Virus record (IMG/VR): IMGVR_UViG_3300049049_000112
Coordinates: 1-58,949 of that record
Source: a virus
DNA: 58,949 bases
Reading direction: 5' to 3' (one strand)
Shown here: in pieces, positions 1 through 58,949 of the stretch
Numbering within the stretch: the stretch's first letter is position 1
Layout: each line of letters opens with the position of its first letter
Made by a program: the position numbers and the translations under genes
Notes under the pieces: model-generated
Database searches by the model: none
What the model saw: only the letters and a program-made list of their open reading frames with translations
What the model was told of the DNA's origin: nothing

Positions 1-127
1 GTGGCGAGCGCATCGCGCCTCCCGAGGAGGTGGAGTTCGTGATCGTCTCTGGGGGCACAGGCGTGACCGCCACCGAGGTCACGATCGACGGTCTCTCTTC
101 GCCGGACCTCGGCGGCGGGACGTTCGC
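1..127. repeat. 127-nt exact terminal overlap with 58823..58949; the contig closes into a 58,822-bp circle
   Basis: Both ends read gtggcgagcgcatcgcgcc...ggcgggacgttcgc; an ORF reads in frame through the junction. Confidence 0.95.
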
Positions 128-194
128 TGTCGCGAACTCCCGCTGGCAAGAGGAAGCGGACGACAACGAGAACTTCTTGACGGTCGAGGGATAG
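1..194 (+). CDS. 3' part of an 85-aa ORF that starts at GTG 58759 and crosses the circular junction; hypothetical virion-module protein
   Basis: Frame continues from 58759..58949 (codons from position 3); TAG at 192..194; next gene ATG follows at 198. Confidence 0.5.
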   Translation, partial: GERIAPPEEVEFVIVSGGTGVTATEVTIDGLSSPDLGGGTFAVANSRWQEEADDNENFLTVEG

Positions 195-197
195 GAA

Positions 198-2912
198 ATG
201 GCGCGCGGCAGCATCAACGTCACCGTAAGGCACGAGGGCGTGTTGGGCAGCGCGCTGTCCGCCTCTCGCGGCACCATCCCTGGCGAAGTGGTCACCCTAC
301 TAGGCAGCACCGCCGAAGGCGATTCTGGTGCAGGCCTGGCCCGCTGGGATGCTACCTCGGAGGCAGCAGAAGACGGTAACGACGTGTGGGGCACGGGGGC
401 CCCCGGCCGATGGCTGCGCATCACCACAGTAGGCGGGACCAGCGATCTAAATAGCGTCCTAGCCGCAGCCCTAGAGACCGAGGGCGGCACCGCTGGCCGC
501 GTCTTGCAGCTATCCGGGCAGCTGTCGCAACTCGACGGCGGGCACCGTCAGATGCTGCTGACCACGCTGGGCGGCGACACCGTCAACGACGCGACGTGCT
601 TCGAGAGCGCGTCGGCGGGCCTGTATTGGAAGATCATCGGCCCCGCGCGCCCGCAGATGTTCGGCTGCGTGTTTGGCCACGCGTTCAATCTTACCTCGAC
701 GCCAGGCACGTACGACGGCGAGCGTAAGATCCACGGCCGCAATCGTACGTATCCCGCAGCTGCTGGCACCAACAACGGCTGGCTATTCCAGTGGGATGCA
801 TCCTCCACAGCATCCACCTCGGACACGGTCATCCAGGCGACGGGAACGCCCACGGGCCGATGGCTGTACGTGAGCGACGCCGCTGCGGCAAACGTGACCG
901 GGCTGAACGCGTTTTTCGCGTGGTATGCCGCGCGGTCGGCAGAGGACCCGCACGCAGGCGACGTGGTCGACTGGTCTGGTATTTGGTGTATTGACGACAC
1001 TGTTACCCTCACAGGCGCAGACGAAAGCAACTTCAAGAGCGGGAAGCTCGTCGTCGTGCGCGAGCTAGATATCGGGCTCATCGTCACCGCGTACAAAGCG
1101 ACACACTCAGATTTCATTCGCGTAGTTGGCGTGGTCGAAAACACGACCAACTACGACAACCGCCTAATCACTCGCGCGTGCGTCCGCGTCTACGGCCGCA
1201 ACGGCACGTCACAGTACGAGGGATTCTACACAGACGGCTCCAAAAAATGGGGCGTAGAGATCTCGGACGAGTATGATGAGTTCGGCGTGGTCACCGTAAA
1301 CGCGGGGGTAATATCCTCCGACCTGGGCCTAATCAACGCGTGGAACTGCGGCTCGGCTGGCCCGAACGCTGGCTCGTGGAGCCAGACCTGGTCCTACACC
1401 GCGCGGTCGGACACGGGCACCACGAACAGCGTGAATCAGCGCACGGTATTGACCGTTCCGAGCATGTCTGAGTATGTGCATAAGAGCGCGTCGATTTACG
1501 TCGAGGCATCGGGCTGGCACTCAGTAGAGGCCGTTGACTATGACGCTAAGACGATCACGATCTACCCATGGCTGCGAATAGACAAGCAGAACCTAGGGTT
1601 CATGGATGGTGTCTACAACGAAGATCAGGAGACCATGGAGGGGGTCTTCGATGGGGAGAAGAGATTTCATACTGACGGCGATTGCTGGACGTGGGACGCA
1701 GACTCTGTAGCAGCCGCGTCTGCTACTGTCCTGCATCCTGTCACGGCGGGCTATCTGTCCGGCATCCCGAATGGTCGGTGGGTTAGTCCAGTCGCCAACA
1801 ATCAAAGCACTGGCGTGGTGCACTCGGCGCACGGCGGCGGGCTGTACATATACAGTCAGGACCAGACCGGCACTCGGCTAGGACTCTACGCGCAGCGTTG
1901 CGGCGCTGGCGTACTGGTAGAGGGAGCATTCGGCGGCGAGATCCGTAGCTTCGTCACGCAGACGACGGGCGCGTCATTCGTCTTGCGCGGGATCAACCTG
2001 GGCACGACGGTTTCGCATTTTCACCCCGAGACGCCTGCGCAAAACGTCGACTTTCTGGCGCACAAAACGAGCAACTACGAGCAGCCCACGACCTTTCAGG
2101 GGATGAGCGTCTACCGCCCCAAAAAGTGGATACAGCTCAATCCGTTATCGAGCTCAGGCGGCGCGTACTCAGAGGGTCAGCGCGGCATGCCCAGCGTGCT
2201 CATCCTGGACAATACCCCGCTTGGACGGCAATACGGCGTCCAGCCTCGGCGCAATGACGAGGGGACGTTCATCTCTCTGACGACTAAGCCCGGTCACAAC
2301 CTCGGGCTGACCACGCGATACCAGACTGCACCGACTATCTACCTTGGATTTGACTTTGAGGCCGACCGTCTGATCGGCGCGAAAGAGATCGCGTTCATCC
2401 GCGGTGGGAATCTTGCGGGCGGCGGCGCTGCTACCACGTTCTCCGTGGCCCTCGCTGACAGCGAGATTGCCGCGGGGCGCACGCTCATGAAATCGGTGCA
2501 GGGCCGCACCTCGACGGATCAGAGCAACTACACCCTACCGGCCTTCATTCGCCCCACTAAAGTATTCGCATATTACGATTACCTGCAAACAGACTGGCGC
2601 GTTTTTTGGGCTTTGGATGGTGCGGCGCCCGAGCTGCAGAAAACTGTAATTACCCCTGGAACCACGGGCAATGCGACGATTTACACAGCTTACGGACGTG
2701 TGAACTTTGCTGCAGGTGGTGCCACAACCCTTACTGTGACGAATCCACTCGCGAAGACAACGAGCGCGATCATGGTGCAATTCGTCGAAGCGCCTGACAC
2801 GACAGCTACTAAGGTCTGGGTCCCTGCAGCGTCGCGCCTAGCAGGCTCGTTCGTGATCAACATCAACGCAGCGGCAACAGCTGAGACAGCGGTGGAGTTC
2901 GTGATCTTATGA
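198..2912 (+). CDS. Large fibre/tailspike-like structural protein (904 aa)
   Basis: Longest late ORF; three copies of a W-x-W-D-A-x-S...G-R-W module (nt 345-413, 789-863, 1689-1781); stop overlaps next start (ATGA at 2909). Confidence 0.7.
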   Translation: MARGSINVTVRHEGVLGSALSASRGTIPGEVVTLLGSTAEGDSGAGLARWDATSEAAEDGNDVWGTGAPGRWLRITTVGGTSDLNSVLAAALETEGGTAGRVLQLSGQLSQLDGGHRQMLLTTLGGDTVNDATCFESASAGLYWKIIGPARPQMFGCVFGHAFNLTSTPGTYDGERKIHGRNRTYPAAAGTNNGWLFQWDASSTASTSDTVIQATGTPTGRWLYVSDAAAANVTGLNAFFAWYAARSAEDPHAGDVVDWSGIWCIDDTVTLTGADESNFKSGKLVVVRELDIGLIVTAYKATHSDFIRVVGVVENTTNYDNRLITRACVRVYGRNGTSQYEGFYTDGSKKWGVEISDEYDEFGVVTVNAGVISSDLGLINAWNCGSAGPNAGSWSQTWSYTARSDTGTTNSVNQRTVLTVPSMSEYVHKSASIYVEASGWHSVEAVDYDAKTITIYPWLRIDKQNLGFMDGVYNEDQETMEGVFDGEKRFHTDGDCWTWDADSVAAASATVLHPVTAGYLSGIPNGRWVSPVANNQSTGVVHSAHGGGLYIYSQDQTGTRLGLYAQRCGAGVLVEGAFGGEIRSFVTQTTGASFVLRGINLGTTVSHFHPETPAQNVDFLAHKTSNYEQPTTFQGMSVYRPKKWIQLNPLSSSGGAYSEGQRGMPSVLILDNTPLGRQYGVQPRRNDEGTFISLTTKPGHNLGLTTRYQTAPTIYLGFDFEADRLIGAKEIAFIRGGNLAGGGAATTFSVALADSEIAAGRTLMKSVQGRTSTDQSNYTLPAFIRPTKVFAYYDYLQTDWRVFWALDGAAPELQKTVITPGTTGNATIYTAYGRVNFAAGGATTLTVTNPLAKTTSAIMVQFVEAPDTTATKVWVPAASRLAGSFVININAAATAETAVEFVIL

Positions 2913-3670
2913 GCAGGCGCCAAAGCAGACGCGACGCGCGTGGAAGCATATCCGCTGCACCATCTTTCGCAGCGCAGATCTTAGCGTCCGGTGCAATCGT
3001 GCACTGGGATCCATCGTCAGGCGCGACCGACGACGGCACCACGAGCACGTGGGTAGACCGCATCGGCGGGTACTCTGTCGCGTCCACGTCGCAAGCCACG
3101 CGCGCGGTTTACTCAGCCTCGGTCGCGGGACTGAATAACCTTCCCGGCTGGGCGTTCACCGCAGCGAATTCAACGAAGCTCGTCGGCGCTGCAGCGCTCG
3201 CCGCCTTCCTCGACGGGACACAGCCGTATACCTGCATCGCCGCGCGAAAAGCTGTGCCTGCAGGGCCATTGAAGGTGGTGTGCGGCGCTGGCTCAACCAC
3301 TGTCGGCAACTGGGCTTATAATTACGTCAGTACGACTAACGCTGCAGCCGGTTTGTCGCGCAGGCAAGCGTCCACCGTGGCTAATGCTGGCACGATCTTG
3401 TCTGGCGCTAACCTTACTGTCGATTCATACGTGTACGACGGAGCAAACGTTCTCGCGCGGTCTAACGGCGTCTCGTCGCTGTCGTCTACAGCGAACGCTC
3501 AGGTGCCCGTGTGCGACATATTCGCGATCGGATGCGCTGTTTCATCCGGGGTTTATCAGAACTTTTTCGACGGCACGCTGGGCGACATCGTGATCTACAG
3601 CTCGGCCCTCTCGGGGGCGCCACTAGACGCAGTCGAGGCGCTGTTCATGGCGCGATACGGGACGACGTAA
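2909..3670 (+). CDS. LamG/concanavalin A-like lectin-domain protein, probable fibre accessory
   Basis: C-terminal FDGTLGDIVIYSSALSGAPLDAVEALF resembles the LamG (Laminin_G_3) signature; translationally coupled to the fibre gene. Confidence 0.6.
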   Translation: MSRRQSRRDARGSISAAPSFAAQILASGAIVHWDPSSGATDDGTTSTWVDRIGGYSVASTSQATRAVYSASVAGLNNLPGWAFTAANSTKLVGAAALAAFLDGTQPYTCIAARKAVPAGPLKVVCGAGSTTVGNWAYNYVSTTNAAAGLSRRQASTVANAGTILSGANLTVDSYVYDGANVLARSNGVSSLSSTANAQVPVCDIFAIGCAVSSGVYQNFFDGTLGDIVIYSSALSGAPLDAVEALFMARYGTT

Positions 3671-3685
3671 CGGGGGCGGCAGGTC

Positions 3686-3707
3686 GTAGTATCGCTCGTG
3701 CTATCCT
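3686..3707 (+). promoter_or_regulatory. Late-promoter-like box GTAGTATCG-N4-TGCTATCCT with no start codon behind it
   Basis: Near copy of 58374..58395; at the position where that copy has ATG this one reads AGT; faces the antisense side of the HNH gene. Confidence 0.5.
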
Positions 3708-3760
3708 GTGAGTAGTTTCTCTACTACCATCGGAGTAGCCTGTGAGCGAGTTGGACCAGA

Positions 3761-4285
3761 TCAGGTCAACGCTCTGGCCGGAGGGCTCAGCAGGTAGGCT
3801 TCGTACTGAGAGATCACTAACCCTGCGGGGCGCTGCGCGGCCTCGTACATGCCCAGTGCCCGGTTGCATGTAGAGCAAAGCAAGCCGCGTGCCTCTCCCG
3901 TCTGGTGGCAATGATCTGCCACCTCGCAGTACCGCCCCTGCCCGCCCACCTTCATGAACACGGCACATACGCAACATACGCCTCGCTGCACCTCTCTCAG
4001 TTTGGAGACAAGCGCGGCTGTGAAGCCTGTGGTCTTCTCTCGGGCGTAGGCCCGCCGGTAGGCTCTGTAGGCACTATCTTTTGCGTACCTCTCGCGGTGC
4101 CACCGACGCTGATAGTCGCGGCTCTTCTCCTTACCTTTGCCCGCGATGTAGGCCTTGTTCCGCTTCTTATCTCGCTCTCTCACCGCAGGGTCTGCTTGGT
4201 ACCGAATGCGCTGACGACACGTGCGGCAGTGGTGTTTGTAGACTCTCTTTCTACTACACCCCTCTGTCTGGCAGGGCTTGTCCAT
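3761..4285 (-). CDS. Endonuclease VII-type HNH homing endonuclease (paralog 1 of 3)
   Basis: ADHCHQTGEARGLLCSTCNRALG matches the DHxH-TG-x-RG-LC-x2-CN endo VII motif; opposite strand inside the late operon; ATG 4285 preferred over GTG 4300. Confidence 0.85.
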   Translation of the reverse strand: MDKPCQTEGCSRKRVYKHHCRTCRQRIRYQADPAVRERDKKRNKAYIAGKGKEKSRDYQRRWHRERYAKDSAYRAYRRAYAREKTTGFTAALVSKLREVQRGVCCVCAVFMKVGGQGRYCEVADHCHQTGEARGLLCSTCNRALGMYEAAQRPAGLVISQYEAYLLSPPARALT

Positions 4286-4290
4286 CTCGC

Positions 4291-4299
4291 ACACTAACA
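4291..4299 (-). promoter_or_regulatory. Extended -10 box TGTTAGTGT, 5 nt before ATG 4285 (leaderless)
   Basis: Minus strand reads tgttagtgt-gcgag-ATG. Confidence 0.5.
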
Positions 4300-4301
4300 C
4301 G

Positions 4302-4323
4302 GTAGTATCGTCCGTGCTAGCTT
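4302..4323 (+). promoter_or_regulatory. Late promoter box GTAGTATCG-N4-TGCTAGCTT upstream of the sheath gene
   Basis: Second copy of the 3686 box on the other side of the HNH gene; 35-nt leader with gagggg before ATG 4359. Confidence 0.55.
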
Positions 4324-4358
4324 GTGTATTGACTTTCTACTCCATTTTGAGGGGTCTC

Positions 4359-5678
4359 ATGAGTGAGTTGAGCGAAATCGTCAGCGTAAGTATCAGCGCG
4401 AACAGCGCTACTCCGAGCCGCCAAGGTTTCGGAACTCCTCTGCTTTTGAGCTACCACACCCGCTTTGCTGAGCGGTACCGTGTGTATGCTTCCACTGCGG
4501 AGATGGTGTCGGACGGCTTCACGACCTACGACGAAGCCTACCGCATGGCCGCTGCTGCGTTCGTGCAGGACCCGACTGTCGAGGAAGTCATCGTCGGGCG
4601 TCTGCCCAGCGCGCCGGCCTACTCAAAGGTGCTGACGATCACTACGGCTGTCGAGGGGCAGGTCATCAAGGCCACGGTCATCGAGCCCACAACCGGCACT
4701 GCTGTCGACCTGAGCTACACGGTCCTGGCTGCCGCAACGCTTACCACTGTTGCCACGGCGTTCGAGCTCTTGGTCGAAGCTGTGACCGGAGTGAACGCTG
4801 CGTCCAGCGTCGCAGACATCACCGTGACGCCCGCTGTCGCAGGGCGCCCCGTGCACATCTACGGCCTGCAGAACTGCACGATCGAAGAGAACACGGCGGA
4901 CGCTGGCTACGACACCGAGCTCGCAGCGCTGCAGCTCGAGAATGACGATTGGTACTTCGTCACGACCGACTCAGCCTCTCCGGCCAACGTGGCGGACGTA
5001 GCTGCCTGGGTACTCACGAACAAGAAGCTGTATTTCGTGGCGACCAACAGCTCGGGGGAGCTCGCGGGCACCGGTACGCTGGGCAGCGACCTCGAGGCAC
5101 TGAGCAACGATCGAACCGCCATCATCTACGCCAAGAACTCGCACGAGTACGCTGGCGTAGCGTGGGCTGCGAACGGCGCAGCGCAGACTCCGGGCAGCAT
5201 CACCTGGGCGTTCAAGACGCTTGCGGGCGTGACGGCGCAAGCGCTGACCAGCACCCAGCGCAACTTCCTCGAGGCCGACAACATCAACCACTACCAGACG
5301 GTAGCTGGGCTGTCGGTTACTCGCCAAGGCGTCACGACCGAGGGCGAGTTCATCGACATCCGGCACGGTATCGATGCGCTCGAGGCACGCGTGAAGGAGG
5401 ACGTCTTCGCTCTCATGGCGAACAGCTCGAAGGTGCCCTTCACGGCCTCCGGCCTGGACCTCGTGGCGAGCGCTATCCTCGGCGCCATGCGCGCCTTCGA
5501 GGGCACGGTAGAGTCGCCGGGGCTCATCGTGGCCGACACCTCGTACGCGATCATGCCCAACATCGCGGACATCTCCACCGCGGACAAGGCAGCTCGACGC
5601 TTGACGGGTGTACGCTTCGGTGGAACGCTCGCTGGGGCTATCCACTACGCCTCTTTGGTGGGCACGCTAACCGTTTAG
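4359..5678 (+). CDS. Tail sheath protein (DUF3383-like by recollection)
   Basis: 439 aa; N-terminus MSELSEIVSVSISANSATPSRQGFGTPLLL resembles the sheath family that pairs with DUF3277-type tubes; a tube gene follows. Confidence 0.7.
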   Translation: MSELSEIVSVSISANSATPSRQGFGTPLLLSYHTRFAERYRVYASTAEMVSDGFTTYDEAYRMAAAAFVQDPTVEEVIVGRLPSAPAYSKVLTITTAVEGQVIKATVIEPTTGTAVDLSYTVLAAATLTTVATAFELLVEAVTGVNAASSVADITVTPAVAGRPVHIYGLQNCTIEENTADAGYDTELAALQLENDDWYFVTTDSASPANVADVAAWVLTNKKLYFVATNSSGELAGTGTLGSDLEALSNDRTAIIYAKNSHEYAGVAWAANGAAQTPGSITWAFKTLAGVTAQALTSTQRNFLEADNINHYQTVAGLSVTRQGVTTEGEFIDIRHGIDALEARVKEDVFALMANSSKVPFTASGLDLVASAILGAMRAFEGTVESPGLIVADTSYAIMPNIADISTADKAARRLTGVRFGGTLAGAIHYASLVGTLTV

Positions 5679-6041
5679 CAGACGCTTCTTCTTTCTCTGG
5701 TTCTCTGACCACTTACGCTTGGCCTCCCTGCGCTTCTCCTGCAACTCAGGAGAAGCAGCTACCACAGCCCGTCTGGCCTCCTTTCTCGCCTGGTAGGCCT
5801 CCGGGTTCTGGGCTTTCCAGCGCGCCATGCAGTCTCTCTGAGACTGCAGCTTCCTCTCCCTGGCAACTGGGTCGCTCTCGTACTTCTTTTTGTCGGCCTT
5901 CCACTGGAGGCGATGGTCGTGCGCCGTCCGCTCTTTCTTGGCGTGGTTGAGGAGGTGCATGCTTTCAAAGCAGCCTCCGTCTACGCACACGCTCAGCCGG
6001 GAGAACGTCGCTTCGATCTCTTCGTGTAGGTCGGTGAACAT
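5667..6041 (-). CDS. Basic Arg/Lys-rich protein resembling the N-terminal regions of the endo VII paralogs but lacking the catalytic motif
   Basis: 124 aa; RERKLQSQRDCMARWKAQNPEAYQARKEARR repeats; TAGTGT box 6 nt before ATG 6041. Confidence 0.5.
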   Translation of the reverse strand: MFTDLHEEIEATFSRLSVCVDGGCFESMHLLNHAKKERTAHDHRLQWKADKKKYESDPVARERKLQSQRDCMARWKAQNPEAYQARKEARRAVVAASPELQEKRREAKRKWSENQRKKKRLLNG

Positions 6042-6058
6042 GTCCCGACACTACAGAA

Positions 6059-6298
6059 CTACTCACGGCGGCGCAACAGGATTCGCTCGTTCGCCAAGTA
6101 GGAAGTGAGCGCATTGATAGCGTCTTCGCTATTCGCGAATCCCGAAGTAGTCGCGCCGGCCAGGACGTACTCCCAGGTACCGTCGTCTTTGCGACGCACG
6201 ACGCCCGCGCGGCCGTCCGTCAGGTTCACCCAAGCCACGCCCGCCACGAGCCGAGAGGTCCAGAGCCAAGCCTGCGCTGTGTAGTACCGGTTGGCCAT
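6059..6298 (-). CDS. Hypothetical protein (79 aa), reverse-strand moron between sheath and tube
   Basis: Intact ORF with ATG 6298 placed 6 nt after a minus-strand TGGTACTCT box. Confidence 0.55.
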   Translation of the reverse strand: MANRYYTAQAWLWTSRLVAGVAWVNLTDGRAGVVRRKDDGTWEYVLAGATTSGFANSEDAINALTSYLANERILLRRRE

Positions 6299-6304
6299 GT
6301 ATCA

Positions 6305-6313
6305 AGAGTACCA
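6305..6313 (-). promoter_or_regulatory. Extended -10 box TGGTACTCT, 6 nt before ATG 6298 (leaderless)
   Basis: Minus strand reads tggtactct-tgatac-ATG; back to back with the plus-strand box at 6322. Confidence 0.5.
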
Positions 6314-6321
6314 CGGCCCTG

Positions 6322-6330
6322 TGCTACTCT
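6322..6330 (+). promoter_or_regulatory. Extended -10 box TGCTACTCT upstream of the tube gene
   Basis: 41-nt leader containing gaaagg before GTG 6372. Confidence 0.5.
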
Positions 6331-6371
6331 TGTAGTAGCCGCTACCCAGCTGTCGGCGAAAGGTACCCAAC

Positions 6372-6809
6372 GTGGCCGCTACTCCTCAGCTCACTATTTA
6401 TGACTTCGACCAAGTTACGGTCGCGCTTGGCCCGATTCTTATTGACGGCTTTCAGGAGGGCGAGGGCGTCACGCTCGAGGTCAAGGACACCTTCACGATG
6501 AAGGTCGGAGCAGACGGCAAAGTCACGCGCTCCAAGACGCTGGACCTCAGCGCCATCGTAACGATCACGGTCATGCAATCCTCGGCAGCGATGGACCTGT
6601 TGGGTGCCCTGCACTTGCTGGACCGCAACGCGCCCAACGGCGCTGGCGTCGTGCCGCTCTACATCCGCGACCGCGGCGGGCGCTCGGTCTACACCGGAGC
6701 CCAGGCCTGGATCGCGAAGGCCCCGGACATCACGTTCGGCAACGAAGCTACGCCCCGCGCATGGATTATTCATGTCGCCCGCCAGAACCGGATCGACGGC
6801 GGCAACTAA
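6372..6809 (+). CDS. Tail tube protein (DUF3277-like by recollection)
   Basis: 145 aa; position after the sheath gene; ILIDGFQEGEGVTLEVKDTFTMKVGADGKVTRS resembles this tube family. Confidence 0.7.
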   Translation: MAATPQLTIYDFDQVTVALGPILIDGFQEGEGVTLEVKDTFTMKVGADGKVTRSKTLDLSAIVTITVMQSSAAMDLLGALHLLDRNAPNGAGVVPLYIRDRGGRSVYTGAQAWIAKAPDITFGNEATPRAWIIHVARQNRIDGGN

Positions 6810-6863
6810 ATCTTGACGGCGGCAACTAGGCGCAGTAGCTTTTGACCGTCCGCGAGGCCAGTA

Positions 6864-6954
6864 CGGAGCTTGCTCCGGAAAACTTCCGCAGGTTCGAATC
6901 CTGCAAGCCTTCGTGGCTTTGGTGTGAGAGGTTGAAACAGGCGGACAAGCCGCC
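6864..6954 (+). other. Run of four hairpins in a non-coding gap, one being a canonical tRNA T-arm sequence
   Basis: cggag-cttg-ctccg (6864-6877); gcagg-TTCGAAT-cctgc (6888-6904); aagcc-ttcgt-ggctt (6905-6919); ggcgg-acaag-ccgcc (6940-6954). I could not fold a full cloverleaf. Confidence 0.35.
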
Positions 6955-6994
6955 AGAGTTGGGCCTGAACAAAACTAAGGCTAACTCTGGCGGC

Positions 6995-7003
6995 TGCTAC
7001 TAT
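6995..7003 (+). promoter_or_regulatory. Extended -10 box TGCTACTAT, 5 nt before ATG 7009 (leaderless)
   Basis: tgctactat-caagg-ATG. Confidence 0.55.
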
Positions 7004-7008
7004 CAAGG

Positions 7009-7689
7009 ATGAAGATCCTACGCAGCCTCATGATTCACGGCGTGGGCGAACAGACCTCCAGCTTTGCTGAGGACGCCCGCTACAACCTGCGCAAGGGGCT
7101 CAGGGAAAAAGGCTGGCAGCTGCACTGCACTCAGGTGCACTGGGCGCCCCTCGCTGACCGCGTGCAGCGCAAGTTCCTGAAGTCCGTCGAGGCCAAGGGC
7201 AGCCGCGGCAACATGACGCAGAAGCTAGTAGTTGGTACGCTGGCGGACGCTCTCATGTACCGGTCCAGCCCCGAGCTGCAGCAGCAGATCTTCCACATCA
7301 TTGACCAGCAGATCTGGATGCTGGGCGAGCCTGTTACTATCTTCGCCCACTCGCTGGGCGGGCTCATCGCGACCGACTACCTACGCGCGCGGCCCAGCTG
7401 CAAGAACGTGAAGCTCGTTACGTTCGGCTGCAACATCGGGCTCTTCACGCTGGGCGCGAACTTCGACTGCCCGCAGCAGCTGCGTAGGCCGAACAGCTGG
7501 GTCAACCTCTACGCGAAGTCGGACATGCTGGGCTTCCCCGTGGCCGTAGACCCCGCCCTGAAGCACGTGCAAGACGTGCAAGTCTCAGTAGGCAGGTGGT
7601 GGCAGGGCTGGACCGGCCTGGCTCACGTTCGATACTGGGATACCGACCGGCTGTGGCGCCGTACCATTCCGAAGCTTTTGGGTATCTAG
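7009..7689 (+). CDS. Alpha/beta-hydrolase fold serine esterase/lipase-like protein
   Basis: 226 aa; IHGVG oxyanion-type motif near the N-terminus; nucleophile elbow AHSLGG (GxSxG); later Asp (KSDMLG) and His (LAHVRYW) candidates. Confidence 0.75.
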   Translation: MKILRSLMIHGVGEQTSSFAEDARYNLRKGLREKGWQLHCTQVHWAPLADRVQRKFLKSVEAKGSRGNMTQKLVVGTLADALMYRSSPELQQQIFHIIDQQIWMLGEPVTIFAHSLGGLIATDYLRARPSCKNVKLVTFGCNIGLFTLGANFDCPQQLRRPNSWVNLYAKSDMLGFPVAVDPALKHVQDVQVSVGRWWQGWTGLAHVRYWDTDRLWRRTIPKLLGI

Positions 7690-7690
7690 C

Positions 7691-7699
7691 TGCTACTAT
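7691..7699 (+). promoter_or_regulatory. Extended -10 box TGCTACTAT, 7 nt before ATG 7707 (leaderless)
   Basis: tgctactat-cttactc-ATG. Confidence 0.55.
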
Positions 7700-7706
7700 C
7701 TTACTC

Positions 7707-8153
7707 ATGAGCCAGTTTCTCACCTGCGAATCCCGCACCATCGGCGGGAAAGAATATCAGATCAGGGTCTTGTCTGTGGGCGAGGGGGCCCGCAAGATCT
7801 ACCACCGCATCCAGCGCCTGCTGTCCATCGTGGGCGACAAGGAGAACCTCGCCGGCCTGGACCCAGTGTTCACCGCGATCATGGCAGGAGCGCTCTCGGA
7901 GGAGGACACCGACGCCCTGGTCAAGACGTTCGCCCCGACCACCACGGTCGACATGGGCGGAGACCCGCAGCGGACCGTGTCGCTGAAGGACCCCAAGGTT
8001 CAGGACGAGATCTTCTCTGCCAACCTCGAGGAGATGTTCGAGTGGCTGAGCGCCTGCGTCGAAGTGAACTTCGGGGGCGTCATTGCAAAAATGCGCGGCG
8101 CTCTGTCCAGCTTCGGCGACAAGGCGCAAACAAGCCAGCCGAAGGACAAGTAA
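7707..8153 (+). CDS. Tail assembly chaperone (G-like)
   Basis: 148 aa acidic protein directly upstream of the tape measure gene; ATG 7707 chosen over the longer track ORF (7596) because of the promoter box. Confidence 0.7.
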   Translation: MSQFLTCESRTIGGKEYQIRVLSVGEGARKIYHRIQRLLSIVGDKENLAGLDPVFTAIMAGALSEEDTDALVKTFAPTTTVDMGGDPQRTVSLKDPKVQDEIFSANLEEMFEWLSACVEVNFGGVIAKMRGALSSFGDKAQTSQPKDK

Positions 8154-8332
8154 GCGTCGCCACGCCAGAGGGCGTCGACTGGGAGATCATGCGCATCGTG
8201 ACGTCTCCTCGGTACTCGGTCAGCGCCTGGGAGATTCGAGACCGATGGTCGCTCGAGGATCTGCTCGACGCTCACCTCTGCGAGGACATGTACATCGAGC
8301 TGGAGCGCAAGGCCGCGAAACCCGCCATATAG
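8042..8332 (+). CDS. -1 frame extension of the chaperone (GT-like frameshift product)
   Basis: ORF open in the -1 frame across the last 110 nt of the chaperone gene and ending 19 nt before the tape measure start; G5 run at 8073-8077 and A5 run at 8087-8091 in the overlap. Confidence 0.55.
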   Translation: MAERLRRSELRGRHCKNARRSVQLRRQGANKPAEGQVSVATPEGVDWEIMRIVTSPRYSVSAWEIRDRWSLEDLLDAHLCEDMYIELERKAAKPAI

Positions 8333-8350
8333 TCAAGCCCTACACCTTTC

Positions 8351-10012
8351 GTGGTAGGCTTGTACGTGGCGATACTACGAGACGTTTTGGCGCGCTTTGC
8401 TGTCTCGGTGGACGACGCCCCGCTGTCCAAGCTGGACAAGCGAATCAATGTTGTCAAGGACAACATTGCCAAGATGGCCTCTATCGCCGGGGCGGGCTTC
8501 GCTGCTGTGGCGTACGGCGCCTACAAGGCAGTATCCGCCGCCAGCAACGCAGACGAGTCGCTGAACGTCCTGAGGCAGACGTTCAAGGGCAACAGCGACG
8601 CTGTTGTGCAGTGGAGCAAGACGATCGGCAAGGAGGTTGGGCGCTCGGAGTACACGCTCCAAGAAGCAGCCGGACGCTTCGGCTCGTTCTTGTCGCCTGT
8701 GTTCAAGGACTCCGGCGTCGACATCACGAAGATGTCGGAACGGCTGGCGGAGCTCGCTGTCGATCTTGGCAGCTTCTACAACACGTCGGACGAAGAAGCC
8801 GCTATGCGCCTCTTCTCGGGCATGTCTGGCGAGACGGAAGCTGTACGTCGACTGGGCATCGATATCAGCGATTCCAGCCTCAAAGACCTGCACAAGAAGA
8901 GTGGGGACAAGAGGGCGTACGAAAGCCTCGATCTCGCAACCAAGACGCAACTGCGCTTCACGAAGATTCTTGCGGACACCGTCGACAAGCAGGGCGACGC
9001 AGCGCGCACCGCAGGCGGCTGGGCGAACAGCGTCAAGCGCGTTCAGGAGCGCATCAAGACGCTGACCGTAGAGATCGGGCGCCGGCTCATGCCGACAGCC
9101 AAGAAGTTCCTGAACGCGCTCGAGCACACCGTTCTCTTCGTCGGTAAGGCTTACGACTTCATCACCCGCCAGACGCACTCTCTGGAGGTCGCGTTTGGCT
9201 TGGCTACGATAGCGCTTACTCGGTTCGCCTACGCCCAGGCTGCGCTGGTGGTGACGGCTCCCGGTTTCCTTGCCCAGCTGGTGGCCTACACAGGCGCAGC
9301 GCTCAAGAGCGCTGCAGCGTTCGCGAAACTGGCGCTGACGTTCCTGGTCATCGAGGACTTCATCGGCTTCTTGCGCGGGCACAAGAGCGTGTTCGGCGAC
9401 TTCTTGACCGAGGTCACCGGGCTCCAGAAGCCCCTCCAAGCTTTTGAAGACGTCATGGCAGATCTCGCCTCGCACTTCATGAACGTCATGACAGCCATAA
9501 AGAACATGGCCCTCTTCATTCCAAGAGTCAGCGCGGCGTTGATGCTAGGTAAGCCTTTGGGGGAGGCGGTGTCCGGAGCCAGCGACATGCGCCAGGACAT
9601 GGTCGACGTAGACAAGCACGCCCGCCAGCGCGACACCGATCGCAGGGCCGCGTTCCAGTCTGCTGTCGAGGCAGGCGACTACAAGGGCGCCATGCAGCAC
9701 AGTGACCCTCTCGAGACTAAGTCTGAGGCCAAGAGGCGCGCCCTCCAAACCCGAGTGGACTACGTCTCCGCGAACCCGGACAAGGCCACGGAGCAGGACT
9801 ACGCGACGGGCCTCGCTAGCTGGTCTGCTGCCAAGCCATCGATGCAGATGCAGCCTCAGAACATCTCGCCGGCAGCCAGTAAGAAAGCTCCTGTGGTCAT
9901 CCAGAGCGTCACGATCAACGGGGTGAAGAGCGCAGAGGAGGCCATCGATAGGCTTATGAGAGAGGCCGATTCGGCCGAGGCGCGCGGGGCGTACAAGGAG
10001 CTTACAGACTAA
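8351..10012 (+). CDS. Tail tape measure protein
   Basis: 553 aa; Ala/Gly-rich helical N-terminal half, hydrophobic central segments; canonical position after the chaperone pair; start GTG 8351 is uncertain. Confidence 0.85.
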   Translation: MVGLYVAILRDVLARFAVSVDDAPLSKLDKRINVVKDNIAKMASIAGAGFAAVAYGAYKAVSAASNADESLNVLRQTFKGNSDAVVQWSKTIGKEVGRSEYTLQEAAGRFGSFLSPVFKDSGVDITKMSERLAELAVDLGSFYNTSDEEAAMRLFSGMSGETEAVRRLGIDISDSSLKDLHKKSGDKRAYESLDLATKTQLRFTKILADTVDKQGDAARTAGGWANSVKRVQERIKTLTVEIGRRLMPTAKKFLNALEHTVLFVGKAYDFITRQTHSLEVAFGLATIALTRFAYAQAALVVTAPGFLAQLVAYTGAALKSAAAFAKLALTFLVIEDFIGFLRGHKSVFGDFLTEVTGLQKPLQAFEDVMADLASHFMNVMTAIKNMALFIPRVSAALMLGKPLGEAVSGASDMRQDMVDVDKHARQRDTDRRAAFQSAVEAGDYKGAMQHSDPLETKSEAKRRALQTRVDYVSANPDKATEQDYATGLASWSAAKPSMQMQPQNISPAASKKAPVVIQSVTINGVKSAEEAIDRLMREADSAEARGAYKELTD

Positions 10013-10791
10013 TGGCTATCATTACATTCGATACCACAGGTCTAGGGCTCTTCAGCTACATCCGCTTTGATGCGGTCATGTCTGAGGTGCACAACGACTC
10101 CTCTATTGTGACCGAGCACCCTATCGAGAAGGGCGCCAACATCTCCGATCACGTCATGCCCGAGCAGCCGAAGCTGAATATCGAGGCCTTCATCACCAAC
10201 ACGCCCATCGAGTCGGAGGTGCTGCTGTACGGCACGACCGTGGGCGCGCTTTTCGGTCTGTCGCTGCCTATCTCACTGCAGGGCGCAATGAACCGCTGGG
10301 TCAACGGTGCGCAGGTTCGAGGCGGAGATCTGTTCCCTCTCCAGACGAACGGCTTCCAGCGCCCGCAGACGCCTATTGTTACGACACCGTCGCAGCGGGT
10401 GCAGATCCCCAACGTCGTGGCTGGGACGTCTCTGCAGTTCCCCAAGCGCGTAGACCGCGTCCGTAAGGTCTACGCAGCGCTGCAGGAGGTCATGCAGAAG
10501 GGTGTGCCCGTCGCGTACTTCGGCTCGCTTCGAGACTACCCCCGCATGTTTATAAGCAGGCTCTCCGCGCCTCTCGTGGCAGAGGACAGCATCACCTTTT
10601 CCATGGAGCTCGTGTCCGTTAGCTTCGCGGACTCGCGCACGGTCGAAGTGACCAAGAAGCGCCCCGAAGAGAAGCGCGCGGCAGAGACAGCAGTGCAGGG
10701 ACCGCAAGCCCCTGCGAGCATTGACTTTGGAGACGACGAGCAGACCACGAGTACAAACGCCCGAGAGATACTTCAGTCGATAGCGAGCTAA
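10012..10791 (+). CDS. Tail/baseplate-proximal structural protein
   Basis: 259 aa; start overlaps the tape measure stop (taATG); SSIVTEHPIEKGANISDHV motif recalled from distal-tail/baseplate proteins. Confidence 0.55.
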   Translation: MAIITFDTTGLGLFSYIRFDAVMSEVHNDSSIVTEHPIEKGANISDHVMPEQPKLNIEAFITNTPIESEVLLYGTTVGALFGLSLPISLQGAMNRWVNGAQVRGGDLFPLQTNGFQRPQTPIVTTPSQRVQIPNVVAGTSLQFPKRVDRVRKVYAALQEVMQKGVPVAYFGSLRDYPRMFISRLSAPLVAEDSITFSMELVSVSFADSRTVEVTKKRPEEKRAAETAVQGPQAPASIDFGDDEQTTSTNAREILQSIAS

Positions 10792-10794
10792 CCG

Positions 10795-11130
10795 ATGCCT
10801 TTCTTGAGCCTACCAGAAACCCCTGTCCCGTTCTCCACCCAGAAGGCGGAGCTCGACGGCGTCAGTTACCTAGTCAAGATCGAGTGGAACATGCGCTCGG
10901 GGTGGTATCTCGGCCTGAGCGACGCAGCCGGAAACGTAATCTTCCAGCCCAAGAAGCTGGTAGCCGATTGGGACATCCTGCGCAGCGTGACAGACTCTCG
11001 TAGGCCTCCTGGGAAGCTAGCCCTGATTGACATCTCAGGACGAGGTCTCGAGGCAACCTACGACGGCCTGGGCAGTACGCACAAGATCGCCTACCTCTCC
11101 CTCGAGGAGATAGCAGCGCTGAGGGCATAA
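10795..11130 (+). CDS. Hypothetical baseplate-module protein
   Basis: 111 aa; tightly packed between structural genes. Confidence 0.5.
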   Translation: MPFLSLPETPVPFSTQKAELDGVSYLVKIEWNMRSGWYLGLSDAAGNVIFQPKKLVADWDILRSVTDSRRPPGKLALIDISGRGLEATYDGLGSTHKIAYLSLEEIAALRA

Positions 11131-12005
11131 TGATTCTCAGGGACCGAGACTGGAAGATCCGTGTAGCGGGCATTGAGTTCGAGAAGCTCAACGTCGAGTT
11201 CGAGATCGAGAAGATTCTCCGGCCCGAGCCGAACAAGTGCTCTTTGACGATCTACAACCTAAGCGCGAACTCTCGAGCGATCATCGAGCAGCTGAATATC
11301 TACGATCCGAAGAAGGGCACCACGTCCCGCCGGAACGTGGGCGCCTCCAGCAAGGCAGCGAAGTCGGGCAACATCCGAGTGGAGATCGAGGCCGGGTACA
11401 AAGGCGAGCGCTCCCTGTTGTTTCGAGGGGACCTTCGCCGCGCCATAAGCACAAAGCAAGGAGGCACCTGGGTCACCAAGATCGAAGGCGAGGACGGAGG
11501 GCGCAGCGTGCTGTCGGCCCGCGTGGCTGAGTCTTTCCCCGCAGGCACGCCGAAGCTAACTGTCGTACGCAAGTGCGCCGAGGCCATGGGCGTAGGCCTC
11601 GGCAACATCGTCGAGGTAGCCGACCTGCTCGGAGGCGTCTACTCGAGCGGCACCGTGCTCGACGGGAGCGCCCCTGATGAACTGAAGGGCGTTCTCCGCC
11701 GATCAGGCCTCGTGTACAGCATCCAGAATGGCGTGCTGCAGTTCCAGCGCACGGGGCAGGGCGTCGGGCTGAAGGTTCAGGCGTTGTTCCTGTCGGAGAA
11801 GACTGGGCTCGTGCTCTCGCCCGAGCGCGACGCCACAGGCGAGCTCAAAGTTACGTGCCTGCTGATTCCGAACGTCGTACCGGGCGGCTATGTCCTGCTC
11901 GAATCGATTACGTACAACGGAGTCTATCGGATAGTAGCTGTCTCCTCCAAAGGCCAGTCGCGGGGCACGGAGTGGTACCACGTGCTGAGCTTGGTGCCGG
12001 GGTAG
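11130..12005 (+). CDS. Baseplate hub-like protein
   Basis: 291 aa; taATG overlap; FEIEKILRPEPNKCSLTIYNLSANSRAII resembles baseplate hub proteins. Confidence 0.6.
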   Translation: MILRDRDWKIRVAGIEFEKLNVEFEIEKILRPEPNKCSLTIYNLSANSRAIIEQLNIYDPKKGTTSRRNVGASSKAAKSGNIRVEIEAGYKGERSLLFRGDLRRAISTKQGGTWVTKIEGEDGGRSVLSARVAESFPAGTPKLTVVRKCAEAMGVGLGNIVEVADLLGGVYSSGTVLDGSAPDELKGVLRRSGLVYSIQNGVLQFQRTGQGVGLKVQALFLSEKTGLVLSPERDATGELKVTCLLIPNVVPGGYVLLESITYNGVYRIVAVSSKGQSRGTEWYHVLSLVPG

Positions 12006-12014
12006 TGCTACCCT
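12006..12014 (+). promoter_or_regulatory. Extended -10 box TGCTACCCT, 6 nt before GTG 12021 (leaderless)
   Basis: tgctaccct-gagact-GTG. Confidence 0.55.
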
Positions 12015-12020
12015 GAGACT

Positions 12021-12671
12021 GTGGCTCGAGTACACGGCAACATCTCTCTCGCTCAGGTCATCGGCAACGCTGCCGACCGTCGAGCTAACGACTTGGCAGT
12101 GTCGCTGCCAGGCATCGTAGTCTCCTACAACCCGGCCACCGAAACCGCTACTATCAAGCCGGGCGTGAGTCGGCTCGTCCCTTCGGTAGAGGACCCAGAC
12201 GACGACGTAGTAGAGGAACTGCCGGCGATTCACGACGTGCCTGTCGCTTGGTACCGGGCGCGCGGTGTCTCCATCGTGCCGCCTGTGGGACTCACGCCGG
12301 GCGACCCCGTCACGCTGTTGTGCATGGACCGGGACATCTCTGCCTGGCTCCGCAGCGGGGCGCTCAGCGAGCCTGACGACGCTCGCAGTCACAGCTGGGC
12401 AAACGCCATAGCGATCCCCGGCCTGGTGCCGAGCTCGAACCCGTTCACCGCGCCGGTCGACGCGGCAGCGCTGGCCAGCAAGCTGGACGCAATATTTCAA
12501 GCCATCTCAGCGATCCCTCCAGTGCCTTCAGTGAGCCCGGCTGTCGATGGGGCCCCTGCTTTAGTGATCGCCAACGCTATTTTGACTGCCGTTCGAGCGG
12601 TCTACCTGACCGTGCCCCCGACTCCGAGTGTTGTCTCGTGCGCTTCCCAGATACTGAAGGTGGACCTGTAA
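12021..12671 (+). CDS. Baseplate central spike protein (gp138-N / gpV-like)
   Basis: 216 aa; LPGIVVSYNPATETATIKPG...LPAIHDVPVAW...PGDPVTLLCMDRDISAW fits the spike N-terminal domain pattern. Confidence 0.7.
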   Translation: MARVHGNISLAQVIGNAADRRANDLAVSLPGIVVSYNPATETATIKPGVSRLVPSVEDPDDDVVEELPAIHDVPVAWYRARGVSIVPPVGLTPGDPVTLLCMDRDISAWLRSGALSEPDDARSHSWANAIAIPGLVPSSNPFTAPVDAAALASKLDAIFQAISAIPPVPSVSPAVDGAPALVIANAILTAVRAVYLTVPPTPSVVSCASQILKVDL

Positions 12672-12683
12672 TGAAAAAGCTGT

Positions 12684-13154
12684 GTGTTTACTTGGCCATT
12701 GAGGCCGTTCTACTACACGCAGAGTGGCACGAAATCTACTACAGGCTGGTGTAAAATCGAACTCGGCGTCACATTGACCTCCTCTCTGGTGAACCCAGAT
12801 GTAGGGGACCTCGCACTCGAAGACACCGGGCTCGAGGTCGTACGCACCTCTCTCGCGGACGAGGTGGCGCAGCGCTTGCACGTCCGACTCAAGTTCTTCC
12901 GGGGTGAGTGGTTTCTCAACCTGAACGAAGGCGTGCCCTGGTACCAGCTCATCTTCGTCAAGGCGCCCCAGGACCGGGTCATCCGCTTTGTGTTCGGGGA
13001 GGTCATCCGCGGCACCGAAGGCGTGGCCGAGCTCGTCACGCTCGACTACTCCATCAGCAGCACCCGGCAGCTCAGCCTCTCGTTCACCGCGCGCCTCCAG
13101 GACGGTACGTTGCTCCGCTCTTTCGACTACGCCCCGTTCGTCTTGGCGGTGTAG
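12684..13154 (+). CDS. Baseplate wedge protein (gp25/W- or DUF2634-like); start uncertain
   Basis: LKFFRGEWFLNLNEGVPWYQ motif; the first ~35 codons are low GC and contain two tctactac boxes, so GTG 12789 is an alternative start. Confidence 0.6.
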   Translation: MFTWPLRPFYYTQSGTKSTTGWCKIELGVTLTSSLVNPDVGDLALEDTGLEVVRTSLADEVAQRLHVRLKFFRGEWFLNLNEGVPWYQLIFVKAPQDRVIRFVFGEVIRGTEGVAELVTLDYSISSTRQLSLSFTARLQDGTLLRSFDYAPFVLAV

Positions 13155-13160
13155 CGACCG

Positions 13161-13169
13161 TGCTACCTT
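13161..13169 (+). promoter_or_regulatory. Extended -10 box TGCTACCTT, 6 nt before ATG 13176 (leaderless)
   Basis: tgctacctt-gtgagt-ATG. Confidence 0.55.
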
Positions 13170-14351
13170 GTGAGTATGGCGGGACTCACAAGCGCAGGGT
13201 ACGAAGCCAAGAGCCTCGCCGACATTGAAGCAGAGATTGGGGCGGCCGTAAGGGCGGGCATCTCGCCCACGCTCAACACGAGCTCGACGTCGATCCTCGG
13301 TCAAGCCATCGGCGCCACGGCCTCGCAGCTTCGCCAAGTCTGGGAAGCGGGCCAGGACAACTACGCAGCAGCGGACATTGACCAGGCCACGGGCGACGCC
13401 CTCACGGCGCTGTGCAAGCTGACTGGCACCGTCCGCAACGCGGCCACGCCGAGCACCGTGCTGATGACTGTGACGCTGGCAGCGGGCACCTACGCAGCCG
13501 GCAGCCTGATCGTTCACGTAGTAGGCGACGCAACCAAGCGATTCACCAACGACGAAGAGATCACTACTGCCGGCGCTACGCTCACCGGCCAGGCTTTCAC
13601 CTGCGAAGACAACGGCCCCACGCGCGCGAACGCAGGCACGTTGACCGTAATCGCGAGCCCCGTTACCGGCTTCTCTGCCCCAACGAACCCGGCCGAAGCC
13701 GTGCTGGGCCTCGAGGAAGAGACCGACTCCGCCCTACGCCTGCGGCACTCTCAGGAGCTGGCGCGCACCGGCTCGAGTACGGTGGACGCGATCCGCGTTG
13801 ACGTAGACGACGCTGTCGAGGACATCAGCTTCGCGTCCTGCTTCGAGAACGACACCGACGCCACCGTAGACAGTAGGCCTCCTCACAGCATCGAGTTGCT
13901 GGTCCAGGGCGGCACGGACGCGGACGTAGCTGCAGCCATATTCCTGGCCAAGCCTGCAGGTATCCAGGCGTACGGAACGACTACGGTCGTGGTCTCCGAT
14001 ACGCAAGGCAACAACCACTCCATCGGCTTCACTCGGCCTACGGTCATCACGATCTTCATCGACTTGGTACTCACCGTGATCTCGGGGGAGTACGCGGGCG
14101 ACAGCGTCGTGAAGCAGGCTATCACCGACTGGTGCGACGCCAACCTGTCCGTGGGGCACGACGTGATCCGCTCGCGCATCCAGTACATCTGCATGGGCGT
14201 TGCCGGAGTGATTGACGCTGTCGCAGAGATAGGCCTGAGCGCAGGCGCAGGTACAGCCGCAGCCAACTACGTGATCGGCTCAAGAGAGATTGCCAGCGTC
14301 GACACCGCCAACATCGCGATCGTTCAGTCCGTAGTAACCGCGCCCCCGTAA
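13170..14351 (+). CDS. Baseplate J-like protein
   Basis: 393 aa; N-terminal SAGYEAKSLADIEAEIGAAVRAGISPTLNTS...GDALTALCKLTG pattern typical of gpJ; true start is probably ATG 13176. Confidence 0.8.
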   Translation: MSMAGLTSAGYEAKSLADIEAEIGAAVRAGISPTLNTSSTSILGQAIGATASQLRQVWEAGQDNYAAADIDQATGDALTALCKLTGTVRNAATPSTVLMTVTLAAGTYAAGSLIVHVVGDATKRFTNDEEITTAGATLTGQAFTCEDNGPTRANAGTLTVIASPVTGFSAPTNPAEAVLGLEEETDSALRLRHSQELARTGSSTVDAIRVDVDDAVEDISFASCFENDTDATVDSRPPHSIELLVQGGTDADVAAAIFLAKPAGIQAYGTTTVVVSDTQGNNHSIGFTRPTVITIFIDLVLTVISGEYAGDSVVKQAITDWCDANLSVGHDVIRSRIQYICMGVAGVIDAVAEIGLSAGAGTAAANYVIGSREIASVDTANIAIVQSVVTAPP

Positions 14352-14358
14352 AGGACCC

Positions 14359-14967
14359 ATGGCCGACGAACTCACAGGCGCAGTAGACGGCGTCTACTCG
14401 CACAACGAAGAGCACGTCGCGGAAGCGATCAGTCACCTGATCGAGTTCTTCCGGCATGGCCCGCGCAACCAGGCGCTGCTCACTGCGTTGAACGAGCAAG
14501 TGCAGGAGATCGAGGACGCGAACTGGGCGCACCACAACGCCTTCGACGTAGATACGGCAGTGGGCGAGCAGCTCGACTTCTTGGGCAAGCAAGTAGGCGA
14601 GCGCAGAGACGATCGCACCGACGACGCCTACAGGGCAGCGGTCCGCGTTCGTATTCTCGTGAACCTGAGCAACGGTAGGCTCGAGGAGCTTATCGCCATA
14701 GCGTTAGGGATATCGCCCACGGCAGTACTGGTTGTGCGCGAGCTCTATCCTGCAACAGTAAGTATCGAGCCCGATACCCTTGGCTCGGCTACTCTTCAGC
14801 AAGCGTATCGACTGCTGAAGAAAGCGAAGCCGGCAGGCGTGAGGCTGCTGCTTTCCGGCGCTGGCGACGTCGCGTCTCTCGGCGCAGTGGACGGCAGCCC
14901 GGTCGGCGGTACTATGGGCGCCGTAGACGGCAGTCCGCTCGGCTTCCTCATGAGCGGCGGCACGTAG
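14359..14967 (+). CDS. Baseplate/tail-fibre adaptor (DUF2612-like)
   Basis: 202 aa following gpJ; LDFLGKQVGERRDDRTDDAYRAAVRVRI motif. Confidence 0.6.
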   Translation: MADELTGAVDGVYSHNEEHVAEAISHLIEFFRHGPRNQALLTALNEQVQEIEDANWAHHNAFDVDTAVGEQLDFLGKQVGERRDDRTDDAYRAAVRVRILVNLSNGRLEELIAIALGISPTAVLVVRELYPATVSIEPDTLGSATLQQAYRLLKKAKPAGVRLLLSGAGDVASLGAVDGSPVGGTMGAVDGSPLGFLMSGGT

Positions 14968-14986
14968 GAGTAGCCGCATACCCGCA

Positions 14987-14995
14987 TGCTACTCT
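14987..14995 (+). promoter_or_regulatory. Extended -10 box TGCTACTCT, 5 nt before ATG 15001 (leaderless)
   Basis: tgctactct-gagag-ATG. Confidence 0.55.
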
Positions 14996-15000
14996 GAGAG

Positions 15001-15939
15001 ATGGCGAAGCCTCTCAGTACCACCACGTGGGCCACCGACACCAACATCGCTTCCGGTACCGAGACAGGCACGCCCACCAAGGTCGACCCCGGTGCAGGGT
15101 ACCGCGCCCAGGGCGGCGTTCCGGGGCTGGCGTTCATCGCCCCCTACTGGAACTACGTCGTCAACTTGCTGTGTCAGTGGATGGTGTACCTAGACGGTAT
15201 CACGACTGACTCTCAGTTCTTGGGCTCGCTGTTCGCCTGGACCGGTATTCACACGTTCACGCCCAGCACGGCGGCTACGGACGGCCTCACCGCCACAGGC
15301 AACACTACCGGCGCAGGCTTGAGAGGTCTCGGCGGCAGCACGGGGGCAGGCGTTCGCGGCACAGGCGGGACCTTGGGCGGGAACGGCGGGAACTTTTACG
15401 CAACGGCTTCCGGCGCAGACGGCGTCCAGTGTTCGGGTGTCGGTGCCGGGCACGGCTGCAAAGGCTTCGGCGGTACTACCGGCGCGGGTCACATAGGTAC
15501 AGGTGGCTCTACGAGCGGCGCGGGCGTGCTGGGCCTCGGCACCGGCGCAGCTGCGCCGACCATGACCAAAGAGGGCGTCTACGGCGTAGGCGGGACGAGC
15601 GCCCCAGGCGTGAAAGGAGAAGGCGGAGCTTTCGCGGCTGGAGGAGAGTTTTCGGGTGTAGACGGTGTGGTCGGCGAATCTACCGGCGCAGGAGCGGGAG
15701 GGCGCTTCCTTGGGCCTGTCGCCTATAACGCGGGCGACCACGCGCTCGAAGTCGAGGCCCGAAACATAAACACCCCGCACATCCAACTGGTGACCGGCAT
15801 CAACGCAAACCCCGCAGGAGCAGCGCACGGGAGCATCTGGCTTACTACCACAGCAGACGGGATGTACTTCCAAGTAGGCTTGAACGTCTACTCGTTTGAG
15901 GCGGCTGGGTTGTATCGCAACGGCGTACTCATAGCGTAG
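15001..15939 (+). CDS. Glycine-rich tail fibre protein
   Basis: 312 aa; about 130 aa of G-x-G-G/TGAG repeats (GAGLRGLGGSTGAGVRGTGGTLGGNGG...) after a conserved N-terminus. Confidence 0.7.
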   Translation: MAKPLSTTTWATDTNIASGTETGTPTKVDPGAGYRAQGGVPGLAFIAPYWNYVVNLLCQWMVYLDGITTDSQFLGSLFAWTGIHTFTPSTAATDGLTATGNTTGAGLRGLGGSTGAGVRGTGGTLGGNGGNFYATASGADGVQCSGVGAGHGCKGFGGTTGAGHIGTGGSTSGAGVLGLGTGAAAPTMTKEGVYGVGGTSAPGVKGEGGAFAAGGEFSGVDGVVGESTGAGAGGRFLGPVAYNAGDHALEVEARNINTPHIQLVTGINANPAGAAHGSIWLTTTADGMYFQVGLNVYSFEAAGLYRNGVLIA

Positions 15940-15952
15940 TCGGAGGTGCGTT

Positions 15953-16654
15953 GTGAGTAACGAAGAAGTATTGCGCGGCGTAGCGGCGGATCTGGCCGTC
16001 GTCAAGTCGAAGGTGGAGTGCCTGCCCGAACTGGTTCGTCGCATCGACGAACTGGAGCGGACGGACCTGAAGCGCTCGGCGTGGGCAGCAGGGGCCGGAG
16101 CGACGGTCTCTGCGATGTTCGTCTCTGCGATGTGGGTGCTCTCGCGGCTTCACATCCTGGTGCTGTCCGTGCTCCTCTTGGCTTGCGCTCCAGTGCCGCT
16201 GCTCCGAGAGGCTGCGGCTCCCGAAGCAGCGCAGCCCGTAGCGGCTCGCTGGCCGACCCAGGTGGAGATGTTCGTGGACGTGGGGCTAGGCACCGAGTGC
16301 GTGCTGGCCATCGCGACAGCGCTCGACTTCTGGGAGGCCCACGGCGTGGTCAAAGTCTCTCAGCTCATCCTGACGAGAGACCTCGAACCGAAGCTCGGGT
16401 ACGTCACTGCCACGCTGGGCGAGCCCGAGCTCGACAGCGCTGCCGCGATCACGACCTACGACGTCCTGGGCCCGCACATGCTGTGGGCAAACATCCAGTT
16501 CCGAGACGGCTACTGCAACCCGCTCGTCGCTGCTCACGAGATAGGCCACGCGCTCGGGCTCGACGACAGCTACGTCGAGGAAGGCAACGTCATGTACTGG
16601 GAGGTCAGCGGCCAAGGGGCGCAGGTCTCGCAAGAACAACTGGACTCGCTGTGA
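15953..16654 (+). CDS. Holin-like two-TM N-terminus with lipobox, fused to a metzincin-type zinc metalloprotease domain
   Basis: GGAGGT SD before GTG 15953; TM segments AWAAGAGATVSAMFVSAMWVL and HILVLSVLLLAC (lipobox LLLAC); HEIGHALGLDD plus a VMYW Met-turn-like motif. Confidence 0.7.
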   Translation: MSNEEVLRGVAADLAVVKSKVECLPELVRRIDELERTDLKRSAWAAGAGATVSAMFVSAMWVLSRLHILVLSVLLLACAPVPLLREAAAPEAAQPVAARWPTQVEMFVDVGLGTECVLAIATALDFWEAHGVVKVSQLILTRDLEPKLGYVTATLGEPELDSAAAITTYDVLGPHMLWANIQFRDGYCNPLVAAHEIGHALGLDDSYVEEGNVMYWEVSGQGAQVSQEQLDSL

Positions 16655-17250
16655 ACGACATCCTAGTCAGCGGCCGAGCCATCCCGGTCAAGTCTTTCGT
16701 TCATCGCAGCCCGAGCCTCAGCTTCAACTGCGGTCTCCGTACCGAGACGCGCGCCGTCGCTCTTCATTGGACCGGGGGCGAAGGCGGCGGAGAGCAGGTG
16801 TACCGGGTGCTCCGAGAGCGCGGCCTGAGCGTCCAGTTCTTCATCGATCAGGAAGGGCACATCTGGCAGTACGCTGACGCCAGCGTGCGCTGCGCGCACA
16901 TCGGCACAGCCAACGGCTACACGATCGGAATCGAGATAGCGAACCGGGCCAACGGTAAGCCTCACCCGAAGTGGCCGAGGGAGGCGTACGAGGAGCGCGT
17001 GCACGGCAAGAGCTTCCAGTGCTCCGCCTTCTACCCGGCGCAGGTCGCAGCCGCGACCGAGCTCACGCAGACGCTGTGCCGAGCTTACGGTCTGCCTTAC
17101 GAGACGCCCGCCAGCGACACCGAGCTCTCTGCTGCTGAGCTCAAGACGGTGCGCGGCGTGCTCGCGCACTTTCACGTCACCCGGCGCAAGGTCGACTGCG
17201 GGACGCGCCTGCTGCGAGAGATGGGCTTACGGAAACCGGATCCGGTTTAG
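16651..17250 (+). CDS. N-acetylmuramoyl-L-alanine amidase endolysin (Amidase_2/PGRP, T7-lysozyme-like)
   Basis: 199 aa; GTGA overlap with the upstream stop; AVALHWTGGE, IGIEIAN, GVLAHFHV...KVDCG motifs; the long N-terminal part of track ORF 16018 is rejected. Confidence 0.8.
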   Translation: MNDILVSGRAIPVKSFVHRSPSLSFNCGLRTETRAVALHWTGGEGGGEQVYRVLRERGLSVQFFIDQEGHIWQYADASVRCAHIGTANGYTIGIEIANRANGKPHPKWPREAYEERVHGKSFQCSAFYPAQVAAATELTQTLCRAYGLPYETPASDTELSAAELKTVRGVLAHFHVTRRKVDCGTRLLREMGLRKPDPV

Positions 17251-17259
17251 CTGCCGGTT
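17238..17259. repeat. 22-bp direct repeat copy 1 (ggatccggtttAgctgccggtt), candidate att/arm-type site
   Basis: One mismatch to 17432..17453; embedded in the 16-bp palindrome aaaccggatccggttt (17233-17248); gatccggttt occurs again at 17261. Confidence 0.5.
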
Positions 17260-17395
17260 CGATCCGGTTTCTGGTAGAACGGCAGTCTTCGTCACAGCAC
17301 CAAAGCTGCCAGATGTGTCCGGTATAGGCCGTCAAAGCACACCACAGGCCATATCGGCATGAAGATGCGGTCCACACGAGACCTCGCGTTCTGCC

Positions 17396-18571
17396 TTATT
17401 TCGTGGGCTTTTTGCGCTTCGGCTTCGTAAAGGATCCGGTTTCGCTGCCGGTTAGGGCCTGCCCCAGGCGCTCCCCGAGCGCGAGCACGTTCTCATCGGG
17501 CGGACGGTTGTAGAGGGCGTGGACTTGATCGGTTTTGTGTCCCACCACAGTCTTCAGCAGGCCGCTAGGCATCTGCTCTAGCGTGTTCGCAATCGAGATC
17601 AGCGTGTGTCGGGCGACGTGGGTCGTGGCCCCGGCAAGGGGAAAGCCGAGCCTCTTGTACGCCTCTCGGATCTTGCCGTCTGCTGTGCTCGCTGCCCAGA
17701 AGTTTGAGCCCCGCCGGCTTCCGCTCAGAGGGCGAGGGAACACGAGCTCTCGCCAGCCTGGCCATCGCTCTACGGACATGCGCTGGGCGTGCCTTCGGAT
17801 TAGCTCGACGGCAGAGGAAGGGAGCCCTGCACGCCGCGCGTACTTTCCCTTGGTGCCGCCCTCGACGCCGCGGTACTGCCCTCGGCGAATCTTCACGAGC
17901 CCTGTCTCTAGGTCGACGTCTTCGTGGCGCAGACTGGAGACCTCGGCGAAGCGGCAGCCGAGACAGAACTGGACGTAGACGAGCGGGTAAAGCTCAGGCT
18001 CGTGCTGCTCGAGGTGCGCAAAGTACAAGGTCACCTGCTGCGGAGACAGCGCCTTCTCTGGCGCGTCTTCTAAGACTTGGTGCGGCTTACGTTCGACGTC
18101 GGTCAGCTTGACGAGGTTCGCCTCCAGGTAGCCGCGGCGCACAGCGAACCGAAACAGACCGAGCAGCGGGGGCCTCAGCAAGTTGGCGCTGCGATCTTCG
18201 TCCAGGCAGAGTTGCAGATCTGCGCGAGTGACCGCGTCTAGGTACCAGCCGTCGAAGCGCTTACCGGCGCGCTTGAGCCGGGACGCATACGAGAGCTTCG
18301 TCGAATGCGTCGCGATGGTCGGGATGTATTCCTCTACGGCCTCCCGGAAGCGAAGGCGAGAGGCTCTCCCCTCTGTCCCGGACTTCGCCTTCTCGAGCTC
18401 TTCGTCCCTGCGGACGATAGCGAGAGTTTTGGACGCAGCGAAGAACGTTCTGCGCGCCTCGCACTGCTTGCCGGTCTTCTCGTCGGTCCAGTAGATCCGA
18501 GCGATCCACTGCTTCTTGCCGTTGACGAGACCTACGTACTTTACACCGGAGCCGCCTCTACCCGTTGTCAT
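17396..18571 (-). CDS. int: Tyrosine integrase
   Basis: 391 aa; C-terminal catalytic pattern ...HVARHTLIS...VVGHKTDQVHALYNR (R..HxxR..Y); adjacent to an excisionase-like gene. Confidence 0.9.
   Translation of the reverse strand: MTTGRGGSGVKYVGLVNGKKQWIARIYWTDEKTGKQCEARRTFFAASKTLAIVRRDEELEKAKSGTEGRASRLRFREAVEEYIPTIATHSTKLSYASRLKRAGKRFDGWYLDAVTRADLQLCLDEDRSANLLRPPLLGLFRFAVRRGYLEANLVKLTDVERKPHQVLEDAPEKALSPQQVTLYFAHLEQHEPELYPLVYVQFCLGCRFAEVSSLRHEDVDLETGLVKIRRGQYRGVEGGTKGKYARRAGLPSSAVELIRRHAQRMSVERWPGWRELVFPRPLSGSRRGSNFWAASTADGKIREAYKRLGFPLAGATTHVARHTLISIANTLEQMPSGLLKTVVGHKTDQVHALYNRPPDENVLALGERLGQALTGSETGSFTKPKRKKPTK
17432..17453. repeat. 22-bp direct repeat copy 2 (ggatccggtttCgctgccggtt) inside the int 3' end
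   Basis: See 17238..17259; 194 bp apart, same orientation. Confidence 0.5.
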
Positions 18572-18773
18572 TCTCCGCGCCCCGGAGCCAGCGGTCCAAG
18601 CTCTCCCGCAAGAAACGGTGACGCTTGAAGCCTGGGCGGGCGCGGGAGTCGGGTATGAGGTCCCCTTTTGCGATCTGTTGCAGCAAAGCGGACCGGGTCA
18701 TGCGGCAGTAGGCCGCTGCCTCTACGACTGTGAGCCATGGCGAATCTTGATTGAGCTTTGCTGCAGTGTCCAC
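18558..18773 (-). CDS. xis: Excisionase-family HTH DNA-binding protein
   Basis: 71 aa; WLTVVEAAAYCRMTRSALLQQIAKGDL...FLRESLDRWL matches the MerR-type excisionase pattern; overlaps the int start. Confidence 0.75.
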   Translation of the reverse strand: MDTAAKLNQDSPWLTVVEAAAYCRMTRSALLQQIAKGDLIPDSRARPGFKRHRFLRESLDRWLRGAENDNG

Positions 18774-18774
18774 G

Positions 18775-19191
18775 TCAGCCCTCTCTCACGTAGAAGTCGT
18801 GCGGCTCGTCTCCTTGGCCTCGCCCCAAGTAGAAACGGGCAACGATGGACTCCGGCCACACACCGAGAGTGAAGTCGTTGTACGTGACCGTAGGAGGGTC
18901 GCCTATCCCGCATACGTCTCTCTCCAACGCGGACCTCGGGTAGGCGTCCAGGTACGCGTTCATCTCTTCCTTGGTTACCTTTTTCATGGTTCTCCCTTTG
19001 CCCGCCTTCTCGAGCTCGGCGATCCGAGCCTCAAGCGCTGCTATGCGAAGGTCCTTACTGTCCGGCTCGTCTTCCATCTGCGTGATGCGCATGCCTGCCT
19101 TCGAGCAGCTGTGCGCGTATTGCGCACCTCTCCCGTAGTCCGGCGAAGACACGTACCACTCCAGCGTCCCGCAGTACCGACACGGGTTCAT
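18775..19191 (-). CDS. Hypothetical protein (138 aa) with N-terminal Cys pair and coiled coil
   Basis: Intact ORF; ATGA-type overlap with the ligase gene. Confidence 0.55.
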   Translation of the reverse strand: MNPCRYCGTLEWYVSSPDYGRGAQYAHSCSKAGMRITQMEDEPDSKDLRIAALEARIAELEKAGKGRTMKKVTKEEMNAYLDAYPRSALERDVCGIGDPPTVTYNDFTLGVWPESIVARFYLGRGQGDEPHDFYVREG

Positions 19192-20078
19192 GGGCTGCCC
19201 ATGTCGTCAGGGTGGCGCCAGCCAAGGAACACCGGAAAGCGTGGAGCGTTTACCACACCGACCTGAGCGAAATGCTTGAACTTGATCCACTTGCCCACAA
19301 GGTTGTGTCGATCTTCCCATAGCGCTTTCCTCTGCGTTGAGGTGAGCCCAGTACCGACACCGAAACGAACTCCGTCTGGAGTGCAGCAGACGAACGACCC
19401 TAGGTCCCCGGCAGGCACCATGTTCTCTTGGTGAGTGCTGCGCTTGGTGTTGCCTAGCTCATCCTCCTCTGCAGGATTCTCGTTATGCATGCGCTCTTCG
19501 ACGCCGACCACGACAGCCTCTCCGTCAACGAAGCGCTTGATTTTTGTAAGCTCTCCGCCCCTCGCCGTGGCTCGGCCGAACTTGTAGAGACCCTCGGGGT
19601 CTCGCACCATCACGCCTTCGTAGCCCTCGGTCAGGGCCCAGGCCTCGTACCTGTCGAGCTCTTCCTGATCGTTGATCAGCGTCTGCGTCAAGAAACGGAT
19701 AGGGGCACCGAAGCAGTCTAGCCCGCACTTAGCCGGGTCTCGCTCGTGGAAGGGGATCTCGGGCCTGTCCCATACATCGAAGACGTGAAACGTTACCTCG
19801 GGCTCTCCGTCCTTCGACATGACACCCGACATGGTCTTCTGCATAAGGTCGGAGGCGTTCGACGGCCCGACGCACAGTTCGCCGTCGAAGCCGCTCAGGT
19901 TACGGTACCCGAACAGCTTCTGCACGTGCTTGTTCGGGATAGGCTTCAATGTACGGGATACTACTACCCCGTCGACCACCAGAGCCCGTACCCCGTCAAG
20001 CTTCACGCTCGCGAGTAGAGGGAACTTCAGCTTGCTAGCGTCCTTGGCAGCGAGCATCGGCTTGAGATCTTTCATCAC
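19188..20078 (-). CDS. ATP-dependent DNA ligase
   Basis: 296 aa; adenylation motif SVKLDGVRAL (KxDG) near the N-terminus; EGVMVRDP and later ligase motifs. Confidence 0.85.
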   Translation of the reverse strand: MMKDLKPMLAAKDASKLKFPLLASVKLDGVRALVVDGVVVSRTLKPIPNKHVQKLFGYRNLSGFDGELCVGPSNASDLMQKTMSGVMSKDGEPEVTFHVFDVWDRPEIPFHERDPAKCGLDCFGAPIRFLTQTLINDQEELDRYEAWALTEGYEGVMVRDPEGLYKFGRATARGGELTKIKRFVDGEAVVVGVEERMHNENPAEEDELGNTKRSTHQENMVPAGDLGSFVCCTPDGVRFGVGTGLTSTQRKALWEDRHNLVGKWIKFKHFAQVGVVNAPRFPVFLGWRHPDDMGSP

Positions 20079-20674
20079 TTCTTCCCCCTTCGCGCGGATA
20101 CTCGCGCCGTACGCTTGAACGTTACTCCCGGAACTGCCGGGGGCTTCTCTGACTTGCGGCTCTCTGCGGCGAGAGCCTCGAGCTTGGCGTAGTCTACTAC
20201 CCAGTACTCTTCCGGGAGTACCTTCACGTCCACGCTCTCGATCTCCCAGACGAAGCTACCTCCGACCTCGGGGGCGCTCTCCAGCGCCAGCGCTACGGCT
20301 TCGTGGTCTCCTGCCTGGGCTGCGAGGCGGGCTGTTTCGTGGGCAGCTTGCTGGAGCGCCAGAGCAGCCTCAGCTGCCGCTGCCAGCTTGCCCTTGATCA
20401 GGGTCTTCGTCCGCTCGGGGGCGGCAGCCGCCTCCTTGAAGATCTTATCGAGCCTGGCCTTGTCGTCGATCAGCGGGCGCACGAGAACTTGGCGTTCTGC
20501 CTCGAGAGCCACGACAACGTCCTGGACCTGAGACAGCTTCTCCTTCCACCATGCCATGTGCTCTTCGGTGGGCTCGCAGGGTAGCTCCTTCAGAGCACCT
20601 TCGGCTGCGGTCCAGTCGGCTTTGACCTTGGCGAGCTTGGTGTAGTCGACTGGGTCTATGGCTGCAGTGGTCAT
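20075..20674 (-). CDS. Hypothetical coiled-coil protein (199 aa)
   Basis: ATG 20674 preceded by AAGGAG; Ala/Glu/Lys-rich helical sequence. Confidence 0.6.
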   Translation of the reverse strand: MTTAAIDPVDYTKLAKVKADWTAAEGALKELPCEPTEEHMAWWKEKLSQVQDVVVALEAERQVLVRPLIDDKARLDKIFKEAAAAPERTKTLIKGKLAAAAEAALALQQAAHETARLAAQAGDHEAVALALESAPEVGGSFVWEIESVDVKVLPEEYWVVDYAKLEALAAESRKSEKPPAVPGVTFKRTARVSARRGKK

Positions 20675-20760
20675 GAGTGCTTCTCCTTCAGAGTGCGTGT
20701 GGTTAGGTACAGAGCTACTACGGAGACTTGCCCCGCAGCGAACGCGAGTAGTAGGGTCAT
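20671..20760 (-). CDS. Mini-ORF, 29-aa single-TM peptide
   Basis: MTLLLAFAAGQVSVVALYLTTRTLKEKHS; ATGA overlaps at both ends; below the track size cut-off. Confidence 0.35.
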   Translation of the reverse strand: MTLLLAFAAGQVSVVALYLTTRTLKEKHS

Positions 20761-20846
20761 GGGAGTAAACCAAGCTGGATGAGGGCTTCTCCGAAGCCGC
20801 ACCCGAGGACAAAGCCCACTGCCGCCACAAGAATATCTCTCAACAT
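20757..20846 (-). CDS. Mini-ORF, 29-aa peptide with lipobox
   Basis: MLRDILVAAVGFVLGCGFGEALIQLGLLP; agaaagaggg SD-like sequence upstream; ATGA overlap with the next mini-ORF. Confidence 0.35.
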   Translation of the reverse strand: MLRDILVAAVGFVLGCGFGEALIQLGLLP

Positions 20847-20907
20847 TGTTGCCCTCTTTCTTCGTCTGAAGGTAGTACGTTACTACTACAGACGGCAAGA
20901 GGAATCG

Positions 20908-21375
20908 TCAAGCGGCTGTACGTTTGCCTCGGTGAGCTCGCCCCAGGACATGCAGACCGATGCCCACGGCCGACCAAGCGTTGTGTGCCTTGCTCTTCGG
21001 TTTGATCTCTTCAAGCAGCAGGAGCTCGGCAAGGCTGAGAGCCTCCCGCGTTCGCTCCTGTTCCACGTCGCGCGGGACAGCCCCCTTCCACTGGTCCGAG
21101 GTGACGAACTCAGTGCCCACGCACCCCGCCACGAGGTTCACGTCGATCAGGTCCTGGGCGTCAACGATCGAGAACTTACCTCGAGTGACCATCCGCTCGC
21201 ATACCACTCGGCACGGGTAGAAGTGATCCAGGAACAAACGGTGCTCGATCACGCGAGTACCGAGCTCTCTGGTCTTTGCGGTAGACACGCCGCAGCCCCG
21301 CAAGCGACCGTCCTCCCAGACGGCGAAGCCTAGGTGAACGACTCCGGGGTCCACGCTGAGGAAGAACCTACTCAT
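20908..21375 (-). CDS. RuvC-like Holliday junction resolvase
   Basis: 155 aa from ATG 21375; N-terminal FLSVDPGVVHLGFAVW (DPG...G.A) RNase H-fold motif. Confidence 0.65.
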   Translation of the reverse strand: MSRFFLSVDPGVVHLGFAVWEDGRLRGCGVSTAKTRELGTRVIEHRLFLDHFYPCRVVCERMVTRGKFSIVDAQDLIDVNLVAGCVGTEFVTSDQWKGAVPRDVEQERTREALSLAELLLLEEIKPKSKAHNAWSAVGIGLHVLGRAHRGKRTAA

Positions 21376-21728
21376 TCGAGTTCGTCGCAGATAACACCGA
21401 GCGCCTCCTCTGCAGGGGAGGACTCCAAGGCCATGAATATTTCGTACAGGCGGGTATGGAGCGCCTTCCGCCAACCTTCTTTGGTTGCTCTCAGCTCCTG
21501 CCAGGCAGTGTGCACTACATCGCCTGGCTGAGGCTTAGTCAGGCGCTGCTTGACCGTCTCCTGCACGCGCTCTTCGATGATCGCTTCGTACTTCTGGGCG
21601 GTGAGCCTCTCCTGGGCGGCTAGCAGCGTGTCCACCGCGTGCTGGTTGACGATGTCGTAGTGATCTGCGCCCAGCTCCAATCGAGCGTCCGCCACCGCGG
21701 TCTCTAGCTCTTCGATTGTCTTACTCAT
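21372..21728 (-). CDS. Hypothetical protein (118 aa)
   Basis: ATGA overlaps with the polymerase stop and the resolvase start. Confidence 0.55.
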   Translation of the reverse strand: MSKTIEELETAVADARLELGADHYDIVNQHAVDTLLAAQERLTAQKYEAIIEERVQETVKQRLTKPQPGDVVHTAWQELRATKEGWRKALHTRLYEIFMALESSPAEEALGVICDELE

Positions 21729-23668
21729 GCTGCCTTCTCCTGGTTCCTGTCTTCGTAGCATATTAGTCTACCCTTTGCATCGTGTACAGGGTCTCCTGCT
21801 GCCTTTGATAGTCGAAGCATAGCCGCAGGTGACGCAGTTAGTGGTACGTCCGGTACGAACGTCTGGGCCCCGCCTACGAACCTGTCGCGCGCTGCATACG
21901 CCGCTTCGTGCAGTCTCTCGAGCGGTATCTCGAGCACCACTTCGTCGTGAATGAAGATCAGTTCCCGACAGCCGTAGACCAAGTCGTCGTAGCCCTTCTC
22001 GTACATGGCGTACATAAGCTCGACCTTGCCCGCCTTGGCCGCGTCTGCTGCCAGCCCCTGGAAGAACGAGTTCGCAGCGTCGCAGTACCCAACGCCCCCG
22101 CGCAGGCGCTTGCTGAAGAGGTGCTCGATCTGAACTCGACTCCCCTTACGCCCCACCAGCCGGCTTATAAGATCGAGGTACCTTCCAGCTTCGCGCCACT
22201 GCTCCCGCCACAAGTCAAGCAGCTCCCGAGCGCGCGCTTCGGAGACGTCTACCCCGTAGGTACCGCGGGCGAAGTCTCCGAAGCGCGCTGCCCCCAGCCC
22301 TCCAGGCGCCCCGAAGTTGATTGCTTTGGAGAGCTGACGCATCTCCTTGAACGTCTTCGGGTCCGTCTTCTTGAGCGCGTACATCTCAGCTGCAGAGATA
22401 CCCAGCACCATTGCGCCCATCTCGGCATGCGGGCAGCGGGAAGGGTCCCTGAGTACCTCTGCCATGTCGGACACGCCGAGCTTGTTCAGGCAGACCTGAG
22501 ACCATGTCCTGAGCTCGAACTGATCGAAGTCGATGGACACTAGGGCGTGCCCAGGGCGCGCTACGAAGCACTCCCGCACTCCAGGGACTCGAGGGAGGTT
22601 CTGCATCTGCATCCCATACGAGGTCCACGCCTCGCCGGGCTTGGGGTCGTCCCCTTGCGAGCAGGAGGTGCGCCCTGTCGCCACCAGCACGTTATACCGG
22701 CACTGAATAGGGGAGTGCAGCAGACGGCGCGCTTTGCCCAGCAGAGTACCTGCCTGAGAGAAGCGGGTGTAGGACTCCAGGATCTTATCTCCGCTGAGGC
22801 TGCAGGCCTCTTCATCCAGCTTGACGTTACCCTGCTCCGCTCCCTTGGCCTCCATCTTCTCGGTGACAGCGCCGCGAGGCACAGGGCGCCCGGATTTCTG
22901 GTACGCGGCTACGAGCCTAGCTTCCGCTGCCTTCTTGTCCTTGGTCACGACCATGACGCCGGCCTTCTTCTGCCAGCGCGCCAGCCCCTCGCGCAGGAGG
23001 ATCTCCTTGTCTGCCTCGAGCAGTGCCTCGGTCGCCCTGACGAGCTCGGCTGCCGCCACTGGGTCCGTGGTGATGCCCCAGGCGCTCGTGAGCGACAGCG
23101 CGACGGACGCCCGCACTTGATGGTGCTGGTCTACTAAGTACTCGGGCCCCGCTGTCTCTTGCTTCCAGTACAGGTCCCGGACCGCAATGTCCCCCTGCAC
23201 GTAGTTGACCGCTTCTGCCGGCCACTCGCTGATAGGCTTGTCGGCGAGCAGACCGAACCGGGTGCGCCAGTAGTCCTTCTTGTCGAGCTTGATGGGGATC
23301 TCCCACTGCTCTAGGCAGGCATCGAGAGCGAAGCCGTCGCGCCTATCTCCGCGCCCGATGCGGATGAGCTTCTCGCGCACCATCGTGCAGCGGATCTCAC
23401 CCTTGCGGAGCTTGTCAAAGATGAGCTTAGTCCACTCCGGTTCGTAGGCCATCGTGACCAGGACCTCGAACGCAGCGTTGTGCGCAACGATAATGTCACT
23501 GCTCTCGAGGGCGGCTGCCAGCAGCGCCCTGAAGGCAGGGTCGCGGACGTGGGCGAGTCTGGGAGGCTTGTTATCGAAGGCGTACAGCATGCAGACCGGA
23601 GGCGGGGCGCTGCATCCGGGCTGGATGAGAGTCGTTTCGTAGTCGAGCCAAAAGAAGCGTTCGAGCAT
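21725..23668 (-). CDS. Family A DNA polymerase with 3'-5' exonuclease domain
   Basis: Exo motif WLDYETT; pol motif A VSIDFDQFELR, motif B RQLSKAINFGAPGG, motif C IHDEVVLE; ATG 23668 with GAGGAG SD preferred over GTG 23686. Confidence 0.9.
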   Translation of the reverse strand: MLERFFWLDYETTLIQPGCSAPPPVCMLYAFDNKPPRLAHVRDPAFRALLAAALESSDIIVAHNAAFEVLVTMAYEPEWTKLIFDKLRKGEIRCTMVREKLIRIGRGDRRDGFALDACLEQWEIPIKLDKKDYWRTRFGLLADKPISEWPAEAVNYVQGDIAVRDLYWKQETAGPEYLVDQHHQVRASVALSLTSAWGITTDPVAAAELVRATEALLEADKEILLREGLARWQKKAGVMVVTKDKKAAEARLVAAYQKSGRPVPRGAVTEKMEAKGAEQGNVKLDEEACSLSGDKILESYTRFSQAGTLLGKARRLLHSPIQCRYNVLVATGRTSCSQGDDPKPGEAWTSYGMQMQNLPRVPGVRECFVARPGHALVSIDFDQFELRTWSQVCLNKLGVSDMAEVLRDPSRCPHAEMGAMVLGISAAEMYALKKTDPKTFKEMRQLSKAINFGAPGGLGAARFGDFARGTYGVDVSEARARELLDLWREQWREAGRYLDLISRLVGRKGSRVQIEHLFSKRLRGGVGYCDAANSFFQGLAADAAKAGKVELMYAMYEKGYDDLVYGCRELIFIHDEVVLEIPLERLHEAAYAARDRFVGGAQTFVPDVPLTASPAAMLRLSKAAGDPVHDAKGRLICYEDRNQEKAA

Positions 23669-23686
23669 GAGTTCTCCTCGAGGCAC

Positions 23687-23716
23687 AAGCTACTACGATC
23701 GTAGTAGATAAGTCAA
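23687..23716 (-). promoter_or_regulatory. Early sigma70-like promoter TTGACT-N18-TAGCTT containing an 18-bp perfect palindrome
   Basis: Minus strand reads ttgact-tatctactacgatcgtag-tagctt, 18 nt before ATG 23668; palindrome ctactacgatcgtagtag at 23690..23707. Confidence 0.6.
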
Positions 23717-23717
23717 C

Positions 23718-24095
23718 TCAGAAAGGCCGCTGCGCGTTCACCAGCTTGTCGTGGTGGGCCTGCTCCCACAGCGCGGCGTCGGTGTAGTGCGGGAACTTGT
23801 GCTCCGCGTACTTGAAAGCCAGGTCGTGCTCCATGCCTACTATGTGGTGCAGCGCTTCGTGGTAGACGGTGCCGACCACCACGAAGTCAGGTACCCAGCC
23901 CCAGGCCAACGTACGGTTGACCAGGATAAGACCCTCGCAGTAGGTCGCGTAGAGAAACCCCGCGCCCGGCTTGGCGGGCTTCCAGGGCATCCACTTGATA
24001 GTAACCGGGTACTCGCTGCAGTGGCTCTCGAAGAACACGAGGTCCACGGCGTTGAGCGCTCGCTGCAGCCACGCTCGGTCCCGCAGCTCACTCAC
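23718..24095 (-). CDS. SprT/DUF45-like zinc metallopeptidase-motif protein
   Basis: 125 aa; VYHEALHHIVGMEHDLAFK (HExxH ... EH). Confidence 0.65.
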   Translation of the reverse strand: MSELRDRAWLQRALNAVDLVFFESHCSEYPVTIKWMPWKPAKPGAGFLYATYCEGLILVNRTLAWGWVPDFVVVGTVYHEALHHIVGMEHDLAFKYAEHKFPHYTDAALWEQAHHDKLVNAQRPF

Positions 24096-24270
24096 CGGGC
24101 ACCTCGCGCCCGTCAGCGTCTACGTTGACCGGCCCGCACGTAGCGAGCTTGCGCGCGTCGGCTTCAGCGAACCTCCACCGATGATCATCGCAAAATGCGC
24201 AAAGAACGCGAAATGTAGGGTACCCGCAGTCTGCGCAGGGATACCTCCCGTAGAAGTCCGGCAGGGTCAT
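24088..24270 (-). CDS. Small zinc-ribbon protein (60 aa)
   Basis: CADCG...CAFCDDH Cys pairs; ATGA overlap upstream. Confidence 0.5.
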   Translation of the reverse strand: MTLPDFYGRYPCADCGYPTFRVLCAFCDDHRWRFAEADARKLATCGPVNVDADGREVPGE

Positions 24271-24956
24271 ACGGCCTTCTTGACTAAGGCGAGCTTCGCC
24301 TTCTTCTGGGCCTGGAGCTCGTCCTGCACCTGGCTCGACTTGCCGGGGGGCGGGCGATTGTCGATCAAGATCCCGAGGGCCTCGGAGTCGAGCACGATGG
24401 CGCAGCACGCCATGACCTGCCCCAGGTTGTGCACGCCGTCCGACGAGATGCGCTCCCCGTCCAGGTAGTTGGCCAGGTGGCGCTGGGCTGCCGCAAGGTA
24501 CGTCATCGCCTCCACGGGGTCCTTCCGCCAGTTGTAGGCCCCGTACTTGGCGTCGCCCACCTCGAGGGCTGAGGCCATGTGCAGCTGCCCTACAGGCGGT
24601 ATGAGAGCCAAGTCCGGCTTGGTCGCGCCGAACGCCTTCTTGGGGTTCGGGTTCTTCGGCGCGGGCGGAGTCTCCTTTGAACAAATGTTCAGTGTCGGGT
24701 CTGAGTCGTTCAGCGCTGTCTGCATCGCAGACTTTCGGAACGACTCTTCCCGTTCGATATCGGAGAGCAGGCGGTACCACGGGTCGGCTTGCTGCCTTGC
24801 AGAGCAAGCTGAGCGAAACCAGCGGGTGGTGTCCGGGCGGAAGTACTCTAGGTTGCCGTCCAGAACGCGGTAGGTGTTCCCCTCAAAGGAGTACCTACGC
24901 TCTGGGTCTGCGGTCATTTCCTCGATTGCCTGGCTGTACGTTCGCTTGTTGCTCAT
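24267..24956 (-). CDS. Protein with C-terminal dATP/dGTP diphosphohydrolase-like domain (DUF5664-like by recollection)
   Basis: 229 aa; KPDLALIPPVGQLHMASALEVGDAKYGAYNWRK...AAAQRHLANYLDGERISSDGVHNLGQV fits the remembered family pattern. Confidence 0.55.
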   Translation of the reverse strand: MSNKRTYSQAIEEMTADPERRYSFEGNTYRVLDGNLEYFRPDTTRWFRSACSARQQADPWYRLLSDIEREESFRKSAMQTALNDSDPTLNICSKETPPAPKNPNPKKAFGATKPDLALIPPVGQLHMASALEVGDAKYGAYNWRKDPVEAMTYLAAAQRHLANYLDGERISSDGVHNLGQVMACCAIVLDSEALGILIDNRPPPGKSSQVQDELQAQKKAKLALVKKAV

Positions 24957-25279
24957 GTTAGGCTCTCCGTGTCTACTTCGACGTCTGCTAGCGAAACCCA
25001 AACATCCGACCCGTACACCTCCATGAGCACCCCCGGCACCAGGGATACGGTTTGTGTCTCTCGACCGTGATCCGAGTACCCTCCGTGAACCTTCTTGTGG
25101 GCGACGGGCAGCTGCGCCTCGTGTCCGTCGCGGAAACGCACGCGGATGGCCTTCCCCTCCTTCAGAGTCAAAGCGTCGCGCTGATAGCTGCAACAACCGT
25201 GCAGGCGTACGGTGCCGGGCTTCTCGAAGTACTCTGTGCCCCAGTCGTTTCCTTTGTTTAGTTTTACGAAGTTGCTCAC
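24953..25279 (-). CDS. Hypothetical protein (108 aa)
   Basis: Intact ORF, ATGA overlaps on both sides. Confidence 0.55.
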   Translation of the reverse strand: MSNFVKLNKGNDWGTEYFEKPGTVRLHGCCSYQRDALTLKEGKAIRVRFRDGHEAQLPVAHKKVHGGYSDHGRETQTVSLVPGVLMEVYGSDVWVSLADVEVDTESLT

Positions 25280-26622
25280 TGCATGCCTCCCCGGTAACGC
25301 CCCTTGACCAGTACTACGATCTGACGCTTGCCGTCAGCTGCTAAATGGATGTGCGCCTGAACCCAGCCTCCGGGCAAGTCGTTATACCCATGGTCTACTA
25401 CCGCTGTTACTCCTGCTTGGCAAGCGCCATCGAGCATGCCCGGCTGGTGAGAGTGGCCGATACTGACCTTGACCCCGAGCCGCGTGTATCCGATGAACGT
25501 GCCTCTACTACCGTTTGGGCCCTTATCTCCGTGGAACCCGTGCTCTACGTCCAGAAGACGCAAGCTGTCGTTCCGCTTGAGGAACTTGACGGTCTCCGGG
25601 ACCTTATGCCTGCGGGCTTCAGCCTCGAATAGGTTCAGCCACTTGCCTGCGGAAGTGCGGCTCCGCAGGTCGCGAGACTTCATCTCGTGCCAGTACGGAG
25701 CGTTGAGCGGATCTTCCGAGTCTTTGTGCTCTTCCAACCAGCGCTCGAAGTGCTCGTCGTGGTTGGATCGTACTACGTGCGTAGTATGTTTGCCCCAGCC
25801 GCTCACCAGCTTGAGCGCGTCGCAGGCGTTCCGTACCTCTTGCTCGACGCTGTCGAAGCGCCCCTCGAACCGATGGCGACTCGACTTCTTGTGGTGGGAC
25901 CTCGAGCCGAAGTCGAGTACGTCGTGCAGGACGATGTGCTGAGGGCGAACAGCGTCAATGAGCGCCTTGGTCGCATCCAGGGCTTCGAAGTCCTCGTGCC
26001 CCGCGTGCCAGTCGCCGAGCACGAGAGACATGGCCGGGGGCGCATTCTTGACCCCGTTGGGTGTGTATACTTTATCGAGATCTGTGAAGCTGCCGTCCTT
26101 GTTCGCAGTCACGTGGCGGGCGAAGTAGCAGGCGTCTTTGTCGACCTCTACCACCAGCGCCCCGATCACGTGGTGGTGCTCCCCTTTCTTGCCTGCCTTG
26201 CTGGGCGTGTAGTTGGGCACCGTGCACGCGCCCGTGGTCCACATGATGCGGGGCGAACGGCTTGCCGTAGCCACGACCTGCAGCGTGCGCTTGGCGTGGC
26301 CGAAGATGCCCGAGCACTTGCCCAGGAAGCCCTCGAAGCCGGTCAGCGGCCTGTTGGCCGTGGGCTGGATCGAGATGTCAGAGAAGATCTTCAGGTTCTT
26401 GCAGAGGCTCCTGCGCGACGTGGCGAGGTAGGGAGTGATCTCCGCAGCCCACCAGTCGTCCGTCTCTTGCTGCTGAGACCAGCGGGAGGTGGGGTTCTTA
26501 TAGCGCCCTGGCACCACGATCAGCTCGGCCCTGTTGGCCTTGCAAAAGTTCTGCATCGAAGCGAAGAACTTAGGGTTGACCGGCGAGGCATTCTGGGCGT
26601 AGGTGACCAGGTACGTTTTCAT
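25276..26622 (-). CDS. Calcineurin-like metallophosphoesterase with an uncharacterised N-terminal half
   Basis: 448 aa; LGDWHAGHED, HIVLHDVLD, VRSNHDEHF, GFHGDKG, IGHSHQPG motifs. Confidence 0.7.
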   Translation of the reverse strand: MKTYLVTYAQNASPVNPKFFASMQNFCKANRAELIVVPGRYKNPTSRWSQQQETDDWWAAEITPYLATSRRSLCKNLKIFSDISIQPTANRPLTGFEGFLGKCSGIFGHAKRTLQVVATASRSPRIMWTTGACTVPNYTPSKAGKKGEHHHVIGALVVEVDKDACYFARHVTANKDGSFTDLDKVYTPNGVKNAPPAMSLVLGDWHAGHEDFEALDATKALIDAVRPQHIVLHDVLDFGSRSHHKKSSRHRFEGRFDSVEQEVRNACDALKLVSGWGKHTTHVVRSNHDEHFERWLEEHKDSEDPLNAPYWHEMKSRDLRSRTSAGKWLNLFEAEARRHKVPETVKFLKRNDSLRLLDVEHGFHGDKGPNGSRGTFIGYTRLGVKVSIGHSHQPGMLDGACQAGVTAVVDHGYNDLPGGWVQAHIHLAADGKRQIVVLVKGRYRGGMQ

Positions 26623-26807
26623 AAAAACTCGCCGTATTTAGCCTCGAACCTGTCAGAACACGCAACGCTGCAGAACAGCACCCGCCTCAGCACCGGCTCG
26701 CAGCACTCACCGCAAACGAACTCCTCGTTAGGGTCTACGTCTTGCTCGAACAGCGGGCGAATGGCCTTGAACCAAGCAGTCTTTAGTCGCCTGTACGCGC
26801 CTCTCAT
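26619..26807 (-). CDS. Small Cys-rich (zinc-binding-like) protein (62 aa)
   Basis: CGECCEP...CSVAC; coupled overlaps. Confidence 0.5.
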   Translation of the reverse strand: MRGAYRRLKTAWFKAIRPLFEQDVDPNEEFVCGECCEPVLRRVLFCSVACSDRFEAKYGEFL

Positions 26808-27280
26808 CGAATCCCACCGCCCTCGACGAACTTAGCGTTTGGGTACCGAGCGCTAAGCTTCTCGTAGTTCGCCTGGGCGATCTGCATCAGATCCTTGCCG
26901 GTCACGTCCTGGAGGCGCATCGCACTGCTGAGTAAGAGCCCGCTCAGCAGCTCTGAGTCCAGGTCTTTGCCGTGCCACAGCGCCTTCTTCACGTGGTCAC
27001 AGATGCGCGCCACGTTCGTGCTCAGGGGTAGGTTGTTGGGCTCGCCCCTCGCCTCGACGGCCACACCTTCGCAAGTGAGCGCCCACACCAGTGCAGTGTG
27101 GTACCAGAGGACGTCTCCTGCCTCGAGAAGAGCCTCTTGGAGAGTGCCGGTGAGTAGCGCCTCCTCGAGCTCGCCCGTCTCGCCAGCGAGGCCCAGGCAG
27201 ATGCACGCAAGCGGCATCCTTACGCCGTCCTTGTGCGCTAGCTGGATGACGAAATCTGCGTAGATTTCGGGCGTAATCAT
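26804..27280 (-). CDS. mazG: MazG-like nucleoside triphosphate pyrophosphohydrolase
   Basis: 158 aa from ATG 27280; LGLAGETGELEEAL...EAGDVLWY all-alpha NTP-PPase motifs. Confidence 0.75.
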   Translation of the reverse strand: MITPEIYADFVIQLAHKDGVRMPLACICLGLAGETGELEEALLTGTLQEALLEAGDVLWYHTALVWALTCEGVAVEARGEPNNLPLSTNVARICDHVKKALWHGKDLDSELLSGLLLSSAMRLQDVTGKDLMQIAQANYEKLSARYPNAKFVEGGGIR

Positions 27281-27621
27281 ACTACTGCCTCTTGGGCCAG
27301 GGCGCCCTGCTTGATCGCGTGGCGGACCTTGCGACGGATGCCCTCGTACATCGTTTCGTAGTTGGTGGGTAGTAGGCCAGCGCCGGAAACGGTCGTGCCG
27401 CGGACGTACAGGCTCTCGTGGTACTGGTCCATCGAGCGGGGAGTAGCAACGTAGTGCCCGCAGATCTTGAGTAGTGACGAGACGATCGCCTGCCCGGCCC
27501 ACATCTTCTGCTGGATCGCCTTGCGACGGCGCATCACTTCCTTGACCGGGTTCGGGTGCTTGTTTCCCGCAATACGCGTATCTGTGGCTTGGCGTCGCGC
27601 CAGCTTACGTCGAGCAGACAT
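27277..27621 (-). CDS. Hypothetical basic protein (114 aa)
   Basis: ATG 27621 preceded by gggggag; upstream part of track ORF 27277..27744 rejected. Confidence 0.55.
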   Translation of the reverse strand: MSARRKLARRQATDTRIAGNKHPNPVKEVMRRRKAIQQKMWAGQAIVSSLLKICGHYVATPRSMDQYHESLYVRGTTVSGAGLLPTNYETMYEGIRRKVRHAIKQGALAQEAVV

Positions 27622-27706
27622 CTTAGTACTCCCCCAGAGTTTATGAAGTGAGGCGCCCAGGCAGCCTTTTCGCGGCCGAGCGTTGCAGTTCTCGTTTCCT
27701 AGGCGC

Positions 27707-27775
27707 CTCAAGCAGCACACCGACTGCTGTCTACGGGCTCTCATTTGTGGAGAGCCAGTCGGTGTGCTGCTTGAG
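27707..27775. promoter_or_regulatory. 20-bp perfect inverted repeat with nested hairpin in the early operon
   Basis: ctcaagcagcacaccgactg (27707-27726) pairs with cagtcggtgtgctgcttgag (27756-27775); loop contains gctctc/gagagc; flanked by gaggcgcc/ggcgcctc and ctaccc-gaa-gggtag. Confidence 0.6.
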
Positions 27776-27809
27776 AAACCCTACCCGAAGGGTAGCGGAA
27801 ATCTCCGGA

Positions 27810-28529
27810 CTACCGACCCAACATCTTCTTCAGATCGTCTACGTGCACCGGGTCCTGGGTGTCGTCTTCCTCGTTCCAGAAGTAGTTCGGGTCTTCAGGG
27901 TGAACTTTCCAGGGATGTGGAGGGAACGGGGCGGAAGGCGATCGACGAACGCTGGGGGCAGCCGGAGGAGCCTTCGGCGTCGCCTTCGCTTCGAAGGGCG
28001 CTGGCTTGGTCTCCGGCAGCTCGACGGGAGCGAAGCCGGCAGGAATCTCGCCCTTCCAGGCAGAGACCGGGTACACCTCGAGGTAGCTCGTGGGGCCGTT
28101 CTTGCCCACGTAGGCCACGGACTTGATCACGACCAAGCGGCCAGCGAGGGGCGAGACAGGGCGCTGTGAGATGGCCTTTTCGTAGGCCTCCTGGTTGACC
28201 GTCGAAGCGTTGCTCCGAGGGTGCCCGAAGCATGCCGCTACCGCGACCTGGATCTTCCCGATGTCCTTCGCTTTCGCCTGAGCGGGCGTCACGCCCTTGC
28301 CACCGCGGGCTTCGTCCGGGCACACCGAGTACGCCACTTCATATCCTGCCGGGATACCGCTCTCGGGAGCGGGCGAGATGATCTTGCCGTCGAGAAAGAA
28401 GCGAGGGGCATTGAAGCCGTCGGCCTTCCAGCGGAGATTCAGTACCTCTGTGAGGTAGTCTCCCGCAGGGAGCTTGTAGTTCCTGTTGTAGTTCCCGCCG
28501 ACCTTCGCTTCGCTCATGGAGATAGACAT
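27810..28529 (-). CDS. Hypothetical protein, possible OB-fold ssDNA-binding protein (DUF669-like)
   Basis: 239 aa; N-terminal KLPAGDYLTEVLNLRWKADG pattern; Pro/Ala-rich linker and acidic tail; function uncertain. Confidence 0.4.
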   Translation of the reverse strand: MSISMSEAKVGGNYNRNYKLPAGDYLTEVLNLRWKADGFNAPRFFLDGKIISPAPESGIPAGYEVAYSVCPDEARGGKGVTPAQAKAKDIGKIQVAVAACFGHPRSNASTVNQEAYEKAISQRPVSPLAGRLVVIKSVAYVGKNGPTSYLEVYPVSAWKGEIPAGFAPVELPETKPAPFEAKATPKAPPAAPSVRRSPSAPFPPHPWKVHPEDPNYFWNEEDDTQDPVHVDDLKKMLGR

Positions 28530-28586
28530 TTGAGTGCTTCCTTTTGTGTGCGTGGATGACTTCAGTGCTGAGTTGCTACTATCCCA

Positions 28587-28805
28587 CTACTCTTCGTCTG
28601 CGTCAAGCTTTCCGCTCGAAAGTTTGATGGCCGTGTCCAGAGCTTGTGACATGGCGTCGTCTTCGCTGTGGGTCATGACCTCGGTGACACGATGGATGAT
28701 CTCTCCCATCGAGCGCACCGTTACTACGACCTTCACCTCGACGGTGCTGTCCTGATACCCAAGCGCCACGTCCCGAACCAGCTCGTCGTACTGTACTGCA
28801 ATCAT
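28587..28805 (-). CDS. Hypothetical protein (72 aa)
   Basis: ATG 28805 preceded by aggggggaa; longer track ORF start rejected. Confidence 0.5.
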   Translation of the reverse strand: MIAVQYDELVRDVALGYQDSTVEVKVVVTVRSMGEIIHRVTEVMTHSEDDAMSQALDTAIKLSSGKLDADEE

Positions 28806-28871
28806 TGGTTCCCCCCTGTAGTTCTCAAGCTCGCATGGCCCTAAGGTTAGGGCAAACAGAAACGTCAAAAG

Positions 28872-30779
28872 TTACTCACTTTCACTCTCGTCTTCATCAA
28901 CGCCACCCGACCAACGGGCTAGCTCCGGCCCACGCTGTTCGAGCTCGCGCATGGTCGGCATGCAGGTCTTCGCGTAGCGGATCTTCTGCGGAGAAAATAG
29001 GATTTCTGCGGCGAATCTGCCCTTTTGCGTAGAGGCTCCGTAGAAGCTCCGCAGGTGCTCCACGCACCCCAGGTAGATCCAGTTTTCGACCACGGCTGCC
29101 GTTTGCCCGGGGCGATGCGTGCGGCCGAGGCTCTGCTCGTTCGGCATTGTGAGCCACAGATTCTTCGACCAGAACCCCTGCAGGTTCTTGCCGGTGCCGT
29201 TGCTCATGATCGAGGCGACAGCTGCCCCGCCTGGGTGCTGCTTGATATGTCGGCCCTTCTTGTCAACGCTGCCTGCACCGTAGTAAGGCACGCCAGCGGC
29301 CTCTGCGATGCGCTCGCCCAGACCGATGTGCAGAACCCACACGACACCACCGTGCTCTTTGATCCAGTCGACAGCGGTGTCTACAGCTTCGTCAGACACC
29401 CACACCGCGACACTGGGCGGCTCGAGAAGGCCGGTGCGGGCTCGCTCCGCGTCCCTGGCCAGCTCCCACGCCACGAGGGCGCCTTCGTCGTCGTAGAGGC
29501 CCTTGCGGACTGCGGCTTTCATACGAGCTTCGGAGTCGATGCCCCTGCGGTTCGCCTTGATTGCCTTGCGGCACCACTTCGCCCAAGCGTTGCGCTTCTC
29601 GCGCCAGTCGTCGGGCGGTGCAGGGGACCATTGTTGCCAAAAACCCAGGCCGATAGTGGTGAGCTTGGCGCTCAGCTGCATCGCGTCCATGAGCTGATTG
29701 CCGTCTGGTAGGGTCATCGTGCGCTTGAGCTCGGCGTAGGCTTCCTCTACCTCGGGGTCTTCGTCGCTGGGGAAGATGGCGTCGACCGTCAGGCCGATGT
29801 CCATCGGCGGGTCTTGGGTGCCGATGAAGCCTGGCGTTTCGAACATGCGGCGGGCGACTGCATGCCTGACGATCGTCCGCTCGTCGTCCGCGAGCTCGCA
29901 CTGAGAAGCCGCTGCCTTCTCCTCGGGCGTCAAGATGTCCCGCAGCGCGCCGATGCCAGCGCGCGGGCCCACGCCTGCCTTCGCGTCGAGGTAGCTCGCC
30001 CACATCTCGCGCTCGAGGTAGTCGTACGGCAGCGGAGAGCCCTCGCCGAGGCACCACTCCATGATGTGGCTGGCGTCCTTGATCGACGTCTTGAACGGAG
30101 TGCCGCTCATGGCGACGATGATCGTGTTGGGGAACTTCTTCTTGTACGCCTTGATGCGCTTGGTTGTCGTGGTCGTCGAGCCCGAGCAGCGGTGGGCTTC
30201 GTCCAGCACGATAAGGTCGGGAGCCATAAGCTCGATGCGCGAGAGCTTGAGCACGTTGCCGTCTGCGTCGAGGTCCTCGCCAGCGCTCGGGCTCGCGAGC
30301 ATCTCGTACGAGAGCATCGGGTACACCGCAGGCCCGTGCCAGTCCTTGCGGAACTTCACGAACTCGGCAGAGACATCCGGGATCATGTTCGCAGGGCAGA
30401 CGTACAGCGGGCGCTTGCAGCCCAGTACCTGGGGCAAGAGGAAAGACAATAGGGTTTTGCCTCCGCCGACCTTGATAGGGGCGAAGAGCCCGCGAACCTT
30501 CCACGCCTCTGCAAGCGCAATCGCCTGAATAGGCCGCATGGGTCCGGGGTAAGGGGCGGGTCCCTTAGCGAACTTCTCAGTCAAGAAGCGCGCGAGCTCG
30601 ATGTTCTCTGGGTCGTCTTGCTGAGGTATGGGCCTACGGGGTAGGCCCATGACCCGCATAAACTCGGGCCCACGCTCGACGTCAGTGAACTTCTTAGCTT
30701 CCTCGACAGGAGCTTCGGCCTCCATCTGCGAGAGCGTCACGCCCATTCTGACGAGTTGTTCGGTTGCAGAGAGCAGCAC
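28872..30779 (-). CDS. SNF2/DEAD-like superfamily 2 helicase
   Basis: Walker A KVGGGKTLLS, DEAH box VLDEAHRC, motif VI GRTHRPGQ; start GTG 30779 is uncertain. Confidence 0.8.
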   Translation of the reverse strand: MLLSATEQLVRMGVTLSQMEAEAPVEEAKKFTDVERGPEFMRVMGLPRRPIPQQDDPENIELARFLTEKFAKGPAPYPGPMRPIQAIALAEAWKVRGLFAPIKVGGGKTLLSFLLPQVLGCKRPLYVCPANMIPDVSAEFVKFRKDWHGPAVYPMLSYEMLASPSAGEDLDADGNVLKLSRIELMAPDLIVLDEAHRCSGSTTTTTKRIKAYKKKFPNTIIVAMSGTPFKTSIKDASHIMEWCLGEGSPLPYDYLEREMWASYLDAKAGVGPRAGIGALRDILTPEEKAAASQCELADDERTIVRHAVARRMFETPGFIGTQDPPMDIGLTVDAIFPSDEDPEVEEAYAELKRTMTLPDGNQLMDAMQLSAKLTTIGLGFWQQWSPAPPDDWREKRNAWAKWCRKAIKANRRGIDSEARMKAAVRKGLYDDEGALVAWELARDAERARTGLLEPPSVAVWVSDEAVDTAVDWIKEHGGVVWVLHIGLGERIAEAAGVPYYGAGSVDKKGRHIKQHPGGAAVASIMSNGTGKNLQGFWSKNLWLTMPNEQSLGRTHRPGQTAAVVENWIYLGCVEHLRSFYGASTQKGRFAAEILFSPQKIRYAKTCMPTMRELEQRGPELARWSGGVDEDESESE

Positions 30780-30782
30780 CAG

Positions 30783-30878
30783 TTACCTCAGTACTTTGTA
30801 TGCAAGAAAGAAGAACATCGCCAGCCACACGGGCAGCCAACCGTTCAACATGGCCACAGCCAAGAGCAACGGGACCAT
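30783..30878 (-). CDS. Mini-ORF, 31-aa hydrophobic peptide
   Basis: MVPLLLAVAMLNGWLPVWLAMFFFLAYKVLR; its ATG shares one base with the upstream TGA. Confidence 0.3.
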   Translation of the reverse strand: MVPLLLAVAMLNGWLPVWLAMFFFLAYKVLR

Positions 30879-32665
30879 CAGAAGCCCCGGACGACTTCGC
30901 TCGCGAAGCTGCTCAGCGTCTCGAGCAGCACGCTGCCTTCTGGGGTGCGCGAGTCGATCACGAGGCTACCGAACATGCTGAAGTAGCCTTGCTCGTGAAG
31001 CATCTTCACCGCAACGCAGAGGTCCCCTGCGCCCGTGAACTGGATGAAGCGCCAGTCGTCTTTGCCGTGGTGCTTCTTGATCAGCTTGTTGGCCTCGGCC
31101 ATGACGTCGCGGAGCTCGAGTTCTCGGAACGTGGGCGCGCAGTTGACGTAGAGCACGAACTCGTTCTTGGGCAGCGGAGCGGGCTGCTCGTCCACAGCAT
31201 CGACGGCGATCGCGATCTTGTCGAGGATGCGCTCCTCCAGCTCGCCTGCCCTCTCTACCTCTGCCCAGCTCTCCATGCCGGACGCCGCTGCAAGAGCGGA
31301 CTTGCCTGGCAGCTTCGGCGCAGTCTTGACGGGCGGAGTGCCGCAGGCGAGCTCTTCCTCGTAGTAGCCCGCTCCTTTGATCTTGGTGAGAGCGTGGTGT
31401 GTTGCTTGGTCAAGGTCTGCCTGCTCCTGGATCGTTCCGTCCGCAACCTTGGCGCGGTGGGCGCGGATCGACTCTCGCAGAGCTGCGTCTCGAGCGCGGG
31501 AGTTCTCCGCTACTGCGCCGAGAGTAACCGCCAGAGCCTTCAGCTGGTCTCGAGAGAGCCCGTCCAGGTCGTCGGTCGCTTCGGCCTGCGCCTCGGCAAC
31601 TACCGGCTGAGTAATGCCCTGCAGCTCAGCGGCGTGCTCGGGCGAGAGGGCAGCGACCTTGGGCGCCTCGGGAGGGTTCACGAAGCCGCTCTCGGGCGTA
31701 GTAATGTCCTTGCTATGCTGAGCCCAGCGCTCATCGATTGCCTTCTTGGGCAAGGGGGGTACGGCTACGAGCTTCGGCGGAAGCTTCGGAGGCGCCTTCG
31801 GTGCCGAGCCTGGGAAACCTGCCGTGATTGCGTCCTTGAAATCTTGCATCGGTGCTGCTCCTGTCATTGAGATCTGGATGTTCGGTTTGCAGAGTTCCAT
31901 GTGCGGGCACTGCTGGCGGTAGGCGTAGCATTGCCCGGTATTAGTTGGTAAGTCAAGCACGTTCAGCTCGCCCGCGCGATGAGCTGCGTAGTAGGCCTGT
32001 ATCACTTTTGCGTGCTGGTTCAGGCGGGCGACGTGTGCGAACACGGTGTTACGATCGAAGTCGAACCATACTACCTTGACGGTAGCGCTGCCGTTCATCT
32101 GGACGTAGACCCAGCGGCCGGACACGCGCTCTGCTCCGCCGAGGAAAGCTTCGTAGGCGTAGAGGTTCGCGGCTGGGTCCTCGAGCAGCTCGTGGGGCTC
32201 CTTGGCGTTGCGCAGGGAGCCGGTGAACTTGTAGTCCTGGATGACTACCCAGCTGGTGCGCCCGATTCGGCGCATTTTGCCGAGGCGCTTTTCTACGCCC
32301 GCCTGGAACGGATCTCGTGCTATATCCGGCTGCCAACAGAACGCGGCGTCTATGTAGCCGACCCACGGCGAGTGAGGCGTGTCGAAGCGGACCGGTACCT
32401 CGATCTCGGCTACGCCCTTCGGCGGGGCGTACTTCAGGGCAGCGAGAGCCGGCTTCGTGGTGGGCAGTATGCCGTGCAGGGACCACGCTTCCATCTCGGC
32501 GTGGTGGGCCGTACCGCGTACGGCTGCGTCGCCTTGAGGCTCCTTGAGGCCCAGGAGGCGGGCGAAGCCCCAACGGCGCCAGCACTCGGTCTGCTTGAGC
32601 TGGCTCGCGGAGATAAGCGGTAGGCGGTAGGGGCCTGTCCGCTGCGCTGTAGAAGATCTGCTCAT
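30878..32665 (-). CDS. Cas4/RecB-like PD-(D/E)xK nuclease fused to a Pro/Ala-rich linker and an unknown C-terminal domain
   Basis: 595 aa; GYIDAAF, IQDYKFTG (D..DxK) and Cys cluster CYAYRQQCPHMELC plus an N-terminal Cys (TECW). Confidence 0.7.
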   Translation of the reverse strand: MSRSSTAQRTGPYRLPLISASQLKQTECWRRWGFARLLGLKEPQGDAAVRGTAHHAEMEAWSLHGILPTTKPALAALKYAPPKGVAEIEVPVRFDTPHSPWVGYIDAAFCWQPDIARDPFQAGVEKRLGKMRRIGRTSWVVIQDYKFTGSLRNAKEPHELLEDPAANLYAYEAFLGGAERVSGRWVYVQMNGSATVKVVWFDFDRNTVFAHVARLNQHAKVIQAYYAAHRAGELNVLDLPTNTGQCYAYRQQCPHMELCKPNIQISMTGAAPMQDFKDAITAGFPGSAPKAPPKLPPKLVAVPPLPKKAIDERWAQHSKDITTPESGFVNPPEAPKVAALSPEHAAELQGITQPVVAEAQAEATDDLDGLSRDQLKALAVTLGAVAENSRARDAALRESIRAHRAKVADGTIQEQADLDQATHHALTKIKGAGYYEEELACGTPPVKTAPKLPGKSALAAASGMESWAEVERAGELEERILDKIAIAVDAVDEQPAPLPKNEFVLYVNCAPTFRELELRDVMAEANKLIKKHHGKDDWRFIQFTGAGDLCVAVKMLHEQGYFSMFGSLVIDSRTPEGSVLLETLSSFASEVVRGF

Positions 32666-33555
32666 TTGACCTTACCTTTCCACTCGTCGACCACCGCCCT
32701 GAGCTCGTCGCGCTCCTTCGAAACAGCCACGATCTCCGCAGCCACCTCGCGCACGCCCGCCAGCACTGACTGGAGGTGCACTAGCAAGTAGCGACAGGCG
32801 ACAGCGGGGGACTCTTGGGACATGCTTGCGAGCAGCCAGCCGCCATACCGCCGCTCCCCATCCCCATCCCCATCCGCCACAGGCAGCACAGACGACGCGT
32901 CGGGCTCGCTCGGTTCGCGCCTGCACGCTGACACGGCCCACACCACCCAGTGGGGCTCGCCGTCTATGTCTACACGGACGTGGTCGGGGTCGCCATCGTG
33001 GAGGCCGAGCACCTTCCCAACGCGCCCCGTGCCCATGTTGCGGACGCGCTCTCCTACTGCGATGGGGTCGACGCTTATAGCCTTGCACGGTTCTATAAGC
33101 TTACTATCAGCGTGGGCGGGCTCGGGCGGGAGGCGGGTGACGTACTCGGCCAGGATGGCGTACCTATTGTCGAGGTCGATCCATCCGTCGCTCAGTAACG
33201 CTGTGACGACATGCTCGTTGCCGCCAGTGCGCGTGCGGACTCTATCGCCCACCGCGATCGGCGCCTCAACCTTACTGTCGTCGAGTTCTGCAATCCGCGC
33301 GACAAGATCATCACGGGCGTCGTAAGACTCCCCGATCTTCCTGTCCCGGTCCGACACCTCCTTTTCCAAGTCGGCCACGAGCTCGTTTGCGGTGATGAGC
33401 TGCTGCCGCAGCTCCGCAATCTCGCGCTCGTCATCGCGCAGGCGCCGGGCGGCTTCATGGCACGTGGTAAGCGCCTCTAGCGTCGCGCAGCCTCGGGATT
33501 TTGCGAGTAGCAAGTCCGCCAACTCCTGGCGCGATAGCTTCGTAAGGTCGGTCAT
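32662..33555 (-). CDS. Hypothetical protein with coiled coil and two SH3/KOW-like repeats
   Basis: 297 aa; repeated VGDRVRTRTGGNEHVV / VGERVRNMGTGRVGKV segments. Confidence 0.55.
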   Translation of the reverse strand: MTDLTKLSRQELADLLLAKSRGCATLEALTTCHEAARRLRDDEREIAELRQQLITANELVADLEKEVSDRDRKIGESYDARDDLVARIAELDDSKVEAPIAVGDRVRTRTGGNEHVVTALLSDGWIDLDNRYAILAEYVTRLPPEPAHADSKLIEPCKAISVDPIAVGERVRNMGTGRVGKVLGLHDGDPDHVRVDIDGEPHWVVWAVSACRREPSEPDASSVLPVADGDGDGERRYGGWLLASMSQESPAVACRYLLVHLQSVLAGVREVAAEIVAVSKERDELRAVVDEWKGKVK

Positions 33556-33701
33556 CGTGGGCTCCGTAGGAGGCTTCGGGCTTCCGGTGAAAGGGGAGGT
33601 ATGGCGCGCAGTGTGCGAAAACCTGGAGGCATCTCAAGGCCTCTGATGTTACCGCCGAACACCAGGGCGAGCTGGGCGTTGATTTCGTCTAGAGAGTTCA
33701 T
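33552..33701 (-). CDS. Small hypothetical protein (49 aa), leaderless start
   Basis: ATG 33701 lies 7 nt after the -10 of a TTGACT-N17-GAGTGT promoter. Confidence 0.45.
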   Translation of the reverse strand: MNSLDEINAQLALVFGGNIRGLEMPPGFRTLRAIPPLSPEARSLLRSPR

Positions 33702-33708
33702 ACTCACG

Positions 33709-33737
33709 ACACTCTCATTTCCTACTACCAGAGTCAA
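33709..33737 (-). promoter_or_regulatory. Early sigma70-like promoter TTGACT-N17-GAGTGT
   Basis: Minus strand reads ttgact-ctggtagtaggaaatga-gagtgt-cgtgagt-ATG. Confidence 0.5.
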
Positions 33738-33738
33738 C

Positions 33739-34359
33739 TTATTTGTCGTAGCGGGATCGGGATACTCTCTCTGCGATCCAGTCGCCGACCTTCATTCCGT
33801 TGGGTAGTACGGCCTCGTGGTTCGGGATGGCGAAGAAGACAGCCGAGACCTGCGTCGTTTCGCTCGGTAGTACGGAATGCTTCGTGGCCGGCCCCGTGCC
33901 GAGGATCTCGGTTATCTCACCGAGATGACATTGCTCGTTCAGTTTACGTACGCTCGGAGGTATGTGGTCCCGACCGTCGTGCACGAACTTGTCTGGTTGA
34001 TTGCGATACAACATGAGGGTGAACAGGTTGAAATCGGTGTGCTCGTGAGAACCTGCGCCGGGTGGGTACTCAAGTACCCGGAGTGCGCAGTGCTCGTAGG
34101 ACGGAGCGTAGTAGTGATGCACCAGCCGACTGCCAACCCGGCACGCGAGATTGAAGGCTTGTTGGTAGAAGGACCTAAGCCGCACCCGCTCCAGTTCTCC
34201 GGGGTGTCGGTACTTAGGGGCAACGTGAGCGTAGCGCTTCTCCGTGTCCACCTTGCCGTCTCCGTTTGGTGACTCGACGATCGTGGGGCGGTACCCTGGG
34301 TACTGCGGCTGGAAGACTATGTTCCGAAGGGTGCTCATCTCGTCTTCGGTGAACATCAC
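33739..34359 (-). CDS. 2-oxoglutarate/Fe(II)-dependent oxygenase
   Basis: 206 aa; HxD (SHEHTDFNLFTL) and distal His (ATKHSV) in an IPNS/ACCO-like arrangement. Confidence 0.7.
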   Translation of the reverse strand: MMFTEDEMSTLRNIVFQPQYPGYRPTIVESPNGDGKVDTEKRYAHVAPKYRHPGELERVRLRSFYQQAFNLACRVGSRLVHHYYAPSYEHCALRVLEYPPGAGSHEHTDFNLFTLMLYRNQPDKFVHDGRDHIPPSVRKLNEQCHLGEITEILGTGPATKHSVLPSETTQVSAVFFAIPNHEAVLPNGMKVGDWIAERVSRSRYDK

Positions 34360-34568
34360 ACCCTCGGCAGTAGGTATTTGAGAGCCATACGATCCGCTCG
34401 GGAGTAGAGCGCGAGAAACATTACGGGGTCAGGGACATCCGCCAGCCGGCGCTCCCCTTCGACGAAGAGAGCGATGCCGATCTCCCGCGAGCCTTCTCGG
34501 AAATGTTGCTCTGCCTGTTGGTAGAGCTGAGTGCAATCTAGAGCTAAGTTTTTCATGTCGTACTCCAT
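34356..34568 (-). CDS. Hypothetical protein (70 aa; alternative start ATG 34556)
   Basis: The internal ATG 34556 forms an ATGA overlap with the upstream mini-ORF stop. Confidence 0.5.
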   Translation of the reverse strand: MEYDMKNLALDCTQLYQQAEQHFREGSREIGIALFVEGERRLADVPDPVMFLALYSRADRMALKYLLPRV

Positions 34569-34675
34569 CGACGGCGTTCAACCGTCACCTTGTTACCGAT
34601 TCCGCAGACCAGCATAAAAGAAGCGAGCGCGTACACTGCGGCATGTACGGCCAGGACTTGAAAGTTGCGCTTCAT
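34553..34675 (-). CDS. Mini-ORF, 40-aa lipobox peptide
   Basis: MKRNFQVLAVHAAVYALASFMLVCGIGNKVTVERRRWSTT, translated base by base; ATGA overlaps at both ends. Confidence 0.4.
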   Translation of the reverse strand: MKRNFQVLAVHAAVYALASFMLVCGIGNKVTVERRRWSTT

Positions 34676-35151
34676 GGCGACACGTCGAGCAAGGCTGTCG
34701 CCTCCCCCTCTGCCCCTCCTCGCCAAACGAGCTCGTGGGCGTGGGCCGCATCGAAGATGTCCGGCAGCCTCCCGAGCTTAGTGCAGTGCGTGAGGTAGTG
34801 CAGCGTCTCGTGCACTACCAGTCCGTCGTCCTCGTGGTAGCCCGGCGCGATGTGAATCACGTACGACCGTTCGCTGAGTAGGCCGCTCATCTTCGAGCGG
34901 GTGCAGCCCGCCGTGCGTTTTGCCTTCTCTTTGTAGAACGCAGGAAAACCACGCGAGCAGGCGTTCGCGTAGCTGTTCAGGCTGCTGTGGCGCACGACCT
35001 CGAGCGGGCTGCAGCTTCCCGTACCCGGCAGGCCCTGGTCTTCCCAGGCCTCCTCTGTGAGCGCAACAGTCCGCGCGTCGTGCTCGCTGAGCTCCGGGCG
35101 CGCACAGCCCACCAGTAACAGAACCAACCCCACCGCTTTGTTGAACGTCAT
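34672..35151 (-). CDS. Lipoprotein with HExxH zinc-peptidase-like motif
   Basis: 159 aa from ATG 35151 (AGGAGG SD); signal/lipobox MTFNKAVGLVLLLVGC; VVHETLHYLTH. Confidence 0.65.
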   Translation of the reverse strand: MTFNKAVGLVLLLVGCARPELSEHDARTVALTEEAWEDQGLPGTGSCSPLEVVRHSSLNSYANACSRGFPAFYKEKAKRTAGCTRSKMSGLLSERSYVIHIAPGYHEDDGLVVHETLHYLTHCTKLGRLPDIFDAAHAHELVWRGGAEGEATALLDVSP

Positions 35152-35168
35152 CGCAACCTCCTGAAGCG

Positions 35169-35198
35169 AGACTACGATCGTAGTATCTCGTGAGTCAA
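35169..35198 (-). promoter_or_regulatory. Early sigma70-like promoter TTGACT-N18-TAGTCT with ACTACGATCGTAGT palindrome
   Basis: Minus strand reads ttgact-cacgagatactacgatcg-tagtct, 17 nt (with AGGAGG) before ATG 35151; palindrome at 35171..35184. Confidence 0.6.
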
Positions 35199-35236
35199 AT
35201 AAAAACGGCTGGGTACCGTGCAAGATACCCAGCCGT
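35199..35236 (-). terminator. Rho-independent terminator after the primase/helicase gene
   Basis: Minus strand: acggctgggta-loop-tacccagccgt followed by TTTTTATTT. Confidence 0.7.
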
Positions 35237-35287
35237 CAGGAGGAGAAGCAGTATGACGCAACCGAACACTGAGAGCTTACTACGATT

Positions 35288-38152
35288 CTACTGCTCGTCA
35301 AGCCCGCTCGCCCAAGAAAACAGCTGCTCGTGGGTTGCCCGCCTTTTTGGTTGCATTTCAGACAGAAGCCCCACGCCGTCCGGCACCGAAGGGAGGGACA
35401 GCCGACGTAGCGCCGGCAGGTCTTTGGTGAGGGGCTGAAGAGCTCGCGCGTAGTGGGGGCCCAGGACCTCAGCCAGCTCAGCCTGCGGGTACCAGAGCAG
35501 CGCCCCCTCGAGCAGCCCGCTCGGCGTCTCAATCAGGTCGTCCTCGATCCACTCGTCTATGCTCTCGGCGTGCCAGCTGGCAGGCGCCACGTCGCCCTCC
35601 ACGAAAACGGTGCAGGGCTTGGTGCGCCTTGGCAGCCGGAGCCTGCCCTCGGCCTGTGTGAGCTCCCCAGCGGCGTACGCAACCCAGGCCTGGTCCGCAG
35701 CCTCGCCGGTCAGCCCCAGCTGGTAGAGCGTAGGCATGACCGCGAAGCGTGGGGTGCCCAGCAGGTAGATCACACTGCACTCCTTCGGGGCCCGCTCCTG
35801 CCAGTTATTTTTCCCCCGGAGCGCCCCGTAGTGCCCGAGCTCGACGTTCTCAGGTACACCGCGCTCGCGGATAGCGTCGATAACTGTCTTGAACGACACG
35901 AACAATACACGTTTGCAATCGTACCGGCTCGCCTCGCGAGCAGCGCGGGCCAGCGCTTCGTCTATCGCCGGCCAAGGAATGCCGGGGGCTTCGCCGGGCT
36001 CCCGGCCTCTGCGCTGCCGCAGGCCCGCTTCGTCGTCGTAGTAGCTCTCGGTGAGAGCCTTCGAGCCTCGCTGCCCCCGAACCACCATCTTCCTCGTGAC
36101 CTTCGCGCCGTCTGTCACTGCGCATTCCCGGAGCTTGAAGCCGGGTAGGGCTGCCATCAGCGGCGTAGCGCTCAGTAGCACCCCGGCGCGCCTCACCAGC
36201 GCCTGGTGGCAGGCGTCCGGGAGCATCGCTGCTATGTCGCCCTGCTCCCAGAGCCCGATGCCGCCTACGGTGCCTCCCTGGGCCTTGTGCGCGCAGAGCC
36301 GGATCAGCGCATCTGCCGCCTTGAGCAGCGGGCGCTCAGCAGCGCGAGGTTCTGCGTCGTCTCGGAGGCGCAACCGGCCCCACTCGACAGCGAGCTCGAC
36401 GGCATTGCCCACGGGCTCCTGGTTCGGTCCCCACTGGACCTTGCCGGGCTCGACGCCCACGCACCACGCCCGAGCGATCGTTGCCGCGAGGTGCGCGCAG
36501 CCGACTTCTGCGGACGTGAGCCGAGCGCCCTTGGCCAAGAGCTTGAGGTGCTCTCTGCTCAGGCTCACGCACTCGTACGTGCCGGGCATTTCGTCCACGA
36601 TCAGCTGCAGGTCGTCGCCCTTGTCCTCGCCGAATAGCTGGCGGATTCCCGCATGCGAGACGAAGATCACGCTGGCTTCTGCCATGGCCTTGGCTCGCTG
36701 CGTAGCGGCTGCGAACGCGGGACAGTCTGGGCGCTGCGGGCAGCGAGGGCAGATGCTCCCGAGCAGACTCACGCCAAACTCAAACACGCGCTCCTTGAGC
36801 TCGTCTGCACGTTTGCAGATGGGGTCCTCGCCTACCTGAATCAACGGGCTGTGCACGTGCACGCTCCGAGCTCGAACGTCAGGCGGCAGCAGGTTGCGCG
36901 TCTCGTTCGCGACGACATGCTCCTGCGTGCTGTACACCAGTCGGTACCCCTGCCGAGCATACTCCGCGAGCACCTTAGCGCTGGCGAAGCTCTTGCCCGT
37001 GCCGGCTGGGTACTGGATGATCGTGGGCTCGCGCGCTGCGAGGCCTTCGCGGATGTCCACCACGAGCTTCGCTACGGCTGCGTCTACGCTCACGGCCTCA
37101 GCCGCTGGGGCCTGCACAGCCAGCTGCTCTTCCACCAGCAACCGAAGAGCTGTCGGCGGGGCGAACGCTCCGGTAGACGTAAGCCCCAGAGCGCCCAGCA
37201 ACTCCTTGCGAGAGCATCCTGCATGGCAGCGCAGGTCTACACCGTTGCCGTTCGCTCGCACTGTGAACGAAGGCGAGCGCTGGTGCCCGCTCGGTGCGCA
37301 TGCGGGGCACGCTGCGCGCTGCCAGCCCTCGTAGCCTTGCGCCTCCACACCGGTCTTCTTGCTCAGCAGGTCTACGATACGCGCCAGAGCTCCCACAGCT
37401 TGCTCGTCTGGTGCTTGGTAAGGGCGGAACTTTGCCTGGCTCGGGCGAGCTGTTGTGTCGCGCTGTAAGATGTCGTCCACGTAGAGCGGGTTGCCTTGGT
37501 AGACGTCGATCGTGCTGTGCGCACTGGGGATGAAATACCCTCTCGAAGGGGTAGAGCACGTGGGATCCCAGCCCCTCGGCGAGGCTGCGCGCGGGCGTCC
37601 GTTCGCGTCCTCGATCCACTTTCCGAGTACCTCTTTAGCGTAGTGAGCTGGGTCCGCGGGGACCTCGTGGCCGAAGAGCGCCGGGACTATCGCGGCGTGC
37701 TCCGCTGGGCTTACTTCTCGCGAGTAAGGCAGGACGATGCGGAAGCTGTCGAACGGGCCCGACTTTCCGGTGCCCTTGTGGACCTTGTCGACCTTGCCGT
37801 GAGACCAGCTCGTGTAGGCGATGTGCGCGTAGCCTGCGGCGCGAATCGAAGAGCTGATTCTGTCGAGCTCCCCCACGTCGGCATGGTCGCAATCGAGCAC
37901 GGCAGCGCATACGCTGTTGAGCCCCGCGTTGCCTCGCTTCGTGCCCTCTTTGTAGATCGCTGCACCGAAGAGCTGTTGAGCGTGCTTGCTCGTAGCTGGA
38001 TCGCTGCCGAACACCTCGAGGATGTCGGTCTCGGTCCACGGTACACAGAACGCGCGCTCTATGCGCGTGCCTTTGTGCCCGGTCCGCTCGAACAAAACTC
38101 CGACGAACTTCAGCAAGAGTGCAGCTTGGCACGGCTGCTCTCCAAGCGTCAA
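35288..38152 (-). CDS. Large replication protein: primase-polymerase-like N-terminus, zinc finger and P-loop NTPase/helicase-like domain
   Basis: 954 aa; AAVLDCDH acidic motif; CPACAPSG...CHAGC zinc finger; Walker A YPAGTGKSF; Walker B LIVDEMPG; TTG start. Confidence 0.65.
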   Translation of the reverse strand: MTLGEQPCQAALLLKFVGVLFERTGHKGTRIERAFCVPWTETDILEVFGSDPATSKHAQQLFGAAIYKEGTKRGNAGLNSVCAAVLDCDHADVGELDRISSSIRAAGYAHIAYTSWSHGKVDKVHKGTGKSGPFDSFRIVLPYSREVSPAEHAAIVPALFGHEVPADPAHYAKEVLGKWIEDANGRPRAASPRGWDPTCSTPSRGYFIPSAHSTIDVYQGNPLYVDDILQRDTTARPSQAKFRPYQAPDEQAVGALARIVDLLSKKTGVEAQGYEGWQRAACPACAPSGHQRSPSFTVRANGNGVDLRCHAGCSRKELLGALGLTSTGAFAPPTALRLLVEEQLAVQAPAAEAVSVDAAVAKLVVDIREGLAAREPTIIQYPAGTGKSFASAKVLAEYARQGYRLVYSTQEHVVANETRNLLPPDVRARSVHVHSPLIQVGEDPICKRADELKERVFEFGVSLLGSICPRCPQRPDCPAFAAATQRAKAMAEASVIFVSHAGIRQLFGEDKGDDLQLIVDEMPGTYECVSLSREHLKLLAKGARLTSAEVGCAHLAATIARAWCVGVEPGKVQWGPNQEPVGNAVELAVEWGRLRLRDDAEPRAAERPLLKAADALIRLCAHKAQGGTVGGIGLWEQGDIAAMLPDACHQALVRRAGVLLSATPLMAALPGFKLRECAVTDGAKVTRKMVVRGQRGSKALTESYYDDEAGLRQRRGREPGEAPGIPWPAIDEALARAAREASRYDCKRVLFVSFKTVIDAIRERGVPENVELGHYGALRGKNNWQERAPKECSVIYLLGTPRFAVMPTLYQLGLTGEAADQAWVAYAAGELTQAEGRLRLPRRTKPCTVFVEGDVAPASWHAESIDEWIEDDLIETPSGLLEGALLWYPQAELAEVLGPHYARALQPLTKDLPALRRLSLPSVPDGVGLLSEMQPKRRATHEQLFSWASGLDEQ

Positions 38153-38228
38153 GAGTTACCACGATCTCAGTAAGAGCTTGACCGCTACTACGATCTATGA
38201 GAGCGTGGGAGTAACAAAGGAGAGCGAC

Positions 38229-38396
38229 ATGGAAGATGAACGCTTGAAGGTACCGGAGACCTACACCCGTGAAGAGCGAGAGGCTTGGGATCGATATCTG
38301 GCCGGGGTTCTGATACCGGCAGGCTCGGTCGCGAGCTCTGCCGCACTCGCAGACCTGATGCTCGAAGAGCGTCGGAAACGGTTCGGTGCGCGGTGA
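38229..38396 (+). CDS. Small hypothetical protein (55 aa)
   Basis: aaaggag SD before ATG 38229; first gene of a coupled triplet. Confidence 0.5.
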   Translation: MEDERLKVPETYTREEREAWDRYLAGVLIPAGSVASSAALADLMLEERRKRFGAR

Positions 38397-38557
38397 TTAC
38401 GATCTACGCCTTCTCCGCGTTCATTGCCGCTATGAGCTGGATCTCCCTGCTCGCGGGCGGGGCGGAGCCTAGGCTACTGTCGAAGCTCGCGCTCGGGCTG
38501 CTGTTCGGCGTGAGCGGTGTAGTAGGTTTGATTTACGAAGCGTGGAGGGCACTATGA
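38393..38557 (+). CDS. Small two-TM membrane protein (54 aa)
   Basis: VITIYAFSAFIAAMSWISLLAGG...LALGLLFGVSGVVGLIY; GTGA overlap. Confidence 0.5.
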   Translation: MITIYAFSAFIAAMSWISLLAGGAEPRLLSKLALGLLFGVSGVVGLIYEAWRAL

Positions 38558-38877
38558 GAGTAGACATGAAGCGCTGTTGGGCCCACGGCCCGCACACCGG
38601 AACGACTTGCCTGGCTTGCTCTGAGCAGCGGGCTGTGGCGAGCAGGGAAGCCCTTATGGCGCCCAAGCTCCCGCCTACTGTGACTGGCAGGTTCGTCGCG
38701 GAGCCCGCCCACAAGCGGCTGACGATGACTCCGACCGTGTACGTCGAGGCCGTTGCCGGCATCCCTGCCGCCCACCTTGACCGCTGGGCAGGCTACTGCA
38801 ACGTGGCGCGGGCGCGAGGCGAGACGGACGCGCAACTACGGCAGCGACTGGCAGCCGACTACGCATCGAAGTATTGA
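38554..38877 (+). CDS. Hypothetical protein (107 aa) with N-terminal Cys/His cluster
   Basis: ATGA overlap; CWAHGPHTGTTCLAC. Confidence 0.5.
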   Translation: MRVDMKRCWAHGPHTGTTCLACSEQRAVASREALMAPKLPPTVTGRFVAEPAHKRLTMTPTVYVEAVAGIPAAHLDRWAGYCNVARARGETDAQLRQRLAADYASKY

Positions 38878-38909
38878 GAATCATTCGGAGCTCCCCTCAA
38901 GATCACGCG

Positions 38910-38971
38910 GAGCTCCCTCGATCAAAAACTCGAAAACGTTTAGAGCTCCCTCGATCAAAAACTCGAAAACG
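38910..38971. repeat. 29-bp direct repeat x2 (gagctccctcgatcaaaaactcgaaaacg), 4-nt spacer
   Basis: Copies at 38910-38938 and 38943-38971; GAGCTCCC box also at 38888 and 38976; gatcaaaac/gttttgatc inverted pair. Confidence 0.9.
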
Positions 38972-39000
38972 CCCGGAGCTCCCTGTTTTGATCAGGCAGG

Positions 39001-39067
39001 CCCACATCCACCCACATCCACCCACATCCACCCACATCCACCCACATCCACCCACATCCACCCACAT
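39001..39067. repeat. Perfect 10-bp tandem repeat cccacatcca x6.7
   Basis: Six identical 10-nt blocks plus cccacat, read directly from the listing. Confidence 0.95.
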
Positions 39068-39078
39068 GTAGGTATTCT

Positions 39079-39175
39079 GCGCAGTAGCACCTACCTGTAG
39101 TTATACCGAGTAGAATGATTACACTTCCCTACTCAGCCCGACATGTAGTTATACCGCGCAGTAGCACCTACCTGT
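39079..39175. repeat. Permuted repeat pair X-Y ... Y-X
   Basis: X = gcgcagtagcacctacctgt (39079-39098, 39156-39175); Y = tgtagttataccg (39096-39108, 39144-39156). Confidence 0.9.
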
Positions 39176-39178
39176 GGG

Positions 39179-39290
39179 TGGCCCGATTCTTGCAAGGGCG
39201 CTCTGTGCGCAAGCTAGGCGGCACGATCCTTGCAAAGGACGGTGTGCGCTGATGTCAGTGGCCCGATTCTTGCAAGGACAGCTGTAGGTC
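39179..39290. repeat. About 40-bp period repeat x2.5 centred on the palindromic core CTTGCAAG
   Basis: tggcccgattcttgcaagg at 39179 and 39259 (80 bp apart); variant gcacgatccttgcaaagg at about 39221; each followed by (c/g)tgtgcgc in the first two units. Confidence 0.85.
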
Positions 39291-39467
39291 TATCTCTGCT
39301 TTCCAGTCCGGCCGCATACCCGTGCGATCCTTGCGCACACCTTCCTTCCAGACAGTCTTGCCGGACCGTAGACACACAAGAGACCATGCCTCGTAGGTTT
39401 CGCTCTCTCCGCGCACATCAGGGTACATGTATACGCGTTCGCTGCCTTCGGTGTGAATCTTATACAC
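39255..39467 (-). CDS. Hypothetical protein (70 aa)
   Basis: GTG 39467 overlaps the stop of the upstream 43-aa ORF (GTGTATAA); 3' end overlaps the third 40-bp repeat unit. Confidence 0.45.
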   Translation of the reverse strand: MYKIHTEGSERVYMYPDVRGESETYEAWSLVCLRSGKTVWKEGVRKDRTGMRPDWKAEIDLQLSLQESGH

Positions 39468-39591
39468 GGCTTGCCTCCCATTCGCGCACTAGCGCTTCAC
39501 TGTACTCGCGTTCTACTCTAGACAGCACAGACCGGCGGCAACCGCGCGATGCGAGGTAGCGGAACATCTCGAGTAACTCTTGGCTCGTCAT
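39460..39591 (-). CDS. Small hypothetical protein (43 aa), first gene of a leftward pair
   Basis: MTSQELLEMFRYLASRGCRRSVLSRVEREYSEALVREWEASRV; divergent from 39758; below the track cut-off. Confidence 0.4.
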   Translation of the reverse strand: MTSQELLEMFRYLASRGCRRSVLSRVEREYSEALVREWEASRV

Positions 39592-39719
39592 ATTTATATT
39601 AGACGCGATCTTGAGCCTTCCGTCAATACCCTATTACTACGATCTGCAGGCCCCGACGAAAGCGACGCGAGGTAGTAAAAGAGTAGTGGCGCGCGGGTGC
39701 TGGGCATGAGAGGATATCT

Positions 39720-39748
39720 GAGTAGGACGCAATCGGCACTCGAAAGGA
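39720..39748 (+). promoter_or_regulatory. Conserved 5' leader box, copy 1 (gagtaggacgcaatcggcactcgaaagga)
   Basis: Identical apart from one extra g to 41371..41398; ends 9 nt before ATG 39758; contains GCACTC and an AAAGGA SD. Confidence 0.6.
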
Positions 39749-39757
39749 CGGCATTCA

Positions 39758-40141
39758 ATGAAGCTCTCGCATACGCTCTCACCTGACTCTAAACTAGAAC
39801 GACATGTAGCCCAGTGGGTGCGCGATAGAGCGCGCAACGGTTACGATGGCAACGTTGCCGCGGTATTCAAGGATCTAATGCACGGTGGGTGTTCATCCGG
39901 CATTGTCGGACACTTAATCTACAACGTCGATTGCGAGCGCTTCTTTCGCACACACCGTAAGGAAATAGGCGCGATGCTAGGCAACCTCTTACGTGAGGCT
40001 TGCCTTGACTTGAGCGGACATAGCGTGTGGGATGAAACGGACCCTCTCGCACTAGAGACACCAAACCAAGTGTTTCTCGCACACCTTGGTTTTGAAGAAG
40101 CCGCGCGCGCCTTGGCAGACAGGGCCGGGATCGACGTATGA
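39758..40141 (+). CDS. Hypothetical protein (127 aa) with GGCSSGIVGHLIY motif
   Basis: First of four ATGA-coupled genes; lower-GC island. Confidence 0.6.
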   Translation: MKLSHTLSPDSKLERHVAQWVRDRARNGYDGNVAAVFKDLMHGGCSSGIVGHLIYNVDCERFFRTHRKEIGAMLGNLLREACLDLSGHSVWDETDPLALETPNQVFLAHLGFEEAARALADRAGIDV

Positions 40142-40356
40142 CACAGTCAGAATGGGAGAAACTACCATGGGACACCTTGCGTTTCCCGCGCGCCGTACTT
40201 TCGCCTCAGAAAGCAGCGTACGTACTCCGCGCACATGGCCTGACCTGCAGACTACCTAAGCCGGGGTGGGTGATAAACCTCGGGCAAGGTCGCGCGTTAG
40301 AAAACGAAGGTGGCGCGTACCGCGCTTACAATGCGACACAAGAGGGGTGGATATGA
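40138..40356 (+). CDS. Hypothetical protein (72 aa)
   Basis: ATGA overlaps at both ends. Confidence 0.55.
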   Translation: MTQSEWEKLPWDTLRFPRAVLSPQKAAYVLRAHGLTCRLPKPGWVINLGQGRALENEGGAYRAYNATQEGWI

Positions 40357-40556
40357 CGTCCCGGCGCATCGTGCTCCTAACGTGCGTCTCTGGACTTGTG
40401 TGTATCGCTGTCGCGTGTGGTCCGGTTGACGACGTACCTAAGCCGAACGGCGCACATGTAAACCAAACCCAGATAATGCTCGAGAAATGCAAGCGTGTAG
40501 GATCAGGTAAGCCCTGGGTCGAATGTTTCAACGCTAATTGGAGGGTAAGCGAATGA
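40353..40556 (+). CDS. Small lipoprotein (67 aa)
   Basis: MTSRRIVLLTCVSGLVCIAVACG signal peptide plus lipobox; ATGA overlaps. Confidence 0.6.
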   Translation: MTSRRIVLLTCVSGLVCIAVACGPVDDVPKPNGAHVNQTQIMLEKCKRVGSGKPWVECFNANWRVSE

Positions 40557-41146
40557 CACACACCGAAACCTTCACACTCACAGTTGCTCAAATGTGCGCC
40601 GATATTGACGGATGGAACGATCGTGATCTCTTGGAAGGCATGGGGCAAGATGAGGCGCTCGCCATTCTCGCCGACGGGACTCTAGTGCGTGCTGTCGGGG
40701 GCCCAGCCTTCGGTAGTTTCAAACTTTCACCTCGACAGCACGAGCATGCGCACGCTCTAGCCCTGTCCAATGCCGCGGAGTCCCGCGGTATCCTAGTGGC
40801 GAACGACAATGCAGGCATGGGCCAGACATGCTGGCTTCTGTGGTTTGGCGCCTACGGTAGCACCAAGGTGCTCGCATGGGGCTCATTGGAAGATGCGTTA
40901 GAGGACGCCGCACGTGTCTTACATGAGGGGCACTTTTCCGACTTGTCAGAAGAGTACGAATATGCGCTTGCGGAACTAGTCAAGGGTGGTGCAGACCCTA
41001 CGGATGAAAGTGTCATGCAGAAGGCGCAAGAAACCGCGGAAACCGACATGACCTACACTGAGAGAGGTTACCTCGCATCGGGGGAGTGGGGCTACTCGAT
41101 CGAGAATCCCACGCTTGCCGATATTCTTGAGTTACCCGAAAAGTAA
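40553..41146 (+). CDS. Hypothetical acidic protein (197 aa)
   Basis: ATGA-coupled last gene of the 39758 operon. Confidence 0.6.
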   Translation: MTHTETFTLTVAQMCADIDGWNDRDLLEGMGQDEALAILADGTLVRAVGGPAFGSFKLSPRQHEHAHALALSNAAESRGILVANDNAGMGQTCWLLWFGAYGSTKVLAWGSLEDALEDAARVLHEGHFSDLSEEYEYALAELVKGGADPTDESVMQKAQETAETDMTYTERGYLASGEWGYSIENPTLADILELPEK

Positions 41147-41370
41147 TACTTGCCTTTCCGAGATCGCCTCTGTGAGGCCCATCAAGGCGCTACTACCCCG
41201 TGAGGCTAGGGTAGTTCGTACTTTCCGTTTACTGACGGCCAGCGAGTTTTGTATCACGAAAGCACTGTAAAACGAGCGCTCTCGATACCCTCGATACCGC
41301 TTGCAAAGTACGCGCCGGAATAAGGTCAAAATAGTAGTACCATCCGACTACGATTCATGCGATTCTAAAT

Positions 41371-41398
41371 GAGTAGACGCAATCGGCACTCGAAAGGA
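41371..41398 (+). promoter_or_regulatory. Conserved 5' leader box, copy 2 (gagtagacgcaatcggcactcgaaagga)
   Basis: Ends 7 nt before ATG 41406; a related gcactcacgaaagg box lies before ATG 42142. Confidence 0.6.
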
Positions 41399-41405
41399 AC
41401 TCACA

Positions 41406-41558
41406 ATGCCTACCGCAATCTTGAAGCCCGCACACGAAGTCGCCCTCCTGCTCACCATGCGCCGCGCGAAGTCTGAAAAAGGCGCTCAGGTCCAGGCCGC
41501 TGTCTTGTTCCGAGTCGAAGTTGGCATGTGGATCAATGAAGCCCTGAAGGGAGCCTGA
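41406..41558 (+). CDS. Small hypothetical protein (50 aa)
   Basis: SD AAAGGA in the conserved leader; below the track cut-off. Confidence 0.45.
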   Translation: MPTAILKPAHEVALLLTMRRAKSEKGAQVQAAVLFRVEVGMWINEALKGA

Positions 41559-41560
41559 TC

Positions 41561-41797
41561 ATGTATCCCTTCCCGAAAAACAACTCTGATTACCGTGTCT
41601 CTTTTCAGGCCAAGTTTGATGCATGCCGTATCAGTAGCGTTGCGTTCTGTCTAAACTCATACCTGACGCACGATGGAGCAGCGGCGCGCGCTTGGCTGAA
41701 AAACGCGGTAGATGCGGCCGGCTCAATCTACCACCCTGAGATCAGGGCACGTGCGTTCGCTCTAGTGTTTGCTGCAAAAGAGGTTGTCAATGGATAA
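41561..41797 (+). CDS. Hypothetical protein (78 aa)
   Basis: ATG 2 nt after the upstream stop. Confidence 0.5.
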   Translation: MYPFPKNNSDYRVSFQAKFDACRISSVAFCLNSYLTHDGAAARAWLKNAVDAAGSIYHPEIRARAFALVFAAKEVVNG

Positions 41798-41820
41798 GCG
41801 TCAAGAAAACATCACCTTGA

Positions 41821-42075
41821 TTGGGACGTGGGGAATGGACGCTGACGGCTACTGTCGGCCTGGCCTTGATCTCGTTCCGCAACGCGTGCCGCAACCCTCG
41901 GATCGATGAAGAGTACAATCAACCTACGCCCGAACATGCCCTTGCGTGGGCCGCCAGAGAGCAGCAAGCCAGCGCTTGGTGGGCTAGTATCGGCGACACC
42001 TTTCACTCACAGATCTGTGACGATGCGGCGCATGCGTTCCGCCAACTGGCAACGAAACTGCACGATCTAGGTTGA
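41821..42075 (+). CDS. Hypothetical protein (84 aa, TTG start; weak)
   Basis: Only long ORF here; a 39-aa ATG ORF in another frame (from 41790) competes with it. Confidence 0.35.
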   Translation: MGRGEWTLTATVGLALISFRNACRNPRIDEEYNQPTPEHALAWAAREQQASAWWASIGDTFHSQICDDAAHAFRQLATKLHDLG

Positions 42076-42141
42076 CGTTACTCTCTGGCTACTGTACTCT
42101 TTTCTTACGCTCTCAACTGCACTCACGAAAGGCACTCCCAA

Positions 42142-42591
42142 ATGTCCACGTATATCGTCGCCAACGTTTCCAAGATGTTCGCTGAAACCGATCCACGTCA
42201 AGTGTCAGGATCGCAAGCTGAGTTAGGTTCGCTAGCCGGCAAGATCGCTTGGGCGAACGCTATGGAGATTTCGGAGGATCAGCCACCCGCTTGGCTTGTC
42301 TCCGATGCGCCTGAAGCGCTTGCGGGCATCCGAGAATGGGCGGGCGAGTTCGGCGCATGGGACGATGAAGAGATCGCCGCATGGTCCGCCCAGGAATGTT
42401 TCGCTCTATTCGCTCAGCAGATCGCTCACGAAATGCGCATGCTCGGATCTGACGATTGCGAGGATATCGCGGATCTTGCGGAAGTTTATGATTCGACCGA
42501 TTGGGATAGTGAGTCTGAGTATCCTACCGGATCCTACTATCTCGAGAACGCCGATCTCACTGTCCAGTTTTATACCGGCTGCCTAGACTAG
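42142..42591 (+). CDS. Strongly acidic hypothetical protein (149 aa)
   Basis: About 30 Asp/Glu versus about 5 Lys/Arg by my count; own leader with gcactcacgaaagg. Confidence 0.6.
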   Translation: MSTYIVANVSKMFAETDPRQVSGSQAELGSLAGKIAWANAMEISEDQPPAWLVSDAPEALAGIREWAGEFGAWDDEEIAAWSAQECFALFAQQIAHEMRMLGSDDCEDIADLAEVYDSTDWDSESEYPTGSYYLENADLTVQFYTGCLD

Positions 42592-42628
42592 GCACGGGTC
42601 TTTCTGGGCAAGGCCCATGCCAGCTTTG

Positions 42629-42837
42629 TCAGCAAAACCCATGCCAACCTGCCAAGGGCGCAAGCATGAGTGCATGCACATAGAGACATGCTTGGCACAC
42701 CGCTTGCCTAGTTTACAACCGCTTTACACGACCCGCTTGCTCTACGTTGTCGCACACTTGGCGCACAAACCTCACCTAACTCGGAGCCTTCTTTACAACC
42801 GCTTTACAGCCCTCTTCTCAGCAAAACCCATGCCAAC
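42629..42837. repeat. Interleaved direct repeats: a 20-mer x2 and a 17-mer x2
   Basis: tcagcaaaacccatgccaac at 42629 and 42818 (each followed by aagcatg-n-gtgcatg); tttacaaccgctttaca at 42712 and 42792. Confidence 0.9.
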
Positions 42838-42927
42838 TTGTCAACCCAGAAAGCATGTGTGCATGTAGTGTAGTGCAACGTATGGTCATGACCATATGAC
42901 ACCAATGTCATGCAAGCCCACCTGCAC

Positions 42928-42969
42928 CACGACAACGGAGTCATAGCCCACGACAACGGAGTCATAGCC
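42928..42969. repeat. 21-bp iteron-like tandem pair (cacgacaacggagtcatagcc x2)
   Basis: Perfect tandem, followed by cacacaggtcagagct. Confidence 0.9.
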
Positions 42970-43049
42970 CACACAGGTCAGAGCTGGCACAGACTGGCAC
43001 ACCTTGCCTACCTTGCACACCTCTGCTACACAGCGCACCTTGCCTACAC

Positions 43050-43091
43050 CACGACACAGATGTCATAGCCCACGACAACGGAGTCATAGCC
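43050..43091. repeat. Second 21-bp iteron-like tandem pair (variant copy plus perfect copy)
   Basis: cacgacacagatgtcatagcc then cacgacaacggagtcatagcc, followed by cacaggtcagagct; caccttgcctac x2 (43000, 43036) lies between the two pairs. Confidence 0.9.
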
Positions 43092-43199
43092 CACAGGTCA
43101 GAGCTCTCGCCTACTTGCGCACATGTAAACCGAGACCCACACCGGGGTACCTTGTGTGCAAGGCTCGCTGGGTTGGGCTGCCCCTCGGCCCGCTGGGAA

Positions 43200-43246
43200 A
43201 TATTTTTTGAAAAACGAAGGCCTCGGCTCATATTTTTTGAAAAACG
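43200..43246. repeat. AT-rich 17-mer x2 (atattttttgaaaaacg), 30 bp apart
   Basis: Most AT-rich spot I noticed in this GC-rich genome; each copy is followed by (a/g)ggcctcg. Confidence 0.9.
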
Positions 43247-43699
43247 GGGCCTCGAGCGGCGATTCCAGATTCCGAAAGCCGGAACGTAGCAAACTCGATA
43301 CCCTAGCCAGCGGGCTGAGCTGAAGTTCGTAGTCTCGCTGGGAGGCGCTAGAAGGCCCTGACCGAGGCCAAGACGTCCGCACCTAGCGACCCCCTACGGG
43401 GAATCGATTCTAGACCCCGCCACGGAGCGGGAATCACCATCCTCGCCCTCCCTTGGCGGTGAGGCATGCGGTAGTAGCGCCGTAGTCGCCTTCGGCTTAT
43501 CCCTACACAACGTGGTGCCAGCGGAGGAGGTCGAAAACATCAGGTACTGAAGGAAGAGGGCTGGCTGAATGCAGCGCTGGCTCAGCGATAGTCTTCAGCA
43601 ACCGCCTTCGGCATCTGGTGTGGTGCTCCGTCTATAAGAGAAAGGGCGAAGCCGATACACTAATCACGCGCGCATGCGCTTGCTCTCCGCCCTCCTTTT

Positions 43700-43857
43700 T
43701 CACCGGAGCTGCAAGCTTGCTTAGCAGGCCAGTAGTACGCCGCGCGCATGAATATATGCGCTCCGTCCTCCCATATTCATGCGCAGGTACGCCTGGTCTC
43801 CGTTGTCCCTCATCACCGGAGCTGCAAGCTTGCTTAGCAGGCCAGTAGTACGCCGCG
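43700..43857. repeat. 45-bp perfect direct repeat x2 flanking a 12-bp inverted repeat
   Basis: tcaccggagctgcaagcttgcttagcaggccagtagtacgccgcg at 43700-43744 and 43813-43857; gcgcatgaatat (43744) / atattcatgcgc (43783). Confidence 0.9.
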
Positions 43858-43872
43858 ACGCGTGATATATGG

Positions 43873-43901
43873 TTGACTACGAACGTAGTACCGGGTAGTG
43901 T
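43873..43901 (+). promoter_or_regulatory. Sigma70-like promoter TTGACT-N17-TAGTGT with ACTACGAACGTAGT palindrome
   Basis: Followed by AAGGAG and ATG 43920. Confidence 0.6.
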
Positions 43902-43919
43902 TGCTCAAAAGGAGACTAA

Positions 43920-44348
43920 ATGACCGAAACAACAGGCAAGCCCGCGAAAACTCTCACAATGTCCGACATTGCCCGACTTTTGAACAGGGAGGCCACCTAC
44001 ATCAAGCAGTGGCTACTTGATGCGCAGCTCGTCCGCTACAGGACAGACGGCAAAACCCAACTGAATGCCTACGAACTTACGGATCTAGGAAAAGAAGCAG
44101 GCGCCTTTGTCGTAAAAGGGGTGAAGCACTATACCTACCAACACTATGAAATGATTGTGTTTCCCGAGAGCATTCTCCTGCGCATCGAACCCACGCATGT
44201 ACCCGTAAAGAAACCCACCCGAAAGGACGTTGCCGGTAGGGTCGAGCTGCTCGAGGCGCAGGTCAAGAAGCTGGCAACGGAGCTCGCGGACGCCAACGAC
44301 AGGATCAACCATCTGTTCATGCGGATAAACGAAAAGAAGGTGGGCTAA
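43920..44348 (+). CDS. Putative DNA-binding protein with C-terminal coiled coil (paralog A)
   Basis: 142 aa; aligns by eye with the next gene (DIARLL...GK...LTDLG / RISNRV...GK...PTEEG; PTRKD...LEAQVKKL / PTRDE...LEEKVNKL). Confidence 0.55.
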   Translation: MTETTGKPAKTLTMSDIARLLNREATYIKQWLLDAQLVRYRTDGKTQLNAYELTDLGKEAGAFVVKGVKHYTYQHYEMIVFPESILLRIEPTHVPVKKPTRKDVAGRVELLEAQVKKLATELADANDRINHLFMRINEKKVG

Positions 44349-44666
44349 ATGTTTGTAAGCGTTACCAGAATCAGCAACCGAGTCGGCATGACGCGCGATG
44401 CGGTGAACCCGGCGCTCGAGTCCATCGGGCTCCAAACGAGGCTCGTCGAAGGCAAGCGGACCAAGTGGATTCCGACCGAAGAAGGAGCAAAGCACAGCAA
44501 GATCGTCATCGGTACTGACAAGAAGGGGGAGTACCAGATGGTCGTATGGGACGAGGCTGCGGTAGTTGCGAAGCTTGCCAGCTTTGCCCCTCCTACTCGC
44601 GATGAGTTCAATAGCAAAATCGCAGAGTTAGAAGAGAAGGTGAACAAGCTGATAGCCGAAAGGTAG
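44349..44666 (+). CDS. Putative DNA-binding protein with C-terminal coiled coil (paralog B)
   Basis: 105 aa; ATG immediately after the upstream TAA. Confidence 0.55.
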   Translation: MFVSVTRISNRVGMTRDAVNPALESIGLQTRLVEGKRTKWIPTEEGAKHSKIVIGTDKKGEYQMVVWDEAAVVAKLASFAPPTRDEFNSKIAELEEKVNKLIAER

Positions 44667-44757
44667 CAACGATACTTGCGGGTAGTGCCCTTTTCGCTTG
44701 AAGCCGACTATCTATTCCCGTAATACTCTCTCTACGCAACGAACACAGGAGAGAGTG

Positions 44758-45066
44758 ATGAGAAAAGTACGACTTCAAGCGGTAGTGTCGACCCAGGTAG
44801 CGAACAGGCTCAAGGAAGAGGCGGATAAGAGGGGATCATCAGTCTCTGCAGTCCTCGGATTGGCTGCAGAGGCTTTCCTCGCGCCGAAGAAAGCCCCTCC
44901 GATTCCGCAACGTTACGCCACGGAAAGGGAGGTTTTGGAGCTCAAAGAGAAGCTGAACAGGCTACTGCAGGCAACTCCGAGCCTCGCACTAGAAGAAAGC
45001 CAGCCTACAAACCCGAGAGTCAGCAGCGGCATTTATTCGCGTACGGGAAATACTCGAACGGGCTGA
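44758..45066 (+). CDS. Ribbon-helix-helix (CopG/Arc-like) DNA-binding protein
   Basis: ATG 44758 after aggagagag; VRLQAVVSTQVANRLKEEADKRGSSVSAVLGLAAEAFL is a typical RHH N-terminus. Confidence 0.7.
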   Translation: MRKVRLQAVVSTQVANRLKEEADKRGSSVSAVLGLAAEAFLAPKKAPPIPQRYATEREVLELKEKLNRLLQATPSLALEESQPTNPRVSSGIYSRTGNTRTG

Positions 45067-45107
45067 GGAGCGCCCCTAGGGGCGAGTCAGTTACGTTCCA
45101 GGAAGTA

Positions 45108-45116
45108 GGCTACACT
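45108..45116 (+). promoter_or_regulatory. -10 box GGCTACACT, 5 nt before ATG 45122 (leaderless-type, lacks the TG)
   Basis: ggctacact-attgc-ATG; preceded by the 14-nt palindrome cgcccctaggggcg (45071-45084). Confidence 0.4.
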
Positions 45117-45121
45117 ATTGC

Positions 45122-45592
45122 ATGGCCGCACCTCCCCTCCCGGACAGAGCGAAAAAGACACGAAGCTTCAAGACTACGATCGAGCCTTGGATGACCCCGG
45201 TAGTCGTCAAAGCGATCGAAGCAGGCATGCCCTTGCACCTCGTAGGCGGCCTCGTAGGAGTTACTCGACGTACGCTGACCTCGTGGCGAGACCTGGGCTC
45301 TACAGAGGGCTGCCCGGAGCCGCTACTCGTAGAGTTCGCCCTTGCCGTGGAGGAGGCCCGAGCGAAGGCGTCCATGGCCGGCGTCCAGCTGATGCAGCAA
45401 CATGCCGCTGTGGACTGGCGAGCGGCCAAGACGCTGCTCGAGGCGCAGGACCCAGAAACATGGGGCACGAAGACGAACATGAAGATCGAGGCGACGGTCG
45501 CCCCCGGCCCGGCCCGAGACCTCAGCAAGCTGACCGACTCCGAGCTCCAGCAGCTCGCGATGCTCGAGACGAAGCTTCTGCCGAGTGGCTAA
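45122..45592 (+). CDS. terS: Terminase small subunit
   Basis: 156 aa; HTH-like VGGLVGVTRRTLTSW, then AAVDWRAAKTLLEAQDPETWG typical of small terminases; upstream of terL. Confidence 0.75.
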   Translation: MAAPPLPDRAKKTRSFKTTIEPWMTPVVVKAIEAGMPLHLVGGLVGVTRRTLTSWRDLGSTEGCPEPLLVEFALAVEEARAKASMAGVQLMQQHAAVDWRAAKTLLEAQDPETWGTKTNMKIEATVAPGPARDLSKLTDSELQQLAMLETKLLPSG

Positions 45593-46046
45593 GCCTCTCG
45601 CAAGGCTGCGTCACACGCAGGCCACGAAGGTCAAGATCTCGGATGCCAAGAAAGGCAGGCCGCGCTCCGCCGAGACCAAGGCGAAGATCAGCGCGGCGCG
45701 GACCGGGCAGAAGCACTCACCGGAGACGATCGCCAAGATCACGGCGAAGCGTCGAGCCTTGGCAGCGATGACCGACGAAGAGAAAGCGGAGCTCGCGATA
45801 CAGAAGCTACGAGCGGAGCAGGCGAAAGTTACCGACGCTCGGGTCAATCGCTGGAAACTCGATCTCATGGCCTGCTCCCGTATCGGGAACGCCCAGCTGT
45901 ACCTCGACGTCAAGCAAAGCGGCGGCTGGCGCTCGAAGCGCGTCATGCGCAAGGCGGACCCGAGAGTATCCGAGGGATGGTGTCACAAACAAGGTAAGGT
46001 CTTGTGGCCTACCCAAGAGAAGGCAGTAGAAGATGGCATCGCCTGA
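45585..46046 (+). CDS. NUMOD3-repeat DNA-binding protein without a recognisable nuclease domain
   Basis: Three tandem S/T-x-E-T-x-x-K-I-S/T motifs (TKVKISDAKKG, SAETKAKISAARTG, SPETIAKITAKR); overlaps both terS and terL. Confidence 0.6.
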   Translation: MAKPLARLRHTQATKVKISDAKKGRPRSAETKAKISAARTGQKHSPETIAKITAKRRALAAMTDEEKAELAIQKLRAEQAKVTDARVNRWKLDLMACSRIGNAQLYLDVKQSGGWRSKRVMRKADPRVSEGWCHKQGKVLWPTQEKAVEDGIA

Positions 46047-47523
46047 AGTTGATGTTGAGATGGTCAAGCGGTACGGCTTTTCGGCGTTCGTCAAGCTGGC
46101 GTGGCACGTCATAGAGGAAGAAGAGCTCGTATACGAAAATCACATGGGTGTAGTTTGTGACCACCTGCAAGCAGTCTCCAGAGGGGAAATCAAAAAGCTC
46201 GTCGTAAATGTTCCGCCAGGCACCTCAAAATCACGACTGTGCTCCGTCCTTTTCAATGCATGGGACTGGATCGAGAACCCTTGGAGAAAGTTTCTCTATA
46301 CCTCTTTCGACGAGAAGCTCTCCCACGAGTTCGCTAAGATCACCATGGACCTTATCTCTAGCGAGTGGTTCCAGGCGCGGTGGCCCCACGTTCAGATCAA
46401 AGGAGACCGCCCTGCGGCAGGGTGGTTCCACACCATCGGTGGAGGGCAGAGGGTCAGTACGATGTTCGGAGGCGGCGCTACTGGCCGTCACGCGCACTTT
46501 CTATTCGTAGACGACCCGCATAAACCCCGCGATCTCGACGCAGGAGGAGAGTCGGCCAAGGCGGTTCTCGACGCAGCATGGAAAGTATGGACGGGTACAT
46601 TCCTACGCCGCGTCGCGAACGCAAAAACGTTCGCCTACGTCTGCATCATGCAGCGCCTTCACGAGGAAGACCTTGCGGGTAAGATCCTACGCAACCCGGA
46701 CGTGGTGCACGTCTCGCTTCCGATGAAGTTCGAGCCGGACCACGCCTGCGTAACCAAGTGGGGCAGGGACTGGCGCACCGAAAAGGACGAGCTCCTCTGC
46801 CCGCTCCGCTTCCCAGCCGAGTACGTTCACGACGTCGAGCACAGCGCCGAGGGCATGACGCCCATGGGCTTCGCGGCCCAGATGCAACAAAGACCGACTC
46901 CCGCCGGCGGCGCTCTGTTCAAGACAGAGTACTTCGCTCAGCGCTGGACCAACCTACCGATCGGCGGGCGGTACCTGATGTCGGTCGACGCCTCGCTCAA
47001 GGACCTGAAGGACTCCGACTACTGCGTGATTCAAGTTTGGTACTATCTTCGTAACGAGTACTACCTAGTAGACCAGGTCCGCAAGCGCATGGCGTTCTCG
47101 GCCACAGTCGACGAGGTCAAGCGCATGAAAGAGACCTGGCCCAAGATCGGCCAGGTGCTGATCGAGGACAAGGCCAACGGCACAGCCATCGTCGACGTCC
47201 TGAAGCAGAACATGGCTGGTGTGCTGGCTGTCAATCCAGAGGGCGGCAAGTACAGCCGAGCGTCGGCCGTCGAGCCGTTCATGCGCGCCATGAACTGCTG
47301 GTTCCCGACCCACGCGTCCTGGATGAACCAGCTGATCGAGGAGCACACGACGTTCCCAGTGGGCTCGCACGACGACACCGTGGACGCCCTGTCGCAGGCG
47401 CTGTTGTTCATGAGCGGCAAGAAGAAGGGCCAGCGCCTGAAGAAGGCCATGGCCGCGGTACGAGCGGGGGCGATGGCAGCTCGGCCAAGCAGGACAGCCC
47501 CGAGTCAGTTCTCTTTTTCTTGA
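46033..47523 (+). CDS. terL: Terminase large subunit
   Basis: 496 aa; Walker A-like VNVPPGTSKS, Walker B HFLFVDDP, MQRLHEEDL, nuclease-domain DSDYCVIQVW and GSHDDTVDAL. Confidence 0.9.
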   Translation: MASPEVDVEMVKRYGFSAFVKLAWHVIEEEELVYENHMGVVCDHLQAVSRGEIKKLVVNVPPGTSKSRLCSVLFNAWDWIENPWRKFLYTSFDEKLSHEFAKITMDLISSEWFQARWPHVQIKGDRPAAGWFHTIGGGQRVSTMFGGGATGRHAHFLFVDDPHKPRDLDAGGESAKAVLDAAWKVWTGTFLRRVANAKTFAYVCIMQRLHEEDLAGKILRNPDVVHVSLPMKFEPDHACVTKWGRDWRTEKDELLCPLRFPAEYVHDVEHSAEGMTPMGFAAQMQQRPTPAGGALFKTEYFAQRWTNLPIGGRYLMSVDASLKDLKDSDYCVIQVWYYLRNEYYLVDQVRKRMAFSATVDEVKRMKETWPKIGQVLIEDKANGTAIVDVLKQNMAGVLAVNPEGGKYSRASAVEPFMRAMNCWFPTHASWMNQLIEEHTTFPVGSHDDTVDALSQALLFMSGKKKGQRLKKAMAAVRAGAMAARPSRTAPSQFSFS

Positions 47524-47561
47524 CGCCCTGGAGGACAGCGGGTAGGGTTGCTGGGCGCTCA

Positions 47562-47679
47562 GCACTCAGCACTCAGCAGGGCTTGTCAGATGCACTCGGG
47601 GCACTCCGCACTCCGCCCAGAAGGCGGGGCACTCTGCATTCTGCTCTCAACGCACTCAGCACTCCGGGGATACGCACTC
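47562..47679 (+). repeat. Array of 9 perfect same-strand GCACTC hexamers in 118 bp
   Basis: Starts at 47562, 47569, 47592, 47601, 47608, 47629, 47652, 47659, 47674; the last abuts TTGACG; intergenic between terL and portal. Confidence 0.9.
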
Positions 47680-47714
47680 TTGACGTATCAACCTTGGAAC
47701 TCGGTTGTGTCGCA

Positions 47715-47723
47715 TGGTAGTAT
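47715..47723 (+). promoter_or_regulatory. Extended -10 box TGGTAGTAT, 5 nt before ATG 47729 (leaderless)
   Basis: tggtagtat-gcggc-ATG. Confidence 0.55.
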
Positions 47724-47728
47724 GCGGC

Positions 47729-49255
47729 ATGGCCGAGTCTCCTACTTTCGCGAACAAGATCTCAACTCTCAAAGGGCTCGGTAAGTCCCGCACGGCTCAA
47801 GCAGTCATCGACGCGTTCGCGAACCAGCTCACCGGAGCAGGCACGTCTCGGTCGAAGGTCGCAGCCGGCGAGTACGTCAACGCCCCCCTGTTGACGCCCG
47901 AGGAGCTCGAGGTCCTGTTCGCGGACCACGACCTGGCCTCGATCATCGTCCAGCGCCCAGTCGACGACGCCCTGCGCGACGGCTTCTGCATCGAGAAGGA
48001 GGGAGGCACAGCCGACGAGGACAAGGACAAGGCGAAGGCCCTGAAGGACGCCTTCGATAAGCTCGACGCGGACCCTACGGTCGGCAGCCTCATTCACCGA
48101 GGCGGGGTCATGGGGCGCCTGTTCGGCGGGGGAGGGCTCATCATAGGGGCGGCAGGCGCCGGCTCGCTCGAGAGCCCTCTGGACGACGAGAAGGTCAAGA
48201 AGCTCGAGTTCCTGCACGACTGGGATCGGCAGGACATGGTGGAGAACACCTACCACCTGGACGGGACGGTAGAGACCTACCTCTGGACCCGCCCAGCGCG
48301 GGGCAACAGAAGCTGGCTGCCGGTCAAGGTGCACGCCTCTCGGCTCATTCAGTTCCCCGGCGCGACCACCACGAACCGCAAGCGCAACCAGAACCAGGGG
48401 TGGGACTTGTCGGTCCTGCAGCGCGTTTATGCGACCCTGAAGAGCTTCGACAGCATGTTCTCGAGCACGGACGCCATGTTCGCGGATGCGAGCCAGGCCG
48501 TCTTCAAGCTCCAGGGCCTGATCGATGCGCTCGGCGAGTCAGACGGCTCCGGCGAGAACGACGTCCGCACCCGCCTGCAGCTCATGGACATGATGCGCTC
48601 TTCGGGCAAGGCGATCATGCTCGACGCAGGCGACGAGAACGGAGACGGCGCTGAAGACTTCTCCACCGTCGACAGAGCGACGCTAGGCAGCCTCGACGGC
48701 ACGATGCAGCAGTACTACATCCGCCTGGCCGCCGCCGCAGGTATGCCGCTGACGGTACTCCTCGGCATGAGCCCGGCGGGCATGGACGCCACGGGCGAGT
48801 CGGACATGATTCTGTACTACAACCGAGTAGACATCTACCGGAAGAAGGTACTCGAACCTCGCATTCTGCGCATCGTTCGCATGCTGGCGCGCGAGCTCGG
48901 AGACGAAGACCCCAGCGAGTGGAAGATCTCATGGCCTGAGTTGGCTAGACCCAAACCCCTCGATGTAGCCACAGAGGCCAAGATGAAGGTCGACGCCTGC
49001 GTGGCGCTGGTCACCGCCCAGATTGCGCTCCCGGAGGAGGTCGCGCTGTCTATGAGCAAGATCGCGCCCACTCTGGGGTTGACCTTGGACAAGGAGTCTC
49101 GCCTCACGGCACTGAAGGACGGCCTCAAGGAGATCGCGAACCGGGAGATGACTGGACCGGGGGCGCTGCCGGAAGAGGAGCCGGAGGGAGTAAGCCCTCC
49201 TACGAAGTCCTCAGAGCGAAAGACGCCGTCGAAGGCGGCTCGCAAACAGGTGTAG
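47729..49255 (+). CDS. Portal protein (DUF1073-like)
   Basis: 508 aa after terL; EELEVLFADHDLASIIVQRPVDDALRDGF and overall pattern recalled from the DUF1073 portal family. Confidence 0.8.
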   Translation: MAESPTFANKISTLKGLGKSRTAQAVIDAFANQLTGAGTSRSKVAAGEYVNAPLLTPEELEVLFADHDLASIIVQRPVDDALRDGFCIEKEGGTADEDKDKAKALKDAFDKLDADPTVGSLIHRGGVMGRLFGGGGLIIGAAGAGSLESPLDDEKVKKLEFLHDWDRQDMVENTYHLDGTVETYLWTRPARGNRSWLPVKVHASRLIQFPGATTTNRKRNQNQGWDLSVLQRVYATLKSFDSMFSSTDAMFADASQAVFKLQGLIDALGESDGSGENDVRTRLQLMDMMRSSGKAIMLDAGDENGDGAEDFSTVDRATLGSLDGTMQQYYIRLAAAAGMPLTVLLGMSPAGMDATGESDMILYYNRVDIYRKKVLEPRILRIVRMLARELGDEDPSEWKISWPELARPKPLDVATEAKMKVDACVALVTAQIALPEEVALSMSKIAPTLGLTLDKESRLTALKDGLKEIANREMTGPGALPEEEPEGVSPPTKSSERKTPSKAARKQV

Positions 49256-49260
49256 GGCTA

Positions 49261-49503
49261 CTACTTTCTCCACCCGTTCGGGTCTTCTCTGTAGGAAGGG
49301 CCCTTCAGCTGCTGAGAGCCCTCGTGAGAGTAAACAATGACGTGTCCCTCCCCGCGTTTCGGGCGCTCCTTGAGCACATTCCAAGGGCGGCGTGTGTGGC
49401 AGCGCAAGCACGGACCAGGGGCAGCCTCGAGGGCACGTAGCCAAATCTTCACCGAAAGGCATCGCGGGCACGCAAGGATTGTCTCTTCTGCCGGGTTACT
49501 CAT
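49261..49503 (-). CDS. Reverse-strand zinc-ribbon protein (80 aa), moron in the head module
   Basis: GGAGGT SD 5 nt before ATG 49503; CPRC...CLRC. Confidence 0.6.
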   Translation of the reverse strand: MSNPAEETILACPRCLSVKIWLRALEAAPGPCLRCHTRRPWNVLKERPKRGEGHVIVYSHEGSQQLKGPSYREDPNGWRK

Positions 49504-49536
49504 CTCTACCTCCACTGCGGAGGGTACTCCTTATCC

Positions 49537-49545
49537 TGCTACGAT
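49537..49545 (+). promoter_or_regulatory. Extended -10 box TGCTACGAT, 7 nt before ATG 49553 (leaderless)
   Basis: tgctacgat-gtaaagt-ATG. Confidence 0.45.
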
Positions 49546-49552
49546 GTAAAGT

Positions 49553-49717
49553 ATGATCATCAGAGTAGCTCCGCACTACCCAGTCCTCACGTGGAGCGTC
49601 GGGACCCACGGCTTCCAGTTCATGCACCTACTGAAGCCACGCCTGCCCGAGCTGGTAGTAGCTCTTGAGCGCTTTGTGATTGACAGGGGCCCCAGCAAAA
49701 GAGCATTCTGTTGCTAG
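49553..49717 (+). CDS. Small hypothetical protein (54 aa)
   Basis: MIIRVAPHYPVLTWSVGTHGFQF...; leaderless-type start; below the track cut-off. Confidence 0.35.
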   Translation: MIIRVAPHYPVLTWSVGTHGFQFMHLLKPRLPELVVALERFVIDRGPSKRAFCC

Positions 49718-49725
49718 AGGGGAAC

Positions 49726-49977
49726 ATGAAGCAAACCGAAAAGACTGTGTACGTAGTAGTTGCGGGCGGAAAGTACGTGAGGATCCACGTAGGACACGGA
49801 GACAAGCTGCCGGAGCGATACGAGATCTTGCGCCCCGAAGACATCGAGTACGACGCTCGTCAGATTGCAACGACAGCTCGACCAAAGGTGAAGGTCAACA
49901 GAATCGCTGTTCTTGAGGTCCTCAAGGGAGGGCTGCACGCCAAGAAGAGCAAGCCCACCGCCCACAGCGTCGCGTAG
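49726..49977 (+). CDS. Hypothetical protein (83 aa)
   Basis: ATG 49726 after gagggga; MKQTEKTVYVVVAGGKYV... Confidence 0.5.
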   Translation: MKQTEKTVYVVVAGGKYVRIHVGHGDKLPERYEILRPEDIEYDARQIATTARPKVKVNRIAVLEVLKGGLHAKKSKPTAHSVA

Positions 49978-50792
49978 TGGCCCGCCGCACCCTCGCTGAA
50001 GCCTTCGCGGAGACGCGAGCCGCTCGCGCCCAGCGCGGAGACAGCGGGCGCCGAGTTGCGCGAGCCAAGCGGGAGGCCATGGCGCCGCGCCCGCCAGCGG
50101 CAGCCGTCACGGCCTACACGAGCGTCATGGAGACGTACGCCGAACGCGTAGAACGGCTCGTGGAGCGCAAGGTTCTGTCACGTCTGCCTATCCTGGGCTC
50201 CGGTGACACGCTGGACCTCGAGGGCGGGCTCCTCGAGCTGGAGGCAGAGCTCGACTCCCTGGCGGGGAAGGTCGGCCGCTCTGCGCTCGCTGCCGGCAAG
50301 CGGGTGTCGACGCACGGCCGCTCCGAAGTCGGCCGCATGATGAAAGTCAAGATGCCGCTGCCAGACCTCCGGACGAAGGCAGCCATAGACGCCTTCGCCG
50401 AGCGGAACATCGAGCTCGTACGCAAGGCAGGGCGGGCCCAGGTAGCGCGCATCCGCAAGGCGATAGCGGAGCACGAAGAGGGCGACTCGCTGCGCAGAGA
50501 CATCACGGACGCGCTCTGGGTCAGCCGCAACCGGGGTAAGATGATCGCCCGCGACCAGGCTTACAAGTTCCACGCCCAGACGATCGAGGAGTGGTCGCGG
50601 GCTGCGGGCTCGGAAGAATATCTGTGGGCGGCGCACAAGGACGAGCGGACGCGCCCCGGCCACGCTCGGCTGGACGGCACGAGGCACCGGTATGACAACC
50701 CGCCCAACACGGGGCGGCTCGAAGGCTTCAACCGTCCAGGTCAGGCCGCGAACTGCCGGTGCCGCATGGTCCCTGTCGAGGCACTCTACTAG
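49977..50792 (+). CDS. Head morphogenesis protein (Mu F / SPP1 gp7-like)
   Basis: 271 aa; TAGTG overlap start; DERTRPGHARLDGTRH...NCRCRMVPV C-terminal signature. Confidence 0.8.
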   Translation: MARRTLAEAFAETRAARAQRGDSGRRVARAKREAMAPRPPAAAVTAYTSVMETYAERVERLVERKVLSRLPILGSGDTLDLEGGLLELEAELDSLAGKVGRSALAAGKRVSTHGRSEVGRMMKVKMPLPDLRTKAAIDAFAERNIELVRKAGRAQVARIRKAIAEHEEGDSLRRDITDALWVSRNRGKMIARDQAYKFHAQTIEEWSRAAGSEEYLWAAHKDERTRPGHARLDGTRHRYDNPPNTGRLEGFNRPGQAANCRCRMVPVEALY

Positions 50793-50794
50793 GG

Positions 50795-50803
50795 TGCTAC
50801 CCT
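50795..50803 (+). promoter_or_regulatory. Extended -10 box TGCTACCCT, 6 nt before ATG 50810 (leaderless)
   Basis: tgctaccct-tgtagt-ATG. Confidence 0.55.
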
Positions 50804-50809
50804 TGTAGT

Positions 50810-51805
50810 ATGAAGTGCACTATCGATCGCGCTGGCGTCCTGAGCAACTCGCGCCGCACGGCTACCGGGGGCTACCTAGTCGACGCCACGCTGGCCAAGG
50901 TTGGGGTGATGCTCTACGCCGACGAGAGCGGCAAGCCGGTCCGGCACTACAACCCGCCCGAGGTCCTGCAGTCTGCGCTCGACGGCTTGGCCACGGCACC
51001 TGTTACGAATCGTCACCCGGCGCAGTTCGTGAGCCCCGAAACGTATCAGAAGGTGGCCGCAGGGCACGTGGTGGGCACGGCCGCGTTCGAGGACGGGCAC
51101 GTCAAGGCGACGCTGGCGATCAACGATGCCGCGCTCATCCGCGACATCGAGCTCGGGGTCTGCCGCGAAGTCAGCATGGGCTACATGGTCGACACGGCAC
51201 CGGCAGAGGTAGCCGACGAGTACGACGTAGTCCGCACCAAGATCGAGTGGAATCACGTCGCGATAGTACCGAGCGGCCGAGCCGGCAAGTCCGTCCGACT
51301 GCTGCTAGATTCAAACGAGATACCCAACCAAGACGAGGTAAAAGTGGCACTGAAGATCAATGGCGCCGAAGTGGCGGATGACAAGGCACAGGCGGCGATT
51401 GACTCTCTCGAGGGCCAGCTCGTGGCGGTCTCGAAGGAACGCGATGCGCTGAAGGCAGCGAAGGACGCGGCGGACGCAGCGCTGGCGAAAGCCACGAGCG
51501 ACGAGGCGATCGACGCTGCTGTGGCGGAGAGACTTGACCGCGAGGCCAAGGCCAAGGCGCGGCAGGATAAGCTGGACCGCGTCAAGGCGGGCTACCCCGA
51601 CGTGGCAGTCGACGGCAAGTCCGACGACTACATTGACGCTCTGGACGTCGCGCTCGCGAAGCTGAAGGCCGCGGACCCCGACGGCCTCAAGCAGATCAAG
51701 AACGACAGCCCAGGCGGCAAGAACGAGCAGACGGACGCTGCGCCGGTACTCAGCGCGCGAGAGCAGATGCTGGCCCGCCAGCGTAAGCCGCTCCTCCAGG
51801 CGTAG
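50810..51805 (+). CDS. Prohead protease/scaffold-like protein (DUF2213-like) with Ala/Lys/Asp coiled-coil tail
   Basis: 331 aa; RRTATGGYLVDATLAKVGVMLY...APVTNRHP...EVSMGYMVD pattern; C-terminal scaffold-like helix. Confidence 0.7.
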   Translation: MKCTIDRAGVLSNSRRTATGGYLVDATLAKVGVMLYADESGKPVRHYNPPEVLQSALDGLATAPVTNRHPAQFVSPETYQKVAAGHVVGTAAFEDGHVKATLAINDAALIRDIELGVCREVSMGYMVDTAPAEVADEYDVVRTKIEWNHVAIVPSGRAGKSVRLLLDSNEIPNQDEVKVALKINGAEVADDKAQAAIDSLEGQLVAVSKERDALKAAKDAADAALAKATSDEAIDAAVAERLDREAKAKARQDKLDRVKAGYPDVAVDGKSDDYIDALDVALAKLKAADPDGLKQIKNDSPGGKNEQTDAAPVLSAREQMLARQRKPLLQA

Positions 51806-51823
51806 TATCGGCCGTGCTACGCT
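51802..51823 (+). promoter_or_regulatory. Late promoter box GTAGTATCG-N4-TGCTACGCT
   Basis: Overlaps the upstream TAG; 87-nt leader with gaagga before ATG 51911. Confidence 0.5.
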
Positions 51824-51910
51824 AGTGTCAAGCGCCACTATCGGCGCGAGTTGGCGCCCCGGCTGCGAGAGCAGTGTTACGGCTACGGGCCAAAGAAGGA
51901 CACTACCCAG

Positions 51911-52816
51911 ATGGCACTACAGAGTTCATATTCCCAGGCCCCTTCTTTGGCGCTGCTCGGTCAACTGACCGACGCATTCTCGCCGCAGGGCTGCTCGGCC
52001 AAGGTCGCGCGCGGCATGGTCAAGGCTGGCTACGGCGTGTTCAAGGTGAACACGGTTGGCGGCTCGGGCGGCGGCGCCTCGGGCACCAGCATGCTGGCTC
52101 CTGGCTCCGTGCTGCAGACTCCGAGCCCCGCGCTCACGGTCGACGTGGACGCCATCGGCAGCGTCGCCTCGAGCGGCAGCATTCAGACCCTGACGACTTT
52201 CAACGGTGTCGTGGGCCTCACCGAGATGCAGCCCGCTCGTCAGGTGACTTTCACCTGCGACGCGTCTACGGACTGGGATGCCACCAACGTCACGCTGACC
52301 GGCGTGAATCACCTCGGTCAGACCGTGAGCGAGACTCTCGCCATCGCAACGTCGACCACGGCCACCAGCGTGAACCGCTACCGCTCGGTGACGAGCGTCG
52401 TGATTCCCGTGCAGACCGGCGCAGGCGGCACCGGGACGATCGGTATCTCTGCCGTGACCGCGCTCACGATCGCTGACTTCCGCGGCGTCGCGGTCCGTCA
52501 GGAGACCAAGACCACCAACTCCACCGCTGGCCTCTACGGCTACCCCGGCCTGACGGCTGCGCAACTCGCGGTGACCGCGGACTACGTGGACGGCGAGTCG
52601 GTGCCCTGCTTGTACTCGGGCGGTATCTGGTGCTTCACCGAAGAGGCTGTGTCGGATGGTGACCCCGTGTACGTCCGTATCGCTGCCGGCGCTGGCGGCT
52701 CCGCTCTCGGCGCGTTCCGAAACGACGCCGACACCGCGAGCTGCGTGCTCGTAGTAGGCGCCCGCTTCACGGCGGACTGCGCGGCTGGCCTCGGGCGCCT
52801 ACGTCTGACATACTAA
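51911..52816 (+). CDS. Head decoration-like structural protein
   Basis: 301 aa between the scaffold and major capsid genes; termini (VKAGYGVFKV ... GDPVYVRIAAG) resemble DUF2190-type decoration proteins with an insert. Confidence 0.5.
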   Translation: MALQSSYSQAPSLALLGQLTDAFSPQGCSAKVARGMVKAGYGVFKVNTVGGSGGGASGTSMLAPGSVLQTPSPALTVDVDAIGSVASSGSIQTLTTFNGVVGLTEMQPARQVTFTCDASTDWDATNVTLTGVNHLGQTVSETLAIATSTTATSVNRYRSVTSVVIPVQTGAGGTGTIGISAVTALTIADFRGVAVRQETKTTNSTAGLYGYPGLTAAQLAVTADYVDGESVPCLYSGGIWCFTEEAVSDGDPVYVRIAAGAGGSALGAFRNDADTASCVLVVGARFTADCAAGLGRLRLTY

Positions 52817-52856
52817 CGCTGGGCGTAGCCCACGAGGTCGTCGTTACGAGGGCCGA

Positions 52857-52899
52857 GCAAAGAGGCCTCCCTGGGAAACCTGGAGGCCTCTTGCTTTGG
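52857..52899 (+). terminator. Rho-independent terminator
   Basis: gcaaagaggcctcc-loop-ggaggcctcttgc followed by TTTGG. Confidence 0.65.
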
Positions 52900-52927
52900 T
52901 GCCTCGGCGACATGTATCAAACGTGCA

Positions 52928-52936
52928 TGCTACTCT
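52928..52936 (+). promoter_or_regulatory. Extended -10 box TGCTACTCT upstream of the major capsid gene
   Basis: 55-nt leader containing the gtcgc-cgg-gcgac hairpin. Confidence 0.5.
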
Positions 52937-52991
52937 CAAGGTAGTAAAGCCGCGGCGTAGTCGCCGGGCGACGAAAGGGTCCCGGCAGCAT

Positions 52992-53984
52992 ATGAAAATA
53001 GTATTCGACGCAGAAGTCCTCGCGGCAGTCCCCGATCTGGCGAGCGTCTCAGACGAAGTCAAGCGCGCGGCGCTAGCTCACGGCGTCAAGGACGCGAGCG
53101 AGACTCTCGTCTTTGCCCGCCAGCTGGAACACATCAAGAACCGTCTTTACAAGAAGGTGTACGCAGAGCTCAAGGGCCGGCAGTTCGTGCCCATGTCGAA
53201 CGAGGCAGGCCCGAACAAGGAGTTCGTGACCTACCGCGTGTGGACCGGTGTGACGATGGCCAAGCTCGTCACCAACTACTCCACGGACTTCGAGACCGTG
53301 ACCGCGATGGCCGAAGAGCAGTTCCTGAAGTTCCATGACTTCGGTAACGCCTACGAGTTCAGCATGCGCGACCTGCAGCTGGCTGCGGCGGCTGGCGTGC
53401 AGCTGCAGAGCATGAAGGCCGAGCTCGCTCGAGACGGCCACGAGCTCGCCATCGACGAAGCGATCGCCATCGGCGTGCCGCAGGTGAAGACCTACGGTCT
53501 CACCAACCACCCGAACATCCCGCTCCTGTCGCTGACCACGGGCAACTGGCCCGCGTCGACCGGCATTCAGATCCTCGCTGATATGGAGTCGATCATCACG
53601 CAAATGGAGAACACGACCCTCGAGATTCACCGTCCGAACGTGATTCTCATGTCGACGCTCGCTCGTCGACTGATCGCGACCAAGCCGTACGACAGCGCCT
53701 CGGGCGCCCTTACGGTCCTCCAGGTCTTCCAGGCGCGCAACCCCGGCGTCCGTGTGGAGTCCTGGACCAAGCTGGCCACCTCGGCAGCGAGCGGCACCAC
53801 GGGCCGCATCATCGCCTACAAGTACGACCCCACGATTCTCGAGTTCGAGGTAGGCGAGGAGTTCCATGCCTACCCCGCGTTCCAGAAGGGCATGAGCCTC
53901 GTTACTCCCTGCATGAGTCGCTTCGCTGGTGTGGTCATCCACCAACCGTTGGCTATTTCACACTTTGACAATCAACTCATTTGA
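52992..53984 (+). CDS. Major capsid protein (HK97-fold, DUF2184-like)
   Basis: 330 aa from ATG 52992; FARQLEHIKNRLYKKVYAELKGRQFVP...YEFSMRDLQLAAAAG pattern. Confidence 0.8.
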   Translation: MKIVFDAEVLAAVPDLASVSDEVKRAALAHGVKDASETLVFARQLEHIKNRLYKKVYAELKGRQFVPMSNEAGPNKEFVTYRVWTGVTMAKLVTNYSTDFETVTAMAEEQFLKFHDFGNAYEFSMRDLQLAAAAGVQLQSMKAELARDGHELAIDEAIAIGVPQVKTYGLTNHPNIPLLSLTTGNWPASTGIQILADMESIITQMENTTLEIHRPNVILMSTLARRLIATKPYDSASGALTVLQVFQARNPGVRVESWTKLATSAASGTTGRIIAYKYDPTILEFEVGEEFHAYPAFQKGMSLVTPCMSRFAGVVIHQPLAISHFDNQLI

Positions 53985-53992
53985 CAGTACCT

Positions 53993-54001
53993 TGCTACCA
54001 T
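53993..54001 (+). promoter_or_regulatory. Extended -10 box TGCTACCAT at the start of HNH paralog 2
   Basis: Overlaps ATG 54000; the second in-frame ATG 54006 lies 4 nt after the box. Confidence 0.4.
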
Positions 54002-54662
54002 GCGAATGGTAGCTGTCTGTCAGGGAACCGAAAAACACAAAGGCTGCGGCGAAGTGAAAACACTCAACGCCCGCAGCCTTTGTGGTGCTTGTTACGCAAA
54101 GCACCAAGCCAAAGGCTGGCTGGAACCCTCCCGGCAGAGGGTGCGCAAAGAAGGGCAAAAACAATGCAGCCAGTGCCCTTCCCCTGTCTACGGACGCGGT
54201 TTGTGTAGAGCTTGCTACAAGAAAGAGTACGTCGCGCCCACGAAGCCGTGCAAGGCTTGCGGGGAGAGTAAACCCACTCAAGGGCACGGCATGTGCCAGC
54301 GCTGCTACATGCAGAGCAACTCTCCCCAGTACAACAAGAACCGTAGGACAGCGTTCGGTTCGCTCTGCGACGAGGACAAGGAAAAACTGAGGGCGCACCA
54401 GCGCCGCTATCGACGAACCCGTCTGTACGGGCTGAGCCCTCAGGACCAGCGAGCAATGCTTGAAGGGCAGAACAACACCTGCGCGATCTGCCCTCACGAG
54501 TTCAGCGACGGGTCTTATCACGTCGACCACTGCCACAAAACAGGCAAGGTGCGCGGGCTACTGTGCCAGAAGTGCAACCGAGGCCTCGGTCACTTCAACG
54601 ACGAGACGCTCAGGCTGGAGCGAGCCAAGGCGTATCTCGAAGCGCACAACCAGCTCATCTAA
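54000..54662 (+). CDS. Endonuclease VII-type HNH homing endonuclease (paralog 2 of 3)
   Basis: VDHCHKTGKVRGLLCQKCNRGLG; several CxxC pairs in the N-terminal half; inserted after the major capsid gene. Confidence 0.85.
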   Translation: MRMVAVCQGTEKHKGCGEVKTLNARSLCGACYAKHQAKGWLEPSRQRVRKEGQKQCSQCPSPVYGRGLCRACYKKEYVAPTKPCKACGESKPTQGHGMCQRCYMQSNSPQYNKNRRTAFGSLCDEDKEKLRAHQRRYRRTRLYGLSPQDQRAMLEGQNNTCAICPHEFSDGSYHVDHCHKTGKVRGLLCQKCNRGLGHFNDETLRLERAKAYLEAHNQLI

Positions 54663-54694
54663 GACCTGCCGGTATCTTCCTTCAGGCAATACTA

Positions 54695-54722
54695 CACCCT
54701 GTCGATTTCGGTCGACAGGGTG
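54695..54722 (+). terminator. Perfect 11-bp stem hairpin after HNH paralog 2
   Basis: caccctgtcga-tttcgg-tcgacagggtg; only a weak T tract follows. Confidence 0.5.
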
Positions 54723-54748
54723 TAGTAGTTTCTGGCACCATCGTGAGT

Positions 54749-55333
54749 ATGAGCAACCACGCAGTACTGACGTCTTCGCAGGACATGGGCTGGCAGACAC
54801 CGGAGTCGTACCTCGAGCTGGTGCGCAAGGTCGGCCCGATACTCTTCGACCCGTGCACGGTGTCATCGAACCCAACGAAGGCGGCGTACTACGTTCCGCA
54901 CGACAAAGGAGCCAACGCCCTCGCGTTCCTGGTCTCTTGGGCGAAGCACGTGCAGTCCTTCCGCCTTCAAGGCCACCAGGGCCTGACGTTCGTAAACCCG
55001 CCATACGGCGACGCGCTGCCTGGCTGGACGGAGAAAGTTCTGGAAGAGACCGCTCAAGGCCTCGAGGTTGTATTCCTGGTCCCGGCTCGCCCCGACACTC
55101 GCTGGCACAACCGAGCGCTTCACGAAGCAGATTGTACGCTCTTCCACGGCAAGCGTATTCAGTTCCTGGACGCCGCGACAGGCAAGCCGCGTATGACCCA
55201 GTGCAAGAAGACGGGCAAGTGGACGAAGAACTCTGCGGCCTTCCCGAGTAGCACTTTCTACTTCGGCCCCAACGTGGACAAGTTTCGCGCAGCTTTCGCC
55301 GGCCAAGGCACTTTCGTGAAGGTCCTCGGCTGA
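54749..55333 (+). CDS. DNA N6-adenine methyltransferase (phage Dam-family fold)
   Basis: 194 aa; WQTPESY, LFDPC, FVNPPYG (NPPY), FLVPARPDTRW, GKRIQF match the phage Dam family; target sequence unknown. Confidence 0.8.
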   Translation: MSNHAVLTSSQDMGWQTPESYLELVRKVGPILFDPCTVSSNPTKAAYYVPHDKGANALAFLVSWAKHVQSFRLQGHQGLTFVNPPYGDALPGWTEKVLEETAQGLEVVFLVPARPDTRWHNRALHEADCTLFHGKRIQFLDAATGKPRMTQCKKTGKWTKNSAAFPSSTFYFGPNVDKFRAAFAGQGTFVKVLG

Positions 55334-55343
55334 TTTCTCTGGC

Positions 55344-55367
55344 GTAGTATCGTAGTCGAATCATACT
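55344..55367 (+). promoter_or_regulatory. GTAGTATCG element plus CATACT -10-like hexamer, 6 nt before ATG 55374
   Basis: gtagtatcg-tagtcgaat-catact-caccgt-ATG; lacks the TG. Confidence 0.4.
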
Positions 55368-55373
55368 CACCGT

Positions 55374-55835
55374 ATGAGTATCGGAAACGTCCTGCGTATC
55401 GAGAACAACACGGCCCGCAAGCTCGGGCTGCCTCCCACCCAAACCTTCCCGGCTGGCGTCGCCCTGATCCCCGGACTCAACACGGTCCCGGCCGGCTACA
55501 TGGCCGAGCTCGACGCCGTCGAAGTCGAGTGCGAAATCCAAGGCAAGAAAGGCACGCGCCGCCCCGGCCGCGAGGCCGTTGAGCTGCTGCTGCGGCCGAC
55601 TACGATCGTGACGCCGAACAGCAAGACCTTCGGTCCCCAGATTACGATCTTCAGCGACGACCAAGCAGGCCGCGCGGACGGCCCTCCGATGCCTCCCGAC
55701 TTGCTTGACCTGAAGGTCGCGGCAGCCGTCAAGTTCGTGCAGGTCACGAACGACGCAGAGGCGCTGAAGCGCTGGCAGAAGGCAGACAAGCGTCCCGAGG
55801 TGCTCACCGCCATCTCCGCGAAGCTCGGGGGCTAG
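55374..55835 (+). CDS. Hypothetical virion-module protein (153 aa)
   Basis: Intact ORF between the methyltransferase and connector genes. Confidence 0.55.
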   Translation: MSIGNVLRIENNTARKLGLPPTQTFPAGVALIPGLNTVPAGYMAELDAVEVECEIQGKKGTRRPGREAVELLLRPTTIVTPNSKTFGPQITIFSDDQAGRADGPPMPPDLLDLKVAAAVKFVQVTNDAEALKRWQKADKRPEVLTAISAKLGG

Positions 55836-55837
55836 TC

Positions 55838-55999
55838 GTGAGCAAGACTCCCGAGTTCGATGACTGCTGGGTGTGCGAGGGCTGCGGCCGAGCGACCGAG
55901 GGAGTCAACCCGCCTGACAAGTGCAGCATGTGCGACCACGAGTACTTCGAGAACATTTCTGACATGCTCCAGCAGTCGAAGTCGGCCACCCAACACTAG
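55838..55999 (+). CDS. Rubredoxin-like zinc-ribbon mini-protein (53 aa)
   Basis: GTG 2 nt after the upstream TAG; CWVCEGCG...CSMCDH; below the track cut-off. Confidence 0.5.
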   Translation: MSKTPEFDDCWVCEGCGRATEGVNPPDKCSMCDHEYFENISDMLQQSKSATQH

Positions 56000-56000
56000 G

Positions 56001-56009
56001 TGCTATCCT
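56001..56009 (+). promoter_or_regulatory. Extended -10 box TGCTATCCT, 5 nt before ATG 56015 (leaderless)
   Basis: tgctatcct-gaggg-ATG. Confidence 0.55.
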
Positions 56010-56014
56010 GAGGG

Positions 56015-56371
56015 ATGGCCGACATAGTCAGCAACGCGACCTTCCTCGAAGCGCACCCGGAGTTCTCCGGCGCCACGGAAGCGCTGGTGACCAACGCGAT
56101 AGCACGCGCCGCGCGCAGGACGAACGCGACGGTCTACCAGAGCGCAGAGCTCGCTGCCGACGCGGTCATTCTCCGCGCTGCCGTTATACTTGTGCTCAGC
56201 CCTTACGGGCGGAAGATGCGCAGCGAGAGCCCGGAGCAGGTGCTGGCCTGGGAGTATCAGCTCCGGCAGCTGCAGCGCCAGGCTACCACTGGGCTGCGTG
56301 TGTTCGTCTCCCTTCTGGGGTTGCTAACGGTGAGTAAGTTGCTACTATTCGTAGTGTGCGCAGCTGCCTAA
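56015..56371 (+). CDS. Head-tail connector/adaptor (DUF4054-like) with an odd hydrophobic C-terminal extension
   Basis: FLEAHPEFSGATEALVTNAIARAARR...AAD pattern; the last ~25 codons run through the promoter box and start of HNH paralog 3. Confidence 0.65.
   Translation: MADIVSNATFLEAHPEFSGATEALVTNAIARAARRTNATVYQSAELAADAVILRAAVILVLSPYGRKMRSESPEQVLAWEYQLRQLQRQATTGLRVFVSLLGLLTVSKLLLFVVCAAA
56340..56348 (+). promoter_or_regulatory. Extended -10 box TGCTACTAT, 7 nt before GTG 56356 (leaderless)
   Basis: tgctactat-tcgtagt-GTG. Confidence 0.5.
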
Positions 56372-56919
56372 CTCCCGATTGCCCAAGAGACGCAGAGCGT
56401 AAAGGGCGCTGCAGACCGTGCAGCAATGCACGTCGTAGAGCGCTCTACGTTCCGGGCAGTACAAGCACACAGCGTAAAGAGTACAGAAGCAGGAACCTCG
56501 AGCGCATACGCGCCTACGATCGTGCTCGAGGTAGCCACTCAACACCAGAGAAAGCCAGGATGTACTCAAAAGTGAGTAGGCTGAAGCCGAAAAACCTGGA
56601 GGCCGAGACGCAGAGGCAGCGGAGACGAAGAGCGGGGTTCTACGACGGCTTGGCGGATGCTTGTCGGGAGCTACAGAAGGGCGTGTGCGCCATGCCGGGG
56701 TGCGGGCAGATCCTGACGAAAACAGGAAACCGCGGCAAGCACGGAGAGTGCGCGGATCACGATCACGATACGGGGAAAGCGCGCGGCTTGCTCTGCAAGC
56801 GGTGCAACGTGCAGCTCGGAGCGTGGGAGATCCTAGAGAAAAACAACGCAGCGCGGGAGTACATACGAAACACTCCGGTGATGCAGGTGGAAGCCCAGAT
56901 GCAGCACAAGGCCAGCTAG
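56356..56919 (+). CDS. Endonuclease VII-type HNH homing endonuclease (paralog 3 of 3)
   Basis: ADHDHDTGKARGLLCKRCNVQLG; N-terminal CxxDC/CxxC pairs. Confidence 0.85.
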   Translation: MRSCLTPDCPRDAERKGRCRPCSNARRRALYVPGSTSTQRKEYRSRNLERIRAYDRARGSHSTPEKARMYSKVSRLKPKNLEAETQRQRRRRAGFYDGLADACRELQKGVCAMPGCGQILTKTGNRGKHGECADHDHDTGKARGLLCKRCNVQLGAWEILEKNNAAREYIRNTPVMQVEAQMQHKAS

Positions 56920-57434
56920 TGGCGAAGACGTCCGTCACAATCAAAGATCGGGACCTGGGCTTCAAAAAGCTCGCAGCCACGCTCGGCGAGATGGGCTCGA
57001 TCACGCTCGGCGTGCAGGGCAAGGAGGCGCTCGAGAAGCACCCCGAGTCGGAGCTCACGGTCGGGGAGATAGCCGCCATCCACGAGCTCGGCCTCGGCGT
57101 GCCGAAGCGCTCATGGCTGCTGTCCTGGATGGACGCCAACAGCGCGCGCATGCTGCGCGAGGCGCAGACCTCGCTGGCGCTGGTCATGAAAGGCGTGATC
57201 TCGCGCAACAAGGCCATGGCCGCGCTCGGCTTCGAGTGGACCAAGGAGATTCGAGAGGTCGTGTCCAGCGGCGGAGTAACGCCTGGGCTGCCTCAGCCCC
57301 GCCCAGACGGGACTACAGCTCCACTGTACGATACACATACACTCCACAACTCAATCACCTACAAGGTCTTCTTGCCGGCCTTCAAGTCCATCCACGATCC
57401 GGCCCAGCGCGCAGCCGCACGCGGCGGCAAGTAG
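56919..57434 (+). CDS. HK97 gp10-like head-tail joining protein
   Basis: 171 aa from GTG 56919 (TAGTG overlap); EIAAIHELGLGVPKRSWL signature. Confidence 0.7.
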   Translation: MAKTSVTIKDRDLGFKKLAATLGEMGSITLGVQGKEALEKHPESELTVGEIAAIHELGLGVPKRSWLLSWMDANSARMLREAQTSLALVMKGVISRNKAMAALGFEWTKEIREVVSSGGVTPGLPQPRPDGTTAPLYDTHTLHNSITYKVFLPAFKSIHDPAQRAAARGGK

Positions 57435-57712
57435 TGGACGGCCCCGAGCTAAAAGGGCTACCGCAGCCCCCGGACAAGCCCAAGCGACACGGACCCAAGC
57501 TGCCGCGTAGTCGCGGGCGCAGCGCAGTAGGGAAACTGAGTAAGCGCAGCGGCTTCCGTGCTTTTGGCAAGAGGAGGAAGAGCGGGCTCCTCAAGTTCAT
57601 AGTGAAGCTGATCAAGAAGGCTGCGCGCACCAAGCGCTCCAGCGACTTCAGGAACAGGGGCTTCACAAACAGCGGGCGCGGCGGACGCACAGGGTTCGCG
57701 GGCATGCGGTAG
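57434..57712 (+). CDS. Extremely basic small protein (92 aa)
   Basis: GTG 57434 (TAGTG overlap); about 28 Lys/Arg versus 4 Asp/Glu by my count; GC-rich third positions. Confidence 0.45.
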   Translation: MDGPELKGLPQPPDKPKRHGPKLPRSRGRSAVGKLSKRSGFRAFGKRRKSGLLKFIVKLIKKAARTKRSSDFRNRGFTNSGRGGRTGFAGMR

Positions 57713-57717
57713 TGCAG

Positions 57718-57726
57718 TGCTACTCT
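57718..57726 (+). promoter_or_regulatory. Extended -10 box TGCTACTCT, 5 nt before GTG 57732 (leaderless)
   Basis: tgctactct-agagg-GTG. Confidence 0.55.
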
Positions 57727-57731
57727 AGAGG

Positions 57732-58373
57732 GTGACTTGGGCAACTACAAAAGAGGCGTGTCGGCTCGCCATCGCTGCCGCTCTTGACCTGGACGACTAC
57801 ACCGGGGCGGACGGCGTAGTCGGCGGCATTCACAAAGTAGAATGGGCGAACAAGCAAAAGGCTGTTCGCTACCTGAACAACGACAGCGCCTGGGCGGACC
57901 TGCGGATGGGGGCAATCGTAGCCCAGGGCACAGACGAGATCCGTTACGAGTACGTGGCCGGCGCGACGGCAGCGCTCAGCCGCAACGTGCCGACCTACGC
58001 AGGCAGGCGCTTGTTCTCGGTGCAGGTTCTGATCGGCGTGGAGTCGCAGGAGGACGCCGAGGAGGCCGTAGGCACGCTGGCGGGCAGGCTCCGCACTCGC
58101 CTACGTCGAGTCGAGATCCTGGCCATCCTGCAAGACGCAGGCGTGGCCTTGCGCAGCATCGGCCCTACCGTGGACGCCGACTACCGGAACAGGGACGGGC
58201 ACTGGGTCTCGGCCTCGATCACGGAGATCTTCCTAGCCCGCACCGAGCAGGACACGGACGAAGACAACGCGGGCGACTTCATCACCGAGACCTCGGGCAC
58301 GAGCGAGCTCACCCGGACAGACGGCACGACAGCCGAAGGGGACTTCGAGGTCGTCTATGTGGAGCCGCAGTAG
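57732..58373 (+). CDS. Putative neck/tail-terminator protein
   Basis: 213 aa; assigned by position after the gp10-like gene; no diagnostic motif recognised. Confidence 0.45.
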   Translation: MTWATTKEACRLAIAAALDLDDYTGADGVVGGIHKVEWANKQKAVRYLNNDSAWADLRMGAIVAQGTDEIRYEYVAGATAALSRNVPTYAGRRLFSVQVLIGVESQEDAEEAVGTLAGRLRTRLRRVEILAILQDAGVALRSIGPTVDADYRNRDGHWVSASITEIFLARTEQDTDEDNAGDFITETSGTSELTRTDGTTAEGDFEVVYVEPQ

Positions 58374-58395
58374 GTAGTATCGCCCGTGCTATCCT
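58374..58395 (+). promoter_or_regulatory. Late promoter box GTAGTATCG-N4-TGCTATCCT, 6 nt before ATG 58402 (leaderless)
   Basis: gtagtatcgcccgtgctatcct-gggagt-ATG. Confidence 0.6.
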
Positions 58396-58401
58396 GGGAG
58401 T

Positions 58402-58755
58402 ATGAGTGACGCCCCGGTAAAGATTGACCAGCTCGGCGCACGGATGGCTGCCGTTACTACCGGCACGCAAGAGTCGATCGACTTGACGACGCTGGGGCGT
58501 CGATGGATCAAGGTCTGGGCGGACCAGGACTTCTACTACTTCATGGCGCCCGGTTCGAGCGTGGTGACGTACGCCATGGACACGGCAGCGGCGGACAAGG
58601 CGCTCGGCTCGCTCATTCCGTTCGAGTGCGCCAGCGGCGCTGCGGGGCAGCCCGTTCTCGTGGACCCGAAATACCCTTGGCTGCACGTCAAGGCGAAGAC
58701 GGCCACAGCGCAGATTCAGATCAAGACGACGTCTGACGCGCAGAGCGACGAGTAA
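58402..58755 (+). CDS. Hypothetical virion-module protein (117 aa)
   Basis: Intact ORF with a leaderless-type start. Confidence 0.55.
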   Translation: MSDAPVKIDQLGARMAAVTTGTQESIDLTTLGRRWIKVWADQDFYYFMAPGSSVVTYAMDTAAADKALGSLIPFECASGAAGQPVLVDPKYPWLHVKAKTATAQIQIKTTSDAQSDE

Positions 58756-58758
58756 CCC

Positions 58759-58949
58759 GTGGCGCGCTTCTCCCCGTCCGTCGAGCGTTTTCGACGCCCT
58801 CGAGCGGTGTCGGTGTACCGCCGTGGCGAGCGCATCGCGCCTCCCGAGGAGGTGGAGTTCGTGATCGTCTCTGGGGGCACAGGCGTGACCGCCACCGAGG
58901 TCACGATCGACGGTCTCTCTTCGCCGGACCTCGGCGGCGGGACGTTCGC
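58759..58949 (+). CDS. 5' part of the 85-aa junction-spanning ORF (continues at 1..194)
   Basis: GTG 3 nt after the upstream TAA; the frame continues through the 127-nt overlap. Confidence 0.5.
   Translation, partial: MARFSPSVERFRRPRAVSVYRRGERIAPPEEVEFVIVSGGTGVTATEVTIDGLSSPDLGGGTF
58823..58949. repeat. Second copy of the 127-nt terminal overlap
   Basis: Identical to 1..127. Confidence 0.95.

Follow-up and report, generated by a model that had tools for sequence, protein, structure and literature searches.

Extended -10 boxes adjoining start codons suggest leaderless transcription of structural genes in an uncultivated tailed phage

What is the function of a short box that recurs immediately ahead of the start codons of structural genes in an uncultivated tailed phage of 59 kb? 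The question arises from the window, by which we mean the full 58,949-nt stretch of IMGVR_UViG_3300049049_000112, where a sequence-only reading had seen in this box an extended -10 promoter driving a largely leaderless late regulon. We counted 23 boxes in the window, of which 18 are placed 5-7 nt ahead of a start codon and the remaining five are followed by leaders of 35-87 nt or more. The structural, packaging, and homing-endonuclease modules account for all 23, the replication module for none, and on both strands the orientation of a box is that of its gene. The fixed positions of the box are T-15 G-14, T-12 A-11, and T-7; of these, T-12, A-11, and T-7 are invariant in 23/23 boxes (2.4 bits each) and held at orthologous sites in relatives, whereas TGn is present in 20/23, the box at 45108 having only G-14 and those at 6048-6056 (minus strand) and 53985-53993 being devoid of TGn.

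These counts would mean little if the pattern were an artefact of composition or gene calling, produced by AT-richer intergenic DNA, TAG stop codons, and biased start calls. Such a reading could appeal to the 2.8-fold higher density of TANNNT in general in non-coding DNA, to the fact that some GTAG motifs upstream of boxes are stop codons, and to the loose pattern TGNTANNNT, which is not enriched genome-wide (46 matches vs. 39 expected). The signal of TGNTANNNT, however, lies in the placement of its matches, since 24 of the 46 fall in the non-coding 13.7% of the window (binomial p = 6e-10), and TGNTANNNT-N4-7-RTG occurs 18 times, whereas 300 dinucleotide shuffles give 4.25 +/- 2.0 and never more than 10. 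Far from being equally frequent inside coding DNA, TGCTA[CT]NNT is 21.5 times denser outside it (p = 3e-11). The stricter TGCTAYYYT has 11 matches, with 1.65 expected and 0/100 shuffles reaching 11, but TGCTAYNNT has 22 (17 in non-coding DNA), so that to call the boxes mostly TGCTAYYYT, as had been done, is an overstatement. Moreover, the distance from TANNNT to the called start shows a sharp peak at 5-7 nt, both for the window (12/70 genes) and for six relatives with independent database gene calls (36/189 genes, other bins holding about 1 each). The start codon is forced in 42/54 such cases in the clade, an upstream in-frame alternative being absent, and relatives at 40-70% protein identity keep the boxes in the orthologous places. 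An artefact is thus exceedingly improbable, being effectively refuted by the distance peak, the orthologous conservation, the forced starts, and the shuffle test.

The 15 sites listed in the sequence-only reading are all present (15/15), each with its box followed by ATG or GTG; their spacing is 5-7 nt, the shorter value of 4 nt in the range originally given being obtained only if the box at 53993 is paired with 54006. On the plus strand, with intervals running from the box through the start codon, TGCTACTAT stands 5 nt before ATG 7009 (6995-7011; gene 7009-7689, in which this ATG is the first start codon of the ORF), where a hairpin with a 12-bp stem at 6950-6994 adjoins the box. The same sequence stands 7 nt before both ATG 7707 of the tail assembly chaperone (7691-7709; gene 7707-8153) and GTG 56356 of an Endonuclease_7 gene (56340-56358; gene 56356-56919), the last box being situated within the 3' end of gene 56015-56371. 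TGCTACCCT is found 6 nt before GTG 12021 (12006-12023; baseplate gene 12021-12671) and ATG 50810 (50795-50812; head protease/scaffold, Pa193_gp24-like), and TGCTACCTT 6 nt before ATG 13176 (13161-13178; baseplate wedge 13176-14351). TGCTACTCT precedes by 5 nt ATG 15001 (14987-15003; gene 15001-15939) and GTG 57732 (57718-57734), while TGCTATCCT precedes ATG 56015 by 5 nt (56001-56017) and ATG 58402 by 6 nt (58387-58404), in the latter case with GTAGTATCG ahead at 58374. The portal start, ATG 47729, has TGGTAGTAT at 5 nt (47715-47731), and ATG 49553 of a 54-aa ORF has TGCTACGAT at 7 nt (49537-49555). At ATG 45122, the first gene of the packaging module, the box 5 nt upstream is GGCTACACT (45108-45124), which had been listed as a TGnTAnnnT match but, of the TG pair, has G-14 and lacks T-15. 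The minus strand has TGTTAGTGT 5 nt before ATG 4285 (4283-4299; Endonuclease_7 gene 3761-4285) and TGGTACTCT 6 nt before ATG 6298 of a 79-aa gene (6296-6313), the latter box lying back to back with a plus-strand box at 6322 across a gap of 8 nt.

Three further sites had escaped the earlier reading: TGGTAGGCT, 5 nt before GTG 8366 of the tape measure protein gene, which extends to 10012 (8352-8368, plus strand); CTGTAGTGT, without TGn, 6 nt before ATG 6041 (6039-6056, minus strand; gene 5667-6041); and a full promoter, TTGACA-N17-TACCTT, 6 nt before ATG 54000 of an Endonuclease_7 gene (53965-54002, plus strand; gene 54000-54662). The last promoter, at 53965-53993, overlaps a TGCTACCAT box at 53993-54001. 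The box is carried by three Endonuclease_7 genes and by the reverse-strand genes, as had been observed earlier for the homing endonucleases and reverse-strand genes.

Among the 18 leaderless-type starts, 14 are ATG, four GTG, and none TTG, which agrees with a purine start preference; at a spacing of 5-7 nt, the purine of the start codon falls at the start position of sigma-70 polymerase. No 4-mer or longer piece of AGGAGG is found at 3-15 nt spacing at any of the 18 (0/18), whereas the same 4-mer criterion detects AGGAGG-type Shine-Dalgarno (SD) sites at many genes of the replication module. Two initiation modes would coexist in this genome, as had been proposed, with -10-type boxes abutting starts alongside SD-led genes. 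In comparisons of N-termini with orthologs, the alignment begins at residue 1. Because the box is only 5-7 nt ahead of the start codon, the mRNAs of some 18 structural genes are most likely leaderless, judging from the sequence.

The same layout is retained at orthologous genes in our comparison set of seven metagenomic relatives (45-72% portal identity), in which the N positions of the box drift. At the portal start, a box at 5-7 nt is present in 5/6 relatives, and in the sixth (L028) a TGCTA box directly abuts the ATG. The box of the head protease/scaffold gene at 50810 is kept in 6/6 relatives, that of 56015 in 5/5, and that of 57732 in 4/5, while the leadered box of the major capsid protein keeps TGCTA and the final T in 7/7 genomes.

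That box belongs to a group in which leaders of 35-87 nt, as originally described for the sheath, tube, decoration, and capsid genes, were verified at 4315, 6322, 51815, and 52928, all on the plus strand. The sheath gene (DUF3383; ATG 4359) has TGCTAGCTT and a 35-nt leader with SD GAGGGG (4315-4361); the tube-like, KPP10_Orf10-like structural gene (GTG 6372) has TGCTACTCT and a 41-nt leader (6322-6374); the cement/decoration protein (ATG 51911) has TGCTACGCT and an 87-nt leader with SD GAAGGA (51815-51913); and the major capsid gene (ATG 52992) has TGCTACTCT and a 55-nt leader (52928-52994), its SD occupying the loop between the CCGGG and CCCGG arms of a hairpin. A composite of GTAGTATCGCTCG and the box TGCTATCCT at 3686-3707 (plus strand) has no adjoining start codon and repeats the cassette of 4302-4323 across the reverse-strand endonuclease gene. 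Since the box is also found with long SD-bearing leaders, it is not a translation signal bound to the start codon. This evidence bears on the idea that the box acts as an RNA signal within long polycistronic late transcripts, either as an endonuclease processing site yielding 5'-AUG ends or as a non-SD translation enhancer. Many boxes do lie in gaps of 12-33 nt behind the preceding stop codon, one is inside the preceding gene, and terminator enrichment between units was not found, all of which such an RNA signal would accommodate. We nevertheless judge this idea to be highly unlikely. The box also precedes SD-led genes at a distance of 35-87 nt, and it is not complementary to the anti-SD. Its conserved bases are exactly the ones that sigma regions 2.4 and 3.0 recognise, while intervening and downstream bases drift. 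Where TG is absent, moreover, relatives show -35 hexamers at the canonical 16-18 nt, which would be needless for an RNA signal.

How, then, is the box related to -35 elements? Over the 23 aligned boxes the -35 region has about 0-0.4 bit of information, so the TG boxes indeed lack a fixed -35, as noted earlier; among the leaderless genes, however, that at 54000 is an exception with its TTGACA-N17. Across 260 clade genes, TTGAC peaks 34-37 nt ahead of starts, in 14 genes against a background of about 0.3 per bin; as this distance equals 6 + 16-18 + 6 + 5-7, it corresponds to full -35/-10 spacing at leaderless starts. The clade hence also holds promoters of the form TTGAC-N16-18-(-10)-N5-7-ATG, and TG is found in 0/14 of these. 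The occurrence of -35 without TG and of TG without -35 appears to be the trade-off expected of a sigma-70-type polymerase, although a formal test restricted to TANNNT sites gives a marginal result (p = 0.04-0.08). The window itself contains nine TTGAC-N17-20-TANNNT sites against 2.05 expected, mainly in the early and replication modules, so that two promoter classes are split by module, with TG boxes in structural modules only. The contrasting module at 17396-38116 (minus strand), with the integrase and replication genes, has no boxes at all; its SDs are mostly of the AGGAG type, and its TTGAC-N17-TAGnnT promoters are accompanied at 23693 and 35172 by CTACGATCGTAG operators. Of the late regulon originally proposed, the split by module is thus real, while its timing is read from gene function.

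The explanation that we regard as probable is that the boxes are extended -10 promoters of the host polymerase giving leaderless late mRNAs, a reading in which the late timing, the sigma factor, and the position of the transcription start are inferred. The motif T-15 G-14 n T-12 A-11 n n n T-7 would be read by host RNA polymerase with its primary sigma-70-type factor, a -35 being unneeded, and at 18 genes the first base of the start codon, A or G, would be where transcription begins. The leaderless mRNA would be translated without an SD site, and downstream genes whose start codon overlaps or abuts the preceding stop would be translated by coupling. Five genes that are highly expressed or displaced (sheath, tube, cement, capsid) would use the same box with an SD-bearing leader of 35-87 nt, and the structural, packaging, and lysis region of about 31 kb would be split into some 20 short transcription units, whereas the replication and early modules would rely on classical -35/-10 promoters and SD-led mRNAs. 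Scans of about 67 distinct proteins, most by Pfam, with PHROGs covering a smaller subset and the PDB sequence search four proteins, revealed neither an RNA_pol nor a Sigma70 domain, and no phage polymerase or phage sigma factor of the T7, N4, or T4-gp55 type.

One point against this host-polymerase reading comes from the integrase that the phage carries: about 23 activator-independent late-gene promoters would need silencing in the lysogen, and no mechanism that would do this was found. The uniformity of the box, with C at -13, C/T at -10, and pyrimidines at -9/-8, also exceeds the strict need of a housekeeping -10. Furthermore, GTAG is found up to 22 nt upstream of the box in 10/23 cases vs. 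13.6% background, and GTAGTATCG stands ahead of four boxes; together they hint at an additional factor. Some of these GTAG motifs coincide with stop codons. All this can be accommodated if the box is a -10-like element working only with a phage-encoded factor, be it a late activator, a divergent late sigma factor, or a sigma-remodelling protein that, like gp39 of Thermus phage P23-45, disables the recognition of -35 elements. Leaderless mRNAs would be made in this case too, though from a phage-specific rather than a simply host-constitutive regulon. The division between early/replication -35/-10 and structural extended -10 promoters resembles that of P23-45 in Thermus thermophilus, in which host RNA polymerase uses early -35/-10 and middle/late extended -10 promoters without -35 (PMC7403470). 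A weak ribbon-helix-helix ORF (44698-45066) just ahead of the first leaderless gene of the packaging module, and numerous small ORFs without detectable family, could provide candidates. Small proteins of the gp39 kind are rarely detectable from sequence. We consider a phage factor unlikely, if far from negligible: Pfam, PHROGs, and PDB sequence searches gave no match to a sigma factor, an anti-sigma factor, or the sigma-4 blocker gp39; early-region ORFs are poorly conserved among relatives that retain the boxes; a TG motif implies that the sigma factor has region 3, as primary ones do; and the modules with the boxes also contain leaderless promoters with a -35.

The promoters of T7, N4, and the late genes of T4-type phages (gp55, TATAAATA) are, like the boxes here, -10-only or single-block elements repeated before late genes, but they depend on a sigma factor or RNA polymerase encoded by the phage and give leadered mRNAs. 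Neither protein was detected in the scans of the present phage, whose motif, TG extension included, conforms to the rules of primary sigma factors. Closer in design are the Thermus phages, and in 2007 Sevostyanova et al. reportedly found the majority of phiYS40 middle and late transcripts to be leaderless. A TGnTA-type promoter motif of leaderless phiYS40 genes is cited in PMC4842269. Yet phiYS40 and P23-45 are unrelated to the present phage, the best known-phage portal match of which has 27% identity; they are lytic, and the interior of their boxes is AT-rich rather than GC-rich (TACYCT) as here.

Among cellular genomes, the "-10 motif adjacent to ORF" of Deinococcus-Thermus shares with our boxes a TANNNT a few bp before the start, and experiments in D. 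radiodurans have established that it serves leaderless genes as their promoter (PMC12340547). That motif is a classical -10, spacing-dependent and boosted by a -35 located 17 bp upstream (PMC12340547), in contrast to the near-universal TG extension here; mycobacteria, for their part, tolerate GUG leaderless starts (PMC8459731, PMC4633059). These Deinococcus-Thermus and actinobacterial cases concern cellular genomes, whereas here only one functional half of a phage genome is involved. The architecture had been taken as a hint to a host in Actinomycetota or Deinococcota, which is not supported: it also occurs in Alphaproteobacteria (PMC4842269, PMC8459731), and the few taxonomic clues in the present phage point to Gram-negative hosts. 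Leaderless mRNAs of B. japonicum have an extended -10 TGnTA upstream, like the boxes here (PMC4842269), and C. crescentus has 385 leaderless mRNAs (PMC8459731). The Caulobacter RpoD consensus (-35 TTGaCgS, -10 GCtANAWC; PMC8144410) shares GCTA and TTGACG with our sites, but the last base of its -10 is C where our boxes have an invariant T; non-AUG starts are 4.4% of Caulobacter leaderless mRNAs, against 4/18 GTG in the present phage.

Within the reach of sequence analysis, the core of the initial reading, -10 boxes without -35 and with leaderless mRNAs, is supported by the invariant positions, the spacing, the forced starts, the orthologous conservation, and the full promoters in the clade with their apparent -35/TG trade-off. 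The box-before-start layout is a known but uncommon arrangement, here conserved across a new group of phages.

The 58,949 bp of the window (61% G+C) form a tailed-phage genome, with the genes for packaging and the head at 45-54 kb, namely the large terminase (46033-47523), portal (47729-49255), a MuF-like protein (49977-50792), a Pa193_gp24-like protease/scaffold (50810-51805), cement (51911-52816) and capsid (52992-53984). Connector and tail genes extend from 54.7 kb across the window end to 17 kb, including sheath (4359-5678), a tube-like protein (6372-6809), chaperone (7707-8153), tape measure (8366-10012), baseplate genes (10-15 kb) and amidase (16651-17250). The minus strand then carries the integrase (17396-18571) and a replication module of ligase, PolA, helicase, exonuclease and primase-helicase genes reaching 38.1 kb, beyond which lies a block of small genes with lower GC (38-45 kb); three Endonuclease_7 genes and one NUMOD3 gene are scattered among the others. 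Megablast of 45-59 kb returned no match among known phages, and the closest portal match among them by tblastn has 27% identity, so that no known relative exists there; metagenomes hold at least 137 portal homologs, many on contigs of ~60 kb. The phage clade is new and without a cultured member, while its promoter architecture is itself already known, here at unusually high density.

All 15 sites at which the sequence-only reading had placed a TGnTAnnnT box just before a start codon were recovered, with a spacing of 5-7 nt, and three sites absent from its list were added: 8352 to GTG 8366, 6048-6056 to ATG 6041 on the minus strand, and 53965-53993 to ATG 54000. The boxes that it had described as leadered were also verified, with leaders of 35 nt for sheath, 41 for tube, 87 for cement and 55 for capsid. 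The loose pattern TGNTANNNT shows no overall over-representation (46 matches in the window vs 39 expected), and 24 of the 46 fall in non-coding DNA, which makes up 13.7% of the window. An equal frequency of the nonamer in coding sequence would have spoken against the earlier reading, and it is not what is seen: TGCTA[CT]NNT is 21.5 times denser in non-coding DNA (17 matches vs 5 in coding; p = 3e-11). For its narrower form TGCTAYYYT, 11 matches compare with 1.65 expected, and the arrangement TGNTANNNT-N4-7-RTG occurs 18 times vs 4.25 +/- 2.0, maximum 10, in 300 dinucleotide shuffles. When the 23 boxes are aligned, T-12, A-11 and T-7 are invariant, T-15 and G-14 nearly so, C is favoured at -13 and -10, and there is no information at -35, as had been noticed before. 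A scan for canonical promoters and terminators gave no enrichment.

The start codons themselves are consistent with leaderless translation. Twelve of the 18 starts in the window are the earliest possible start of their ORF (42 of 54 in the clade), an in-frame stop often lying inside the box sequence, and orthologous proteins align from residue 1; the starts are 14 ATG and 4 GTG, with no TTG. A 4-mer derived from AGGAGG at usable spacing precedes none of the 18, whereas it is present before many genes of the replication module, which fits the coexistence of two initiation modes. In the portal-centred loci of seven relatives (L001, L002, L004, L006 and L028-L031 being the loci named), 36 of 189 starts, taken as the databases call them, have a TANNNT that ends 5-7 nt ahead, vs about one per other distance bin. 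At the orthologous portal start the box has this spacing in five of six cases and directly adjoins ATG in the sixth; it is kept in 6/6 cases at the protease, where a database places one start wrongly, downstream of TGCTACCTT-GAGGGC-ATG, in 5/5, 4/5 and 2/2 at the window genes starting at 56015, 57732 and 58402, and, with its leader, in 7/7 genomes at the capsid. Sequence drift is seen at the N positions and in the discriminator of 5-7 nt, for instance at the portal (TGGTAGTAT, TGCTACCCT, TGGTAAGAT, GCTAAGCT). L006, with a portal identity of 45%, still has 8 box-to-start sites in 18 kb, and a prophage in a Polyangia MAG (33% identity) has none. Directly upstream of a TGCTACCCT box, L029 carries an atypical 90-nt tRNA-like gene (17832-17921) whose anticodon ARAGORN left unassigned.

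The distribution of boxes follows the functional modules of the genome. The minus-strand replication module (17.4-38.1 kb) contains none, and all 23 lie in the structural, packaging and endonuclease modules, where nearly all genes at least 12 nt from their upstream neighbour have a box at 5-7 nt, a box with leader and SD, or an SD; gene 15953 has an SD alone, and the sole exception to this rule is gene 12684, the start of which is uncertain. Genes of these modules with neither box nor SD overlap or adjoin the preceding stop codon, an arrangement consistent with translational coupling. Judged only by gene function, the box genes would be expressed late. The combination TTGAC-N17-20-TANNNT occurs 9 times against 2.05 expected, chiefly before replication and early genes, with -10 hexamers (TAGTCT, TAGTGT, TACTCT) that resemble the late boxes. 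The other extreme from leaderless late genes is seen in L002 (60-2420), L028 (100-3000) and L030 (600-2400), whose small early genes each have a near-identical CA-rich leader, e.g. CACACAAAAGGAGCACACA-ATG, which is a repeated translation-initiation cassette.

How, then, would such boxes be read? TTGAC peaks 34-37 nt before the start codons of 14 genes, over a background of ~0.3 per bin (260 genes), and this distance is exactly that spanned by -35 and -10 hexamers set 16-18 nt apart and followed by 5-7 nt; TTGACA-N17-TACCTT-N6-ATG 54000 is an example of the full promoter in the window. None of the 14 TTGAC-bearing promoters has the TG, several having weaker -10 hexamers, and the TG boxes lack a -35. 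Such apparent compensation between -35 and TG is known behaviour of the primary-sigma holoenzyme and would not arise from an RNA-level signal, so that we consider it very improbable that the box acts in RNA rather than as a promoter. We propose instead that host holoenzyme would bind the TGnTAnnnT box and begin transcription 6-8 nt further on, at the purine that opens ATG or GTG, that the start codon at the mRNA 5' terminus would be translated without SD, and that overlapping downstream genes would follow by coupling. For the earlier core reading, extended -10 boxes with predicted leaderless mRNAs, the sequence and its comparison with relatives give good support. The proposed mechanism agrees with the '-10 motif adjacent to ORFs' verified experimentally in Deinococcus radiodurans (PMC12340547), with the TGnTA motif of leaderless mRNAs in B. 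japonicum, likened there to promoters of leaderless phiYS40 genes (PMC4842269), and with Thermus phage P23-45, whose middle and late promoters are of extended -10 type (PMC7403470).

Several local arrangements accompany the boxes. The 9-mer GTAGTATCG has six copies (3686-3707, 4302-4323, 51802, 55344, 58374 and, on the minus strand, 8378), four of which precede a TGCTA box by exactly 4 nt. Two such cassettes flank the reverse-strand Endonuclease_7 gene at 3761-4285, and it looks as if insertion of the homing endonuclease duplicated, or carried in, the sheath promoter. At 6305-6330 and 4291-4323, boxes on opposite strands stand back to back, 8 and 15 nt apart, as imperfect inverted repeats (AGAGTACCA-N8-TGCTACTCT); these pairs are compact divergent promoters for a reverse-strand gene and a structural gene. 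Immediately before the box at 6995, a hairpin with a 12-bp stem and no T tract (6950-6994; GCCGCCAGAGTT...AACTCTGGCGGC) could be a factor-independent terminator, as in high-GC bacteria, dividing two units. In the capsid mRNA (52965-52991) a CCGGG...CCCGG hairpin immediately ahead of ATG has the SD AAAGG in its loop, a layout visible by eye in all six relatives (L002, L004, L028-L031); consensus folding of the capsid leaders, from a poor alignment, predicted no pairs.

The integrase creates a puzzle, since a lysogen must keep silent ~23 promoters that seem self-sufficient. A phage-encoded factor acting at the boxes would accommodate their highly uniform sequence, the enrichment of GTAG upstream (10/23 vs a background of 13.6%), four exact GTAGTATCGNNCGTGCTA composites and a weak ribbon-helix-helix ORF immediately before the first leaderless gene; we nevertheless regard it as unlikely, as no sigma factor, RNA polymerase or protein like gp39, the sigma-remodelling protein of P23-45, was detected among the window proteins scanned. 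No late-regulator candidate among the early-region proteins is conserved across relatives, and box plus GTAG as a fixed-spacing operator was rejected, the spacing being 0-13 nt. The ORF in question (44698-45066, 122 aa), which directly precedes the first leaderless gene for packaging and is kept in L002, has a CopG-like match at E = 4e-4, below the Pfam cut-off, and is a candidate regulator. A bolder version, to which we give still less credence, takes the boxes as targets of an undescribed phage late factor rather than plain host promoters, in a clade that may infect a lineage outside Actinomycetota/Deinococcota. The factor would be a sigma-remodelling protein, activator or repressor recognizing the TGCTAC core with nearby GTAG or GTAGTATCG; if so, it would switch on ~20 leaderless late units of a temperate phage together, and heavy reliance on leaderless genes would reach another host group.

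Elsewhere in the genome, the palindrome CTACGATCGTAG, in two perfect copies and one with a single mismatch (23693-23704, 35172-35183, 43877-43888), sits each time in the spacer of a TTGAC-N17-TAGnnT promoter, preceding respectively the PolA operon, a lipoprotein gene (34672-35151, minus strand) and a winged-helix gene (43920-44348). Allowing as many as 2 mismatches raises the number of matches to 12 (1.9 expected), the majority in coding sequence; the three copies within promoters have the look of operators at which a repressor would control early or middle promoters. The 159-aa lipoprotein (MTFNKAVGLVLLLVGC...) has a clear lipoprotein signal peptide and, given its operator-bearing promoter, may be a superinfection-exclusion protein. 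It is the only hit, and not a decisive one, when spanins and lipoproteins were sought as a Gram-negative marker; an internal start in the M10-like peptidase adjoining the amidase (16130-16654, plus strand) gives a lipobox, LLLAC.

The earlier hint of an Actinomycetota or Deinococcota host, although still conceivable, did not find support. A host of actinobacterial or Deinococcus type is favoured by how densely leaderless genes occur, by GTG among their starts and by hairpins that lack T tracts, but the remote portal matches are all in Proteobacteria phages, though actinophages are many in the collection, and what few taxonomic clues there are lean towards Gram-negative hosts. Also against such a host, the structural Pfam families come from the Pseudomonas phages E217, Pa193 and KPP10, the endolysin is a 199-aa amidase with one domain, and one relative encodes SspB. 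Two genome-collection scans gave a single taxonomically labelled clade contig, from a 'Pseudomonadota bacterium' MAG, and otherwise just distant Polyangia and Phycisphaerales matches; integrase and amidase homolog searches added no host label but 'Polyangiaceae', from a single MAG and for a different phage. No tRNA or Rfam family was found in the window, and GGTTCGATCC at 17257, considered as a tRNA end, was rejected because it belongs to CCGG hairpins. The GCTA core of the box and the TTGACG -35 resemble the RpoD consensus of Caulobacter (PMC8144410), in which leaderless mRNAs are common (PMC8459731).

The layout of the boxes reveals no new principle. It offers a clean comparative case of one phage genome split between two expression modes, with classical -35/-10 promoters and SD for replication and early genes and ~20 extended -10 promoters adjoining the start codons of virion genes, and it raises the question of how a temperate phage silences so many promoters that look independent of activators. 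For annotation, the box marks the correct start codons, some of which database gene callers miss. In high-GC hosts, its nine specified bases and the 5-7 nt after them would combine promoter and initiation in one compact module.

Follow-up and report, generated by a model that had tools for sequence, protein, structure and literature searches.

Results

Occurrence of the dyad

The window analysed here is a 58,949-nucleotide stretch of DNA from a temperate phage, which carries genes for an integrase (17396-18571) and an HTH_17 Xis (18558-18773). The first-pass annotation had reported four copies of the dyad ACTACG-NN-CGTAGT, and the window holds exactly four (starting at 23692, 25772, 35171 and 43876; Table 1). 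The copies at 23692-23705 and 35171-35184 both read ACTACGATCGTAGT, that at 25772-25785 reads ACTACGTGCGTAGT and that at 43876-43889 reads ACTACGAACGTAGT; the 23692 copy extends to a perfect 18-mer, ctactacgatcgtagtag. Three of the four are intergenic, and intergenic DNA makes up 12.6% of the genome.

Table 1. Positions of the dyads, predicted promoters and associated features in the window
Feature	Position	Strand	Description
Dyad site 1	23690-23707		Perfect 18-bp palindrome CTACTACGATCGTAGTAG; in spacer of PolA-block promoter; centre ~-19
Predicted PolA-block promoter	23687-23716	-	-35 TTGACT (23716-23711), 18-nt spacer, -10 TAGCTT (23692-23687)
Dyad site 2	35171-35185		ACTACGATCGTAGTA; overlaps -10 of lipoprotein-block promoter; centre ~-15.5
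Predicted lipoprotein-block promoter	35169-35198	-	-35 TTGACT (35198-35193), 18-nt spacer, -10 TAGTCT (35174-35169)
Intrinsic terminator	35204-35237	-	14-bp stem, then T run; ends primase transcript just upstream of site-2 promoter
Dyad site 3	43876-43890		ACTACGAACGTAGTA; overlaps last three bases of -35; centre ~-26
Predicted 43920-operon promoter	43873-43901	+	-35 TTGACT, 17-nt spacer, -10 TAGTGT; 18 nt to ATG at 43920
Dyad site 4	25771-25786		TACTACGTGCGTAGTA; inside 448-aa metallophosphoesterase gene (25276-26622, minus strand)
Fourth TTGACT promoter (predicted)	33709-33737	-	TTGACT-ctg-GTAGTAG-N7-GAGTGT; ATG 7 nt on (leaderless geometry)
Divergent early region	38178-38206	+	TTGACC-gc-TACTACGATC-tatga-GAGCGT; half-site 38185-38195 in spacer
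Half-site TTACTACGATC	39634-39644		8 nt upstream of leftward TTGACG-N19-TAATAT promoter-like site
Leading candidate binder	43920-44348	+	142 aa; first gene behind site 3
Second candidate binder	44698-45066	+	Weak, sub-threshold match to ribbon-helix-helix family PF07878 (E = 4e-4)

Counted analytically against Markov backgrounds of orders 1-5, the four observed copies compare with 0.002-0.02 expected, and 100 dinucleotide-preserving shuffles gave no match to the motif. Among gaps of 0-12 nt, ACTAC is paired with GTAGT at a gap of 4 alone. All four copies have identical arms but differ in the centre (AT, TG, AT and AA at 23692, 25772, 35171 and 43876). The dyad is therefore a non-random motif with fixed arms and a variable centre, a pattern that points to sequence-specific recognition and not to a hairpin.

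Dyad-bearing promoters

Promoters and gene starts are predictions throughout. Three dyads do overlap promoters as had been proposed, each lying within a predicted TTGACT-N17/18-TAGnnT unit, and we infer that these TTGACT/TAGnnT pairs are active promoters. At the PolA, lipoprotein and 43920 genes the -10 lies 18-19 nt from the ATG (19 nt from the ATG at 23668 and 18 nt from that at 35151 for the first two), and the start codons have Shine-Dalgarno sequences, GAGGAG in the case of PolA. The lipoprotein-block promoter is located directly past the strong terminator of the primase gene, and the name given to the block holds, since the product of 34672-35151 starts with MTFNKAVGLVLLLVGC and contains a lipobox.

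Each promoter has a single dyad, and tandem operators are absent. The position of the dyad was also rightly said to differ from promoter to promoter; all three centres lie in the core promoter, on different helical faces. Because they are separated by non-integral helical turns and yet remain within the core promoter, this arrangement fits occlusion and not face-dependent activation. Other promoters of the form TTGAC-N17-TAnnnT (at 6813, 42072 and 47520) are without the dyad, which indicates that it was added to the promoters and is not contacted by the polymerase; that at 47520 has ...cgggTAG(G/T)GTtgct in common with the one at 43873, yet no dyad.

The intragenic copy

The gene that contains site 4 matches phrog_1745 and the metallo-phosphoesterase family phrog_221, in agreement with its earlier assignment, and no promoter is found near the site. 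Here the dyad is spelled by the codons CAT ACT ACG CAC GTA GTA (HTTHVV), which are rare and whose combination has a probability of ~2e-4 under the genome's own codon usage. The orthologous gene of relative L010 has the identical 14-mer in the same codons, but identical runs of 20-23 nt also occur elsewhere in that gene, such that conservation of site 4 alone is not significant. In relatives at 53-58% identity the Val-Val pair is encoded by GTC GTG or GTG GTG, and the dyad is missing.

Half-sites and the GTAGTA hexamer

The fourth TTGACT promoter has GTAGTA alone in its spacer and no full palindrome, as previously described, and its -10 is GAGTGT. Two promoters of this type are present in relative L014, and GTAGTAG is kept in the spacer in the window and in both L014 copies. 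As for the half-sites that had been listed, the one at 38185 is an exact CTACTACGATC, but the 39634 copy, TTACTACGATC, carries one mismatch.

The visible enrichment of GTAGTA/TACTAC in intergenic DNA is borne out by the counts, with 34 of 72 copies falling within intergenic sequence (p = 8e-13). It is the top intergenic hexamer, the 34 copies comparing with 3.1 expected from the dinucleotide background of the intergenic DNA itself, and the dyad is a special arrangement, the strongest, of this wider signal. Four late promoters share GTAGTATCG-NN-C at a distance of exactly 10 nt from the -10, on its upstream side, and at three others (6322, 50795 and 52928) GTAGTA lies just downstream of the -10. 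Since GTAGTA thus also adjoins late promoters that lack a -35, describing the motif as an operator at early promoters probably covers only part of the system.

Conservation in relatives

In L014 (primase 69% identical), TACTACGATCGTGGT is found at the same place past the primase terminator and retains 13 of the 14 dyad bases, even though both promoter hexamers (-35 and -10) and the left spacer have changed around them. The site-3 promoter of L017 (primase 77% identical) reads TTGACTAC....GTAGTA.CGGGTAGTGTTGC and keeps the ACTAC/GTAGT arms; the block from TTGACT through TAGTGTTGC is conserved there, while the intergenic DNA upstream of it is unalignable. The entire 38185 half-site block is conserved in L017 as well. 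In L010, the closest relative, only one arm of the dyad (CGTAGT) is left at the PolA-block promoter (8053). The dyad is absent from relatives at ~50-58% identity. These sequences lend partial support to an operator, the dyads being partly conserved at orthologous places in the two closest relatives, where the intergenic surroundings have diverged.

The hexamer follows a similar pattern, with 1.1-1.7 copies per kb in the window, L010, L014 and L017 and 0.1-0.6 in L011, L013, L015, L016, L026, L027, L028 and L029. Confinement of both dyads and GTAGTA enrichment to one lineage is as expected from a lineage-specific binding protein. In L015 the spacer of the homologous post-primase promoter contains a palindrome of another sequence, the 12-bp CGCAGATCTGCG, as expected if operators and repressors shift specificity together.

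Candidate binding proteins

Scans of the tested ORFs against Pfam, PHROGs and NCBIfam found no protein of the CI, Cro or XRE type, consistent with the first-pass annotation, in which no CI-like repressor was evident. The N-terminus of the 43920 product has a weak, sub-threshold match to the winged helix-turn-helix family PF21531 (22.8 bits against a cut-off of 27.1), and its C-terminus is a long coiled-coil helix (residues 101-140). The protein is an orphan, for which a search of 1.8 billion representative proteins found no homologue but the protein itself, and its predicted structure is of low confidence (pLDDT 48). The orthologue in L017 shares only 41% identity with it, and the putative recognition helix differs between the two despite identical DNA arms. 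Dyad site 3 sits on the -35 of the 43920 gene itself. We tentatively nominate the 43920 product as the binder, which would then be autoregulated, although we consider this identification doubtful.

Discussion

These results make it somewhat probable, in our judgement, that TACTAC-N4-GTAGTA (core ACTACG-NN-CGTAGT) is a high-affinity operator of a dimeric, sequence-specific repressor, which would most likely be phage-encoded. From the sequence we infer both that a protein binds the dyad and that its binding represses. At three sigma-A/sigma-70-type promoters the dyad occupies the spacer or overlaps the -35 or -10, so that a bound dimer would exclude RNA polymerase and would jointly switch off the PolA/ligase/integrase-proximal block, the lipoprotein block and the 43920 operon. 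The copy in the metallophosphoesterase gene would be an auxiliary site, serving as a roadblock or looping anchor, and the isolated arms found at 38185, 39634 and 33723 would provide weaker binding in further early control regions. An operator fits the core-promoter offsets, the fixed arms, the partial conservation and the rare codons of site 4, but not so readily the dyad-less PolA-block promoter of L010 or the far wider spread of the hexamer. The hexamer outnumbers the dyads by far and is also found beside late promoters, so its binding protein may be something other than a simple repressor.

Alternatively, a GTAGTA-reading phage factor might organise transcription more broadly, with the dyads as its tightest sites in a programme switch; at single boxes beside the -35-less late promoters (cGTGCTAYYCT) it could activate, as a MotA-box-like substitute for the -35, or time expression. 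The lineage-specific enrichment of the hexamer, its places at late promoters and its retention in the 33737-type spacers all favour such a factor. However, the offset of GTAGTA from the -10 varies across promoters (-28, -26, -23, -15 and +1), neither orientation clearly predominates (~21 sense and 14 antisense copies), many copies may be mere parts of -10-like strings (TAGTAG, TAGTAT) and no candidate activator was identified, and we regard this broader role as rather unlikely. The likeness to T4 MotA-box middle promoters extends to the late motif only, which is likewise a conserved box (GTAGTATCG) upstream of a good -10 with no -35; MotA/AsiA homologues were not found here, and the box, whose function is putative, spans ~-28 to -20 instead of lying at -30. 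The dyad might also be the box of a host regulator borrowed by the phage, such as an SOS-type repressor, in line with a temperate phage in which the scans found no CI-like protein. Short arms around a 4-bp centre are the typical geometry of LexA-like boxes. The dyad matches no LexA consensus known to us, however, and the Xanthomonadales LexA box, TTAGTA-N4-TACTAA, has the opposite arm order. A host box would not be expected to make GTAGTA abundant across the intergenic DNA of the phage, and no prophage relative was found in 185,579 species genomes. There is a precedent in the temperate Bacillus phage GIL01, which also has palindromic boxes at its promoters and no CI-like protein, and in which host LexA holds the lytic promoters in a LexA/gp7 control system (PMC4551915, PMC6182141); its boxes fit the host SOS consensus, unlike the dyad, which fits no known SOS consensus. 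A borrowed host box seems to us distinctly improbable.

Two further explanations concern DNA methylation and RNA structure. The adenine methyltransferase noted earlier is a Dam-family N6-adenine enzyme (54749-55333, plus strand; PF05869, E = 3e-13, NPPY motif), and methylation of GATC in the spacers could set promoter strength or repressor affinity. Two dyads and the half-sites at 38185, 39634 and 25312 read ACTACGATC, and the post-primase promoter spacer has GATC in the window, L014, L015, L027 and L028 despite differing flanks. The earlier hint at methylation is sound as to the gene but holds for just two of the four dyads, the others having GTGC and GAAC centres and the L017 site-3 centre being TGCG. 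GATC is neither enriched nor avoided (297 copies against 285 expected, 22 of the 297 being intergenic, with no enrichment there). The enzyme is relevant to GATC-centred sites only, and we find it very doubtful that methylation explains the dyads. That they are RNA hairpins acting in processing or stability of read-through transcripts, or passive relics left by duplication of a promoter cassette, is barely credible. Sites 1 and 4 do lie within long leftward transcription units, where read-through would transcribe them into stems of 5-7 bp each, but these have little stability (-7 to -9 kcal/mol) and do not surpass those of shuffled sequences (z -0.3 to -1.5), the arms are conserved without compensatory change and no Rfam family matched. 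The differing offsets and unrelated flanks of the dyads at the three promoters indicate that these are not copies of one cassette.

Among known systems, the repressor operator that we favour resembles lambdoid and 434/P22-type repressor-operator switches in its 14-18 bp dyad sites over the -35 or -10 of early promoters in a temperate phage, in its invariant arms and variable centre, and in a site on the promoter of a gene for a putative DNA-binding protein, which suggests autoregulation. It differs from them in the lack of tandem operator triplets and of a divergent repressor/cro gene pair, in that neither an HTH_3/XRE nor a LexA-like cleavable repressor was found, and in sites that are spread over 20 kb, one of them intragenic. 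The stoperators of Cluster A mycobacteriophages (L5 gp71/TipsytheTRex repressor) are also genome-wide, not gathered in a single immunity region, and include copies within transcription units and genes, but they are asymmetric 13-bp sites, bound by a monomer, present in ~20-30 or more copies and oriented with transcription (PMC9283540, PMC6550527), whereas the dyads are symmetric, allow no orientation and number only four full copies. By analogy, the intragenic copy might act as a roadblock. The 17-bp dyad TGTTCGG-NNN-CCGAACA of Cluster O mycobacteriophages is not tied to SigA core promoters and numbers over 30 per genome (PMC4351075); it too is a lineage-specific inverted repeat with invariant arms and variable centre, intergenic and occasionally intragenic, but the dyad described here occurs only four times, and three of these sites lie within core promoters. 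An operator switch of this sort would be of an ordinary phage kind, here in an uncharacterised temperate phage of an unstudied lineage.

The dyad and the promoters beneath it

The inverted repeat ACTACG-NN-CGTAGT (the dyad) occurs four times in the window and nowhere else in it, with three copies being intergenic and the fourth (site 4) lying within a gene (see table). The 6-bp arms are identical in all four copies, and site 1 is a perfect 18-mer. Markov models of orders 1 to 5 trained on the window predict 0.002–0.02 copies against the four observed, and none of 100 shuffled sequences yielded a match. These results bear out the first-pass annotation, which had listed the same four copies; its descriptions of the 18-mer, of the AA center of site 3, of the gene containing the intragenic copy, and of the lipoprotein and methyltransferase genes were verified as well. 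Of the two half-sites (single arms) that it reported, both are present but the second carries one mismatch. ACTAC faces GTAGT at a gap of four only. Permitting up to two mismatches gave eight matches, compared with ~1.9 expected by chance, and added nothing convincing; at this tolerance no second copy lies near any dyad promoter, each of which has a single dyad. The motif is real and non-random, and it is almost certainly regulatory.

A scan for TTGAC-N16-19-TAnnnT returned nine matches, nearly all at gene boundaries, and this placement speaks for the host-type form of promoter. Such a form resembles the TTGAC/TANNNT pattern of high-G+C Gram-positive bacteria. With TAGnnT as their −10, these promoters all escape a scan with the E. 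coli consensus. The three predicted promoters that carry dyads, named here by −35 position (P23716, P35198 and P43873), all have TTGACT, spacers of 17–18 nt and −10 hexamers (TAGCTT, TAGTCT and TAGTGT) located 18–19 nt upstream of an ATG with a Shine-Dalgarno sequence, and P35198 directly follows a terminator with a 14-bp stem. The fourth TTGACT promoter, in a correction to the first-pass annotation, has GAGTGT as its −10.

As had been noticed from the sequence, the offset of the dyad from the −35 differs at each promoter (+5 nt at site 1, +8 nt at site 2 and overlapping at site 3), so the dyad centers lie at ~−19, ~−15.5 and ~−26, respectively, in the predicted promoters. Three promoters of the same class have no dyad, and thus the dyad is not a polymerase-recognition element; one of these, P47520, has a cgggTAG(G/T)GTtgct segment in common with P43873. 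Superimposed on the core of certain promoters, the dyad is an additional element in the position that is classic for repression by occlusion.

GTAGTA and TACTAC were seen near promoters in other settings as well. The opposite arrangement, GTAGTA-CGT-TACTAC, sits on a promoter-like TTGACG-N17-TAGTAG site upstream of leftward genes at ~20.7–20.8 kb, and a ~40-bp direct repeat (...gcttagcaggccaGTAGTAcgccgcg) lies upstream of the site-3 promoter, with additional GTAGTA boxes at distances of ~28 and ~140 bp from its −35.

Features of the window and of its relatives, with positions in the respective sequences
Feature	Position	Strand	Remarks
Site 1	23692		P23716, PolA block
Site 4	25772		metallophosphoesterase gene
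Site 2	35171		P35198, lipoprotein block
Site 3	43876		P43873, 43920 operon
Half-sites	38185; 39634		
Same-class promoters without dyad	6813; 42072; 47520		
Fourth TTGACT promoter	33709-33737	−	single GTAGTA, no dyad
~49-aa ORF	33552-33701	−	starts 7 nt past the −10 of the fourth promoter; missed by self-trained ORF caller
Opposite arrangement	20872-20889		
~40-bp direct repeat	43700-43745; 43813-43858		
cGTGCTAYYCT sites	3699; 4315; 6322; 6995; 7691; 12006; 13161; 14987; 49537; 50795; 51815; 52928; 53993; 56001; 57718; 58387	+	
Leaderless examples (site to start)	7691 to 7707; 12006 to 12021; 14987 to 15001; 56001 to 56015; 58387 to 58402	+	
GTAGTATCG-NN-CGTGCTA	3686-3703; 4302-4319; 51802-51819; 58374-58391		exact copies
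Terminator-like inverted repeat	54687-54727		between two late genes
Tandem arrays	38908-39067; 39178-39279; 42600-43300		non-coding
~30-nt leaders	39715-39757; 41365-41405		ahead of genes at 39758 and 41406
Structural/lysis block	43920 to end, 1 to 17250	+	small and large terminase subunits, HNH protein, portal, Mu-F-like protein, cement, capsid, tail sheath, baseplate, lysis genes
Minus block	17396-38116	−	tyrosine integrase, HTH_17 Xis, DNA ligase, PolA, PF18909 dATP/dGTP diphosphohydrolase, 448-aa metallophosphoesterase, helicase, PD-(D/E)XK nuclease, 2OG-Fe(II) oxygenase, 942-aa primase-like protein
Region between the blocks	38.1-43.9 kb		lower G+C, small genes, repeat arrays
HTH_17 excisionase-like gene	18558-18773	−	adjoins integrase; PF12728, E = 3e-7; missed by self-trained ORF caller
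PF18909 gene	24267-24956		
MazG-like domain	26804-27280		
2OG-Fe(II) oxygenase	33739-34356		
Dam-family methyltransferase	54749-55333		PF05869, predicted
43920 product	43920-44348		142 aa, behind site 3
44698 product	44698-45066		
Post-primase promoter region, window	35152-35287		spacer GATC as CGATCG
Same, L014	3623-3763		CGATCG
Same, L015	12907-13020		AGATCT
Same, L027	3026-3200		TGATCG
Same, L028	12871-13007		TGATCA
cGTGCTAYYCT sites, L010	16786-16818; 20095-20176	−	same geometry as in window
Site-1 analogue, L010	8053		TTGACG-N18-TAGTCT
20-bp palindrome, L017	4541; 4573		

The phage and its relatives

The window (58,949 bases, 61% G+C) has the appearance of a complete genome of a temperate tailed phage, and it belongs to a previously undescribed temperate lineage. 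A near-identity search of 50,697 GenBank phages found no relatives at the DNA level, and 27% is the highest identity of its PolA to that of any GenBank phage. The same phage (at least 98.6% identity) was seen again in several JGI and SRA metagenomes; JGI 3300049019 and 3300049023 are among the source metagenomes. No relatives emerged from IMG/VR scans with PolA or from a JGI contig scan with TerL, and a primase-family profile found none, prophages included, in GTDB species genomes; three IMG/VR matches to a 16-mer were chance matches in unrelated, AT-rich contigs. Useful relatives came from metagenomes and MAGs only. The closest are L010 and L014, both from one NCBI MAG (GCA_030154745.1, contigs JALYEH010000029 and JALYEH010003707; PolA 73% and primase 69% identity), and L017, a 7.8-kb contig recovered by a JGI contig scan with the primase profile (primase 77% identity) that spans the equivalent of 38.1–44.3 kb. 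An outer shell at ~50–58% identity comprises L011, L013, L015, L016 and L026–L029. ARAGORN and Rfam scans returned nothing, and nothing relevant to the core sequence came up in a full-text search of the literature. A tRNA-like GGTTCGATCC stretch beside the integrase, tried as an attP probe for the host, gave a lone chance match in Paenibacillus outside any tRNA gene.

The PF18909 gene, which is kept across relatives, together with the MazG-like domain, the 2OG-Fe(II) oxygenase and the Dam-family methyltransferase, suggests from domain content a manipulation of nucleotide pools or a modification of DNA. That the PF18909 gene points to a Z-genome (PurZ) is unsupported, no PurA-like or PurZ-like match having been found in the ORFs scanned. 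The repeat-rich region contains a 33-bp unit repeated 2.3 times, a 10-bp unit (CCCACATCCA) repeated 6.7 times, a 40-bp unit repeated 2.5 times, and arrays of 24-, 21- and 18-bp units, and the equivalent region of L017 has a 20-bp palindrome (ACATGTAGGCGCCTACATGT) twice; these arrays and palindromes are candidate origin iterons or partition sites. Two genes in this region have almost the same leader ahead of them, GAGTAG(G)ACGCAATCGGCACTCGAAAGGA.

Conservation of the dyad

The window, L014, L015, L027 and L028 have a common post-primase layout (terminator, TTTTTAT, −35, spacer, Shine-Dalgarno, ATG). Within it, L014 keeps 13 of the 14 bases of site 2 (TACTACGATCGTGGT) while the −35, left spacer and −10 differ, and the L015 spacer holds another perfect palindrome of 12 bp (CGCAGATCTGCG). 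At site 3, an alignment of the window with L017 is possible from TTGACT to TAGTGTTGC only, the intergenic DNA upstream being unalignable; the differences within this block are the four central dyad bases and one other base. This promoter has the only ACTAC-N4-GTAGT in L017, which also keeps the block TTGAC(C/G)GCTACTACGATCT(A/G)TGAGAGCGT at the 38185 half-site.

The 14-mer of site 4 is identical in L010, in the same codons. On its own this conservation is not significant: 58% of the synonymous codons are the same, and the gene has identical runs of 20–23 nt elsewhere as well, so the match was not accepted as independent proof that selection is acting. The argument from codon usage still holds: the codons are rare in the genome (ACT 12% of Thr, GTA 18% of Val and CAT 14% of His), and the probability of this combination for HTTHVV is ~2e-4. 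L011 and L029 have the neighboring residues in common codons and no dyad. The dyad is not universal even in the closest relative, since the site-1 analogue of L010 keeps only GTAGTAG and a downstream CGTAGT. GTAGTA/TACTAC reaches 1.1–1.7 per kb in the window, L010, L014 and L017, as opposed to 0.1–0.6 per kb (approximately background) in all more distant relatives, which have no dyads.

A probable wider role for GTAGTA

The enrichment of GTAGTA/TACTAC in intergenic DNA that was visible at first reading held up when counted. It is the most over-represented intergenic hexamer in the window, with 34 of its 72 copies in the 12.6% of the genome that is intergenic (p = 8e-13), where a dinucleotide background predicts 3.1 (z = 17.7). 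Several sub-classes can be distinguished, namely GATC-GTAGTA (the operator arms and half-sites), GTAGTATCG (upstream of four late promoters) and GTAGTAGC, and about as many copies run with the downstream gene as against it. The dyad is therefore probably one arrangement, the one of highest affinity, of a recognition unit with a more general use.

A second predicted promoter class, lacking a −35 and having the extended −10 cGTGCTAYYCT (TGCTA-NNN-T), lies ahead of ~16 structural-block genes. At least nine of these sites have leaderless geometry, with ATG or GTG 5–7 nt after the hexamer. Alternatively, cGTGCTAYYCT could be a start-associated translation signal. In four exact copies of the 18-bp GTAGTATCG-NN-CGTGCTA, for which 0.35 are expected even with three mismatches allowed, a GTAGTA box is set 10 nt upstream of a late −10 element, and this composite could be an activator box. 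Elsewhere, the stem of an inverted repeat (TACTACACCCTGTCGA-N6-TCGACAGGGTGTAGTA) with a T-rich tail is capped by TACTAC/GTAGTA hexamers.

Candidate binding protein

In agreement with the first-pass annotation, no CI/Cro/XRE (HTH_3)-type or LexA-like protein was found in Pfam, PHROGs or NCBIfam scans. The most plausible candidate binder is the 43920 product, whose gene would be autoregulated because the dyad lies on its own −35. It has a sub-threshold winged-helix match (PF21531, E = 9e-5, 22.8 bits versus a cut-off of 27.1) and a predicted long C-terminal helix that would fit a dimerizing coiled coil; the single-sequence AlphaFold model is unusable save for this helix. Searches of 5.8 billion (word-based) and 1.8 billion (exhaustive HMMER) proteins returned the protein itself alone, and neither PDB sequence searches nor PHROGs gave a match. 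The L017 orthologue (41% identity) keeps the C-terminus (ANDxINHLFMR) and has a divergent putative recognition helix. The 43920 product shows no resemblance to the Xis of the phage. The 44698 product has a weak, sub-threshold RHH match.

Comparison with known systems and alternative explanations

Like operators of the lambda/434/P22 type, the dyad is ~14–18 bp long with conserved arms, occurs in excess, is concentrated in control regions and overlaps −35 and −10 elements (here of predicted promoters), but it has neither a CI/Cro-type gene pair beside it (by Pfam, PHROGs and NCBIfam) nor tandem operators for cooperative binding. Its scattered distribution is like that of the Cluster A mycobacteriophage stoperators (PMC9283540) and the Cluster O dyad repeats (PMC4351075). 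The former, however, are asymmetric 13-bp sites oriented with transcription and number in the tens, some inside transcription units, whereas here there are a perfect palindrome, four full sites (one intragenic) and many single arms; the latter exceed 30 near-identical copies per genome, compared with four. Sites of MerR-type activators are centered in over-long spacers of 19–20 bp, unlike the 17–18 bp and variable offset seen here. By analogy, the dyad resembles lambdoid/434-type operators functionally. It departs from defining features of the lambdoid, Cluster A, Cluster O and MerR-type systems. We place it as a new member of a general kind, best described as a phage operator with a putative cognate regulator.

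We consider it somewhat more probable than its opposite that a dimeric repressor sits on the dyads and would thereby occlude RNA polymerase at P23716, P35198 and P43873, with the intragenic dyad in an auxiliary role and the single arms being weak sites. The operator originally proposed is the best-supported reading. It leaves out the wider role of the hexamer and, as no binder was found, is unproven. A broader programme factor reading GTAGTA might be involved, which we regard as unlikely. It is similarly unlikely, or slightly more so, that a single such factor runs the whole transcription programme of the lineage. Bound as a dimer to TACTAC-N4-GTAGTA dyads, it would shut sigma-A-type early promoters and, at the intragenic site, block elongation like a palindromic stoperator; single GTAGTA boxes at ~−25 or +1 of the ~16 −35-less, mostly leaderless late promoters would recruit it and so switch on or time the late genes; and the tightest sites might be modulated through Dam methylation of their central GATC. 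A borrowed host regulator, as in GIL01 (PMC4551915), seems quite improbable.

Control that depends on GATC methylation would make use of the Dam-family gene, which is real, and GATC recurs with differing flanks in the post-primase promoter spacer of five phages. A Dam-dependent element would be expected to have GATC in every functional site, however, and only two of the four dyads contain it; GATC is neither over- nor under-represented in the window (297 observed versus 285 expected) and shows no intergenic enrichment. We consider this explanation very improbable. That the repeats are RNA hairpins or cassette remnants appears extremely improbable; hairpins were rejected on the grounds that the stems are weak and that shuffled sequence forms stems just as good.

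Implications

Whatever the binder, the palindrome would mark three operons as co-regulated in a lineage known from metagenomes alone. A change in the understanding of phage switches is not expected from it. Taken together with the leaderless cGTGCTAYYCT late promoters, the dyads and the TTGAC/TAGnnT early promoters provide a first, testable map of the regulatory code of this phage and a starting point in the search for its missing immunity repressor. Should the orphan 43920 protein prove to bind the dyad, it would define a new repressor family.

Follow-up and report, generated by a model that had tools for sequence, protein, structure and literature searches.

A 377-bp intergenic gap in the genome of a new temperate phage is probably a conserved gene-control region, judged from its sequence and from that of its relatives, in which three sigma-54-type promoters in tandem are preceded by boxes suited to bind an activator. 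Our more specific reading, to which we give a probability of about one in two, is that this repeat module would serve as a hub of operators and enhancer-dependent promoters, with rightward transcription antisense to a leftward gene that is conserved and encodes a 70-amino-acid (aa) protein. A role in replication, partition or packaging is improbable. The sequence-only reading that first described the repeats had proposed a nucleoprotein assembly site; this general idea is supported, since the motifs are kept despite diverged flanks, but among the functions listed only that of a regulatory hub gained positive evidence. Even that function was not borne out in the form proposed, as control of the adjacent leftward gene pair, because the promoter-like elements point rightward, antisense to this pair.

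A non-coding repeat module between convergent genes

The window, the whole 58,949-nucleotide stretch that we analysed, is the genome of a temperate, myovirus-like phage that is circular and about 58.8 kb in length; the assembly closes with a 127-bp overlap and includes a tyrosine integrase gene at 17396–18571. The module fills the gap from 38878 to 39254 between two convergent genes. On its left lies the last gene of a short rightward operon (38554–38877, plus strand), which encodes a Cys-rich product of 107–111 aa without a Pfam or PHROG match, shows a third-position GC signal and is called in near-identical contigs; the stop codon of this gene bounds the module on the left. On its right lies the conserved 70-aa gene (39255–39467, minus strand), which is called in all near-identical contigs, is convergent with the promoter-like elements and has GGGAGG before its start. 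This start is overlapped by the stop of a 43-aa gene (39460–39591, minus strand), the first of the leftward pair. HMMER identified 19 homologues of the 70-aa protein, with the motif D.RGESE.YEA..L..VW.EG[IV]RKDR, and an AlphaFold2 model (pLDDT 91) has four strands and one helix; despite this confident model, neither a fold search of the PDB nor Pfam gave a match. Homologues of the 70-aa gene adjoin the module in relatives L016, L018 and L210, and in L211 a 47-aa homologue of the 43-aa gene abuts it. terS (45122–45592) is 6 kb from the module, and terL is at 46033. The module sits at the 3' ends of both flanking units and so does not precede the leftward gene pair.

All four repeat families that had been described were found at their reported positions. 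Within 38880–39290, 38.6% of 10-mers recur inside the segment, against a median of 0 and a 99th percentile of 21.9% for 410-bp windows genome-wide, among which the module ranks first. The segment is also non-coding, as had been claimed: the third-position GC signal is absent over 38880–39250, the period of the 10-bp array is not a multiple of 3, and gene callers leave 38878–39254 empty in near-identical contigs whose gene tables span the gap. Repeat number does not vary freely, as all five near-identical assemblies (L001–L004 and L006) carry 6.7 copies of the array. When the architecture was followed into more distant relatives, the motifs persisted and their copy numbers differed between lineages. 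The same motifs in the same order, with altered copy number and spacing, point to selected protein-binding sites and not to a neutral microsatellite; motif conservation at 50–69% primase identity together with the constant 6.7 copies ruled out a neutral micro- or minisatellite.

Activator-type boxes, a phased array and tandem -24/-12 elements

At the left end of the module are four boxes of the type GAGCTCC(C)/(G)GAGCTCCC, at about 38888, 38910, 38943 and 38976 (span 38887–38984), which their sequence marks as candidate activator-binding (enhancer or UAS) sites. They are spaced by 22, 33 and 33 bp, all multiples of 11, each is followed by GATCA, and three of the four form the 8-bp palindrome GGAGCTCC. 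Boxes 2 and 3 belong to a 33-bp unit that occurs twice (38910–38975; local AT 62%) with A5 and A4 tracts 10 nt apart; 29 nt of this unit are exact, and we confirmed the 29-mer GAGCTCCCTCGATCAAAAACTCGAAAACG at 38910 and 38943. The inverted pair reported beside the boxes holds as an exact 8-mer (GATCAAAA at 38920 and 38953, TTTTGATC at 38986) but not as the claimed 9-mer, because the direct copies have five A. At least three AGCTCCC-type boxes were present in all nine lineages examined (including L010, L011, L014, L016, L052, L210 and L212), and in each of the five lineages showing both features the boxes lie 70–290 bp upstream of the -24/-12 element, on the side from which that element points away. 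GATC is not enriched in the module, and control through GATC or Dam methylation was dropped for this reason.

The perfect 10-bp array that follows, CCCACATCCA in 6.7 copies at 39001–39067 (100% matches, TRF score 134), is as reported. Its unit on the minus strand is ATGTGGGTGG, the same element that abuts the -24 box, and the array is an inverted multimer of it; seven of the 11 ATGT[AG]GG[TG] sites in the genome fall in the module. The plus strand of the array (67 nt; C40 A20 T7 G0) is free of G and 60% C. Relative L011 has an imperfect 10-bp-phased counterpart at the equivalent relative position (consensus GATGTGGGTA, 5.9 copies), likewise C-rich and G-poor, and most lineages that keep the rest of the module lack the C-rich array. 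Farther right, the permuted X–Y...Y–X pair was recovered as the 20-mer GCGCAGTAGCACCTACCTGT at 39079 and 39156 and the 13-mer TGTAGTTATACCG at 39096 and 39144. These copies are enclosed by an imperfect 16-nt inverted repeat (39058–39181) with arms CCACCCACATGTAGGT (39058–39073) and ACCTACCTGTGGGTGG (39166–39181). TGTAG(G/T)T motifs occur at 39066, 39096 and 39144, GTAGCACCTAC.TGTAGTTATAC is common to the window and L016, and predicted RNA structure is more stable than that of shuffled sequences (z = -3.95 and -5.7).

The right end holds a repeat with a 40-bp period, 2.5 copies at 39178–39279, and its exact copies 80 bp apart are the 20-mer GTGGCCCGATTCTTGCAAGG at 39178 and 39258, again in agreement with the earlier description. 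The palindromic core CTTGCAAG, around which this family was said to be built, is present but incidental, and the conserved part is instead the bipartite TGGC.C/TTGC(A/T). Three rightward copies match the sigma-54 promoter, as TGGCCC-N5-TTGCA with the exact GG-N10-GC spacing. These plus-strand elements, at 39178–39194 (GTGGCCCGATTCTTGCA), 39218–39234 (GCGGCACGATCCTTGCA) and 39258–39274 (GTGGCCCGATTCTTGCA), would place rightward starts near 39204, 39244 and 39284, respectively. The third element overlaps the stop region of the 70-aa gene, and the third 40-bp repeat copy overlaps the 3' end of this minus-strand gene. TGGCCCGATTCTTGCA (twice) and CGGCACGATCCTTGCA are each one mismatch from TGGCAC-N5-TTGCA, and the three elements account for three of the five such matches with exact spacing in 59 kb. 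Against YTGGCACG-N4-TTGCW they score 11/13 with GG and GC in place.

Because the elements face the conserved 70-aa and 43-aa genes on the opposite strand, no sense-strand gene follows them for about 470 bp, and the first starts at 39758. The divergent promoter region of the window (39592–39757) has no sigma-54 site, and no sigma-70 consensus promoter was found in the module. No Sigma54_activat gene was found among the scanned window proteins or the precomputed Pfam lists of relatives. Conservation extends past the usual consensus, into ATGT.GG, so that a protein other than sigma-54 could use the element, either instead or in addition.

Conservation in relatives and competing explanations

Motifs and their order are preserved in about nine relatives (primase 50–69% identical) whose flanking DNA and genes have diverged. 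Comparison of the -24/-12 element showed that relatives keep TGGC.C and TTGC(A/T) and that only the spacer varies, with six variants among seven lineages: GATTC in the window and L038, GAATC in L010/L211, TCGCC in L016, TACTC in L018, GCGCC in L052 and AGAAG in L212. TGT.GGTGG, the second C of the -24 hexamer and TTGC are invariant across them. L212 has a textbook TGGCAC-N5-TTGCT at the homologous position; all of its genes run rightward, and boxes at 3920–4001 are followed by the -24/-12 element at 4069, a second site at 4244 and a gene at 4273. Canonical sites properly placed before genes were found beside the module in L211 (288, minus; 489, plus), L016 (2064, plus), L018 (1089, plus; 846, minus), L210 (2040, minus; 2199, plus) and L212 (4244, plus). 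L010/L211 has at least seven tandem -24/-12 elements compared with three in the window, such tandem arrays being unusual for sigma-54 promoters, and L011 and L014 have boxes and no recognisable -24/-12 element. The module lies 6–9 kb upstream of terL in four genomes; it is tied in position to the block of small genes and terminase that follows it, and not to the primase gene.

Sigma-54 sites are enriched across this phage group. We counted 10 sites scoring at least 11/13 in the window against 2.8 ± 1.4 in shuffles, and 34 in relatives against 7.8, whereas in unrelated control viral loci (358 kb) and bacterial loci (576 kb) such sites equalled their own shuffles. At 12/13 or above there were 10 sites in 239 kb of the phage group and 0 in 934 kb of controls. 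Site density was 17–19 per 100 kb in the window and relatives versus 2–3 in controls, and consensus matches were 4–10-fold enriched in the group and not in control DNA.

Several searches yielded no relative that could be used. There was no match for 38000–41000 in a DNA search of GenBank phages, none for the primase-like protein by tblastn against phages, nothing in IMG/VR scans with the 954-aa, 111-aa and 70-aa families, and in a word-indexed search the 70-aa protein retrieved only itself. Matches to GTRGGTGGCCC-N4-CTTGCAA in metagenome and viral scans were mostly chance or coding ones, and only L018 and L038 were relevant; a box scan of viral contigs gave one true relative, L052. Three GAGCTCCC boxes, sought in bacterial genomes, gave at least 120 hits; among the 120 bacterial loci covered there were no homologues of window proteins and no prophage relative, and thus no pointer to a host. 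Rfam and tRNA scans of the window found nothing. An L038 protein considered terS-like was not confirmed as such and matches phrog_645, and a Z-genome (PurZ) idea for the nucleotide-metabolism genes was set aside, with no match to any solved structure, PurZ entries included.

The main rival to the promoter hub is a lytic replication origin, which we consider improbable. Under this model a phage initiator, such as the 954-aa primase-helicase-like protein, would bind the AGCTCCC boxes and ATGTGGGT repeats as its iterons, moderately AT-rich patches would melt, and the promoter-like elements would give transcriptional activation or priming, which occurs at phage T7 or T4 origins. The repeats do keep to the helical phase, with intervals of 22, 33 and 33 bp followed by the 10-bp unit × 6.7, and, as at the lambda origin and the ori/crr of P4 with its alpha primase-helicase, such short direct repeats come with A-tracts and, in most lineages, a primase-helicase-like gene nearby: in six of seven lineages the module is 0.5–4.5 kb upstream of that gene. 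Its AT-rich patches rank within the genome's top 0.1%, another repeat zone roughly 4 kb off is reminiscent of the ori/crr pair, and the G-rich minus strand of the array (G3-N7 repeats) might favour R-loops for leftward transcripts. The origin nevertheless lost its main argument in the L012/L210 genome, where at least 17 kb separate the boxes from the primase gene and their place relative to the downstream block is kept; this also undermines the P4-like idea and primase adjacency. No clear AT-rich unwinding element of the kind expected at an iteron origin stands out: AT does not exceed 62% over 40 bp (56% over 80 bp), values that are high for this genome but short of its maximum, with richer patches at 43198 and 39562. 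The cumulative GC-skew minimum is at 43–44 kb and not at 39 kb, in a profile confounded by gene orientation, and the primase-helicase assignment is weak (phrog_3228, E = 8e-5; no Pfam family). An origin would also leave unexplained the conservation of the -24/-12 pattern in a part of the module with promoter geometry.

Unlikely, too, is an operator region that works without sigma-54. Phage proteins would bind AGCTCCC, ATGT(G/A)GGT and TGGCCC...TTGCA and control or insulate the converging units, and the likeness to -24/-12 promoters would be coincidental. Several observations agree with this: motifs are conserved while their number and spacing vary, conservation runs beyond the sigma-54 consensus into ATGT.GG, the elements are multimerised in the manner of operators with periods of 30, 40 and 54 bp, ATGTAGG palindromes also occur in a second non-coding zone of relatives, and the scanned phage proteins include no enhancer-binding protein. 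Left unexplained are why the invariant positions are the sigma-54 contacts and the variable ones the spacer, why L212 has the canonical letters, and why enrichment of canonical sites is confined to the phage group.

We think it very unlikely that the module is a termination zone for the converging operons, in which the G-free RNA of the array would be a Rho-loading (rut) site for the rightward operon, and hairpins of the palindromic boxes with U-runs would stop leftward transcripts. The position between two 3' ends, the composition of the array and of its counterpart in L011, and the stable predicted RNA structure would all suit termination, and six to seven units would match the six primary binding sites of the Rho hexamer. 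But what a rut site needs is composition, with no call for a conserved CCCACAT word or for exact phasing; most lineages are without the C-rich array, no canonical intrinsic (short-loop) terminator was found in the module, and in L212 the module precedes a co-directional operon instead of separating convergent genes.

The least likely role is that of a packaging (pac or cos) recognition site or a partition centromere of a plasmid prophage. Short repeated boxes, some with GATC, recall the GATC hexamers of P1 pac and the R sites of lambda cosB, and four distant phages with related terL (26–27% identity) have GAGCTC arrays 300–500 bp upstream of terL, but this is now a weak lead, as those arrays lack sigma-54 sites and the four phages are one lineage; the module itself is 6–7 kb from terS and terL and not enriched in GATC, the window assembly is circular, and none of the long contigs behind L011, L014 and L210 has an end at the module (the repeats account for the contigs that do break there). 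Type II parC centromeres have 10-bp tandem repeats, and those of plasmid R1 and pSK41 (10–11 bp) place bound protein on one helix face as the array might; unlike them, the array is missing from most relatives in which the other parts of the module persist, and it belongs to a phage with an integrase and with no ParA, ParB, ParM or ParR match among about 60 window proteins scanned (Pfam, PHROG).

A possible antisense promoter hub

In the promoter hub that we favour, the boxes would recruit an oligomeric activator, either a host enhancer-binding AAA+ protein or some phage protein. The DNA between boxes and promoters, which contains A-tracts, the 10-bp array and the inverted repeat, would loop with the aid of the phased array or of a factor bound to it, and the activator would open closed complexes of sigma-54 holoenzyme parked on the three -24/-12 sites. 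A second factor that reads ATGT(G/A)GGT probably binds beside the -24 box and seven-fold on the array, on one face of the DNA, where it might tune the promoters as an operator, bridge or decoy. Transcription would then proceed rightward toward the block of DUF7222, small genes, terS and terL. On its way it would cross the leftward 70-aa and 43-aa genes antisense, so that the two converging units could form a switch.

The layout resembles that of known sigma-54 regions such as glnAp2 (NtrC), Pu (XylR UAS, IHF), norV (three NorR sites) and pspA (PspF), with a bipartite -24 GG/-12 GC at fixed spacing, repeated activator-type sites 70–300 bp upstream and a structured or bent segment between them. 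It differs from Escherichia coli glnAp2, Pseudomonas Pu and the like in its phage setting, with no activator gene found in the phage that carries the module, and in having the promoter element in tandem, three times here and at least seven times in a relative. The extra conserved ATGT.GG flank is also unlike them, as are promoters that face a convergent gene and a 10-bp array of the -24 flank where an IHF site would be expected. Coliphage 186 offers a parallel in pR/pL, where units also stand face to face in a temperate phage with an integrase and a small conserved gene on the opposing strand; here, by contrast, the promoters would be of the sigma-54 type and depend on an activator, and interference is a prediction.

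Phage gene timing classically relies on sigma-70 promoters, phage sigma factors, phage RNA polymerases or anti-termination. Promoter control of the sigma-54 type has hardly been described for phages, and the literature that we searched held no description of sigma-54-dependent phage promoter systems. We put forward only tentatively, and with some doubt, a bolder proposal: that a widespread uncultured temperate myovirus-like lineage may run a whole expression stage on host sigma-54 polymerase through its own enhancer boxes. Its tandem -24/-12 arrays would hold several closed complexes, acting as a sink for holoenzyme and, gated by the activator, as an antisense switch against the 70-aa gene; the 10-bp array would offer phased operator or decoy sites to a new factor specific for the -24 flank.

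It was the comparison with diverged relatives that separated the parts of the module, and origin or pac site should not be the default label for dense repeat modules in phages. If our reading is true, the conserved boxes, phased 10-bp array and multimerised -24/-12 sites would be compact natural parts, with which one could examine how a switch arises from closed complexes, looping and antisense transcription together. With conserved upstream boxes of its own, the phage would then follow another strategy, gated by ATP and dependent on signals, and its development would be tied to host signalling through enhancer-binding proteins.

Genome context and composition of the repeat module

The phage genome is complete and circularly assembled: bases 1–127 are identical to 58823–58949, so the circle measures about 58,822 bp and the ends of the window are uninformative on physical termini. 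Overall GC content is about 61%. We found no DNA match to GenBank phages, and known portals share no more than 27% identity with that of this phage, which is new. The plus strand carries the late genes (terS, 45122–45592; terL, 46033–47523; portal, 47705–49255), and head and tail genes continue on it from the portal, passing the assembly junction and reaching about 16.6 kb. A NUMOD3 homing-endonuclease-like gene (45585–46046) sits between terS and terL, and the structural gene region houses two endonuclease VII-like genes and a Dam-family adenine methyltransferase (3761–4300, minus strand; 54000–54662; 54563–55333). Early and replication genes occupy 38152–17396 on the minus strand and encode a 954-aa primase-helicase-like protein (assigned by a weak phrog_3228 match), a PD-(D/E)XK nuclease, a DEAD/ResIII helicase, a family A polymerase, a ligase and a tyrosine integrase. 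Clustered minus-strand genes for a dATP/dGTP diphosphohydrolase N-terminal domain protein (24267–25196), a MazG-like protein (26804–27502) and the polymerase (21725–23686) are reminiscent of gene sets for modified bases (2-aminoadenine); we detected no PurZ-like protein, the neighbouring 448-aa protein and the diphosphohydrolase-domain protein having no sequence match to any solved structure.

The interval 38.2–45 kb is lower in GC (54–57%) and contains small genes along with two non-coding stretches rich in repeats. One of these, the module at about 38880–39290, has the highest repeat density in the genome, with 38.6% of 10-mers recurring over 410 bp (genome median 0, 99th percentile 21.9%). 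The sequence-only reading had described four repeat families here, and we recovered all of them: AGCTCCC-type boxes, a 10-bp array (39001–39067), permuted copies of two words (39079–39175) and a repeat of about 40 bp (39178–39279). Its view that the module is non-coding also holds: GC content shows no codon-position signal, a 10-bp period does not divide by three, and 38878–39254 is left uncalled in near-identical contigs whose gene tables span it. Convergent genes flank this gap, 38554–38877 on the plus strand and the pair 39591–39460 and 39467–39255 on the minus strand. The 70-aa gene of this pair is real: its 19 homologues share a strongly conserved motif, and the fold of its product is modelled with confidence. 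Pfam and PDB comparisons gave no function for this protein. An exact 23-nt repeat, GACGCAATCGGCACTCGAAAGGA, is found at 39726–39748 and 41376–41398 (partial third copy at 44216), its copies stopping about 10 nt 5′ of the start codons of a DUF7222 gene (39758) and a 50-aa gene (41406).

Contigs from at least five other JGI metagenome samples are about 99.8% identical over 1,657 nt, and every one carries exactly 6.7 units of the array. The sole differences over this length between the window and four near-identical contigs (L003 and L004 compared) are at 38878, 38903 and 38938, all between boxes in the left part of the module (0 of 3 within a box). Breaks of Logan contigs fall inside the array; because k-mer assemblers break at 67-bp tandem repeats, they say nothing about genome ends.

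The module in diverged relatives

Through homologues of the primase-like protein (47–69% identity) and of terL (45–65%) we reached eight further lineages. Two contigs of GCA_030154745.1, 5.4 kb and 53.7 kb in length, overlap within the module (L010, 1–340; L211, 1–120) and appear to be one genome of about 59 kb, split by the assembler at repeats; they carry 5.3 GAAGAGCTACCGTGATC boxes, ACATGTAGG motifs and at least seven copies of GT(A/C)GGTGGCCCGAATCTTGCAA with 30- and 54-bp periods. L016 has three GAGCTCCCGATCGATCAC boxes, GTAGCACCTACATGTAGTTATAC and one ATGTGGGTGGCCCTCGCCTTGCAAGG, then a homologue of the 70-aa gene; L052 has three GAGCTCCC boxes with GATCA, and GTAGGTGGCCCGCGCCTTGCA; L011 has six GAGAGCTCC(C) boxes and an imperfect 10-bp-phased array (consensus GATGTGGGTA, 5.9 units); and L014 has boxes and CACCTAC motifs. 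L210 contains four GGAAGAGCTCCC(G/A) boxes and a 15/19-bp repeat, then a 74-aa gene homologue, and L212 contains 4.8 TAGCTCCCGCGATCGGA boxes and ACATGTAGGTGGCACAGAAGTTGCT. The L018 contig ends in the module; boxes were not seen, and ATGTAGGTGGCCCTACTCTTGCAAGG is followed by a 70-aa gene homologue.

Wherever elements co-occur in the lineages compared, motifs and their order are kept; copy numbers, periods and flanking genes vary. The combination is the signature of selected cis-acting sites, which we predict to bind proteins, and it rules out a neutral satellite.

Sigma-54-type elements, boxes and the 10-bp array

The 40-bp repeat contains three plus-strand sequences (39178, 39218 and 39258), TGGCCCGATTCTTGCA twice and CGGCACGATCCTTGCA, all differing from the sigma-54 consensus TGGCAC-N5-TTGCA at a single position and all keeping the GG-N10-GC spacing that is diagnostic of sigma-54 promoters. 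Across lineages the 5-nt spacer reads GATTC, GAATC, TCGCC, TACTC, GCGCC or AGAAG; the parts that never vary are TGG, the second C of the −24 hexamer, and TTGC. Since the spacer varies and the L212 copy is a textbook TGGCAC…TTGCT, the palindrome CTTGCAAG, described in the sequence-only reading as the core of the repeat, is incidental. No −24/−12 element is recognisable in the L011 and L014 modules.

To count sites, we required GG and GC and a match at no fewer than 11 of the 13 consensus positions. The window has 10, against 2.8 ± 1.4 in shuffles, and 7 of the 10 are in the two non-coding repeat zones; relatives have 34 against 7.8, and controls (358 kb of unrelated viral loci, 576 kb of bacterial loci) are at shuffle level. 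At 12 of 13 or better, there are 10 sites in 239 kb of the phage group and 0 in 934 kb of controls. Several top-scoring sites in relatives lie directly 5′ of genes adjoining the module, as divergent pairs; the window's divergent promoter region has no sigma-54 site. From these sequences we infer that this phage group makes use of sigma-54 promoters. Weighing against this, no gene for an enhancer-binding protein turned up among the proteins scanned, and promoters in tandem arrays are unusual. Four sites lie 12–13 nt before an ATG (L211, 288–304, minus, and 489–505, plus; L212, 4244–4260, plus; L018, 846–862, minus), which predicts nearly leaderless transcripts. TGTCACA repeats occur 60–110 bp upstream of some canonical sites (L212, L210).

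The AGCTCCC boxes are 70–290 bp upstream of the −24/−12 element in 5 of 5 lineages showing both, on the side that the element points away from; binding sites of enhancer-binding activators are normally upstream of the promoter, as the boxes are here. In L212, where all genes are co-directional, boxes are followed by a promoter-like element, a second one and a gene. Four distant phages (terL 26–27% identical) have tandem GAGCTC(CC) box arrays with other repeat families 300–500 bp upstream of terL, just 3′ of a terminator-like hairpin (L059, 7040–7115; L067, reverse strand, 7850–7960; L075, reverse strand, 1200–1385; L088, 2140–2190), and no sigma-54-like sites in these arrays.

On the minus strand the 10-bp unit is ATGTGGGTGG, a sequence that directly abuts the −24 box: the −24 flank is CTGTGGGTGG-CCC in the window and ATGTGGGTGG-CCC in L016. 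The module holds 7 of the 11 ATGT[AG]GG[TG] sites in the genome, and the permuted copies and a 16-nt inverted repeat (39058/39166) comprise more copies of this type and a duplicated segment common to L016. We read the array as a putative phased operator, or as an architectural element, for a factor also binding at the promoter. Its perfectly identical units point to recent expansion, and the degenerate L011 array indicates that such arrays can persist.

Position, alternative functions and a proposed mechanism

In the window, L210, L211 and L212, terL lies 6–9 kb downstream of the module, which occupies the left edge of the small-gene block. In six lineages the primase-like gene begins 0.5–4.5 kb left of the module and is divergently oriented; in the L012/L210 genome it is at least 17 kb away, with the entire replication block oriented the other way. 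Because the distance to terL is kept and that to the primase gene is not, the module moves with the downstream block rather than with the replication gene. The window's replication and integrase block (17396–38152) is inverted relative to L012, L015 and L210, and in relatives with the opposite block orientation the primase gene comes after those for tail and lysis and shares their strand.

A second repeat-packed non-coding zone of 1.33 kb (42592–43919) has homologues in L210 (6466–7497) and L014 (60–1100). It contains a 21-bp CCACGACAACGGAGTCATAGC (42927–42972 and 43049–43094), ATATTTTTTGAAAAACG twice (43200 and 43230) in the 40 bp with the highest AT content genome-wide, and an 84-nt repeat (43661 and 43774). 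Near-perfect sigma-54-like sites on its minus strand (TTGGCATGGGTTTTGCT at 42631 and 42820; CTGGCATGGGCCTTGCC at 42607) run antisense to the adjacent plus-strand gene. Cumulative GC skew reaches its genome minimum within this zone and not in the module. The module is nonetheless a possible replication origin, with phased repeats, A-tracts, a G-rich minus strand and a primase gene usually close by, but it has no clear unwinding element and its primase linkage breaks in one lineage. An operator region without sigma-54 fits the motif conservation, but leaves the spacer pattern and group-specific enrichment unexplained. The array, G-free and 60% C, could be a Rho-loading site, although most lineages lack a comparable array. 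The packaging and partition or centromere-like sites suggested by the sequence-only reading are disfavoured, the former by terS lying 6 kb away, no GATC enrichment in the module and 0 long contigs ending there, the latter by no partition-gene match among the proteins scanned and an encoded integrase.

Sigma-54 promoters with upstream enhancers are textbook; to our knowledge, a phage lineage systematically using sigma-54, multimerised −24/−12 sites and a 10-bp array of the −24 flank go beyond this. We found no description of such a phage system in the literature searched, which was not complete; this is absence of evidence and nothing more. The observed motif geometry, conservation pattern, enrichment and relative positions suggest the following binding and transcription events and protein identities. 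An activator would assemble on the AGCTCCC boxes, the DNA between boxes and promoters would loop, and sigma-54 polymerase bound as closed complexes at the three tandem sites would be switched to the open state. Transcription would then run rightward toward 39758 and beyond, antisense across the 70-aa and 43-aa genes, and this antisense crossing could form a switch in a temperate phage.
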